Shown here in pieces: positions 1 through 64,000 of a stretch of 64,000 nt of DNA. Position 1 is the stretch's first letter. Each line of letters begins with the position of its first letter. The DNA comes from Microbotryum violaceum (taxonomy: Eukaryota): the NCBI GenBank assembly GCA_001244265.2, contig CDLV01000005.1, positions 1 through 64,000 of the forward strand. Reading direction: 5' to 3'. The position numbers were made by a program, and so were the translations under genes. Under the pieces are notes generated by a model, which saw only the letters and a program-made list of their open reading frames with translations, was not told where the DNA came from and did not search any database.

Positions 1-213
1 ACAAGCCAGCTGTGATCGTGACAGAGTTGCGATAAACTTATCAACGTCTACAAGTCCTCAAGTCTGCCGTGTCTCAGCTCTAGCGCCACGCCGAAGCCCG
101 AAATGGGAAACCCATTTCGGATCCGATCCCGGTTCAGCGCTCTGGGCTCAGGCTTACTCGGTGCACAAAGTTTCACGCTGCACTGCCATCTCGCAATGCC
201 CGAGGAATTCCCC

Positions 214-640
214 GTGCACCTCGATTTGACGGTTTTCGCCTTGTTGGGGCCTACAGAGTCGAAAAAGTGGATTTCAGCAGTGCACGAGCAATCGACCGTG
301 CACCTCGATTTGACGGTTTTCGACCTGTTCCGCCCTTCAGAGTCGAAAAAGTGGATTTCAGCAGTGCACGAGCAATCGACCGTGCACCTCGATTTGACGG
401 TTTTGGCTTGTGCCGCCCTTCAGAGTCGAAAAAGTGGATTTCAGCAGTGCACGAGCAATCGACCGTGCACCTCGATTTGACGGTTTTTGGCTTGTGCCGC
501 CCTTCAACGTCGAAAAAGTGGATTTCAGCAGTGCACGAGCAATCGACCGTGCACCTCGATTTGACGGTTTTTGGCTTGTGCCGCCCTTCAGAGTCGAAAA
601 AGTGGATTTTAGCAGTGCACGAGCAATTGACCGTGCACTG
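214..640. repeat. Tandem repeat, 5 units of 83-84 bp, probably subterminal repeats of a DNA transposon
   Basis: Unit GTGCACCTCGATTTGACGGTTTT...GTCGAAAAAGTGGATTTCAGCAGTGCACGAGCAATCGACC starts at 214, 298, 382, 465 and 549, with a partial start at 633. Confidence 0.9.
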
Positions 641-726
641 TCAATTTTCATTTTCACTGGGAATTTGGGGTTCTATTCCAAAACGTATCCCGGAATTGGC
701 CTGTACCCCACCTATGATACGTATAT

Positions 727-1113
727 ACTGGGTGTGAAGGGGCGTGCTTGGACTGCGGAAAGCCTTTCGGGCTGACAGACGAGATGGATCCGAACGACCC
801 ACAATCACGAAGGTTCTGTAGAGGACTGACAAGGGCTGAGATGAATGGCCGAGCTCGGCATCAAAAGAAATGTCACAACTTTGTAGCTTCATAATACCTG
901 TAATATGATGTATATTGTCAAAATGACTTGTTCCGTACCACTTCCTCTCTTCCTCCTGTTTCACCTCCCCCTCCCTCTTCTTCTTCTCCTTCTTTCTCTT
1001 CCCCTCCCTCTTCTCCTTTCCCCCTTTTCCTTTTTTTTCGGTCCCTCTCCCTCTCCCTTTTTTTTTTTTTTTTTTTTTTTTTCCTCCTCCCCACCCCCCG
1101 ACATGGGTACGGG
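727..1113 (+). mobile_element. 3' terminal fragment of the element at 8780-10385, in inverted orientation
   Basis: Near-identical reverse complement of 8820-9262 (Cys-rich ORF end, pyrimidine-rich tail, ...CCCCGACATGGGTACGGG), with a deletion in the low-complexity tail. Confidence 0.85.
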
Positions 1114-1142
1114 CCCAAATTATAGTCCCCACTATAGTCTAG

Positions 1143-1318
1143 AACCTTCCCTGTCCGCGAGGACCGTCATAATCGAGCCCGCACCCATGAGACGGGCGCG
1201 CTTGAAACGGAGTGCACGTGATCGGTGCTGATCGGGCCGGTCAGGAAATGCTTTTTCGCAGAGGCATTCCTTTTCCTCATTTAAAAAAAAAAAAACAAAA
1301 AAAAAAAAAAAAGAAAAG
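1143..1318 (+). mobile_element. Short A-tailed segment, possibly a 5'-truncated non-LTR retroelement tail
   Basis: About 140 bp of unique sequence ending in a ~35 nt A-rich run at 1283-1318; no TSD identified. Confidence 0.3.
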
Positions 1319-1610
1319 GTCCAGTAGCAGTGATGCGGGACGACATGGCTTGCATGTCCCAGTGCAGTGTTGGAGTGTCGGCAACAACTTGTCCGAGTCG
1401 TCCGTCGGCGTGCCACTGGCAGTGGCGTGCCAGATCGAGTTCGGTGTGGAGGTGCTCGAATGCCGAACGTCATCGCACTGGCCTACTGTGGCTGGCGGTT
1501 GACCTTCTCGCAACACGCTCGGAGTCAGCCCCGATCGCCACCCGCTTTGGATCTTTGGCTTCTCCCCACCCACACACCCCACGGCCTCGCTCACAGCCAT
1601 CTCACCAAAA

Positions 1611-3604
<1,994 letters not shown>

Positions 3605-3809
3605 GCCGAGGACGAGTGATATTGAAAGAGGCATTTTGGATCAGTGTTGAGGGATCGGATCAGCATGTGTGCAGAAGGGTTTTGGCGGAATTTATTGCAC
3701 GAATTGCTATGATTGGAATGGGTAGTTTCGGTTCAAGAGAACGCGTTTGAACCCGGCGGTCTGCTCCGTGTCAGGCTCCGAGCAGGCACTGTAGTGTGTG
3801 CTGCAGCGG

Positions 3810-4025
3810 ACAACACACGAATATAAGTCTATTCGGGGCAATACCTTAATTTTCAGTCAGAATACTGCCGCGTTCACGGACATTCTTTCGATGTCAGTCG
3901 AGCAATTAGCCGACAGTGTGTGCGTATTGTTTTGCGGCGCTGAAGCTAATTTGACCGAACTAGACAGGTGTCGACCGATGATTGTGAGGCAAGGGAAGGT
4001 GAAACGAATGTTGTAGTGGTTGAGC
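3810..4025 (+). mobile_element. Degenerate Helitron Rep/helicase N-terminal fragment (DUF6570-like)
   Basis: Translates RGNTLIFSQN...LADSVCVLFCG...MIVRQGKVKRML*WL, resembling the KGNxIxxPQ...VxFVG...LxVRRxxVxxALxWL pattern of fungal Helitron proteins; in-frame stop. Confidence 0.65.
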
Positions 4026-4199
4026 CACGTTTGTATGTTCAGTCGCGAGCACTTGCCTCCGGAAAGACAGCAGCCGCAGCATTTGATCCGTGAGATCGGC
4101 CTCGAGCTCGTGACGTCCGAGGCCCTTGCGACTCAGGGCATGGAGTCCAAGTTGCGACGCTTGTTTTCTGAACATGCGGCAACGGCGTGGAACTTGGGG

Positions 4200-5436
4200 A
4201 AAGGTCAATGTAAGCCGTGGTACCTCTTGTATCTGAAGTCGTTGCAGAAACCTGACTCCTTCCCCTTTCTCATCCTCACCCGGCCCGGCCAGCGATTGAA
4301 GTCAACATGCCAAACCTAACGGCGAAGCCGCAGGTGGTCGTCGTCCACCACCAGTTAATCATCCCCAAGGTGTAAATAGTAGCTTGCATTTTGCTTTTGG
4401 TAGGCTCCGGGCTCTGATGATTGGGCTGACAAGCGCGTGTGCAGTCATTGGGAAAATGCACAGGGGGCGAACCGCTTGGGAGAACCTTCTTGACCTGCCC
4501 GATTACAGTCGATTTTATGCGGATGCCCGAGAGGGGCTTTTTACCGGCCGCAAGTGCGCCGAAGGATCTCCGACGCCACTCCCCGTGACTGTCCATGGGC
4601 ACCCCGGGCAATTTGCACACACCATCCTCCGTGAAGGTGATCTGTGTGCGCTTGTCTGCACCGTCGAGGCTCGCGCTTGGAAGGACAGGTCCTCCGGAAA
4701 ATGCAGTGGCACGGGCGCCTAAACTTCGTGCCCCTGGGGATTCGCGTGCACCGCCAGAACGACGTGAGTGCTGTGGTACCCGGGATCCCGTCGGAGGCAT
4801 TTCTGACATTAGCGGGCTGGGTTCAGGTTGTCTTAGGATTCCGCGGGAGACATTTTTGACATAGCGGGCCCCGTCGGAAGCAGCGGTTGTAGCGGAGATT
4901 GTTTCGGTCGAAGCAGGATCGAGTTCTGAAGTCGTTTCGAGGGCCGAGTCGGGAGTCGTTTCAATTTCCACTAGTCCGGGCAGGGCCAAAACGCCGGTTT
5001 TGGCAGATTTCTCAGCGGTTAAGCGGTCCCGGATAAATTCAGTACTACGAATCATGTGGCGGGATTTGAGTGGAAGACCGGGCCGGATGCGCGGATGAAG
5101 GGATGAAGGGGAATGAAAGGAGCGCAGCGGTTTGAATGGTCGGAACGTTTGAGGGGAGTTTCCTTCTTGTTCTTTGCTAGACCACTTCTAGGATCCAATA
5201 CAGCATCTTAACTGGTTCTCACTTTCTGCGTGTTTCAAGACTCGTCTCTCGTCTCCAGTCTCCGGTCTCAGCATTTCGTTCTCGTACTTGGTCTCGTTTC
5301 TCGGTTTGGGCCCCTTTCTCGACTCTCGCCTCTCTCTCTCCCGTATCTCGTCTCCCTCGTCTTCGGTCTCGGTTCCATCGTTTTCCCTTATCATTCCATA
5401 TCATCTTTGATCGACCGCTTTGCTATACCATAGTAC
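4200..5436 (-). mobile_element. Degenerate retroelement 5' part (repeated leader plus low-complexity gag-like ORF), possibly DIRS/Ngaro-like
   Basis: 259-aa ORF 5055-4276 follows a leader that is repeated at 6920-7176; a downstream frame gives FCNDF...PF..H...C, like a decayed Cys/His finger. Class assignment is weak. Confidence 0.3.
5151..5436. repeat. Dispersed repeat copy 1 (~280 bp)
   Basis: GAGGGGAGTTT...GACCACTTCTAGGAT...TCATCTTTGATCGACCGCTTTGCTATACCATA is shared with 6920-7176. Confidence 0.9.
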
Positions 5437-5670
5437 TTCTTTGAATACATATTTTGTGCATATTGCATGTGTCTGATGTACTTTCCTTGGCTGATGTGCG
5501 GCAGATGACACGCCAGACCACGCCCCCGCCGACCGTCCAACTCAGTCCAAGCGGGTCATCGCCTCCCCTGTCAAGCGCTCGGCAATGGACGCCGACGGTC
5601 CGGACAGCGGAAGCAGCAGCTAGGCGGGGGAAGAATCACCTCTAGATGTTGATAAGCAGGGCCTCGGCTT

Positions 5671-6700
5671 CTAAGGCCTGTCGACAAGGGCTGCCAAATC
5701 AGAAATCAATCCATTGTGAGAAAGCTTACCCTGCTCCCACGGAGCTTTTACTTCAGCTTCTTCTTCCTCCCTCATGAGGCGAACCGCGGATAATCCAGCC
5801 CGCAAAAGCGCATGACGATTCCGAGTAGGTCAAAAACGCCAGTCCAATAAGATATGTAGGGTTGAAGCGTCTTTTGTAGGCTGTAGTGGCTTCGGAACAG
5901 CGCCTTCTTGCTTTCGGCGGGGAAGCTTCCCGGGTCCTCCCAGCCGGACCAAATGATTTTGGTGGTGGGTATCATGGCCTTTGGGCCATTGGGACCCTCG
6001 GGTCGACTGAATATGAGGTAGAGAATCACGTAGGCGAGCGACTCGATGTCGTGCCAGGGCTGATGGGGAAGAAGGGGTCCCACACCGCCAAGGGCTGGGA
6101 ATCTTTGGCGAGCTAGGAAGGCAAAAGTCCCCTACGGAGACGAGACAGCCCGGGCTCGTCAGCTCATACAGCACACTCGAAGTCTTTACGTTCGGCTCCC
6201 AGCGAAGCCGAACCTACGGCTCGGCGGTATCGCTCGGCGGGGGCGGGACCGTCATCCTTGATGTAGATGGCCAGGTCGTAATCGATGAGCACACCCTGTC
6301 CATCTGGAGCGACCAGAATGTTCCCGGCCGAGACGTCACGATGCAGGATGTGCATCCGGTAGAGATTACGCAGACTTGAGGACGACACAGGAGCCCGTGA
6401 GGTCATGGCGCCGACACGTCCCAATCATGGCCAAGTCCTGACACTCACCTTTGGCTACACCCAGGATGACTCGAGCAAGGGAGACGGTCGAATCGATGAC
6501 CCAGATGGGATCAAAGCATTGCTCATGAAAGCCGACTTCCATCGCCCTTGGCGTGAATCGGAACCCACGCGGCAGGCCACCGCCGCATCCGAGAAACTTG
6601 GGCACAACGGTGAACTCGCTCTCGCGGTACACATCGACAATGTTGGTCAACCCTTCGCGCTCTTCGGGTGAAGCTGTAGCGATGGGACCCCTGATCTCGT
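5671..6700 (-). pseudogene. FunK1-type fungal protein kinase, C-terminal half, frameshifted (copy F1)
   Basis: Exons encode ILGVAKG / LHRDVSAGNILV..LIDYDLA / GTFAFLA..HQPWHDIESLAYV; frameshift near 5780 before the C-terminal ..LSHNGLISDL motif; N-terminus missing. Confidence 0.85.
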
Positions 6701-6919
6701 CGGCTGAATCAGAGTACTCGGGTCACGCGGGCGACGGCTAATTCGGTGGTCTCGGGGATCGGGCTGGAGTCGCCAAGTCGGGAAGTGCAGATTCGGCTAA
6801 CTCGGCCTAGCGCCACATGAGCGGATAAAAGTTCAGGACGAAGTATGGCGTGATCGGAGGGCCGAGTGTCGGAAAAGAGGAGGAAGCTGGCCTGGAGGGA
6901 TTGGAGTGTTTTGGCGTCG

Positions 6920-7176
6920 GAGGGGAGTTTGCTTCTTGTTTTTAGGCAGACCACTTCTAGGATACAATACAGCATCTTAGCTGGTTCTCACTTTCTTTGT
7001 GTTTCAAGTCTCGTCTCTCGTCTCCAGTCTCCAGTCTGCGTGTTTCGTTCTCAAACTCGGTCTCGTTTCTCGGTTTGAGCCCCTCTCTTGTCTCTATCGT
7101 CTTCGGCCTCGATTCCATCGTTTTCCCTTATCGTTCCATATCATCTTTGATCGACCGCTTTGCTATACCATAATAC
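6920..7176. repeat. Dispersed repeat copy 2 (~260 bp)
   Basis: Diverged direct copy of 5151-5436. Confidence 0.9.
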
Positions 7177-8389
7177 GGTCGTGTTCATCGCTTCGAGGCT
7201 CCGCTACGAAAGAAACCGTCATGGCGTCATGGCATATTCCTGGGTAGACGTGGACGCTTCCTTCTCGCCACCGCCTCGGGTCGCCCTGACCTCTGGAACC
7301 TGCCGAGTTGCGCGCTTTCCAGGAAAAACATGTTTGTGGCCTCTATTGGCGGCCCACGCGCGTTTCGCTCACTGTTAGACTCGCTCGCCCCGCCGTATCC
7401 GCGCACGGACGGGGCATTACACGCGCTACAGTGCGCTCATGCGCGCGCAACCTACTCAAAGCCGATCAAAGATCAAATTTGAGCCTGTAGCAAGTTTGGC
7501 CCATGGACTGAACTTGAAGTCTTTCCAAGTCCGTCAGATCGATACACTGACCCGAGTGTGGTAGGGACATTAGCTTCGGCAGTCTGTATGTATTACAATA
7601 TCTAAAGAGCGTGTTCGCGTTCTTAGATTTGCTGGCCAACGGTACCGCCGTCATTGCACAGCCTAGGCTGGCTGCAGTGCCAGCCGGGCCGGCTTCTGTT
7701 CACTCGACTCGTACTCCTCCTCTACTGCTCATACTCCATGATGTTGACTCTTGTGACAGCTCGCAAGATACACAAGGTTGGCTTGTGTATGCTCTTAGTC
7801 CCTTTGCCGCGGCCTGGCAAGCCTTTCATGGGGGTTTTCGAAGTGCCCCTCTCACAAGTAGCCATCCTCACGGAAGCCGAGCACCTCCTCCACCAAACCG
7901 CCGCCAGGAAGTCAGGGCATTTGCAACACCACCATCTTTAAGACTGGCGAAGATGTCCAATAAGTATCAAATGCACTTTTCCGGTATATGCCAAAGACTT
8001 AGTATGAGTGAGTCTCGATCGAGGCCTCTCCTTACTGACGCCGACTCGGAGTCGAACTCGGAGTGAGTTTTCGACTCAAGGCGCTTGATCATGCTCTTGT
8101 ACACGAAACGAAACCCTTATCAAAACTGGCGAGTGGAATAATTCAGCATAGTGTATCCATCTCCCGCTATCGTGTAGGCTCCAATTGCAAAGTTCGGATG
8201 CATGATCGAGCGCTTTCTCCGAATCAGATGGCTCGGCGGTTCGACTCCCTGGACCGCTCGCGCGACGTGTAGCGGTAAAATGAGTCAAGTTGCAGCGGAA
8301 TGAGGGACAACTAGCGGTGTAGTTGTATTGCTGTTGATGACTCGAAAGATGAAGAATTTGTCACCGAGGGAGGGCTGCGGAGAGTGACG

Positions 8390-8779
8390 GGCTCACTCGA
8401 ACATAGTCTTCTCAAGCAGCGGACGTCCAACGACCTACTAGGTTATGGAGCGCGCAGCAAGCGTCGTCGGCAAATTGGAGTTCTCGAATCGTTTGTAGGC
8501 CCGGGCTCACAACGCCCTTGACCTTCAGTCGAATCTGATAGTCAGCACCCTCGATCGCGAGCACGAAGAGAGACGGAGCCAGAGGATCGCCTTGCCGAAC
8601 ACCCGATAGGACGTCGAAAGCGGCCGAGAGCCAACCGTTGAGGAAGATCGAGGCAGATTAGTTGATGTACGTCGCTCGGGACCATTGGCGGGCTTTGAGA
8701 CCGAGGCCAACGGCGCAGAGGACTACATCAAGGTACGTGAGGGAAAGACGATTGCAAGCCTTCTCAAAGTCCATCACCT
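8390..8779 (-). mobile_element. Degenerate LINE reverse transcriptase fragment
   Basis: Minus-strand translation VMDFEKACNRL...IFLNGWLSAAFDVLSGVRQGDPLAPSLFVLAIE...LQFADD, with an internal stop. Confidence 0.85.
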
Positions 8780-10385
8780 CTAGCAGACCGAACACGGGCC
8801 GTAAGCCCGGAAGTCCGGACCCGTACCCATGTCGGGGGATGGGGGGGGAGAGGAGAAGAAAAAAAAAAAAAAAAAAAAAGAAAAGGAAGGGGAAAAAAAG
8901 AGGGGGGGAGAAAAAATAAAAAATAAAAAAAAGGAGAGGGAGAGGGAAAGAAAAAGAAGGAAAAGGGGGAAAGGAGAAGAGGGAGGGGAAGAGAAAGAAG
9001 GAGAAGAAGAAGAGGGAGGGGGAGGTGAAACAGGAGGAAGAGAGGAAGTGGTACGGAACAAGTCATTTTGACAATATACATCATATTACAGGTATTATGA
9101 AGCTACAAAGTTGTGACATTTCTTTTGATGCCGAGCTCGGCCATTCATCTCAGCCCTTGTCAGTCCTCTACAGAACCTTCGTGATTGTGGGTCGTTCGGA
9201 TCCATCTCGTCTGTCAGCCCGAAAGGCTTTCCGCAGTCCAAGCACGCCCCTTCACACCCAGTCACCGATCCGTCATCGCTTAGTTTTGACCCCTTGAGTC
9301 GACAAGTAGTTTGACCACAGAATCGACAGTGCCTTGCCCCTTTTGTGGTACCCGCGCGCGTCAAAGCGCTGCTCGTGCCCAAGTCCGCGCTCGAACCAGC
9401 GTCGCTCGAGGCAGTTGCAACAAAGGGGCGGATGGATGACGTTGGCGGATCTGAGGCATCGACTGCTATCTCCGTAAGCCTCCCCAAGACTGGCGGTTTG
9501 TGACCAAGTAATGGCTTAGCCACTAGCATGCTAACATCACGACCACGGGAGGGTCGGTAAGCAAAGCTTGAATCACTCTGACGTCGTTCCCACCCATGTT
9601 CATTGTGGCTTGAGCATTTGCCAGCGACGACCATCTCGATGCCCATGTATTAATGTGCTCTGGCATCTGTGTGAGAATTGCGCTTCAGCTCAACATCACC
9701 ATTCAGTGTGACACAGATGCGACATACGTTGTAAAAGATGTCTACTCCGTTGGCATACTTGTTCCAAAGCTCGGTAATCTCCAATATCCGAAGATTTTGA
9801 GGAGCTCCCAGTCGTATCTTGCTTGAGAGATATCTGTATAGCGCTCGTTCGCTGGGTGTATGGACATGTAATACAGCAAATCGAGTACCCTGACGTTCCG
9901 CTAGCCAGTCGTGGCGAAGCTTGCGATCGGTTAGCAGCCGGCTTTGCATATGCTGTATCGCCGACGTATTGTTTTGCAGCAAGTTCCGTGGCGACCACTT
10001 GACGGGCTCCAAACGCAGAGTCCCGCGCTCGACGTGATAGGGCTCGATCAAAAAGCGCATTTGCGCTGTTGGCGACTGAACAGGTACGATGCCGAATGTT
10101 TCGGTGGATGGGGTGTAGAGCAGCGGGTTGACTATATCTGACACAGTGGTTGAGTGCCGTGGGAGAAATGCCGAGGTCTTGCGCCTTAGACAATGTAATT
10201 CCACAGTGAGCCAGAGGTCGTAGTGCCCCACGAATGGTTTTCCGGTACGATTGAACGTCCCAACCTGCGAATACAAGGGATAGTGGGTGAGAAAGGTTGC
10301 CGCTTCTTCGAATCGCGATGGTGAAGTTGGACTGACCGTGAGATTGTGCACTAGCACGTAGTCAGCCAAGCACGCATTGGCATGG
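8780..10385 (-). mobile_element. 3' part of a transposon-like element: intron-containing ORF with Cys-rich C-terminus, pyrimidine-rich tail and Helitron-like hairpin plus CTAG end
   Basis: HNLT/VGTFNRTGKPFVGHYDLWL...QGTRFAVLHVHT...WNKYANGVDIFYN/MPEHI...CRFCGQTTC..CEGACLDCG; stop at 9095; hairpin 8795-8809 lies 11 nt from CTAG at 8780-8783. Confidence 0.7.
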
Positions 10386-12942
10386 ACCACGATGGAGCGT
10401 GTCACTCAACTTCTTCGCGCGTTCAAGCCGAGGCTGGGACGACCGCCTACGATTGCGTCGCCCGGCTGGGAGGATTGAAATGGGACTCACCCGCGTCACC
10501 TGGCGCCAGGGTTCTCGGCTCTTTCTTCGATATACTCGAGCAACACCCCTCATTGCTGGACCTGTTCCGCGAGAAGGTGGACGCCATCAGCAATGCTCCT
10601 TACAGCGAGATGCCTCGGATGAGCGAGCACGAAGTCGAAATGTCGTTCCTTCGCCTGTTATTTGGCGGTCTAGATTCTGCAACGGCGGCGCTGCTTAACC
10701 ATTATGCCGCGATCACCGAGGCCGTCGGAACTTCTTCCGCTTCCGCATCGACCCGCTATTCGGTTCAAATGCGCGAACCTCAACGTGCTCTCCGCACGCA
10801 GGGCGATGCTGTCGTCTACATTCAACGCGGGGCTGGCAACGTCGTTTCAAGTATCTCGATCGAATACAAGCGGGACGACGTACATCACAGCTTGGCCAAG
10901 GTACGCCAGGAGGTCGCCCTCTCGCATATTCCCGCACTCGACCACGGGTCCCCAGTGCCACTTCAGAAACTAGAGGAAGAAGAGTCGAAGGGTGCAGATG
11001 CTGTGGCGACCAAGGTGAGGCATGCATTCTTGCAGGCTTGGACATACGCTTTCTCGATTCGGCCTCGAATATCTGCGTTTACTCATTTCATATTTTTCAT
11101 GCTCGTGAAGGCCATCATCCAATGCGTCTCTAGCGAGAGTCGATTCTTTTTGCTGCTGTCGGTTCCGTTCTTCCAAATTGGTGAACTGGGTACGTCGTAG
11201 ATTTGAACTCACCGAAACCTGTCGAAACTTTCCGGGCCCCACTGACGCATGCGATCATGCGGTCTTGCTTTGGCCATTCGCCCGCCCACAGTCCAGCACC
11301 AGTCGACGCATGCTGCAACGGCAAGCGATCCCGTAGCGTCGACCTCAGCGGCGTCTGCCTCAATCTCGGCTGCGACCGCGTACTCACCGGCACCGCCCCT
11401 CAAGGCCAGGTACAGCCTGGTTCTACAAGAACTGGCCCGATGGGTAGAGCCCTCTCCGACGACCATGAACCCAGACGCGGCCGAAACACTTGGCGCTGAT
11501 CTTCCACGACGGTCACTCATCGTGTCGTTTATCGCCCTGGCTTTCACAGCCGTTATCGAAGTCCCTAAGCCGGACCAAGCCGTCATTGATACACTGCTCA
11601 ATCCTCAATTTCAACCTCCGAATCTGCCTCGTCGTCGCTCCGATCCGGACTTGGACCCTAACTATGAACCCTCCCCGCGGGTCCAAAAAGCCTCGAAGAC
11701 TTCGATCGAAGCCACCGGTGCTCGTCGTTCGGGGCGACTGGTAGGCCAACCACCGCGAGCTCAAACCAAGGACTCGAATCGACCGGTCACCCCGCCCATC
11801 TCCGTAGGGTTGCAAAGTGATCCCTCATTTGATCCGTTGACGCCTGTGACTCGCATCTTCTCGTCCCCTCCTGCATCGACGGATTGGAGTCCTGCGACCT
11901 CGCCGCTCTCCGGCTCGGGCCTCCCGTCGAAATCGGTCACCATAATTCAAGATCGTGGGTTCGTGATCAAGGCCAGCTTGTCGAGCGCGTACTGGTCTAC
12001 GATGGTGCGTCACGCGCTCTACCATGCTGCTCCCGTCCTAGCCCTTGTAGCCCAGCTCACAGAAAGTATTGTTTACTTCCTGCTCTTGTGCAGTCGTACA
12101 CGGGCACAAGCCGCGTGGAATTGGTCGAGATCGGGTTTGATATCGTCTCTTCGGTTCCTTCCGACTCGCCCCTTGCGTCCCGTCTGCCGTCAAAGCCTTC
12201 CCCAGCGAGCGATTTTATTCGGGGCCTCCATCTGTCCGATGTGGTTTTGCGGTGGCTGTCCGAAAACCCCGGGAAGAGCTCAAGGACGATCGAATCCCCC
12301 TCGAACACTTGGATCGGTTCGAGCCCACTGCGGATCTTCTTCTGGAGAAGGAGGTCGGGTCGGGAAGTACTGCCGGAGGGTGGCTTGCGAAGGTGGTGAA
12401 AGTCAACCGACCTTTGTGCTCATCGGTCAAAGCCGAGGCACCCCTTGTTGATCACCCTGCTCCGAACACGACGTACTTTCTCAAGCTCGTGACGTGTAGA
12501 TACGTCGGCTCCGTCATCCGCGAGACGCTGTTTTACCAGCACGTCTTGCCCCACCTCCCCGAGCATCTTCGAAAACATATCCCGCAGTATCACGGCACAT
12601 ATCGAAGGACGAATGGCAACGGATACGCCATGGTGCTTGAGAATGTGGACAAAACGATGAACGAGCTCGACTTCTACGGGTCGCCGGGCGAATTGTGGTA
12701 AGTTCCTGCAGGGCGGCGCACTGATCCAGCCATGTGCAAGCCGGTCAAGAGGCCGCGCGGATTCCTGACCCTCTGATTCTTTTTCTTTTTTCCACGGGAG
12801 GTGCAGGGAGATCGAGGCGGCTTTCAGGGAACTCGGCATCATCCACAATGATGTCAGGGCCGGCAACATACTGGTTCGACCCAACAATGGCCCTCTTTGC
12901 TTCGTTGATTGGGGACGATCGTATCTCAAACTCCGAGTATGA
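10386..12942 (+). pseudogene. REase-like plus atypical kinase gene, copy K1 (5' end clipped; -1 frameshift near 12270)
   Basis: Near-identical to 22956-25512. Motifs QGDAVV..SIEYKR, GSGSTAG, YFLKLV..RETLFY, IHNDVRAGNIL..FVDWG; four GT-AG introns. Confidence 0.8.
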
Positions 12943-13084
12943 ATCTTTTCTCTCCTTCTCCTTCTGAGGTCTCTGTTTTTCTCTCTCTTCTATGCTTGTT
13001 TTATATTTTGTACGCACTTTCCCTCAGGTTCATCTGCAATGCGCAACGCTCGTCATCTCGTTCATCTCGTCCGCGTCGTAGTTG

Positions 13085-13315
13085 TGGCTGGATTCAGTGC
13101 GCCGCTCTTTAGGAACTTCCCACAACGGGGCGATCCGTAGAAGTCGCTGAGCTCATTCATCACTGCTCCCACATCCTCAAATACCATGACATATCCGTTG
13201 CCATTGGTCCTCGGTACGTGCCGTGATATTGCGGCAGATGTTTGCGAAGATGGTCGGGAAGGTGGGGGAAGACGTGCTGGTAGAACAGCGTCTCGCGCGC
13301 AAATGACCGGGCCAA
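13085..13315 (-). pseudogene. Inverted, diverged fragment of the K-family kinase
   Basis: Encodes RETLFYQHVFPHLPDHLRKHLPQYHGTY and TNGNGYVMVFEDVGAVMNELSDFYGSP, plus part of the following intron; homologous to about 12510-12733. Confidence 0.85.
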
Positions 13316-15826
13316 CGTCAGTGCTAGGCTCGGCTTCACGTTCGCGCGTGCCAACACCCCTGTCCCTCTCCCCACTCACTTTTCACTCGCACCACCTGAC
13401 AAGACTCGGCACTGATCGCACCACGCCGCAACTCGACCTCACACGCTGTCACATCGTTCCATCATCGTCTTTGGCACGATAAGCCTTACACCTCCACCTG
13501 AGAGGGCGTGATCACTTTCAGCAGCGTGCTAGCTTGCGTCGATGCATCGCTCGAGCGTTCTCGGTCGGACACGTGCTCGGTCACCGCACCGCCTCGATCG
13601 CCCACTCGCTACTCGACCGATCAGTGTAGTAAGTACTTCGCTCAGAACTACTCAGTTCGCGCCCCATTCGCTCACCTCATGTTTGTCGTTGCTGCGCATC
13701 ACTCTAGTTCAGATTGCGCGTTGGCCGACGCGCTGGCATCCGAGCTTGGCACCAAACCGCTCTGTGACTTGTACGACCATACTCTGCGCATCCCTCATCA
13801 GCACCATCGAAGAGATGCTCAGCTTTCCTGAGGTCTCGAATTGATGCACACATCACTCAATCCTCGTCGCTCCACCCCGAACACCACTGTCGACCTGTGA
13901 CGATCTCCGCCACCCCCACATTGTTCACTCGCGTCGTCAACGTCAGGCCAATCACACGAATGCAGTCACTCGCCGTCACATCTCTTTCTTGGTTGAGTCG
14001 AAGAGTCTCATCGACGCGGCAAGCTTGGGGGTTGTCGGAACAGCTCTTGCTCGACTCGGCGAATATTTGACCGATGCCCATCCGCACTTCGACCGACCGA
14101 ACCGACAAACCTTTGAAGCTCGGTCTCCCCCTGCCCGTGCCCATCTCATCACCACGACGTGCGAAGTAACAATCTGCTCGCCCCTCGCGACGGCCACCTC
14201 GACCGCCTCGACCATCAACCTTCCACCGCACTCGTGCTCGATCGCCATGGACTCACTGTCATCAACTGACCTGACCTACTCATCATGAGCGCCGACCCCA
14301 CAATCGCCCCCTTCTCGAATCCTTGACCTCACCTCGTCTTGATTTGTGTCGCCGCACCCAGCTCGACACTTCCCCGTGATCTTTGCATCCCCACCGGCGC
14401 ATTAGCTCGATCAACCAGGTCCCCAATCTGGTATGCTCTCCTCTCCAGCCCAGTCATCCTCTCCGCAAGTCCCGTCAATACTGAAACTACTGCAAACGCT
14501 CATCTGTCTTCCACAGCATTGCCCGACATCCCTAGCGAGCAAGATCGAACTCGCAGGTCACCCATCGTCAGCTTCCCACCGATTTGCTCCATCATCGCTC
14601 ACACCCGATTCCACGAGCTTCTGATTCGATCCTGCCATCACGAATACGACTTCTCCCGACCCGAAGTCCGTCATTTCCTTGCGATCAGCTTGACTGTTCT
14701 GCGCCGTTTTCGGCTGGCTCGGCACTCGAGCCACTTCATCGAGCAGCGTCGTCTCGACTCGGACCGTTCGGCACTCCGACGATCGATGATCAGCTGGACC
14801 CGTCCATCTCCCAGCCAACTTGCTTCGGCCATACTCGATGAACGATCAAGCCCCAACTGACATGTGTCCGCCTCGATGTGCCCACCTTGCCCAAATCACC
14901 ACTCCAACTCGTCCGGTCAACTCGAGCTTCAACTCGACGATACTTATAACGTCGACGATCCTATCTCTCTGACACCGTGTTTGAACGCGACCCGATACGC
15001 CAGTCGATACATTTCAATTCGACCGATTCGACTCCGACCGCGTGGCGCTAACCGCTGACATGATCGATATGAAAATTGTGATGGTGCTGTCCGTGGACGG
15101 TGTTGGAACATGATGTAGGAGGGCATGGGTACACGGAAGAGACGGTTTGTGATGTAATGCACGTGAACCCCAACATGAATTGTCACATCATCGTGTGAAC
15201 CCCAACGCGCATTGTCGCATGATCATGTGAAGCACAACTTCCATGATCGCTGACCGTCACCATCTCCGGGTGAGCGCTCGAACACGTGATCGTGTGGGCG
15301 GTTTATTGCTCCGCCAGCCCGAATACCGCTCCGATGATGGATATATGATGTGTCACGATGAACCGCATTCGATTATTTTCCATTTCGGAGATCGCGAGCG
15401 CTCTCAGTGGCCGAAGGCAGCAGGGGCCGCCGTTCTCTCAAATACCAGATGGCGCTCGCCCAAATCGCCCAAGCATCTTTGTAAGGATTTGCGCTCGACA
15501 GCGCGCGCAGAGCTGGCGGGCAGCTGGCCGGGGGATTTGGATTTGGATTTGAAAACTGCCCATATAAACAGGTTGAAAAACACTACTGAAGCTTCGGTGC
15601 TCTTGTCTGGTCTATGCAGGCTTGCTTTCGTTATAGCCGGGCCGCCGTAATCCCACCAAAGCTCGCCCCACTCCTGTCGTCGATTGCATCAGGTTCGCCA
15701 GGATGATGTTGATTGGTATGCGCGAAATTTAGGAGTTTGATCACAACGCGCAGTACGGAGTCTAGTATTGCATTCACATTCGTCCATAAAGGTTGCACAA
15801 CAGGAACGCAGATATCGAGCATGGTT

Positions 15827-18243
15827 CTACTTGCAAAGGGCATTGAAAGCCGCCTGGACATGTTCATACGACATCTGACCCGAGTTCCAAAGCGACGCAA
15901 GTTCTGGCTCTGTATTGATGGGTCTCACCCTGGCGAAAGACCAATCCAGCGAGCAATTTTGCTGCAGGACACTCAGAACCTTCTCCACGCCACACCAACG
16001 AAATGCGCATGCGTTCAGGAGCTCCTCGAAGCCGGGTTCCGTAGACAGCAAGAGTTTCCTGTTTGCTGCATCTTTGAGCTTCTTGGCATTCCACGCGTTC
16101 CAGATATCCGCGGCGTCCGGCTTCTCGAAAAGTCGCGCGTCGGCAGATTCAGATTCAGGTTGGAAAGCCGTACGGCACGCCACATAAAAGAATGATTCTA
16201 CATCATGCCAGCGCTCGTGCACCACACCCTCGGTTGCGGGGCTGAGCAGGAGTCGAGAGATGTAGGGTAGCGTGCCCTGTGGTTGATCATTGTACAGGGG
16301 AAGGATGGAAGGGGTTAGGTGAGACCAAGAACGTGTGAAGGGCTAGCAAGGACACGAGAAGAACGTACCGAGCGGCTGAGGCGACTCTCTTCTTCCGCCG
16401 TTCGGGCCTTCTTCACCGCCAGATTGTAATCAATCAACACTCCATCGCCTTTACGGTCCACCATGACGTTGCCATAGGACACGTCCCGGTGGATGAAGCC
16501 GTAATTCCAAAGCTGGCGATGCCCTGTCACGCAAGGCAAAGGGTCGTCAGTGTTGGCACACCCTTCAGCGCGCTGTCCCGCTCTGCTCTGAGCACTCACC
16601 CTCAATCGCACCCTCGAGAGCGCGCGCGAGCTGCTTCGCGTTTTCGAGTGTGGCGAGTGGGTAATAACGTTCTTCGTGAACGACGACCTCCCTGGCCCGT
16701 GGGTGCAACCGGCGAGGGATTCGTTGCCGGGTAGGAACATGGGGAGGGTCCTGTACCCGGTGCAAAAGACGCCGACCAGTGGAGCGAGCCCTCGAGGTCT
16801 CTTTTCTTGGATGAGTTTGCGGATCTCGGCCAAGTCCGAGTTGCGCGACTCCTCGACCCAGATGATCGTCATTGCGAAGGTCCTGATGTTGGCGCCTTCA
16901 GCAAGTTTGACCTCGTATGTCGACGTTGCGCGGCCGCACTCTCTTTGTCGACGAAAGATGAGCTCCTTGATCTTGACGTTGGACATTGTCGTTGCTCCCC
17001 GCTGAACTCGGAGGCCGCCGGCGGGAAGAAGTCGGGGCAGAGCGTGAACGGGCCGTAGCGGTCGTCGAGCGAGGTTGTGGTCGCTAGAATGCCGTTAAGC
17101 CGATCGCTGTGTTGGACGAGACGGTACAAGAACGTCGACAGCTCTCCATTCTCTTCGGTGACTGTTCTAGATTTGGTAGAGAACACCCCGCAAGCAGACA
17201 TCACGTAGACCTTGAGACGTTCGCCGCGAAGGGTGAACCCGATCGCATGTTCGCGAATCGGCGTTGCGAGGAGTGCCGACAACCGTCGGAACAACTGGCG
17301 CTCGGCGTTGGAGGTGCCGGCTTTGGTCTCGCCGACGGCGGCCACTTGCGTAAAGGAGCGTTTGGCCTGGTTCAGGTCCACCTTGTCCTTGTCCTTGACC
17401 TTGGCCGTGTTCGTGCTGTCTTCTTCTGCGTTGTTGTCCTCGTCGTGAGGCTGGCCCTTGCCGTTTTCGTTCGCGTTGGAGTTCACGTTGGTGTCGGGGC
17501 CCGCATCGGCGTCGAGTTTCTTGGCTTGCGGATCGGCGTGACTGGGAAGGGCCCATACATTCGGGAGGGTTGGGTCGTGCGCGACCGCAGCGTGGGTCAA
17601 GAGCACGACGTCGGCCGTCTTCTCGGTCGTCTCCACACGGTCAGGTGCGACGCTGATGTACTGGGCGAGTTCTGGCAGGCGACCAGTCGCCGGTCTCCAG
17701 TCTAGAGGTCCAACAGTAAGATAAACGGCAGTGGGAAGGCGAGTCAGCTCTCGAAGGAACATACACCCTCGATGTCAAGCGATCCAGGCGTCGACTCACC
17801 GTGTTGATGACACCTGCTATGACCTCGCCCAGCGCTTCTTCGGTGCCCATCTTGAACTCCTTGGGCCAGATCTTGTTAGCGAGCTCCTCAGCGGTCGGAT
17901 GGCCGAAGAAGTAGGCCTCGAGGGCCGCACAATGTTTTTGGTCCATCTGGACCGCTTCGGAGATCCTCTCGGCTCTGTCGGATGCTCGCTCGTGCGAGGC
18001 CGCCTCCCGGCGCGATCGTAATGGGGTCGATTGAGTCGACGATACCAAGGGAGAGACCGCGTCCCTCAGTTCGGCGAGGTCGTACGCGTTGGCGGTTGCG
18101 CTTGAGGTCGGGGCCGAGTTTGCAGCCGCTGAAATCGAGGTCGAGGGCGAGGGCGAGGTCGAGGCAAGAGCCTGAGCGGGCGAGTCGACGGCGTGTGCCA
18201 CGGGCTTCGCGTTCCTTTCAGCGATGCGCGCGCTCCTGCGCAT
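15827..18243 (-). CDS. FunK1-type kinase with N-terminal REase-like domain (copy F2); three apparent -1 frameshifts in C/G runs
   Basis: TADVVLLT..VGETKAG..ERQLFRRL; CGRATSTYEV; IHRDVSYGNVMV..LIDYNLA; GTLPYIS..HERWHDVESFFY. The start codon is inferred. Confidence 0.75.
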
Positions 18244-18971
18244 TGGCCCTGTCGACGCGCCGGCGCTCGGGCGCGCGAGGTTCGTGTGGCGCGGGCGGTC
18301 ACTGACTCGTATGACTGACGCCACTGGCCCACGCCCCAATTGGGGCCGTTGCAGTGACCGCCCGCGCCGACACGAACCTCGCGCGCCCGAGCGCCGGCGC
18401 GTCGACAGGGCCAATGCGCAGGAGCGCGCGCATCGCTGAAAGGAACGCGAAGCCCGTGGCACACGCCGTCGACTCGCCCGCTCAGGCTCTTGCCTCGACC
18501 TCGACCTCGCCCTCGCCCTCGCCCTCGCCCTCGCCCTCGACCTCAATTTCAGCGGCTGCAAACTCGGCCCCGGCCTCAAGCGCAACCGCCAACGCGTACG
18601 ACCTCGCCGAACTGAGGGACGCGGTCTCTCCCTTGGTATCGTCGACTCAATCGACCCCATTACGATCGCGCCGGGAGGCGGCCTCGCACGAGCGAGCATC
18701 CGACAGAGCCGAGAGGATCTCCGAAGCGGTCCAGATGGACCAAAAACATTGTGCGGCCCTCGAGAGGGCGAGGTCGAGGTCGAGGCAAGAGCCTGAGCGG
18801 GCGAGTCGACGGCGTGTGCCACGGGCTTCGCGTTCCTTTCAGCGATGCGTGCGCTCCTGCGCATTGGCCCTGTCGACGCGCCGGCGCTCGGGCGCGCGAG
18901 GTTCGTGTCGGCGCGGGCGGTCACTGCAACGGCCCCAATTGGGGCGTGGGCCAGTGGCGTCAGTCATACGA
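17917..18971. repeat. Inverted triplication of the 5' end of kinase gene F2
   Basis: 18306-18765 is an inverted copy flanked by two same-orientation copies (17917-18304 and 18765-18971). Confidence 0.9.
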
Positions 18972-19067
18972 ATCAAAACAAGGCCAAGCTCGGTCTATTA
19001 TGGGCCAACTCACTGTGGCCAACTTACTGTGAAGGCCCTGGGCGTGATGGGTTACGGGGCAGTGGGG

Positions 19068-19219
19068 GCTGGTCACCACTAGGACCGGTGGTAAACCGGT
19101 GGTAAGTCTTGAAGACGAGCAGGGAGTGGGAAGAGGGTGAGGGAGAGCAAGATGTGAAGCGATTTTTCCTTCGTTGCGGAATATCGAGACTCTGGTCGAG
19201 ACATCAGCTACCTGTCATG
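19068..19219. repeat. ~150 bp dispersed repeat, homologous to 26145-26290
   Basis: Shared GGCTGGTCAC...AAGTCTTGAA.ACGAGCAGGGAGTGGGA.GAGGGTGAGGGAGA...CTACCTGTCATG. Confidence 0.85.
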
Positions 19220-19856
19220 CAAAATGATTTCGCAACTCCCAACTTTGGACTCCGCCCGCCTCCTCCCAACTTGGAACTCCGCTCGCCTCCGCGCGCCTCC
19301 TCGTGGAACAACGGTCTTTTCTGAAGTGTTTGTCGGATTTTTACACCCTCTTTTCCAAAGATGTCGGCTTTTGCACATGCGCCTCAATATCTCACCAAAA
19401 GTTGCTCTGCATGCTCCAAAACTTGCTCAAAAGTCGTCGAAAACGCGTTCCGTTTGCGGGCGCGCGCGGCGCGGCCGATCGAACATAGCGAAAAACCCCC
19501 GGGATGGGGCGGATTGACTATGAAAGTGGCTTGCCGCATCTTGCCGCGCGCGTCGCTTCAACTGTCTTTGGCTGGTCTCCCAGCCTCTTGAAAAGCTTCA
19601 GCCTTCCTTGCATATTCGGTGATGGGCTCGTGACTCGCTTGTCAGACTTGGATTTTGCTGATTTTGGGCGCATTGTATCCGCGGTGTCGTTCTTGCGGCT
19701 TGTAGAGGCTCTACCGGCGGCATCCCGCGGGTCGGGCACGCTCCGAAGGACGTCAAATCGTGGCTCGGCATGTGCGCTCGTGGTGATAATGCGCTCGTCG
19801 GAAGCGAGATCCGCGGTTGAACGACACAAAGTCGCTGCGGTTGAACGATACGCAGT

Positions 19857-21612
19857 CGTCGTTCGGGCGACTGGTAGGCCAACCACCGCGAGCTCAAACC
19901 AAGGACTCGAATCGACCAGTCACCCCGCCCATCTCCGTAGGGTTGCAAAGTGATCCCTCATTTGATCCGTTGACGCCTGTGACTCGCATCTTCTCGTCCC
20001 CTCCTGCATCGACGGATTGGAGTCCTGCGACCTCGCCGCTCTCCGGCTCGGGCCTCCCGTCGAAATCGATCACCATAGTTCAAGATCGTGGGTTCGTGAT
20101 CAAGGCCAGCTTGTCGAGCGCGTACTGGTCTACGATGGTGCGTCACGCGCTCTACCATGCTGCTCCCGTCCTAGCCCTTGTAGCCCAGCTCACAGAAAGG
20201 ATTGTTTACTTCCTGCTCTTGTGCAGTCGTACACGGGCACAAGCCGCGTGGAATTGGTCGAGATCGGGTTTGATATCGTCTCTTCGGTTCCTTCCGACTC
20301 GCCCCTTGCGTCCCGTCTGCCGTCAAAGCCTTCCCCAGCGAGCGATTTTATTCGGGGCCTCCATCTGTCCGATGTGGTTTTGCGGTGGCTGTCCGAAAAC
20401 CCCCGGGAAGAGCTCAAGGACGATCGAATCCCCCTCGAACACTTGGATCGGTTCGAGCCCACTGCGGATCTTCTTCTGGAGAAGGAGGTCGGGTCGGGAA
20501 GTACTGCCGGAGGGTGGCTTGCGAAGGTGGTGCAAGTCAACCGACCTTTGTGCTCATCGGTCAAAGCCGAGGCACCCCTTGTTGATCACCCTGCTCCGAA
20601 CACGACGTACTTTCTCAAGCTCGTGACGTGTAGATACGTCGGCTCCGTCATCCGCGAGACGCTGTTTTACCAGCACGTCTTGCCTCACCTCCCCGAGCAT
20701 CTTCGAAAACATGTCCCGCAATACCACGGCACATATCGAAGGACGAATGGCAACGGATACGCCATGGTGCTTGAGAATGTGGGCAAAACGATGAACGAGC
20801 TCGACTTCTACGGATCGCCGGGCGAATTGTGGTAAGTTCCTGCAGGGCGGCGCACTGATCCAGCCATGTGCAAGCCGGTCAAGAGGCCGCGCGGATTCCT
20901 GACCCTCTGATTCTTTTTCTTTTTTCCACGGGAGGTGCAGGGAGATCGAGGCGGCTTTCAGGGAACTCGGCATCATTTACAATGATGTCAAGGCCGGCAA
21001 CATACTGGTTCGACCCAACAATGGCCCTCTTTGCTTCGTTGATTGGGGACGATCGTATCTCAAACTCCGAGTGTGAATCTTTTCTCTCCTTCTCCTTCTG
21101 AGGTCTCTGTTTTTCTCTCTCTTCTATGCTTGTTTTATATTTTGTACGCACTTTCCCTCAGGTTCATCTGCAATGCGCAACGCTCGTCATCTCGTTCATC
21201 TCGTCAGCGTCGTAGTTGGACTCGAGAGCACCCCGAGCTGAATGGACCTCAGCTCCTACCGGTTCGGCGAGAATCGTGCTTCTGGACGGAGGTTGAGGCT
21301 GGAAGGAGAGAGAGAGCAAAGGAGGAAATGATGGAATTAACCCCCCCTTCCAAGAAACAAGTTCACTCAGTCTTGAGTTAGGTAGTGGCCCCAGAGCCAG
21401 AGGCACGATGTCGCCTGATCCGCGGTGAGAATTTATGTTGTCGAGTTTCGTCGGCCCTCTCAACGACCGCACCACCCAGTGCAGCTCGCCCTAACCCGGG
21501 CTTGAACGAACATCCACGTCACCGAGCACTCGCCTCGAATCACTGCATACACGCAACATTGGGTGGAAAACTATTTCGACGACTACAACTTTGCGGCACT
21601 CGCCGAGGAAGA
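19857..21612 (+). pseudogene. 5'-truncated K-family copy K2 (kinase half, stop at 21076) plus 3' flank
   Basis: Corresponds to about 24290-26071; kinase exon in frame (ENPREELK); catalytic loop IYNDVKAGNIL. Confidence 0.85.
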
Positions 21613-21682
21613 CTTGGATGAGACCTGGGAGTAAGCGTCACGAACGACATCGGTGAGGGTAACGGAGGACTGCAGAGAATAT

Positions 21683-22510
21683 TTATTTCCTCTTTCCTTC
21701 CATCGAGGCCACCATCGCCTCAATTTTGACCTTTGACAAAGTCCAAAACTTGGTAGACAAGGAGCCAGTACTCGCTGTGTAGTTGAGGTGGTCACCAGTG
21801 GGGCGATGGCAACGGTGTTCTGCTGTGACCATGGCCTTGGGGCTGAAGTGGGAGACGTCGACGATGGTAATGCTGTTTGACGCTGTATCGCTGCAGGACC
21901 TCGCCAAGTGAGCCCAGAAGTTCGCTCTTACGACGATGTCGTACTCAAGCCACAGGGGCCAGCTCTTCGAGGTAGCGCGCATCGCGACTCGGGAAAAGTG
22001 TTGTAGAAACGCTTCGCCCGCGTTGGTTGTTTTGAAAATGACAGCCATCAGGGCGGCGTACAGGAACGAAGCCGGCTGCCACTCGTCGAAAGTGAGCAAG
22101 TGATCGAGCTGATAACCAAGCTGGAGAGTAGCCGAGCGGTCCTTGGTCGTGGCGAGAGAGATAGCCTGACCCAGCTTCGCCTTGATGCTGGCTCCAGGCG
22201 TGAACAGACTCATCAGGATCGCTTCTGGTCTGGCCGCGCTGGACGCGATGTCAAACAACTCCGACGAGACGGTGATTGGCGAGTCCGTGTAGGCCAAAAC
22301 CAAACTGGCACGAGAGTGGGACGTAGTCACGTTGTAGGAACTGAAAGACTTCATGTGGGAGTCCGATGCCCCTGCCTAAAATTCCTGTAGAGTTCGCGAT
22401 CGAATGAGGCTACTAAGTCCGCTCCGCAAGCACCACTGCACCAGCACCACCAGCACCACCGGGGGGTGGGGCGAGGTTCTCGCCGCCTCCGAGATTGATG
22501 TCCGGCATGG
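21683..22510 (-). mobile_element. Degenerate gag-like ORF of a DIRS/Ngaro-type retrotransposon
   Basis: [10 protein letters not shown]...QHFSRV...[16 protein letters not shown] resembles the W..YD..R gag motif of fungal tyrosine-recombinase retroelements; stop codons in the N-terminal part. Confidence 0.5.
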
Positions 22511-22843
22511 GTATGGAGATCGCCGCACTGCAGGTGGGACACTTGTTTGTGTTGAACAAAAGTGTGGGGAGAAGAGGTTTGTTGTCGTGGAAAGAAAAAA
22601 AAACTGGAATGTCGAGCGAGCAACAGGCGATGTTGCGAGCGAGAATAGTTGGTTCTAGTAAGAGGGAGTGATTCACACCGCACTCGCCTCCCGAATCGCT
22701 CGGCGCGCCCGTTGGTCGCCTTTGGCAACCGGCCATGGAGAATGGAGAAAAAAATCGGGGCGGTACCTGGCCGCGACCGCCGGGGCCCTCTTCACTTCCC
22801 GCGGTCCACTTGGGGCCTGATCACCTCCAGCATCTCGCTCTGT

Positions 22844-25512
22844 ATGGCTTCTTCCAACGAAACGACGCCAATTGTTTCCTCCAACTCTCGGCCACCAATG
22901 CTCACCCGACTCCTTGCTACTTGTGCTCCATCCAGCTGGTTTCTCCCGCCACCGCACCACGATGGAGTGTGTCACTCAACTGCCACGCGCGTTCAAGCCG
23001 AGGCTGGGACGACCGCCTACGATTGCGTCGCCCGGCTGGGAGGATTGAAATGGGACTCACCCGCGTCACCTGGCGCCAGGGTTCTCGGCTCTTTCTTCGA
23101 TATACTCGAGCAACACCCCTCATTGCTGGACCTGTTCCGCGAGAAGGTGGACGCCATCAGCAATGCTCCTTACAGCGAGATGCCTCGGATGAGCGAGCAC
23201 GAAGTCGAAATGTCGTTCCTTCGCCTGTTATTTGGCGGTCTAGATTCTGCAACGGCGGCGCTGCTTAACCATTATGCCGCGATCACCGAGGCCGTCGGAA
23301 CTTCTTCCGCTTCCGCATCGACCCGCTATTCGGTTCAAATGCGCGAACCTCAACGTGCTCTCCGCACGCAGGGCGATGCTGTCGTCTACATTCAACGCGG
23401 GGCTGGCAACGTCGTTTCAAGTATCTCGATCGAATACAAGCGGGACGACGTACATCACAGCTTGGCCAAGGTACGCCAGGAGGTCGCCCTCTCGCATATT
23501 CCCGCACTCGACCACGGGTCCCCAGTGCCACTTCAGAAACTAGAGGAAGAAGAGTCGAAGGGTGCAGATGCTGTGGCGACCAAGGTGAGGCATGCATTCT
23601 TGCAGGCTTGGACATACGCTTTCTCGATTCGGCCTCGAATATCTGCGTTTACTCATTTCATATTTTTCATGCTCGTGAAGGCCATCATCCAATGCGTCTC
23701 TAGCGAGAGTCGATTCTTTTTGCTGCTGTCGGTTCCGTTCTTCCAAATTGGTGAACTGGGTACGTCGTAGATTTGAACTCACCGAAACCTGTCGAAACTT
23801 TCCGGGCCCCACTGACGCATGCGATCATGCGGTCTTGCTTTGGCCATTCGCCCGCCCACAGTCCAGCACCAGTCGACGCATGCTGCAACGGCAAGCGATC
23901 CCGTAGCGTCGACCTCAGCGGCGTCTGCCTCAATCTCGGCTGCGACCGCGTACTCACCGGCACCGCCCCTCAAGGCCAGGTACAGCCTGGTTCTACAAGA
24001 ACTGGCCCGATGGGTAGAGCCCTCTCCGACGACCATGAACCCAGACGCGGCCGAAACACTTGGCGCTGATTTTCCACGACGGTCACTCATCGTGTCGTTT
24101 ATCGCCCTGGCTTTCACAGCCGTTATCGAAGTCCCTAAGCCGGACCAAGCCGTCATTGATACACTGCTCAATCCTCAATTTCAACCTCCGAATCTGCCTC
24201 GTCGTCGCTCCGATCCGGACTTGGACCCTAACTATGAACCCTCCCCGCGGGTCCAAAAAGCCTCGAAGACTTCGATCGAAGCCACCGGTGCTCGTCGTTC
24301 GGGGCGACTGGTAGGCCAACCACCGCGAGCTCAAACCAAGGACTCGAATCGACCGGTCACCCCGCCCATCTCCGTAGGGTTGCAAAGTGATCCCTCATTT
24401 GATCCGTTGACGCCTGTGACTCGCATCTTCTCGTCCCCTCCTGCATCGACGGATTGGAGTCCTGCGACCTCGCCGCTCTCCGGCTCGGGCCTCCCGTCGA
24501 AATCGGTCACCATAATTCAAGATCGTGGGTTCGTGATCAAGGCCAGCTTGTCGAGCGCGTACTGGTCTACGATGGTGCGTCACGCGCTCTACCATGCTGC
24601 TCCCGTCCTAGCCCTTGTAGCCCAGCTCACAGAAAGTATTGTTTACTTCCTGCTCTTGTGCAGTCGTACACGGGCACAAGCCGCGTGGAATTGGTCGAGA
24701 TCGGGTTTGATATCGTCTCTTCGGTTCCTTCCGACTCGCCCCTTGCGTCCCGTCTGCCGTCAAAGCCTTCCCCAGCGAGCGATTTTATTCGGGGCCTCCA
24801 TCTGTCCGATGTGGTTTTGCGGTGGCTGTCCGAAAACCCCCGGAAGAGCTCAAGGACGATCGAATCCCCCTCGAACTCTTGGATCGGTTCGAGCCCACTG
24901 CGGATCTTCTTCTGGAGAAGGAGGTCGGGTCGGGAAGTACTGCCGGAGGGTGGCTTGCGAAGGTGGTGCAAGTCAACCGACCTTTGTGCTCATCGGTCAA
25001 AGCCGAGGCACCCCTTGTTGATCACCCTGCTCCGAACACGACGTACTTTCTCAAGCTCGTGACGTGTAGATACGTCGGCTCCGTCATCCGCGAGACGCTG
25101 TTTTACCAGCACGTCTTGCCTCACCTCCCCGAGCATCTTCGAAAACATGTCCCGCAATACCACGGCACATATCGAAGGACGAATGGCAACGGATACGCCA
25201 TGGTGCTTGAGAATGTGGGCAAAACGATGAACGAGCTCGACTTCTACGGATCGCCGGGCGAATTGTGGTAAGTTCCTGCAGGGCGGCGCACTGATCCAGC
25301 CATGTGCAAGCCGGTCAAGAGGCCGCGCGGATTCCTGACCCTCTGATTCTTTTTCTTTTTTCCACGGGAGGTGCAGGGAGGTCGAGGCGGCTTTCAAGGA
25401 ACTCGGCATCATGCACAATGATGTCAGGGCCGGCAACGTACTGGTTCGACCCAACAATGGCCCTCTTTGCTTCGTTGATTGGGGACGATCGTATCTCAAA
25501 CTCCCAGTGTGA
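22844..25512 (+). CDS. REase-like plus atypical kinase gene, full-length copy K3 (-1 frameshift near 24842)
   Basis: ATG at 22844; 5 exons; QGDAVVYI..SIEYKR, Ser/Pro-rich linker, GSGSTAG..FLKLV..RETLFY..MHNDVRAGNVL..FVDWG; stop at 25510-25512. Confidence 0.8.
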
Positions 25513-26287
25513 ATCTTTCCTCTCCTCCTCCTTCTGAGGTCTCTGTTTTTTCTCTCTTCTATGCTTGGTTTTTGATTTTGTAGGCACTTTCCCTCACGTT
25601 CATCTGCAATGCGCAACGCTCGTCATCTCGTTCGTCTCGTCAGCGTCGTAGTTGGACTCGAGAGCACCCCGAGCTGAATGGACCTCAGCTCCGACCGGTT
25701 CGGCGAGAATCGTGCTTCTGGACTGAGGTTGAGGCTGGAAGAAGAGAGAGAGAACAAAGGAGAAAATGAAAGGTCTGCATGGAATGAACCCCCACCCCCC
25801 CCCCCCCCCCCCCCCCCCCCAAGAGACAAGTTCACTCAGTCTTAAGTTAGGTAGTGGCCCCAGAGCCAGAGGCACGATGTCGCCTGATCCGCGGTGAGAA
25901 TTTATGTTGTCGAGTTTCGTCGGCCCTCCACCACCCAGTGCAGCTCGCCCTAACCCGGGCTTGAACGTACATCCACGTCACCGAGCACTCGCCTCGAACC
26001 ACTGCATACACGCAACATTAGGTGGAAAACTATTTCGACTTTTTCAATTTTGCGGCACTCGCCGAGGAAGATGGCAATTCCTATCCTCTCGGGTCGATCA
26101 TACTCGTGTTCATCCGCCCCATCGTCTGTCCGATTCCAGTGGAGGCTGGTCACTCCCGGTGGCAAGTCTTGAATACGAGCAGGGAGTGGGAGGAGGGTGA
26201 GGGAGAACAGGATTTGAAGCGACTTTCACTTCGTTGCGAAAGGTCGTTGCGGAAGGTCGAGACTGGTCGAGACCTCAACTACCTGTC

Positions 26288-28658
26288 ATGAGAAAACGGA
26301 ATCGCTCCAACGCCAGTCCAACGCCGCGCCCCCGCCCAAGCGCAATCCGAGTCAATGCGCCGCGTCTCGTCTTCACTTGCGCCCCCACCCCCGCCACCAC
26401 CCAATCGCTGCCGACACACCTGCCCAGCTCGTCGGCTCCCACCCCGGTGACGCCGACGCCCAGGCGGATCAACCACAACACGACTCGACCAGGGCGAGCA
26501 GGTCGCTCACGCGAGGCCGTAGGCCTGTCAGGCATGTCGGACCTCGACGATGCCTTGCCAAAGTCGAGCCCAATGAAGTCGAGTCCTGTCGTGTCGATGA
26601 CGGTCACGGGGGCAGAGAGGGAGCAACAGCTCTTCGCCCACATGGGCAAACCTCGACTCTCGAAGGCGATGGACAAGTACTTTTCTGCTACGCCTTCGAA
26701 GTACGAGGCCAAGATACTCGAACCGAGGAAGAAATTGTGGACGGACTCGGAGGCTGCGATGAGAGAGATCGCAAACGCGATCAAAGATGTGGTGAGTGCC
26801 CGGTGCTATCGCTTGGCTTCGACCGCACGAGTATGACTGACCACTGTCTCCCGATCATTGATGCACCCGGGTGTAGACTGGTGATGGACGTCTGGTCGGA
26901 TGCGGCAACTCGGGTAGCCTCATCAAGCTGGCGCCCGATCGCGGGAACAGGAGAAGACGCCCGACGCCGTCATATTGACGCATGCGGCGGTGGCCGCTTC
27001 CCCCGATCTTCCGTTCGTTTGGGCGCAGTCAGAGCACCCAACATCGAAGGAAGGCACGCCCCCGTTGCCTCAACGCGCATACTCGCAGATTGCAGTGGCG
27101 ATTGAGGTGAAAAAGACCGACACGAAGAGCGCAGAAGCGCGTAATCAAGTGCTTAGGCGGCTACACATGATCTGCACGACCGCACTCCGCGCCCACGCGA
27201 TCGGGGTCACCCTTTGCGGGGAAGTACTTCAAGTCTACCTCGTCAACGAGTGTGAGGTATTCACGACGAGCGCCCGCAAGTGCGGTCAGGAAGCCGTGCT
27301 GCTCCGGCGCGTGCTGTCACACCTCATCGAACTCGACGACAACGGGCTCGGGATGCTGGCCTCGACGAACGAGGTCGACGATGGTTTCGGCAATTTTATC
27401 GTCTCGGACAAGTTTCTCCCACCCCGCGCCCACGACTTCGAGTCCGGGCTTGGCGATATCTCAGATCTCGAGATCCAGGAGCTCCTCTTCCGACGCCGAA
27501 GCTGCTTGGGTCGCGCAACTTCCGCTTTTCGCGTCACCGCAAGACACGCGCCTGTCGACCCGACGTCAATCACCTCGCTTAACCCTGCCGCCGAGTACGC
27601 TATGACAGTCGCATGGGTCGAGCAATCCCGCCTCGACGATGCGATTGCCCTACGTCGCAAGATGCACGCTGCGTCGCGTATCGACACCGAGGGTTTAAGC
27701 CTTAGCGCCGGCATCTATCGGGACGACTTCCGCACGTTTCCAGCTTTCTTCGGTGATGATGAAAGCTTCGATGATATCGGGCCCCGGGCACTCGAGGTGG
27801 TCTTCCACCGACAGTGTTATCGGCCCCTCAACACGGCGACCACGACCAGGAAACTTGCCCAGGCCGTACTTGGAGTCGTCAAAGGTGAGCACGGGAATCA
27901 ACTGGGCGGCCTTGCGTTTGCGCTCCCTAGCCGACACGCCTATTCCCATGACAATGCAGGACACAGAAACCTCTACAGGCTGGGGTATATCCACCGGGAT
28001 ATCTCGTACGGTAACGCCGTCATCGACCACGATGGTGTCGGCGCCCTCATCGATTATCACCTCGCCGTCCCGCATGATCGACCTTGCAACGAGCTGCACC
28101 ACAGAATACGATTCGTGCGTCCTCCCGTCTGTATGTTTCTCCGAATGAAGCTTCTGACCAGCACTAACCTTTGGACTATACGACGTCCGACAGGGCACCT
28201 GGCCCTACCTCGCCTGCTCGATCCTTACCCAGCCAGAACAGCCTCTCGGTGTCGTCCACGAACGGTGGCACGACATCGAGTCGCTCTTCTACGTTGTAAT
28301 GGAATCTTCGTTCCACGAGCCTTACCAGGGCGATGAGGAAGAGCTTGTCATGACGCCAAAGGGTCAGATTATCTGGGCGGCGCTGGAAGAGCCCAGATGC
28401 GGACCTAGTCTATGCCCTCAAGTTAACACTTTGCATGGACATGATCTACAAATCTTCACTCGACGGCTGCGCATATCGATTCCCAAGCATCAGCTAATCC
28501 TCAGCATCTTGAGACGCAATTGCGGCCTCGATAGCCGGTTCCTTGGTCTCGAGGTGGCGGAGGAAGAAGCCCAACTGGGGGAGTTGTGGGGTCCATCCAA
28601 GGCAATGTCGCACGAGTCCATCATCTCGGACATTGAGCAGCTGCTTCCCTTGCTCTGA
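26288..28658 (+). CDS. FunK1-type kinase with N-terminal REase-like domain (copy F3); apparent frameshifts
   Basis: TPDAVILT..AIEVKK..RNQVLRRL; CLGRATSAF; IHRDISYGNAV..LIDYHLA; GTWPYLA..HERWHDIESLFY. Intron positions match F2. Start is either 26288 or 26534. Confidence 0.78.
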
Positions 28659-29346
28659 AGTGACCACCTTTGCGCTGGGCTTAAATATAGTTGCTCGTTG
28701 TCAGTTCCTATTATTGCAATAGATACCCAAGGTCATTTTCCGTCCGTTCCAGTATAGATCTTGGCTGGAAATAGGACTGCGCCAGCAGTGCCTTCATTTG
28801 GCTCGACTGTGCAGAGTTTCTGGCCTAAGTCGTAATCTGGGAGGGCTCTTACATCCTTCACATTTTGCTCATAGGAGTGTTGTTTTTGCAAATGGATCAG
28901 GTTTATCATCCGGTCCCACGTATTAAAACGCGTGGAGTTGAACCAACGAAATGAAACTCATAGCCCCGCACCAAAATCCTGTCTTTGATCTCACTGACCC
29001 TGCAAAGGGCCCAGCCACCCTAGGTCAAGTGCGAGGACGGTCCGCAACGCTCGAAAGAGACCGCATCATTACCAATTATTCTTGTTTATGCAGTAGCGAA
29101 TGCTTCTTTCTTGACATGACCGACTCCCAAAGTCCGTTGATCTTCAGATGCGCCAACTGTGTCCACACTACCTTACATCTACTGCCCCGAAAAGGTCGCC
29201 TTTTCTTGCGGGACGGGGAGGTACCATAGTCTGATCAAGCACGGCGCCTGTATCTGTTGAAGTAAATTACTCTTGCCTTGAATCCGCACTACGCGCGTCT
29301 CCACTTTATATTAGTCGCGCGCGCAATTCGCGTCTTTGTCTCCTCT

Positions 29347-29476
29347 TCTTCACTTGATTACGAACTCATTGGCTCGTCCCTGCCGCCAACTCGTTCAGGT
29401 ATGTGAAGAACTCCTTTATTGCAATCTTCACTTGATTACGAACTCATTGGCTCGTCCCTGCCGCCAACTCGTTCAG
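29347..29476. repeat. Exact 52 bp direct duplication with a 26 bp spacer
   Basis: TCTTCACTTGATTACGAACTCATTGGCTCGTCCCTGCCGCCAACTCGTTCAG at 29347-29398 and 29425-29476. Confidence 0.9.
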
Positions 29477-30874
29477 CACATCGCTGTTCAGTTTCAATAG
29501 TATCATGTCGTTTGCGTGCGTAGCCACCATAATCAGCGCGGTTCGAGTCGGGACGTGAGCTGAGCTGCTCGACGAGGAACGCGAGGGACGCGACGGAACT
29601 CGGGTGAAGCCAGCGATGCGACTTGCAACCCCTGGCATTGGATCAGATTTGGTCTCAGGGCTCTCTCAAGCAGTAGAAGTGCTGTCGCTAGAAACCGCAG
29701 ATCAAGACCATCGACTCGGAGGCGAGATGTGTACCGTCAGTGGTGAAATAACGGCGATAAACAAAGGCGCCCATCTGGTCAAGGTAGAGCAAGACTTGGA
29801 AGAGCGCAGGTTTTTCAAGGCACTCAATCATATAAAGCGCCACGTTTGGCTCCGTACGGGCGATGAGGAATGTGCGGATGCTGGGCCAGACGAGGCGGTC
29901 GAAGCCTGTGTGGGATGGAGCGCACGGTGCATGCCACTCCGAGATGCAAAAGTTTGGGACATATGAGGGGGATGGGTGGCATAGATTTATTGAAGGAAAG
30001 GTCGTGGTTGTCAACCGGTGCCATATGATGGGGATGAAGAGAGGAGCTAAACATTCCGATACCGGTGTGGTGGCCTGGTTATGGGCCTTTTGCCTACAAG
30101 AACCAGACTGATCAACTTGACAAACTCGGGAGGCAGCGACAACGCGAGGGAGATGCGGCGTCCTGTCAAAGCCGATGTCGGAATGCTTTGAGTGCTCGTG
30201 AGGGTAGATGCACCACTAGATTCAATTAATACAACAGTCTTTAAAACGATGTTGGGCTCGCCAAATGCCATGGTGAGCTGAGAGCCTTAAAGTGAGTGAC
30301 TGAGTGAAGAGAGAGACGGTCAGAGACGGCCCGCCCTGATGCTCTCTGCCCGCACGGATTCAGTTTCCACTTCCTTTCCGTGACGCAAGATCAGGGACTT
30401 GTCGAGTAATCATTATTTTGAAGAAACTTTCCTCTCGAGTCTTTGCAGACTCGCCGTTTCTAGTTGCGCAAGCGCCTCGTGACCAAACCGCGGACCAGCG
30501 GTTACTGGGTCAGTGATTGACCCAACCCATAGTTGTGCTGCGCATGGCGGTCCTGTGCAGCGTTCGAAGTTCGAAGCACCCAACCGGCGGACCCTGACGT
30601 CAAGTTTGATCAAGACACGAACTACGACCTCCAAGGGACGTGCTCTGCACCACTCTTTCACTGGAGCAAGACCCAATAGAGCACATTTATGATTTTGTAC
30701 TTGAACAAGTGTCGAAGAGTTTCACCTCTGTTGCAACTCTCGCCTCTTTGACTGGCCAAAGACTTGCACGCTCACCTTGTGCTCGAACGGCCCCAATTTT
30801 TGTCGCTCTTCAAGGTTTTCCGGACCCCCTTGCTTGCCTACATCACTATTACACAGATGGGCAACGGGCAGGAC

Positions 30875-35932
<5,058 letters not shown>

Positions 35933-35933
35933 G

Positions 35934-36380
35934 ACTACGTTTTTTTTTTTTTTTGTAGAAAACGTTCATCATATTGCCCCCAGTTCCTGTTCCCCCTGTT
36001 TTGGCCTACGGAAAAACTAGATGGAAGACAACGATGATAACACAAACCGCCCGCAAAAGTGCGAGAAACGAGCCAAGTCCACCAATCCGAGATTCGGATT
36101 CAAATGCCCTAGCCAAGCGGTTGCTCCCCCCCAGGAGACACTACGGTTTTTTTTTTGTATGAAACTCATCGCTAATTTGCAAGACGAGAAAACCCCCTAC
36201 GGAACTAAAGGAGATGCTACCCAGCATGCACGATGATGACCACAACCGCCGCTTGATGCGTTGTAACTAGTAGAACAGACCAACCCGATACATCCGAGTT
36301 CAAGTCCCCCCCACCCACGGTTGCTCCCTCCCAGAGACGAATGAAAGGAAGGTTGAAGATTATACATTTTTTTTGTTTTT
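35934..36380. repeat. Two diverged ~205 bp tandem units separated by T-runs (candidate SINE, LINE tails or ncRNA)
   Basis: Colinear shared blocks TTTTGTA.., TCATC, CCTACGGAA, ACGATGAT.AC.AC.ACCGCC, CCAA.CCGA, TTCAA, CGGTTGCTCCC.CCCAG, GAGAC. T-runs at about 35940-35954, 36147-36156 and 36367-36380. Confidence 0.75.
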
Positions 36381-36446
36381 GTATACAGACTGGCAGAAGT
36401 GATTTTGTAAATATATTTGCCAGCCCGGGCTGCTGCCGGGGAATCG

Positions 36447-36530
36447 GCTTCCGTGGTGTAGTTGGTTATCACGTATGCTTCACATGCGTGTGTTCGCATA
36501 AGGTCTCCGGTTCGATCCCGGACGGAAGCA
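36447..36530 (+). tRNA. tRNA-Val(CAC) with a 10 nt canonical intron (36485-36494)
   Basis: Acceptor stem GCTTCCG/CGGAAGC, anticodon stem TATGC/GCATA with CAC at 36481-36483, T arm TCCGG-TTCGATC-CCGGA, TTTT terminator just downstream. Confidence 0.95.
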
Positions 36531-37068
36531 CCTATTTTGTTTCTCAGCCGGGAGAAACCGCCTTTTTGTTGTCCTTGCCGGTGAGGCCTGCGTTTTTTCA
36601 CCGCGCCCTTCTTTTCTCTTTGAGTGACCGTCATTGGACATTCTGCTTTGCCCGCATGGTCGTTATGTTTTTGAGCGGGCTCGTACCACCAATTGTTTAG
36701 ACCCATTGGGCCATCCCTCGAAGGATTCACTCTGCTGCACTCGACTTTCGGCGCGCGCGCGCGCGTCGCTCCGCTGCTCCGAGCTTCACGGCTCGCCTTT
36801 GTACTCGTCCTTTACTCGACAATCATCATACCAGCTTCATCTACAGCAGCATCAGATCAAGCAGTCTGATCCAAGACACTCCGATCAGACGCATCTGTTA
36901 GTTCACTACCCGACGGCGCTGCTTTGTTCCATTTTGGTGCGACGCGTCCCTGCCGCAGACTGTTGTTGATTGACCGTCGTCCGGCGCTCCGCGACTCCGC
37001 GCTACACCCTACACCCCGTGCGCTCATCCCCGCTCTCATCCTCGCCGCCCAGAATCCCGACCCCAACA

Positions 37069-39253
37069 ATGGCTTCCTCCTCCGAACCTCTTCACCTGTA
37101 CCCGACCCGTCGAGCGACGTACCACAAGTCACGGAAAGGTGCCTCCCGATCACTCAACTGGCCGCACCCGTTGACCAAAGCCGCTTCGACCACCTCGTCG
37201 ATCCACGCCGACCACCTCTCCCGCGCCGGATTCTACTCGACGCCTACCTCGGACCACCCCTCCTCCACGACCTGTTTCCTGTGCGACCTCGTCGTCGACG
37301 GATGGTGCGAAGGTGACGAACCCCTATTGCTTCATCTGACGAGGTCGCCGCACTGCGGATGGGCCATCCTCTTGTCCAACATGGCCGATGACCCGAACAA
37401 GATCCGCAAGCATTGGGACTGGGGAATCGATGGCAGCGATTGGCCTAGGTCGGACAAGATCCAGAGTGCGCGACTCATGTCGTTCGAGCGAGGGTGGCCT
37501 CATAAGGGTGCCAAGGGGGTGCCGACCGTGCAGCAGGTGAGCCCAACCTCGAGCTTTGCTTTCGTCAAGGCTGTTTATTGACTCGATCTGCCCTCCATGT
37601 CTTTCACTTTCACAGCTCGCCTCTGCGGGGTGGTGGTTCCGACCAGAGGCGGATGAAGACGCCGGCGATCGATGCTACTGCCCATACTGCACTCGCACCG
37701 TCGAAGGATGGGAGGCCGGAGACGACGCCGTGTAAGACACCAAACCCTCCCTCGAGATCTCCCCTCCATCTCTTCTGACCCCGAACGGTTTCCTCCCCGC
37801 AGCGCCCTGCATCAGCGCAAACTCGGCCTCGAATGCCCATTCTTCCTCGCCGAGCGACCGTCTCAACTCCTCGCTGAAGATGTCGCGCCTGTCGCCTCGG
37901 CTTCGACGACCAAAAACACTGGTCTCTCTCGTTCGAAAGGACGACAGAAGCTCGCTGCGGTGGTCAACGAAGAGCTTGGATCCGAGATGGAAGAAGTTAT
38001 CGAACCCGTGAGTCGTGGATTGGACTGTGAATGTTTATTCATCGTCCCATAACGAATAGTACCTGCCCATCCCCTCACAGATTCCCTCGCGATCATCTCG
38101 TGCGACGAAAACACCCGCCTCGATCGTCGCACCGACCCCTACAGCAAATCGTGAAGCTCCGCCGCCATCAAAAGCCTCAACGACCCGATCGACGCGTTCA
38201 CGCAAGGCCAAAGCCTCGACGAAACATACCCCTGCGCCGGTGGAAGAAGACGATCGGGATCCTGCGCCTGAAGTTGAAGAAGTGAACGACTCCGCGATCG
38301 AGATCGAGATTTCGCACACGATGTCACCCTCCGTTCGACTACCGCCTCGCAAGACGCGGGGTACAAAGGCGCCACGCGTGATCGAGTCCGAAGTCGAGGA
38401 GGAGGTAGCGCCTGAGGCTGAGGCTGAGGCTGACGAAGTTTTCGGGAATGGAGCTGAGCTAGACTTCGTTGAGGATCTGGTTTCGACCCCGCGTGTAATG
38501 GAGGATGAGGAAGAAATTGCGCCGCCTCCGATTAAAAAGGCGACCAAGGTGAAGAAGGGGTCCAAGTCGAAGCGATCGACGAAATCCAAGATCGTCGAAC
38601 TCGAGCCTGAAGTCGAAGTTGAACCCGAGGCCCCGGAAGCTGACGAAGAGATACCCAAAGCCGTCCCTGAACCCATCATCATCGAGGAACCCGAGCCCGA
38701 CGTACCCGCAGTCGAAAGCGCTACTGAACCCGAGCCTGCGCCCGACGTCGACGTGACCAAGACCGCCGCCCCCGCCCCAAAACCCAAGAAGAGGAAGACG
38801 AAATCAAAATCCTCCAAGTCAAAATCCGTCGCTCCCCAAACGCCCATCGTCATTGCCGCAGACCCCATCTCCCCTCCTCGATCCGCCGCACCCTCAATCC
38901 GAGCCGCACCATCCCTCCCTCTCCCAGCGCTGAACAATCCCTTCACTCCTCGACCGGACAACCCCTTCTCACTCGACGCCCCCCTCGTACCTTCGTTGAC
39001 CCCCGGCGCTCGCAAGCTTTCCCTCGAAGCATGGTACAACCATTGTGGTCAAACGGCTTACACGGCATTGGAACAGGAGATGGGTCACGAGATGCGCGAG
39101 TTCGAGAGAAGGATCGAGGATGGGAACAAGTTATTCGAGAAAATGGTTGAGGATGCGAAGAGGAGGGAGGCAGTGGTTGCGCATCAGCAACAGCAACAGG
39201 CGCAAATGCAGCAGCCGAATGTACTCGGTCAGGCCGTGCGGAGAATGCGATGA
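37069..39253 (+). CDS. BIR1: BIR-domain protein (Bir1/survivin-like), 4 exons
   Basis: Two BIR motifs (LSRAGFY..CFLC..GWCEGDEP..H..SPHC and LASAGWW..CPYC..GWEAGDDA..H..CPF), acidic linker, C-terminal helix. Confidence 0.9.
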
Positions 39254-39731
39254 TTAACGTGTGGATGTCCTTGCATACCCCATCTTTCCTGTTGATACCG
39301 TTTCCCTTTTCAGACGTGTTGTATCCCATTCCAGAGTAAATTACAAAAATTACGTCCAGATCGGGTCGCAACAGGCCTCTATAAACTCAAAACGTCAAAA
39401 CTGCCCTCGACAAAGGACCGGGGCGAGTTTGAAAGTCCCGTGGTAGCAGATATATGATCGTTCCAAGTGCCCGGATCTCAAAAAACCCTTCGAGGGGTGC
39501 TCTCACACTTCAAGCTCGAAGAAATTGTGCTACAGCTGCTGCACTCTGGGCCCTGGAAGATGGGCTTGTCGAGGACAATTTTGCCGTTCTGAAATTATCG
39601 AGGGCAACTTCGACGTTTCGACCTAATGTAGGGGTCATTTTCGTAATTCACCGTCCATCTTATATCTGCAATGAACGAAGCAGTCAAGTTGCACGTAAGA
39701 AAAACAAAATACGAGAGACGTAATCCAAAAG

Positions 39732-42700
39732 TCAGCACCAAATGAATGTCCTCGGTCGCTCCCTCAAGACCTCCAGCCTCTCCACCACCACGACCCTGGT
39801 CTTCAACCCTTCTTCCTCCTCTGCCCCTTCCTCATCCCCTTCCTCCAACAAAGCTTCACTCGGTCCCCTCCGACCGTCCGAGCCCGACAGCCTCCCAGCC
39901 TCCCCACTCCTCCTTCCGCCCCACTCACTCGACCCCCTCCCCCCTCCGCCCCATCCCGTATCCAACGACCCACTCCTCATCCTCCCTCCGCCAACTCCGA
40001 GACTCCGCGCATCATTATAACTTCCACTCTTCCTATGCGTACTCGTCCACACCCCATTCGACGATCCCTTCTTTCCCCCCAACTGGGGTCGACTCATAGG
40101 GCGCCGTATATCACTCTCCGATTGCACGCCCCACGTCGGTCCGTCGGCGTCAACATCGTCCTCTTCGTCAACTTGGTCATCTTCCTCCTCTTGCTCATCC
40201 AAAACCTCTCTGACCGCCCCTCCTCTCTGACCCCGTCCGTTCACCTCCCTCCGATCCAACTGCTCAACCGCATCCACCCCCCTCATGATCCCTTTAATAT
40301 CATCGGAAAAGGATCCCAACACGGACGAGATCGACGAACTCGTCTTGTGACCCTTTCCCCTCGTCATCGAATTCGACATGGAATGCGTCGTTGATAGAGC
40401 GGGAGAAGGCATCGCGATGGGTGTGGTGGCCGGTTCAGCCGAAAGGGGAACGATCTTGTTCGAGGTGGCACCGGTCGAGACGCGTTGTAATGGGACGGGT
40501 CGTAGGACCGACCCTTCGCTCTGCTCTGTGATTGCATTGCGCGTGACACTCGGTTCGAACGCCAATGTCGGTGCCGAAGAGGCATCGAGTAGAGGTGACA
40601 AAGGTCTCGGAGGTGTAGTGATCGACCCCATCGGCGGTGGTGAAGCCGGCTGAAGCGGCGGAGTCGGTGCACGATTGTCCTCCTCTTCTTGGCCCGATGC
40701 GTGACTCGCGTTGCTGTTGCCGGCTGCAAGAGCTGCGGTATTCGCGGAAGCGCCCGCGGCGGTGAAAGCGAGGAGCTGATCGGTGATGACGTGGTCGGCG
40801 ACTTCGATGAGGTCATCCCAAACGAGTTTTTTCGGTCTTCGGCACAACTCGATCGGGCCTGTGCAAAATAAAGTTTAACGTCAGCCACTGCTCTCCCACT
40901 CAAGCACTCCTCATCGCCAGGAAGCGACTCGCCATCCTCTTCACTCCTCAAGCTCAGTACAACATTATACGCCTGCCCCTTCATCACCGCCATCTGCTTC
41001 CGAAACATGTCCTCCCTGAACTCGCCATCCTTTGCAAACTCGTTCCTCAGAGTGAGGGTCGTCTCGGCCCACCATTCCGGGTCTGTCAAGAGGGGTAGAA
41101 AATGACGTCGAGTCTTGGTGGTAAAGGGTTGACCGATGAGTGTGAGAGGTAGGTAGAGCCATCCGTAGGTATAGGTTCGGAACCCAAGGGGATGCATATG
41201 GGGAAATGCGAGCGAGTTGTCGATCGCGGCGATGTGAAGGTGAGGGCGAGTCACGGTCGGGGCCTCCGTTTCCGATTCCGACAACGACGCCGTTCCCGCT
41301 TGGTTCGTAACATGCGATTTCTTCCTATTTCGAGCATTGATCTCCGTCATAGGCGGTTGTGCACTCGGCGGTTCCGTCGTTGGTGCCATCGCCCTCGTCC
41401 GCGATCCATGCACCCCCAGCATCCCCTCCTGCTTCTTCCCCCAAGATCTCTCCTCTATCCCCTCCTCAGCGCACAGACAAGGCTTGATCATGAAATTATC
41501 GAGGCCACGATCGGTATTGCGTATGATGAAATCGAGAATGACGAGTTTCTCCAATTCCTCGCGGAAGGATTCCAGCATCTCCTCGGTCCATTTGAAGCCC
41601 GCTTCATCGGGGGTTGTCGATGCGCCACCACTGAGAAACCCAAATCTTCGACTCGGAGCTTCGTTGTCCAATGAGGAATGCGGCTCCCCATCTTCATCTT
41701 CTTCGTCATCGTCATCAACATCCGCGCCGACTCTCCCACAGAGACATCTCAAAGGTCCCAACAAATTCCCCCTCCCCTTTCTATAATTCCTCCGATCCAT
41801 CGTCTGACTCTCCGGCCTTCCCGGTAAAGGAAACTCCCTCAAAAAGTCACTCGCGTCCTTGAATCCTTTCAAGAACACCTGAAAACTGCCTGGTTTGTCA
41901 GGTAAAGGCACGGGTTGACGTTGGCGTTGAGCGCGTTCACGGTCGATCCAGTCGTAGAAGAAGGCGGGGGAGGAAAGGGGGACGACTTGGGTTGGTGGTA
42001 CGATGTGGGTTTCGAGACGACGGTCCATTAACGATGCAGCGGATTCAGAGAGGTACGAAAGTTGAGGGATCAGGCACGCGCGACCAAACGGCTGAGGAAG
42101 AGACGAGGGGCCGCGCGTTAGTCACGTCTGCGCAAGAGGTCCAGCTTTTCACCCGTGCAAGTCGTCGCCACTCACAATGATCCTTGAGAAGAAATTGCGG
42201 TGCAGCCATTTGGTAAGTTTCGGATTCAAATTACCATAGGGTTCCTCGTCCTTGGGTTTGAAGATGGCCAAGGTGTGGGAGTGCTTGTCCTTGGCGAAAT
42301 AGGAGCCTGATGACCCTTTTGAGTTGAGACGCGGTTGAACGTTGAGAGAGATGGCTTCCCTCACTTGGTCGACGAGGCTGGATGGGGGAGGATCGTCAGT
42401 GGATCTTCTCTGTCCCTAAGGAATGCGGTAGGTACTCGACCCAGCTCGTTGCCGCAAACTAACTCGTTGAAGGCCTCGTCGGACAGGGGCGGTTCATGAT
42501 CCAGCGTCTCCCAATCTCGCTCGCTCTTCCCCTTGCCCTTGTCTTCACTGCCGACGCCATCCCTCCCAAACACACTCGCGAGGATAGGCACTGCGACTTT
42601 CCTATCCCTGCGCTGAATGAGATCGAGGTCGTGCTTGGCTCTCCTCTTGGCACCGTTCGCGCGTCGTTGGCCGGATCGACTAAGCCTCATCTTGTGCTTG

Positions 42701-42936
42701 ACGACGGTGGTCCATTTCTTGAACATCAGATCAACGTGTTGCGCTGTTGTGGTCGTTGTCGAGGTGGTTCGTCGGGATGGGCCGTGCAAAGCGGACTGTG
42801 CACCACGATCGCCACCGGCGCTTGTTCTCGGAGCTGCCGGTGCTGACGATGACGATGAGGTCGAGGTCGAAGCGATCGGCTGTTTCGACGTCTGCCCGTC
42901 ATGGCTGGGCAGTGGTGCATACCCATTCCGAGCCAT
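39732..42936 (-). CDS. LSB6: Phosphatidylinositol 4-kinase type II
   Basis: KGSSGSYF..IFKPKDEEPYGNLNPK..KPGSFQVFLKG..ILDFIIRNTDRGLDN..AAIDNSLAFP; ends in TFIWC*. Confidence 0.93.
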
Positions 42937-43316
42937 GGCCTGTGCTAAGGAGGAAGCAGCAGTGCGCAATAGGATGCAGAGCCCAAACCGCTTCGAGGAG
43001 CCAAAATGAGCGAGGGGCCGATGACGACATATTAGTATACGCCCAATCGTTCGCCGTAACAGCCGGATAGTAATGCTCATTACATCATTAGCGGCGCGCG
43101 CGCACGGCCGGCCGATGCGGGACCGCGATTTGGGGGACCAAAGTACGCTGCTATGCGCGCGATTAACCTAATTCCGCCGTGGATAAGCGAAGCGAACCGT
43201 GGGACATGAACACACTCGACCGGAATCACTCTGTGCTCCTGCTCGTGCTCCTTCCCACACCCGACCTCACTTCTGGTGCCATCTCCCTCCCGCCTCTCAC
43301 CTCTCCTCACACTCGA

Positions 43317-45226
43317 ATGTCGTACGAAGGCCAATCGCATCACCCTCACAAACCAGGGAGCCCCCCGAACGCGCACTTGATCGGCGTCGCACCCTCACTC
43401 GGCGATCGTCGTGACGCTGGGGACAGCTACGTCCCACAGGGGCTGCAACTCGTACAGGCGCATTGGTTCGTACGACACGGCGAACGGTCGCGTGAGTGAC
43501 CCATCGGTAACTGAGTTGTTGGACGTCTGTCTGGCGCTGACCGCACCTCTTACAACCTCAACACTCGCTTCAAACATCTTCGTTCAACATAGCCGTCCGA
43601 CAGCGCCTGACGGGCTTCGGTGACATCCCCGCCATCTTCCCCCTATGTGCGATCGGCCGGTCCTTTTCCACCGCCGTGCTGTCCCTCACCACCTCCGACC
43701 CGACCGCCTCAAGTGCGACCTCTGAACTCAACACCGGCTCAAATCCCACCTCCTCCCTACACTCCGGGACCCATCCCGATTCTCTGCCCTGGAAATCCCA
43801 CACAGGTCAAGTCTTGAGCAAACGCCTCCTCGGCATCCGTCGCCATGCCGAAGAGATGGGGCCTCGAAACCTCGCGAACGGAGGCACCCCCGCCGATTGT
43901 TACTGGGGAGAATTGACCGACCTCGGACGCGAATCGACGCTCAACCTCGGTGCCCGTCTACGCGCTCTCTACGTCGATCGACTGGGCTTCCTCCCCGAGA
44001 CCCTTCCGGATCTGCCCGTGGACGAGTCACCGGTGTATTTCAGGAGTACGGGGATGCCGAGGACGATCGAGTCCTTGCACCAGATCGTCGAGGGGTTGTT
44101 CCCATCCGGGTACAGAGCAGGACTCGTCGATTACACGGTCCGGAACCCGAATGATGAGAGGTCCGTCTCGGCGCATCGACTGTAGCCTGTCACCATCGCA
44201 GAGAGCTGATGTACGTGATCTTGTTCGCCGCAGTCTTTATCCGAATTCGTTGTGTGCTCGCATGCGTCAGCTCGACCAGATCTCGATCGCCATGGCTGCG
44301 AAAAAGTACAACCCGACACTAGAGCCCCTAGACGCTACCCTGGTCAAATATACCGAGACGTATGTTCCGCTTCTGACCCTTGCGTCTTTCCCTCCCTCAC
44401 TGACCCCACCTCCCCCCCAAACAGACCCCTCCGAATTGATTCCTCCCCTCGCGCAAACGGCATCCTCGACACTCTCTACGTCTGTCTCGCGCACTCCATA
44501 CGCACCCCCTCGGACCTCTCAGATCCGAAATTGCTCCAGACACTCGAATCCGCCGTCGTGCACGAATGGTTCGATTCCTACTCGACGCTCGAATTTACCA
44601 AACTCTCAATGGGTCGATTCTTAGGTGATCTCAAAGCTTCTCTCGTGTCCAAGATCGCGGATCCGGAGGAGAAGAAGAACAAGTTGCGACTAGGGGTGTA
44701 CGCATGTCATGACACCTCGTTGGGGGGGATATTGAACGCTCTACAAGTGTTCGATGGTCGATGGCCTCCTTTTACAAGTCATATCTCCGTCGGTGAGTTC
44801 ATGACCAGGAACCGATTGATGCCGTGATCGGGACCGCCAACCAATTTTCCTTGCTTATCGGGGGTTCTCGCAGAACTGTTCCGCGACAGCGACACCTCTT
44901 CCACCTCCTCACCTTCGACCTCAACTTCGACTTCGACCTCAAAACCCTCTCTCACCTCCTTCCTCACCTCCTTCCTCCCCACTTTCCTCCTTTCCAGTCC
45001 CCCACCCCCCTTAAAGCGGCACTACGTCCGCCTCTTCTTCAACGGTCGACCCCTCCACTTACCCGCCTGTTCGTCCCCCTCATCGCACCTCCCCGGATCA
45101 GAAGGGACGATCTGTACGTTCGAGGCGTTTTCCAAAGCCGTCGAGCGGGTCGAATTGACGGGCAAGGAATGGGAGGAAGGGTGTAAAGTGAAGGAGAGGG
45201 TCAAGATTGTTGAAAAAGTTGGTTAA
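43317..45226 (+). CDS. Histidine acid phosphatase (branch 2)
   Basis: VRHGER motif, CYWGELTDLG, RSTGMPRTIESL, YACHDTSL; spliced; stop TAA at 45224-45226. Confidence 0.88.
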
Positions 45227-45487
45227 GAGGGATGACCAGTCGTTGAGGGGGGGGGGGGAGGTTAGAGAAGAGTATTCGAACGAGCGAATTCTCGTGTTTA
45301 CGTAATTTATGAGGCGAGTTATTGCTCGTTCAGAAGCTTGCTGAGGAATTTAAGAGAACAGCAATGACAACGGGGAAACAACAGCATTCTTCACATTGTT
45401 TGAAAAGACCGTTTTACTAAAATCTACAAAAGAGCACAAACACGAAAGCAACGAATTTCTACAAACAAGCGCCGATTGCCGCTCCCT

Positions 45488-48400
45488 TCATCCCTCGATC
45501 TTCTTCAACAACACTCCGTACTCTTCCACCAACTTCTTACACGTCTCGTGCATGCCCAACTCGGGCAAAACGACCTCCCGCAGAATATCGCGTTTGTTGA
45601 ACGAAAGCACCTTGGGATCCCACTTTATTTCCGAATTCGAGGATTGACTGTGCGCCAAAGTTCAAAAGCTCATCATCAGAATCTGCTTTGGATAAAGGAA
45701 AACAAACATCGAGCGGGCGGTCGAATTTAAAACTCACTAATACACCGGCCCCAACAATGACCTAATAACCTCCTCCGCCCGCCCTAAAATGCCCGCTTTG
45801 CCCAACCGCTCACAATACTGCCTCATGAAAAAGCTATATTCCTCCGGCGAATCCAGCGCAACCGAAGCTTCGATCCTCGCTTCCGCATGCGCCAACGTAC
45901 GCGAGAGTCCAAAGTCGTTTTGTTCACCTTGAGGTGCCGAAGGGTCGCCGGAAAGTGTTGGCGAGAACTTGCGTTTCTTCGAGGAACGTTCGACGTCCGA
46001 ATCGGGTGCGATCGAGCTTTTACCTTCCTCGTCATCGTCGTCCTGCTCAGCATTAGAAGCGTCCGCTGCCGCAGCTTCCCGAATCGCTGTCTCGACCCTC
46101 CCGACCGCGCCATCCACCTCGTCCTCCTCCGTGATACTGCCCCACAACTCGGAGCCGTTCTTCCACCCCTTCTCCCCAACATGAACCCACACGCCCAACG
46201 CCCTATCGAACGAACACGTGACCCCCGACGAAAGCGCGACGACCGGAGTCCCATTGGGTAACAACGCGGCTGTAGTAATCGTCGTCGATGTCTTCCCCTT
46301 CCCGCCAGCTGCTCCTCCATCCACTCCCGACGTCAAAAGCGCTTCGATGGACCTCATCTCCAGCCCCACACTCCGTCGCGGTACATCCCAAACCCCCAAC
46401 GTTCCCTTCGCCGTAATAACCATCAACCACTTCCCCTCGGCACACAAGAATGCGCACGGCGAATCGAGTACGACGACGGGCCAAAGCCTCCTTCCCGCTG
46501 GTGAGTAAACGACGAGGGTTTTGTCATCGAGTGAAACGGCTGAAAATAGTGGTGATCCTGTCGATGATACGATGAAGGAAGTATGATAATCGATCCAGAG
46601 CGTCTTCTCTTGCACGTCTTGTTCCTTCACCTTCTCGGACGACGCCCCAATGACAACGCAAACCTCGCTCGAACCTTTCCTCTCCCCCTCCCCAAAGTTA
46701 CGAACCTGCAACCTATCGCCTTGCTCTGTGATCCTCTGCTCCTCAAACGTTTTAACCAAAGGCACCGCCAAGGCTCTCTCCCCCTTCCCATCCGGCCGAT
46801 TCGAAATCCCAAACGTCAAGCTCCTAGTCTGCGGCTCAACGACAGGCGCATAAGCAGGTCTCAACTCCCTCAATTCCCGCCTCTCTACCGCCCTCCTCCC
46901 TCCTCCGACGATCTTTCCCCGAGTCCTATACTCCGCTTCGGACAACCTCAAATGGTCACCGTACGCCTGACCAGACACCGGTCGACCTCTTTCGACGTGA
47001 TCAATATCCATCGCATCCAACGATCGTCTTGCTGACCCTTGACCTTGGTTCGGGAAGGACGATGACGAAGGTGCATGCGAAGTATAGTGCGGTTGTAATT
47101 GATTCGGCACGACGTACGTATACGCTGCTGGGTTTTGTTCTTGGGAATGAGGGAAACCGATCGGTTGGTGCACCTGTTGTTGATGTTGTTGTTGAGGCCA
47201 CGTGTGCGCGATCGATTGCATCCTATTCTGCAAGACCGCTCGTTGGTGCACTTGCTGACCCATAGGAAGTGTTGAAGGTGGCTGCATCATCATCTGATGA
47301 CCACCCAAAGGAGCCTGCATAACCGGTGCCGAAGCGAATGGGTTTCCACCTGATTGAACCTGCCCGATCTGCGCCCTCGGTACGACCCTCTTAGCACCCG
47401 GACCCTTCCTCGCCACCAACGTATTAACACTCGTCGTCGTCGTCGTTCCTCCAATTCCATGCAAAATCGTCCCATTCCTATTCGGTACCAACGTATTAAT
47501 CGCCCCATTAAGCGCAGGTACGCTAGTTCCATAAAGGTCCCTCCAAAAATTTTCCTTTGCCTCTACCGGACAAACGGTAGCGATTTCGTCCAAATCGAAT
47601 TCAAAAACTGCGACATGACCTTCTGACGAACAAGCCCAAAGTTGTTTACCATCTTTGGACCAAGACAAGTCCAAAATATCCCTTTCGAAAATTTCCTCGA
47701 AAACGATGATCGGTTCGGATTTGGAGGTGATCCAAAGGGAGAGTGTACTTCTCGCGCATAACGCCAACACCGAACAAAAATTGTTACTTTCCGCTGGAAG
47801 TTTTGGATCCCTTAGGAATACGTGAGGGTTGAAAGCACTGCATTCGACGATGTTGCCGTGACCGACCATGAAGGTTTGACCGCGAAAGGTGGAACGTTCG
47901 ATCACGGCGGCGACAAAGACGTCGTTCGAGGTCGCATTGGGTAAGACGAGGTGCGAGCCATCGGGGGACCAACTGGGGAGTCGTCGTCGAACAATACGCC
48001 ATCGGATTCAGTAAATGAAAACCAGATGGAGAATGCTCGGCTGACTCACGATGGACGATTGATGTTGGTTTTGGGCGCTTGGACGAACACTTCTTCGATG
48101 CTGGTGTGAAGGCGCCAATCGCTCGTACGCCAGACCTTGGCCGAGCCGTCGTCGGACTGTAGGACAATCGGGAATAACGTCAATCAGGACACAGCTCCAA
48201 GTCCCATCGCCGCCTCGACGCTTTCAGATGGCGGGAACCGACCTGGGTCGCGAGGTATTGCCCGACGGGATCAAAGACGAGGCCCTTGACGAAACCCATG
48301 TGACCGTCGAGGCGAGCGATACGTTCTGGCCATCGGTGAATGCATCATATGAGCCCGTTGTCGTTGAATTCCCCCTCGAGGCAGGCTCTGGACGTGCTCA

Positions 48401-49170
48401 CCAAAGGTTTTGCCGCTGTAGACGTAGGCCGAACTGTCGAGTCCGACGGAGGCGACGTATTCGTCATTGGGACTCCACGCGACGCCGGCGACGTCTGCGA
48501 GAGAAATGCCGACCACGTTGAACAGAACCAGCAGTTAGTTGTATCTCTGACACGCGTCGGAGGCTCTCCTGCCCCTCGAAGCAAGGACGGACCGGAATCG
48601 TGACCGACGAGTCGCCGTACGGCCTTCCAGTTTTCAATGTTGACCTGATCGGTGCCCCACACCTTTCCACCCTTTCCCCTGTAAAGGATGATGGGTTGTC
48701 TCGGTCACTTGTTGGCTCCTCGCAGCTGCTCACCCTCCACCTGAAGCGAATCTCGTCCCTCTCTCCCCGTGTGAACTCACTGCTCCAAACTCCAAATCAT
48801 GACAATCTTGTCATCGGAGCCACTGGCCAAGTACCTCCCATCATGACTCCACCTAACGCACATGACGACGCCTATTGTAACGCGGATCGGAAACGTTGTC
48901 GATCAGGACTTTCACCTCCGCTCAAGAAGGGAACGTACCCGAATGACTGATCAAGGTGCTCAGCAACTTGGGACATCTCTCGTCCCTCTCCGCGCGTTCA
49001 TCAACCACGCCTAACGTAGACCATAGTCTAATCTTTGTATCGAGTCCACCGGTGGCGAGCCTCGATCGATCGGGGTGGATAGAGAGCGTGTAGATCGTCG
49101 TAGGGCGCAGGTCCGTACGCGTCTCGTCGGGGTGCACGACCCAGCACGGTTTGGTGATCGAGATTGGCAT
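45488..49170 (-). CDS. HIR1: HIRA/Hir1 histone chaperone
   Basis: [34 protein letters not shown]40 start, NIENWK..LVGHDS, C-terminal Hira domain ([23 protein letters not shown]). Confidence 0.93.
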
Positions 49171-49461
49171 CGTTGGGGCTGTTGGGAGAGAGCTCAAGCC
49201 TACAACTTGACTGGCCGGCCGGAACTAACTCGAACGCGGTCGACTCGGACGCGGTCAAGCGCGTCGCACCTCGCGCGTGCAATGTTAATGTTCCAGCCGA
49301 AATCGACCTCAGGAGTGCCTCCCTATATTCAAGTTGCAATGCCCGTAGCGTGTTGCACACCCAAGATGTATATTGCGCCTAAAATCAAGGTGATCATCAC
49401 CCAAAAAAGAACCTAGCCCATCCCCACACTCTTTTACCCCCCACCCCACGCGGGAACCCCG

Positions 49462-51233
49462 TCATGCCCAAATGCCCAACCCCGTCTTCCCACTCCCCAG
49501 CCCCCTCATCGCATACCTACCTCTCCCATGACCCTCACCTTTGCTCCCTAAATCCCTCACCAGTCCATCGAGGCATACCAATCGATCCTTGACGTTTTCC
49601 GAATCGGGCTGTTTCAAGAACAAGAAAAACGCATGAGTTCTAACGCGGCCAAAAAAAAAATCAAAAAAATCCATGCGACAGAGCACAGGACCCACCGCCT
49701 CCCACTCGACCATCCGACATCGATAACACTCTACTCTCTCCGTACCATCGTTCCATCTCATCCCCACATGTTCCCCACCTCTATAAATCCCTCCAAACGT
49801 CTCCCACAAACTCGCAACAAAAAACTCTTTCGCCTTTTCCGATCCCTCCGATTCAAACACCTTGCGCGTGAGCGGATCTCTCAACGGCCTAATCAGAACG
49901 ACATCGATTGACGAATCAAGTTCTTGATCTTGCTCCGCTTGCATGTTGATCGATCTCGTTCGTAAAGGTGCGACAATGAAATCCTTTTCGAACCGGGACA
50001 CCAAACTCCCCACCACATAAACCCACGGACCTTTCAATACGATCTCTTTGGCACTTTCGTACACCCACTGACCGGCGTCCCACCTACTGACCGCACCGAC
50101 CAACTTGACTTTTCCCTCGTACCACCTGGTAGCATTCTCACCAGCGGCGATCTTGAACCTCTCCACACCTGGATGGGTCAAGCGTAATTTTTCAGCGTCG
50201 TACAAGATATTGGCGTGCAAAGCGGTCGAGGTAACGACGAGTGTGAACAGTCGTTCTGGCTCTCCTTTGAAGTGGACGGAAGGGAGTATGTTGAGAGCGA
50301 CCTCCAACGACCTTGGTCGATCGTTGCGTTGATGAAGGTAGGCAAAGAGGGATTGGTAGATGTGGAGTGCAGGATCAAGTTTGGTGTGATGCTCGGGTGG
50401 AAAGTGATGGTGATAGAGTGCATTGGCGGTGCCGAGCGGTCTGAAAAGTGGAGAAATTGGGGGGCCCGGGGTACGGCGTAGAGTTGGTCAATCGGCGTTT
50501 TCTTCTGACACTTGTCTCGTTTTCAATCCGGTCAATGTACTCACATTATCACCAATCCGGTTTGTTTGACCTCCTTCGTCTCCTCCCCCTCCACATCGAC
50601 CCCTTGCAACAAGCCATTGACCACCTCTCCGACGGTGCCATCTCCACCGATAACGACCACCGTCCTTGGCCCATCCGGATCACGTTGGACGATTCGTCTC
50701 CCAATCATGTTCCCATCAACTTGCACAGTCGTCTCATAAACGTGTATGAATTGCTCCGAGTGAACATGGCCCGAATTGACGAGTAAGGTGAGTAACGAGT
50801 TCAGGACGATTTGGGATCTCGAATTGAGTTGGGAACAAGTCGGGTTCCTGACCATCTGAATCGTGTGTTGCTTCAAGTTCTGTTCCTCGAATGGTGTGCG
50901 TAATAAATGGGGAGGGATTCGAAGATGGTCCAACCAATCCTCCTGCGGTTGTAGTACCTCCTTCTCCTTCTCGGATGAAGTGGTATAAGCCTTCCACTGT
51001 ACCTCCTCCACGACCGCCTTCTCTTCCCCTTCTACTCCCTCTATCCAAGAAAGCTTGACCGTATGTTCAGAGGTTTTCAATACGGTCCCTACTCGATTAT
51101 AAGGTAGTTTGAGAGTATGAACTGGCGAGTCGTGCTTGCTGAGAGGGGTATGATCGAAGATGAGGTCGGTTGAAGTGGAAGAAAGGTGAGTGGTCCTTCC
51201 TCGGAAATGAACCAGGGAGGTACGGGATGACAT
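49462..51233 (-). CDS. Diacylglycerol/sphingosine kinase catalytic-domain protein
   Basis: VVVIGGDGTVGEVVNGL motif; C-terminal LVCLDG. Confidence 0.8.
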
Positions 51234-51499
51234 GCGGGTGCGAGCTGGCGGTGAGAGGACAAAAAGGGGTTAAAGAGAGAGAGAGAGGTGGGGGGTTGAT
51301 CGAGCCGTGGGGTTAAACACCGAACACCGAACAGGCCAAGTCGTAATAGCGTATTTGTATTTCCCCCCTAATCGTAATAGGCTATTCCGTATTTCGGGAC
51401 GCGCGGCTTGGCTCTCTGCCAGCCACTACTCCCAGCTACTCGCTGCTCTGCTGCATCACCTCTTCATCTCTCCGGGGCGGTGCTCCTATCCCAGGTAGA

Positions 51500-54400
51500 A
51501 TGGAACGCTGGCAGGACTATGACCAGAACGTACGACCGACGGCTGGACCCTCGTCATCGTCGTCGGATGCTCAGCTGCACCAGCTTGGGCCCGGCCACGA
51601 TCATCCTACACCAACACCAAACGAGCGTACGATCCCACGATCGCCTAGCACCTCGTCGGACCACCCGCCCACCTCGATGGCCGACGCCGCGAGGGATGCT
51701 CCCGGCGCCGATGCCGACGACCAAGACCAAGTTGAAGACCACGTCTGTCGCGTTTGTCGGTCAGGCGCACCCGAGGATGGCGCATTGTTTTGGCCATGTC
51801 AATGTGCAGGCTCGATCAAGTCAGTCCAGCACTCGCTCCCACAAACTGTCCCTGTCCCCCTTGCATCAGCTTACATCTCCCGCTTCCCGTTCAGATACGT
51901 CCACGAATCCTGCATGAACGAATGGGTGCGCGTGTCCAAAAAGTCCAAATGCGAACTCTGCCGCACACCTTTGCACTACACCTCCATCTACCCCGCGCAC
52001 ATGCCCTCCCACCTACCCCCCAAGATCGTCCTCCGTCATCTCGTGTCGTCGCTCCTCTCTTCACTCGCGCTCGTCCTCCGTCTGATCCTCGTCGCGCTCT
52101 TGTGGCTCGTCGTCTTGCCGTATGCGATCGAGTCCATCTTCAAGCTCTTCATCTGCACCGCAGACGGCTTGGGAATCTTCAGCCTCGTCATCACCACAAG
52201 AGTTACCCCCGTCCGACTCGCCGGAGGAACCTACATGACCTTACTACCCAGAACGACCCATTCCAACTCGGGTCAAACGATCGAATACTTCGTCAATTCA
52301 ACTTTGTGTTATCTCAAACAGAATCTTACCTCCCCCGCTTCATCAACGACCTTGATGAACATGACCACCGGCCTTAGCTCACTTATTCAAACACCTTTGG
52401 ACGAGTCTAGTGACCTCGTTCACACTGCAACCCAATCGACACCAAACTGGATAGGCCGACTCGACAAGATCGACTACATACGCACGATGATCTACGGTCC
52501 GACCCCTCGTTCCAAAATCGCATGGGACGTCATCTTTGAGTAAGTTCAAAAAGTCTATGTGTTTTCGAATCAGTACTGGGGATCGTGCTTGTTAATCCAT
52601 CCCCCTACAAACAACAAAAACAAAAAAAAAAAAACTCTACTCGCTCAATCAGTACGATCGCCTCGGACGTGTTCAAAGGTCAAGTCATCACTTCGATCGT
52701 CATCGTCTTATTCGTCATCGGTTTCTTGGTCAGGGAATGGATCCTCACCAACGCACCTCCCGAAATACCCCCCGCACCCGCACCCGCCGCTGCTGCTGAG
52801 GCTCCAGTAATTCCGGAGTTGATCGTAGGCGAAGAACGGGCACAAAGACTCGTCCACATGGAGATAGACGATGAATTGAGAGGTCCCCAATACGACGAGA
52901 TGTGGAGGCACCTCGAACGAACGCTCGATCGACTCGCGGCGGTGGATCCGAGTGTCAATTTACCTCCGAGGCAGACGGAACAGGTTAGGGGGGTAACATC
53001 GGATGCGAGGCTTGTACATGATGAGGAGGAGGAGGAGGAGGATCAAGATTATGTGGATAGTGAGAGGGAGGATAGGTCAGGGGAGAGTGAGAGTTCTGAT
53101 GAAGATGATGAGGATGATTCGGATGAGGAGTATAATGGCGTTCATATTCCCGGTTTGACGGGCGATTACGTCCCTGGTTTGGACGATCCGAATGGAGGAC
53201 CGAGCTACATCATCCGACGTGTCAATCCCGAAGGTTCTCAACCTCCCCCTGTCCAGCCCGCCCAAGAAGAGGCTCGACCAAGTCCACCCATCCTCCGAGG
53301 CGAACTAGCTCCTGCACCACGAGCACCCGCCGCAAATATCGCCGCCCGCGAAGTTCCCCCTCCACCCGAACAACAAATCAACAACGAACGGGCTATGATC
53401 GTCGCCGCCGACGCTGCCAACGCCCCCATCCTCCCCGACGACCCTCCTCCGAACGACGACGATTTCGCCGCCGAAGACCTCTTTGACGATTTTGAAGGGG
53501 TTCTCGAAGCCATCGGTATGCGCGGATCGTTCTCCACTCTACTCCAAAATTTCTGTCTTATGATGCTCCTCGTCAGTCTATGTCTTGCCATCGGTCTCTG
53601 GATCCCTCTTTCACTCGGGAAGGTCATGGCGGGTTTGGATGCGATTCGATGGGTCGTGATGCCGTTGAGGGTCGTTAGGTGGTTTTCGGACCCGGTGTTT
53701 GATAAGGCGTTCGAGGTGGTCATGTGGGCGCCGAGAAAAGGGGTCAGATTCGTCGATACGATGGTTCAAGATGCGGGCGACGGGACGATATTGGGCAAGG
53801 TCTTGGCGAAGTTTGGTGGAGTGGCTAGCCACTCACCCGTCGTGGCTAACTCGACCGTCGCCGTGGCTTCGACCAAACCCCTCGCCGCTTCAAGCGTTAA
53901 GACGACCTTCAAAACCGCGGTGAAGCACTACAAGATGATGGGACACGCCGAAGACACCTTTCACCGTGCGCTCTGCACCGCCTTGGGCTACATGACCTTC
54001 CTCCTCGGTGGAGCAGGTTACCTCCACATCACGGACAATGAATACAGTCGATCCGTCAACCGCGCGATCCGAGAGGGGATCTCGCAACAGTTGACTTTGC
54101 TCAAGGTGTGCTTCTTCGTCGCGGTCGAAATTATCCTCTTCCCCGCCTCGTGCGGTTTGCTCGTCAACCTCTCGACGTACCCACTCTTCCCCGGTGCTTC
54201 GTTGGCCACCCGCCTTAACTACCTCCACGCCGCGCCCTTTTCAGGCTTCTTCCTCACCTGGCTCGCCGGCACGATCTTCATGTTCTCATTCAGCGCCGCC
54301 ATAGATGCCGTCCGTGAAGTCGTTCGCCCCGGCCTCATCTGGTTCATCAAAGATCCGCAATCTCACGACTTTCACCCCATCCGAGAGATTCTCGAACGGT

Positions 54401-56021
54401 CGTCCTGGACGCAAGCAAAAAAGATCTTCACTTCGATGCTCTTGTACGGATCAGTGATCTTTCTCAGTCTATCAACGAACGTTTTCTTCCTCAAATATTG
54501 TTGTCCCACGATCCTCCCTCTCGATTGGTTATCAACACGTTCCTTCTCCGTACCTTTAGATCTCCTGATCTATCGCTTCGTCGTACCATTTACGATCGGA
54601 CTCGTCGAACCTCGATCGATAGCGAAAACTTGGTGGACCCAATGGGCTCGTCAATCGGCCAAAGCGTTGAGGTTGTCACACTTTTTATTCGGCGAACGCA
54701 ATCTCGACGAAGAAGGGACGCATGTTAGGAGGACGTGGAGGGCGAGGATACTTTTATTAAAGGCGCCTGTACCACCTCGTCCCGTCGAAGGAGATGATCG
54801 CATTCGGGATACGACGTTCGACGATGAACTTTTCTCTTCGAGTTCTTCGACCCGCCCCGTCATTTTCCAACACGACGGCGGCTTCGGTCGTGTCCCAGCC
54901 CTCGACACCGTCCGTACGGCCCCCAATCGTCCGATGCTCATCCGCGTCACCTCACAAGGTTTTCCCCTCACCCCTCGGGGTGAACAAGTCATTGCCGAAC
55001 AAGTGTCCGAAATGGCGACGACGAGGAAAAAGGATGCGTATGAGGTCGTATATCTGCCTCCTGCGTTTGCGGTGAGGGTCGGGGTGTGGTGTTATTTGGC
55101 TTGGTTGGCGGGATCGGCCGCGTTGGTGGGTGGAGTGGTGGGACCTCGTGAGTTCTTTTCGCGTTGGCGTGCTGGGTTTTGATGCTGAGTTGCTGATTGA
55201 TTTTGCGTTCAATCTTCCCAGTTGTCGTTGGTCGATACCTCCTCTCAAAAATTGCCTCGTCCCCACCACACGACTTTTACGCCTTTACTCTCGGTGCTCA
55301 CCTCCTCATCCTCTTCGCCTACGGCATCAGTCACGCGAGCCAATTCCGTCCCTCGCGTCAAACCTGGTCGACGATCCGTATCTTCTCTATGACCATTCTC
55401 CTCGCGGGGATCCTGACTCCCCTGGCATTGGGCCTCTTTGTCGAAGTCTACGTTGTCCAACCTGTCAAACTACTACAAACCCATCGGTACATCGCCAAAC
55501 TGCTCCCAACCCCAAGCGCGCCAAGTGCCTCCATAAGCACCATCCACGTGCTCCCCTCCTGGTCGCTCGGTATCTTAATCCAACACCTCCTCCTACTTCT
55601 CCTACGCTCCCCCTTAATCCTACCATCAACCTCACCCCTCCGTCTCGCCCAATCGCGCGCCAAAACGCTATGGCTCCACCAAGCCCGACCAGCCGCTCTC
55701 TCCCTCCTCCTCAAAGACCTCTACACTCCACTCTTCCTAACCCTCCTAACCTCCCTCCTCTTCCCAACCTGCCTCGCAATCTCCCTCCACCGACTCCTCC
55801 TCCACTTCTACCCTTCCCTCTCCTACATCCCTTCAACCCATTTCGAACCTTACCCAATAACAACTTGTATTCAATTAACCTACTTCATTCATTCAACACT
55901 CTTCATCCTAATTACGTTCGGTTGGGGGTTTAGGAAATGGTGGTTGAATTGGTTGGGGAGGAGAAGGGAATTAGAATATTTGGTTGAGAGGAGGTTGAGG
56001 AATTATGAATCGCTTTCCTGA
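51500..56021 (+). CDS. SSM4: ERAD E3 ubiquitin ligase Ssm4/Doa10 (MARCH6-like)
   Basis: RING-CH CRVC..PCQCAGSIK/YVHESC..W..CELC; FLVREWI; LEAIGMRG; VRPGLIWFIKDP; many TM segments; C-terminal YLVERRLRNYE. Confidence 0.93.
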
Positions 56022-56339
56022 AAGAAGAAAGAAGGAATGCGCTGAAGGGAGGGAAGGGGGTGGGGGGGGGGGTAGGGACCCGAGATGCTTGATGATTTAG
56101 TTAGATTAGTCACTCGGCCGGTTTGAGAATTGATCTTCTTCTCTCTTTTTTTTGTTTTTGTATTTTTTGTTTTTTGTTTTTGTGTTTTAGCGAATATGTT
56201 GTATACAAACCCTCACCTCTTCAAAAACGAATAGGTCTTCTTCGTTCCTCTAGTTAAGAGTTATGAGATCCCAAAATAATGCGGGGAGAGGGTAGTGACT
56301 CTGGGCCTCTGGGGGTAGCTCAAGGAAGACGTGCGAGAT

Positions 56340-56387
56340 ACTTGGGGAATCAGTGCGTCGAATTTTCACCGCACTGATTCCCCAAGT
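56340..56387. repeat. Perfect 18 bp inverted repeat with a 12 nt loop
   Basis: ACTTGGGGAATCAGTGCG-TCGAATTTTCAC-CGCACTGATTCCCCAAGT. Confidence 0.9.
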
Positions 56388-57007
56388 CCGAACTGAAAAG
56401 GATCGAACGGCAGAGTTCGCAGGCCGAATGAAGAATGAAAAAAAGAAGGAGAAGAAGAAGAATAAGAAACCCTCCTACTAAAAGGACCCAAGGTCAAGAG
56501 TTACCAGTTCGAGGACCGCTTCGGAGGAAAGTTGGCTCGAGGTCGTCCGTGAGCGGTAGTAAAGAAGCGGAGCGACGCCTTAAGACTTAAGACTTAACTT
56601 TCACCAGTTGAAAGGAAATGCGCAGCGACCTGAAATCGTTCAAAGGAAGAAGAGCTATACAACAAGAAAGGAAAGCCCTCGGATTTTTGTAAGATTGATC
56701 GATTGCATAACGAAAGAAGCACATCCACGAATAAAGCATAGGGCGATATATGTGTGGGCTGAACAGGGTGGCAAGATCATTTGAGCATCAAAAGGGGGAA
56801 AAGGGGGCCAGAGCGGTGGCGACGACGACGGATTGGCGTGGCCGACCGGTGGGCGGGGAACAAATTTGGGATTCGGATTCGGACTTGGGAGGTCGGGATA
56901 GCAAAGTGTCGTTGGATTATAAGGAAAAACAAAGAGGAAACGGAAAGCGGAACCAGCAAGTCGGAGTGGAGTGAAGTGGCGTGGCCTTGCGAGTCGATGA
57001 ACGCAAC

Positions 57008-58147
57008 TCAAACCTCCATCACGTCGCCTAGACGGTTGGGACCCTCTTGATCGACCTCATCACGTCGAACATGCCTCATCATGTACTTATGCTTGTACCC
57101 CTGCTTCTTCCCACATCCGGGACCACCCGCACCCGCACCAGCACCCACACCCGCACCAGCACCGGCGCCCGCACCCGCACCAGAGCCTCCACCCAAACCG
57201 GCTCCAGCTCCCCCACCTACTCCCGCACCTGCTCCCGAACCGGCACCCGCACCCGCACCAGAGCCTCCACCCGCACCTACTCCCGATCCCGCACCCGCAC
57301 CAGAGCCTCCACCCGCACCAGCACCCGAACCGGCACCCGAACCAGCACCCGAACCGGCACCCGAGCCAGCACCCGAACCGGCACCCGAGCCAGCTCCCCC
57401 ACCAGCACCTACACCAGCACCAGCACCGACGCCTGCACCAGCGCCCACACCCACTCCTGCACCCACACCCGCGCCTACACCCGCGCCTACACCCGCGCCT
57501 CCTCCAGCGCCGACGCCAACGGAAATGCCACCGGAGAATTTGAACCAGGGTGCAAGATGGCGGTAAGGGGTCCATTGGGGTGGGGGCACCCAGTTAAGGG
57601 CGCATTGGAACGTGGCAGAGGGTTGCCAGCCGGTGGAGCTGTGCAGGTGTTCGAACACAAAGGTGTCAGGTTCAGAGCTAAAAGGAATTTTGGAATGACT
57701 GGGGTACTTACATGCCATAGTACCTCCACCCACGCGGGAGGTAGGACGGGCACTCCTGGCCATTCACGTCGTAGCGGAAACCGTCTCTGCCCGAACCTGA
57801 TCATCGAACACGAAAGAAAGAAAAAGCCGTTACACAGTTAGCAAAATTTACCGAGGAATGCCCACCTTCCAGTCACTTGGCCGAGACTAACCATTGCATC
57901 GAAAGGTCAGGGGGCACCTCGCACGCAGATTAAACCCCCCATTCAACACCGCTCCACCGGGTCCGAACGAACTACCACATCCTCCCAAACCACCTTGGAG
58001 GATTCCGCACGGTCCTAGACCGAGAATCTTGCCTTTGAGAAGGGCTTTGGAACAACGTTTCTCGAGGTTGGTCGAGCTGAGGTCGGAGTTCGCGACGGCG
58101 AAGGTGCCGAGGAGAGCGAGAGTCGGGACGACTACGAAGAGCTTCAT
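57008..58147 (-). CDS. Secreted Cys-rich protein with Gly-Ala/Ser fibroin-like repeat tail, 3 exons
   Basis: Signal peptide MKLFVVVPTLALLGTFAVA, EKR Kex2-like site, Cys/Gly domain, DGFRYDVNGQECPSYLPRGWRYYG-ISTGWQP, then ~135 aa of Gly-X repeats. Confidence 0.85.
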
Positions 58148-59368
58148 CTTGGATGAAGGGTGGTGGAGTTTGAAAGTTTGGTGAATCAACTGTGGAGATG
58201 ATGCAACTTGAATCAGATGTCTTCTTGAATTATGCAAGAAAAGAGAGCGATTGAGGACACCCTGTTCACGTACAAGGCAAAAGTGTTTGTGGGTGGAGTC
58301 AGATGGAAGATGAAGAGGATGAGAGAAAGAGAAGAAAGAGGGATTCAAGCCTGGTGAACGGTTTTATTCAGTCTCCACTCCCCACAAGATAGTCGCTACA
58401 CAGCCCCATCCGCTCGCAGCAGAACACCTTGGCGGGAGAACGCCGGCTGAGCTTTTTCTGTCGAAGGGGAACGGGAGTTGGTTGGTCCACGGAGCGGTTC
58501 CCCTTCCGCCAATCGGATTAGAGCCCGGGCGTGTTGATTTCAGGAGGATTCAAGTTTTTCAAGTCAGTCTCGAACCACACCAGTTCAACAGACGTCTTGA
58601 TGCACGGAGTACGGCACCCGACGGACCTGAGCGCGGATGCGGCTCAGCACCTCAACGTCCGCGCGCCCGGGACCTTTTTCTGGCGCAGTGCTGCTCGCGA
58701 GCGTCTGGCTTGCAAGCCTCGGGAACGGCGAACGGCGGGCGGGAAGCCAAGCCCGCTTAGGTAATGCAAGCTACTAGCGGCTTCAGCACGCGCTATTCTT
58801 GAACTCTAAGCAGCGTCTTTCTTAGGAACTGCTGCCAAGAGTGTGGGGGCGGTGCGGAGTCAAGTCGACGCACTAAGAGACAGCCGACGCCGTCCGTGGA
58901 GGTAAAACTTTTCGTATGCGCTCGTTCACAGACCTAATACTATCTACTTCATCGGATGGTAGATTACAGTTTCAGGTTTGAGCCCATTAAATCTTCAAGA
59001 AGGTGGATAGGAAAATAACACAGAGTCGGATTCGGACGATCCCTGCGGGCACCGTCCGTACTTCGTGATGATGACTCGACGTTGTTGTCGCAAGGCGCAA
59101 CTAGAACGTTAAACGGAGGCTTTGAAGGTCCTTGTGTAACATTCAGTATCAAAAAATTGGTATGGCTCGACGCGTATATTTCAAGATCATGCTCAAAGGC
59201 TAAGGGGTAGACCGAGCGAATAGTCAATGCTGAGCATTGAAGAATTGAGTGAAGACGACACTGTTCAGAGGATTTTCCTCGGGGAGGTTGCTCAACGATA
59301 GGTCGGGTATAAAGATGCGAGATAACAAAGAAGCACGAGATCAGAAAAAACAACAAGGTCACCCCAGC

Positions 59369-60235
59369 CTACTGGTGGTTGAAGTCGGCCTCAGCATCGG
59401 CCTCAGCATCTGCCATATCCTTGGCGTCCTGCTCAGCCTCGGAAAGACGTTGAGGGCCGGGAGAGGCGACCTTGCCCTGCACGGCCCTCGCAATGACCGC
59501 CGACTCGGTACCATCATCGATCGAGCGAACAGAGTACTTGGACGCGTACTTGAGATAGTGAAGGTACTTCTTGTACGCCTTGTACTGGTACTTGTAGTAG
59601 TACTTGGAAGGTCCGGCGGCGAGGGGTTGCGCGCTCCACCAGGGGGCAAGATGGGCGTAAGGGGTCCACTGTGAAGGGGCGACCCAATTCGCTTCGCACG
59701 TGTACGAGATGGGAGGTTGCCAGCCGGTTTGACTACAACGAGTAGGTCCTGAATCAGCACAAAAATCTTGAATAGATGTCATATAAAACTCACACTCCGT
59801 AGTACATCCAGCCCTGGGGCAAGTAGGAGGGGCAGCCGTTGCCGTTGACGTCATAGGGGTACCCATCGGTTCCCGAGCCTGATTACGGAGTCACAAGACA
59901 TTTATATCATCAATTCAGCAAAGTAATATGATTGACTCCAAATTATGGGAAACGCTCAAACGAGACTGACCGTCACACTGGAAGCTCAAAGGGCAACGCA
60001 CTCGCACATTGAGGCCCGAATTCAAGATCGCCCCGCCAGGGCCGAACGAGCCGGCACAACCTCCAATACCGCCTTGCAAGATACCGCAAGCTCCGAGACC
60101 GAGGATTTTACCCTTGAGAAGGGACAGGCCGCAGCGCTTGTCCAGGTCAGAGTGAGGCTCAAGGTTCGAGTCGGGGGTCGCGGAAGCGAGGGCGCCGAGG
60201 GCGACGAGCGATTGGACGAAGACGAAGACCTTCAT
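59369..60235 (-). CDS. Secreted Cys-rich paralog with Tyr/Lys-rich segment, 3 exons
   Basis: Signal peptide MKVFVFVQSLVALGALASA, DKR site, same domain and intron positions as 57008-58147, then KYYYKYQYKAYKKYLHYLKYASKY and an acidic tail. Confidence 0.85.
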
Positions 60236-62215
60236 TGTTGAATTTGAACGAGTCCGAGAGTAAGAAGAAGAATGTGACCTGATAGTGGGATAGGTTCATC
60301 GGGCGTCAGCGCATGCGAAAACTGAGTGCTCAAACACAGTTTTAACTGGAAGACGTACGGTGGATGGAGAAGGGTATGTAAGTAGGATTGCGAGGAGCGT
60401 GGTTGTGAGTGTGATGGAAAGAAAGACAAGAGACAAAGTTGTGACCAACGCGATTTTGTGAAGTCCACGGAATGTGAGTCCGCCCGCAGTTTGACAGCGG
60501 GAGCCGAGAGGTGTGTGCGTTCACGCATTGCAAGATGAAATCGTCCGCCAAGCTTCACCGCGACCGACGGATCCTTTGGCTGAAGCGCCTGCCCGCATAC
60601 CCCACTTTCGAATCGTAGGACGTCCTTCCATTCTTTCGTGGGGAATTGGAAGGGTCTCACGGAACCTTGGCTGTGTATGCACTTCCGCCGCAGCCGAGTG
60701 GATGCCCGCGGCGAATTCCTCTTCATCAACGCAGACAATTCGGTCGTCCGGCCACGTTCCGAGCATGCTCTTATGCCACGGGTGGCTCCCATCTCGAGAC
60801 ATAGTCACTGACATCACCGCGGAAATTTAGCCTTAAAAATGTGCTTCTCTATGTTTTGGCGGTGTGGGGAAATTTCATTCTACTTTTTCAAGCCTTTAAG
60901 TCCACATGATGAGCGGGGCGGGCGGGCCTTGGGGCGGGCCTTGCGAGGCGCGACGCGCCCCGCGCGCGAACGTCGGACGCTCCACTTCAGCTTGGCGATA
61001 CGAACAAAAGCACCGCCATCATCGCTGATAATGTTCTGACCAATTAAATACCTAGACGTCGTTCTTTGTGACGAGCAGCTATCGAGGCTAATCACGTTGC
61101 GGATATCCGTTTCGCTTCGAGTGTCGCGGCACCGCATGGTCAGAAACGGGTGCCAAGTCCGCCGACCGCTCAGACCCGCTCGGACCTATTTCACACCGAA
61201 ATCAGAGCGGTTCAGAGGAAATTGGACCATGGGTAGATCTCAGCGGCACTCAGCCTGTTGAAACAGTGTTTCGAGAGGATCCTGTGTGAAATCCTATCGG
61301 GGGCGTCTACATGCTGTGTGTCCTACGAGGTGCTGGCTCAGGCGGTGTCCGACAGACGGCCACAGTTTGAAAGGTCAAATTGAGGGCGTCTTGAAGGGTT
61401 CTGGCTGTTCATTCAGAAGAACAACGCGGCTGACCTTTGGAGCGACAGGAGCACCATGACCTCACTTAGAAATCAACCTGAGTAAAATTAACGTTAGCTA
61501 ATCGAAGGCGCAGCTTCGCTCAAGTCGCTGTAGTGCTCGACCTGATGAGCGTTTCAACTTAAGTCGTCCAGCCGTCCCCGGGAGTCTCGATCACGGCGAG
61601 TTGACGCCAAGATGGGGGAGAACCAGCCTGATCTGCACGTTGTACACTCCTTGACATGACTACGTAGATCAACTCAAGAGACAGTGGTTCATCTCTTCCA
61701 CTCTCATGCTTGCAAAGCTTGGTGAGGTCTGTGTAGGCTCTCCCAGCGTCGAGCATCGTAGGGCGGGCGATCGGGATATCGGGAACCGAGCTCGGACGCG
61801 ACCCCGAAACTCCAAAAAGCGCTCGGGCGCGACCCCGAGCGAGCGACAAAGTTGGATGGCCTGTCCAATATGGGCACCAGGACAGTGGCATGGCGGCTTG
61901 AAACGAAACGGATCAATGACCGCGTATCTTTAAATCCTGATCGAGAATAGCAACCCTCAAGTGGTGCACTCCTGCTGTACTAGGGACCCGTCGAAGTTAT
62001 TCGGAAATCGCATTTCCTCGGTTCCCAGCTCGGCTGCCAGGATTGCCTTGGGGATAAGTGGGCCGAGCTTCTTTCGATCTTCCGACGGCGAGTTGCACGC
62101 GGACGATTAGCACTTGTCTCGCATCGCATTGGGCTCTCTCTTTCCCCATTCCCCCTTTCCCGTTACTTCCTCCCTCTTTCCGCTCCACCCCACACCGCCC
62201 TTACATCTCGACACA

Positions 62216-64000
62216 ATGGCTGGTGGCGATGACTGGGTGTGAGTGACGGCTTCCGTCGGCTCATTGTGGCGCGGTGGCGCGATAAATCGTGCGTGAACAC
62301 GATTGACCCCCGCCTCCTCGTCCCGTCGTCACAGTTACTACGCTTACAAGCCGTCCTATGCACTCGGTGAATATGCATTCGGTTTCTTTCTTTCTTTCGC
62401 CTTCAGTGCGCGCACTGACTCATTTACCTCCGCGTCGGACCCTCGGGCCGTGCCCTCTCAACTGCCCGCTCTCGCAGCGATCGCGGCTTCGGCTGTGTTT
62501 GGCGTCGTCTTCCTCGCGCACTTGTTTCTGATGATCAGACACAAGGCGTGGTATGTAAGCAACGATGCTCCTTTCTCGTAACCGGGATCTTGCCTCGCCT
62601 GCACCGCATTCTGGATGGCCCGCGGACGCGCGTCGAACTCATAACAACGACGGATGGCCGATGGGCTCCTTGCTGCACTGCTCCGTCTATAGCCTCGCCC
62701 GTCGTTCGACCCGATCATATGAGCGCGCGCCACACCGGTGGGCGCGGCGACCCATCCCGCCGGCGGAGAGCCAACTCCCGCGAGCGCGGGCGCACGTCGG
62801 AACCGAGCCCTCTTCCGGTTTCACCTCAGCTCCCGCCGTACACGATCCATAACATCGGACTGCCCCGGCCGAGCGAAGAGCTTCGCTTTGCTTTTCACGG
62901 TACTGATCCGTTTCTTCGATCATGATGTACAGATGTGGCCATTCACCGTCGGTGTTGCAGTCAGTACCTCTCCACCCACTTCGGGAACCCCCGTTGAGTT
63001 TGGCCCAGTTCGCTGACCTTGCTCCTTCTGCACCGCACAGGGAGAATGCATCGGATACGCGCTTCGACGAATCTCGGCGGAACACCCGCGAGGACGTAGT
63101 CAAGGACTGATTTGGTACATCACTCAAGAGGTGAGCACCCTCTCACTTCGTTTCTAGGAATTGCAATGGCGGTGGCTCCGGTGCAAGGAACTGATTTTCA
63201 TTCTGGTGACTCGACCCGTCTATAGCTCTTCATCATTCTCGCACCCGCTTGCATGGCCGCATCGCACTACATGTGTTTCGGGCGGCTGATCTCCTACGTC
63301 GGAGAGAAATATTCGCCCGTGCGAGCGCGACGCGTGACGGCGATCTTCGTCTTCTTCGACGTGACCTCGTTCTGCATTCAAGGTGCCGGTGGATCGCTCT
63401 ACTCGAGTTCGAACCGAAGCATCTTCCCTACCGCCAAGGCCATTGTGAGTTGCCGAGCGGGGCTCGTTTTGTTTCGTCCGAACTGACGTCGAGTTTTTTG
63501 TCGCGCTCCCCAGCTCACCGTTGGTTTCTTGATCCAAATCATCTCCTTCGGAATCTTTGCCATTTTCGCCATACTTTGTGCGTTCTCCACCTCACTCGCA
63601 AGAAGCGAAAGCATGTTGCTGACATTTCTTTTGTTCCTGGGCTTCGCACAGATCAAGTCCGTGCTCGACGTGCCGGTGAACTCGAGGGGAAATGGACCGT
63701 GTGCTTGTACACCCTTTACGCGGGCGAGTCTCTCCTTCAAGTCCTTCTCATACCTTGAATGTGCAGCTCACATATTGCCCAACTGTCCCCGCGCTTCACA
63801 GGCACGGCTCTGATCTTGATCCGAGGCATTTACCGTACGATCTCGTTCGCCACCGGCACGGGCAACAGCAATGGCTACCTCCTCTCGCGCGAGGCATGGT
63901 ACTACGGACTCGAGACGATCCCCATTCTTTTGTGCACTTTGTTGTTCCTCGCCTCTTACCCGGCGCGGTACATCCCTTCGGACCGCTCGTTGAGGCTTCA
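62216..64000 (+). CDS. RTA1-like multi-TM protein (lipid-translocating exporter family), 3' end outside the window
   Basis: YYAYKPS..ECIGYALR..LFIILAPACMAASHYMCFGRL..FVFFDVTSFCIQGAGG..LILIRGIYR..EAWYYGLE. Confidence 0.88.

Follow-up and report, generated by a model that had tools for sequence, protein, structure and literature searches.

Two lineage-expanded Microbotryum gene families with candidate nuclease-type and kinase domains in one cluster

What kind of system is encoded by the kinase-related genes clustered near the start of contig CDLV01000005.1 of Microbotryum violaceum? A first-pass annotation of the first 64,000 nucleotides of this contig (the window) had described seven genes from two families and had suggested a Spok- or Crinkler-like conflict or effector locus. 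Using tblastn, Pfam searches and alignment, we located eight full or partial genes between 5.7 and 28.7 kb (Table 1); the two families stood, while the count had to be raised. Family F comprises F1, F2, F3 and F2', which repeats F2 exon 1 in inverted orientation, and family K comprises K1, K2, K3 and the fragment K4. Pfam family PF17667 matched pieces of F1, F2 and F3, and none of the five K pieces matched any Pfam family. The motifs quoted in the annotation (GDAVV..IEYKR in K1 and K3, TADVVLLT..GETK in F2 and TPDAVILT..IEVKK in F3) are all present. In both families a D...ExK N-terminal domain is followed by a C-terminal kinase, as had been proposed; as to whether the former is a nuclease-like fold, the evidence gives moderate support for F. 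The explanation that we favor, at slightly better than even probability, is that two intracellular Microbotryum families, each with an N-terminal nuclease-type domain and a C-terminal kinase, have expanded in this lineage and form a birth-and-death cluster here, with a presumed role in conflict.

Table 1. Genes, gene fragments and signature motifs of families F and K in the window.
Feature	Position	Strand	Description	Evidence
F1	5775-6719	-	Divergent FunK1 kinase, C-terminal fragment; HRD loop and WHDIES helix present, N-terminal domain absent	tblastn with F-family proteins
F1 Pfam match	6164-6424 (piece)	-	PF17667, E 2.6e-08	
K1	10382-12942	+	K-family gene, short N-terminus; one frame break, run C4G3 near 12271	
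K4	13086-13375	-	Inverted K kinase-domain fragment, fused to K1 3' end	tblastn
F2	15827-18243	-	FunK1 gene, full-length; three one-base homopolymer contractions disrupt the frame	Pfam PF17667
F2 nuclease-type signature	17322-17612	-	TADVVLLT (Asp) ... VGETK (Glu-x-Lys)	
F2'	18414-18764	+	F2 exon 1 duplicate, inverted; within palindromic structure 17917-18975	
K2	19856-21076	+	K gene, 3' part only, residue ~424 onward; frame intact at run C5G3	
K3	22844-25512	+	K gene, full-length, five exons, GT..AG introns; one frame break, run C5G2 at 24841	
K3 signature	23375-23440	+	GDAVVYIQRG...ISIEYK (Asp ... Glu-x-Lys)	
K3 kinase catalytic loop	25414-25485	+	HNDVRAGN, VDWG (DFG equivalent); stop codon 8 codons past VDWG	
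F3	26597-28658	+	FunK1 gene, full-length; one frame break, G4-to-G3 contraction near 26942	
F3 nuclease-type signature	26963-27112	+	TPDAVILT (Asp) ... IEVKK (Glu-x-Lys)	
F3 kinase catalytic loop	27992-28060	+	HRDISYGN, LIDYHLA	Pfam PF17667

K1 is more than a truncated copy: the ATG at 10382 gives MDHDGACHST, a short N-terminus that matches the annotated M. silenes-dioicae protein P0027. The His of the catalytic loop is replaced by Tyr in K2 (IIYNDV). F2' is 97% identical to residues 1-115 of M. silenes-dioicae P0112 (tblastn), the first two exons of F2 are 95-99% identical to the same protein, and the inverted repeats I1-I3, which mark the palindromic structure, are 99% complementary. The F3 exon that carries the PD..ExK signature shares 92% identity with M. 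saponariae P0001, and the longest stretch aligned with that protein (residues 1-475, gapped part included) is 83% identical.

K1, K3, F2 and F3 have six frame breaks between them, and at each one a homopolymer run is contracted by a single base. At 26942 in F3, every short-read contig that covers the spot has an extra G, either there or at 26947/8. At 24841 in K3, the extra G is found in the short-read contigs that reach across, and three contigs ending at 24843 continue as the G3 form would. Since the longer run is thus seen at both of the sites compared, the frame breaks are probably assembly errors, and annotators of this genome should expect the apparent pseudogenes of this region to be probable products of homopolymer miscalls. 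Transcript evidence comes from relatives rather than from this locus: in run X18, from another species and possibly RNA, loose contig ends span introns 1 and 4 of K and two F introns exactly, and the run gives no cover on the intergenic stretch.

Family F is not a new nuclease–kinase fusion. It belongs to FunK1 (PF17667), which had been described before and which the excerpt of PMC3203195 presents as a large fungal kinase family, separately expanded in many lineages and with no known function. Against a cut-off of 24.1 bits, the PF17667 score was 62.6 for the F3 reading frame, 51.4 for an F2 piece and 33.5 for an F1 piece, and it rose to 102 and 105 for the full-length orthologues P0001 and P0003; no other Pfam family was found on full-length F proteins. 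F kinases belong to the FunK1/ePK type and have a catalytic loop HRD(I/V)S(Y/H/K)(G/D)N (HWD in P0004) and a following (L)IDY(H/N)L, with the Asp of the DFG equivalent. In the register as we read it, however, Thr occupies the expected place of the β3 Lys, within AMT in all aligned rows, and the F proteins may therefore be pseudokinases.

The N-terminal region of F was modeled with AlphaFold as residues 21-250 of P0001, the F3 orthologue. The model (pLDDT 61.1, pTM 0.66) contains helices at 30-44 and 129-144 and strands at 74-82, 113-122, 150-157 and 160-167, which form a predicted α-β-β-β-α-β core with D, ExK and Q at the positions typical of PD-(D/E)xK nucleases. D73 lies just before strand 74-82, E120-x-K122 closes strand 113-122, and the two helices flank them; for strand 74-82 (strand 2) the pLDDT is only ~48-50. 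The PF17667 profile spans the ExK-helix-strand part (profile positions 13-113 and 21-191). A D...ExK triplet carries little information by itself, and it is conservation and place in the predicted fold that raise it above chance. In the F alignment, D73 is kept in 17 of the 18 rows, as is ExK when read ungapped, and the full E...D...ExK...Q set is present in 17/18 rows from two subfamilies that are ~40% identical.

The model was searched with VIA-align against 48,161 chains, of which the best 50 rows were considered. The top match was BpuSI, with 131 residues aligned at an rmsd of 4.0 and a Z of 7.8, a value under 8 and within the range that VIA-align calls common for unmatched models. Further matches were Can2 (Z 6.3), DrdV (6.2), EcoRI (5.6), Bse634I (5.4), Cfr10I (5.4), Hjc (5.2) and HsdR (4.8 and 4.7). 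By our count, ~25 of the best 50 rows are proteins with a restriction-endonuclease (REase) fold, compared to 0/50 for a poor model put through the same pipeline. The AlphaFold and Foldseek check that the first-pass annotation had called for was divided in its outcome on F: a predicted REase-type core was recovered and about half of the best VIA-align rows agreed with it, but Foldseek gave no match to the PDB at E <= 0.001. A restriction-endonuclease fold for the F N-terminus is moderately supported by the model. The first ~200 residues would most likely adopt the PD-(D/E)xK fold with a complete E...D...ExK...Q set, and be followed by a full kinase domain.

Family K has no name and is almost confined to Microbotryum. 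All 14 matches in a protein search were from this genus, and the K profile matched only 77 proteins among 1.84 billion; 20 of these were looked up and came from Microbotryum (17), Meredithblackwellia (1) and Clavulina (2). In this orphan family, a predicted α/β N-terminal domain carrying D...ExK leads through a Pro/Ser-rich linker into a conserved middle domain, and a minimal APH/ELK-like kinase comes last. For a candidate REase core in the N-terminal domain, the predicted order of elements (helix, three strands, helix and strands) and the D...ExK motif are the only features that fit; the model of this domain has a pLDDT of 38.3, and a fold search with it was uninformative. The site is covered by 12 K-family rows, of which 11 have D and 9 have ExK, and ExK is found at the aligned place in 0/19 paralogues. 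By hhalign, the N-terminal domains of K and F showed no profile similarity (probability 0.4%).

The K kinase stops within a few residues of DWG. HxDxxxxN...D[W/F] lies inside the last 90 residues in 27 of 28 superfamily members, and the protein ends 2-25 residues past this motif in 26 of the 27 measured and 38 residues past it in one. The Pfam APH family (PF01636, cut-off 23.2) scored 23.8 and 25.1 for two of four K proteins and 22.8 and 22.9 for the other two, with a match limited to profile positions ~161-199 of 239. Against PDB profiles, the catalytic segment matched the CK2-alpha segment GIMHRDVKPHNVLI...LIDWG (E 0.006). In its HxDxxxxN loop and the subsequent (I/V)DWG, K thus matches APH kinases at the borderline and a segment of CK2-alpha, but their activation segment and C-lobe helices are missing, because the proteins end so soon after DWG. 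Without the usual C-lobe helices, the K kinase may be inactive on its own, to judge from the sequence. Beside F, the K family is thus another such case, nearly limited to one genus and with an unusual kinase that is cut off past DWG.

The amplification of K had been called recent, and the comparison bears this out: identity is 98.9% between K1 and K3 (2700 bp), 98.7% between K1 and K2 (1364 bp) and 98.0% between K2 and K3 (1480 bp). K1 and K3 do not differ at all across their first ~1885 shared bases, and variants are shared among K1, K2 and K3 in a mosaic pattern. The 3' junction of K1 (the equivalent of 25654) is a loose end in the short-read contigs as well. Contig depth in one DNA run, to be taken as a rough guide only, was ~1514-1661 for K, 837 for F3 and 282 for the unique flank. 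These copies are the product of recent DNA-level duplication in gene-sized units with their introns retained; gene conversion and rearrangement then produced the truncated and inverted pieces. K3 differs from K1 by five synonymous and nine non-synonymous substitutions, and purifying selection is not evident from the substitutions between K copies.

How the proteins act is a separate matter. In the favored reading they would function in genetic conflict: the nuclease domain would be the effector, and the kinase would regulate or neutralize it, by analogy with what has been proposed for SPOK and Crinkler modules; toxin–antidote action, drive or allorecognition at this locus is pure inference. 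A more conventional account, which we consider unlikely, is that these are ordinary signaling kinases expanded in a repeat-rich region, with N-terminal domains that are non-catalytic scaffolds or substrate-binding modules, derived from nucleases or merely resembling them. REase folds are often inactive, and the VIA-align list includes the CidB ND domains and the FASTKD4 RAP module, which we take to be non-catalytic examples. The absence of ExK from the K paralogues fits the same account, and so do the known lineage-specific expansions of FunK1 in non-syntenic regions, with no known nuclease role in the excerpt of PMC3203195. However, near-complete retention of E...D...ExK...Q across divergent F subfamilies is not expected of a dead site, and in our register F lacks the β3 Lys expected in an active protein kinase. 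It is improbable that the K and F genes are instead cargo or machinery of an uncharacterized mobile DNA element, travelling together with a nuclease domain that serves transposition. The K repeat unit is gene-sized: other copies diverge from ~22 bp upstream of the ATG, where three runs have loose ends at 22822, and ~150-560 bp past the stop. A LINE and reverse-transcriptase fragments lie near the genes, and the proximity of K and F that had been pointed out here recurs, to judge from locus-tag numbers, at three or more further loci in two other species of Microbotryum. Yet inspection by eye of the borders of the K unit showed neither transposon ends nor terminal inverted repeats, Helitron ends or target duplications, the 5-30 kb stretch yielded no transposase, Rep/helicase or integrase domain, the genes retain two to four spliceosomal introns, and the flanks of K1, K2 and K3 are unlike one another.

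Two readings lie close to the first-pass annotation. A Spok-type single-gene killer/antidote, in which the nuclease kills meiotic products without the gene, the kinase protects carriers and drive leads to copy turnover, is equally improbable as it stands. It has in its favor the domain order of SPOK3 (a nuclease-type domain first, then a disordered linker, and an ELK-like kinase at the C-terminus) and the multi-copy, variable nature of the K and F genes. The best HHpred match of the SPOK3 nuclease domain, according to the excerpt of PMC6660238, is the V. vulnificus HsdR fragment 3h1t, which is also in the VIA-align list of the F model (Z 4.7). For both N-terminal domains, the nearest Pfam-named ESM Atlas cluster carries SPOK2_N, with scores of 0.88, in a cluster where 11% of the members have SPOK2_N, and 0.75, which serve as leads only; SPOK2_N (PF27653) gave no Pfam match at E up to 1, in a Pfam copy that may predate the model. 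On the other side, the C-x3-C-x13-C-x5-H-x7-H cluster, described as conserved upstream of the SPOK kinase in the same excerpt, was absent even as a relaxed pattern from 9 K, 19 paralogue and 14 F proteins. Sequence similarity to SPOK could not be demonstrated, and Spok genes are typically few per genome, as opposed to the two many-copy families here; Spok homologues are described from Ascomycota only in the excerpt of PMC6660238. Delivery into the host plant as secreted Crinkler-like effectors is very improbable. The organism is a biotrophic plant pathogen, and in the excerpt of PMC5289972 roughly one in six Crinkler C-termini is a module of REase plus kinase, but a crude pattern test found LFLAK or HVLV in 0/42 proteins, and PF17667 was the sole Pfam family on full-length F proteins. 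The absence of a signal peptide was upheld by a crude check, in which none of the four N-termini had a hydrophobic stretch (longest run of 3 in the first 35 residues), and the K and F proteins appear to be intracellular in the fungus. Membership of the Spok or Crinkler families, with neither the Cys cluster nor the header motif in any of the 42 proteins, was not borne out.

It is an improbable extension that FunK1 and K are basidiomycete counterparts of SPOK-type killer/antidote proteins, with an active PD-(D/E)xK nuclease that the kinase of the same protein would restrain and a turnover of copies in Microbotryum that would reflect meiotic drive, haplo-lethality or allorecognition. If this were true, it would imply a conflict role across fungi for the large FunK1 family, whose function has remained unknown since its description. 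Because Microbotryum forms ordered tetrads and serves as a model in work on non-Mendelian and mating-type-linked effects, segregation tests are practical.

Among the closest known systems, Spok2/3/4 of Podospora (Vogan et al. 2019, PMC6660238, in excerpt) have a similar architecture and proposed logic. There, a PD-(D/E)xK-type domain, a disordered linker and a C-terminal kinase nearer to ELKs than to ePKs are combined in single intracellular polypeptides of variable copy number; in SPOK3, killing requires the PD-(D/E)XK domain, whereas resistance depends on the ELK-like kinase. Of the two families, K fits the ELK-like C-terminal kinase with a catalytic Asp (HNDVRAGN...VDWG, borderline APH, CK2-alpha match). 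The Microbotryum proteins differ in lacking the Cys/His cluster and demonstrable sequence homology, in their phylum, in their many more copies in two co-clustered families, and in having no known drive phenotype. Crinklers, for which REase–kinase modules are described with the nuclease as the proposed toxic part and the kinase as regulator (Zhang et al. 2016, as summarized in PMC5289972), likewise join an REase-type domain to a protein kinase domain, as F may do by its moderately supported fold and K by its D...ExK motif, but the Microbotryum proteins have no signal peptide, Ubl/LFLAK-HVLV header or Crinkler Pfam match. Compared to other FunK1 proteins, which are multi-copy and lineage-expanded in the excerpt of PMC3203195, F1, F2 and F3 score above the profile cut-off and share these habits, whereas the branch in Microbotryum has diverged, with scores of 63 bits for the F3 reading frame and 102-105 for full-length orthologues, has Thr at the expected β3 Lys, and has an N-terminal part that we read as a probable PD-(D/E)xK fold, a statement not found among the listed papers on FunK1 or on FunK1 plus nuclease. 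If this N-terminus is an intact restriction-endonuclease domain, FunK1 would join SPOK and the Crinkler modules among the nuclease-plus-kinase conflict proteins.

Self-comparison of the sequence, together with tblastn searches with annotated relatives, recovered eight gene pieces belonging to two families, confirming the cluster noticed in the first-pass annotation. The F family (F1, F2, F3 and F2′, an inverted copy of F2 exon 1) is FunK1 (Pfam PF17667), which PMC3203195 describes from Coprinopsis as having lineage-specific expansions in non-syntenic regions and unknown function. The K family comprises K1, K2, the full-length K3 and the inverted kinase fragment K4; its pieces in the window had no Pfam match. 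The best protein matches for both families were from M. saponariae, M. silenes-dioicae, M. lychnidis-dioicae and M. intermedium (19 of 19 for F, 14 of 14 for K), the F relatives retrieved by word-index searches (19 and 35 proteins) were all from Microbotryum, and the K3 and F2 proteins are 97–99% identical to M. silenes-dioicae entries. These matches place the window in an anther-smut (Microbotryum) species near these four. The main outcomes concern a probable nuclease-type domain in FunK1, the truncation of the K kinase at its DWG motif, and frame breaks that are probable artefacts.

In the F proteins, an N-terminal domain of ~230 residues precedes a full kinase domain with a G-loop-like GRATS, a strand AMT(V/I), HRDxSxxN and IDY(H/N)L; in the register as we read it, the expected β3 Lys position is occupied by Thr. 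We aligned 18 rows in two subfamilies, the relatives found being Microbotryum only. The N-terminal domain keeps GTE(E/A) in a helix, a T(P/A)D ahead of a hydrophobic strand, with the D present in 17 rows and a deletion there in the other, and an invariant Gln in the helix that follows an E-x-K. Read ungapped, the E-x-K is present in 17/18 rows, 6–8 residues past a conserved (S/T)Q(I/V)A; MAFFT had put a three-residue gap before it rather than after. The Pfam FunK1 profile begins at the ExK strand (positions 13–113 match F2 and 21–191 match F3), and since the profile includes this strand, the module is part of FunK1 at large, not of this genus only.

An AlphaFold model of residues 21–250 of P0001, the F3 orthologue of M. 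saponariae (pLDDT 61.1, pTM 0.66), has the order H30–44, short strands, E74–82, E113–122, H129–144, E150–157, E160–167, E170–173, H184–195. D73 is predicted to open one strand and E120-x-K122 to close the one after it, a placement as in PD-(D/E)xK (restriction endonuclease, REase) enzymes. When the model was aligned to 48,161 PDB representatives with VIA-align, 12 chains had a Z of at least 5. REase-fold proteins made up 25 of the 50 best rows, 14 identified by their entry titles and the rest by our own assignment. The BpuSI nuclease domain scored highest of these (Z 7.8, rmsd 4.0, 131 aligned), followed by Can2 (Z 6.3 and 5.2), DrdV (6.2), VC1899 (6.0), EcoRI (5.6), TT1808 (5.5), Bse634I and Cfr10I (5.4 each), Hjc and SgrAI (5.2 each), HsdR of EcoR124I (4.8) and the V. 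vulnificus HsdR fragment 3h1t (4.7). The last is the top HHpred match of the SPOK3 nuclease domain (PMC6660238).

All Z scores were below 8, and DHH and Rossmann-like proteins, which also appear in the list, have this general layout too. The structural check gave a divided answer: the order of elements and half of the best VIA-align rows are REase-like, but Foldseek gave no match for the model in the PDB at E ≤ 0.001. A phmmer search of the PDB sequences with the F N-terminal domain returned only two chance-level matches (E 0.9 and 1.7), and the entries listed for the FunK1 literature, with or without nuclease as a search term, revealed no nuclease link. As an informal control, the poor model of the K N-terminus gave no REase rows among 50. 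On balance, the predicted REase fold of the F N-terminus is likely to be correct, and FunK1 probably has an intact domain of the restriction-endonuclease type.

The K proteins are organized differently. In the full-length relative P0020 (762 residues), the N-terminal domain takes up ~290 residues; a linker rich in Pro and Ser comes next, then a conserved middle part and the kinase. Full-length relatives gave a borderline APH match over the catalytic loop and DWG, just above the cut-off in two of four, and a K profile of 15 sequences matched the same segment of CK2-α in the PDB (E 0.006). The N-lobe contains GSGSTAGG, the Lys in FLKLV and the Glu in RETLFY, and after HNDVRAGN and VDWG the protein has only eight residues more. 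Of 28 full-length members, 27 have the catalytic motifs inside their last 90 residues; among the 27 measured, 26 end 2–25 residues past D(W/F)x and one ends 38 past it. Because nearly all members end so soon after this motif, truncation of the kinase is characteristic of the family rather than a fault of annotation. Searching 1.84 billion proteins with the K profile yielded 77 matches; of 20 looked up, 17 were from Microbotryum, one from Meredithblackwellia eburnea and two from Clavulina sp. As judged from its sequences, K is a nearly genus-specific family with a kinase truncated at DWG.

The members outside Microbotryum among those 20 are P0088 (Meredithblackwellia) and P0095 and P0096, which are adjacent Clavulina genes with consecutive accession numbers on one contig. 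In P0024, from M. silenes-dioicae, the K gene model continues into a copia-type gag (Retrotran_gag_2, E 0.043), probably by merging a K gene with an adjacent retroelement.

The N-terminal domains of the K subfamilies are related (hhalign 89.6% over 170 columns, and 84.3%). The D...ExK triplet is confined to the K subfamily proper (D in 11 of 12 rows, ExK in nine); at its place the 19 paralogues show FE(D/E)D or other amino acids. The AlphaFold model, made from 15 sequences, was poor (pLDDT 38.3), and its VIA-align matches were a mixed list (top Z 5.1) that is uninformative on the fold. The nuclease-plus-kinase architecture proposed in the first-pass annotation is supported for FunK1; for K the REase fold is a candidate only, based on the D...ExK motif and, in the poor model, an order of helix, three strands, helix and strands. 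The F and K N-terminal domains matched each other with an hhalign probability of 0.4%, a value from shallow alignments that is no proof of unrelatedness.

As read, the frame is broken once each in K1, K3 and F3 and three times in F2, and in all six cases a homopolymer of three to five bases has been shortened by one. Contigs derived from short reads of four public runs (X1, X2, X8 and X18) were aligned on 22800–28700. At the K3 break, an extra G is present in the contigs that span the site (X1, X8 and one of X2), while two contigs of X2 and one of X18 stop at 24843 with the G3 form as their continuation; at 26942–26948, in F3, all contigs have the extra G. In the unique K3–F3 spacer, one substitution and three one-base indels separate the X1 and X2 contigs from the window; two of these indels are also present in X8. 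These contractions and indels point to homopolymer under-calling in the assembly. The contig across the K3 break carries K2-type variants, making it a collapsed family consensus and no proof for K3 itself. The frame breaks of this assembly are probably artefacts and K1, K3, F2 and F3 probably intact; we read F1, K2, K4 and F2′ as real fragments.

Positions of frame breaks, repeats and retroelement features
Feature	Position	Strand	Remarks
Tandem array	193–638		Period ~84 bp; copies 89–94% identical (self-blastn)
Inverted repeat pair, 353 bp	727–1079 and 8911–9262		98.3% identical, ~7.8 kb apart; flank F1 and a low-complexity Lys/Glu-rich stretch
Reverse-transcriptase fragment	8412–8657	minus	...GVRQGDPLAPSLF...FADDA... 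(by eye, ORF list)
Frame break, K1	12271
Frame breaks, F2	16700, 16998, 17663
Palindrome	17917–18975		Contains F2 first exon and upstream region; three inverted-repeat pairs, 99% complementary
Upstream end of K3 similarity	22822		Contig loose ends, three runs
Frame break, K3	24841
C run downstream of K3	25795–25825		~28 C versus 7 C in K2; reads appear cut at 25782–25830
K3–F3 spacer	25989–26511		Unique, 524 bp; indels at 26117, 26328, 26381
Frame break, F3	26942
LINE, right of cluster	31806–35934	minus	Endonuclease/exonuclease/phosphatase, RVT_1 and zf-RVT domains; broken frames
Direct repeat in LINE, 270 bp	33220–33489 and 35664–35932		96% identical

K1, K2 and K3 are 98.0–98.9% identical to each other, whereas F2 and F3 share only ~33–42% identity, with F1 forming a third lineage further removed. 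The recent amplification is one of K genes alone, the F genes being old paralogues. K1 and K3 have no differences across their first ~1885 shared bases; downstream, the variants are shared block-wise, K2 agreeing first with K3 and then with K1, a hallmark of recombination or gene conversion between copies. K2 is a 3′ fragment in which the catalytic-loop His is replaced by Tyr. We rejected the possibility that K1 is a simple truncated copy: its ATG yields the same short N-terminus as in the annotated protein P0027, making it a variant form. Contig depths in one DNA run were ~1514–1661 for K, 837 for F3 and 282 for the unique spacer; depth does not equal copy number, but these values suggest that the genome sampled has about five to six K units that are nearly identical, and about three of the F3 type.

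The K repeat unit is gene-sized and retains its introns. Other copies diverge from K3 ~22 bp upstream of its ATG; downstream, the K1/K3 match ends 142 bp past the stop codon and the K2/K3 match continues to ~560 bp past it, and the inverted K fragment is joined to the 3′ end of K1. Spread by transposons as a selfish element, as had been proposed, is unsupported: inspected by eye, the unit borders have no inverted repeats or Helitron ends, and among 19 + 98 reading frames Pfam identified neither a transposase nor a helicase or integrase domain between 4 and 30 kb. Unequal recombination with gene conversion is the simplest mechanism of array growth, with transposition a possible but less simple alternative. 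For the palindrome around exon 1 of F2 there are two readings, a genuine inverted duplication and an artefact of long-read assembly. Judged by locus tags, K and F genes are also near neighbours at other loci: on M. saponariae Chr6-3 (g09022, the F3 orthologue; g09026, F2 type; g09027/28, F; g09032, K), on Chr5-1, where g07573 (F2 type) adjoins g07574 (K), and in M. silenes-dioicae C055 (g12646/7, F; g12651, K). This recurrence fits the suggested paired module, and just as well a tendency of K and F alike to occupy the same unstable regions.

The cluster is an island amid housekeeping genes with some retroelement debris. An alcohol-dehydrogenase fragment lies on its left side and a LINE on its right, beyond which are BIR, PI3/PI4-kinase, histidine phosphatase, HIRA, DAG-kinase-like and RING-variant/MARCH6-like ligase genes. 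The description of the region as a transposable-element mosaic fits only in part. The 353-bp inverted repeats could be two copies of a repeat or could mark the termini of a mobile element.

Loose ends of contigs from X18, a run from another species, pass exactly from K exon 1 to exon 2 and from exon 4 to exon 5, and likewise cross two F introns exactly; the K3–F3 spacer has no X18 cover and is the only uncovered part taken into account. As these ends match the exon junctions, members of both families undergo transcription and splicing at the annotated introns, in a relative rather than at this particular locus; none of the runs is recorded as RNA, and X18, like X8, is taken as RNA by guess.

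The first-pass annotation had likened the architecture of the array to that of Spok and Crinkler genes. Unlike SPOK proteins, the cluster proteins have no SPOK Cys/His cluster and no demonstrable homology to them, and unlike Crinklers, they have no header or signal peptide, so the likeness is one of analogy, not membership. Our literature search for Spok in Basidiomycota found nothing relevant. In the ESM Atlas, the F and K N-terminal domains fell into unnamed fungal clusters, with SPOK2_N at 0.88 (11% of members) and 0.75, which are leads only. In SPOK3, killing requires the PD-(D/E)XK domain and resistance requires the kinase (PMC6660238); in Crinkler REase–kinase modules, toxicity is attributed to the nuclease, with the kinase proposed to regulate it (PMC5289972). 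By analogy, a role in genetic conflict seems the most likely one for the F and K proteins, in which the nuclease would be the effector and the kinase would control it.
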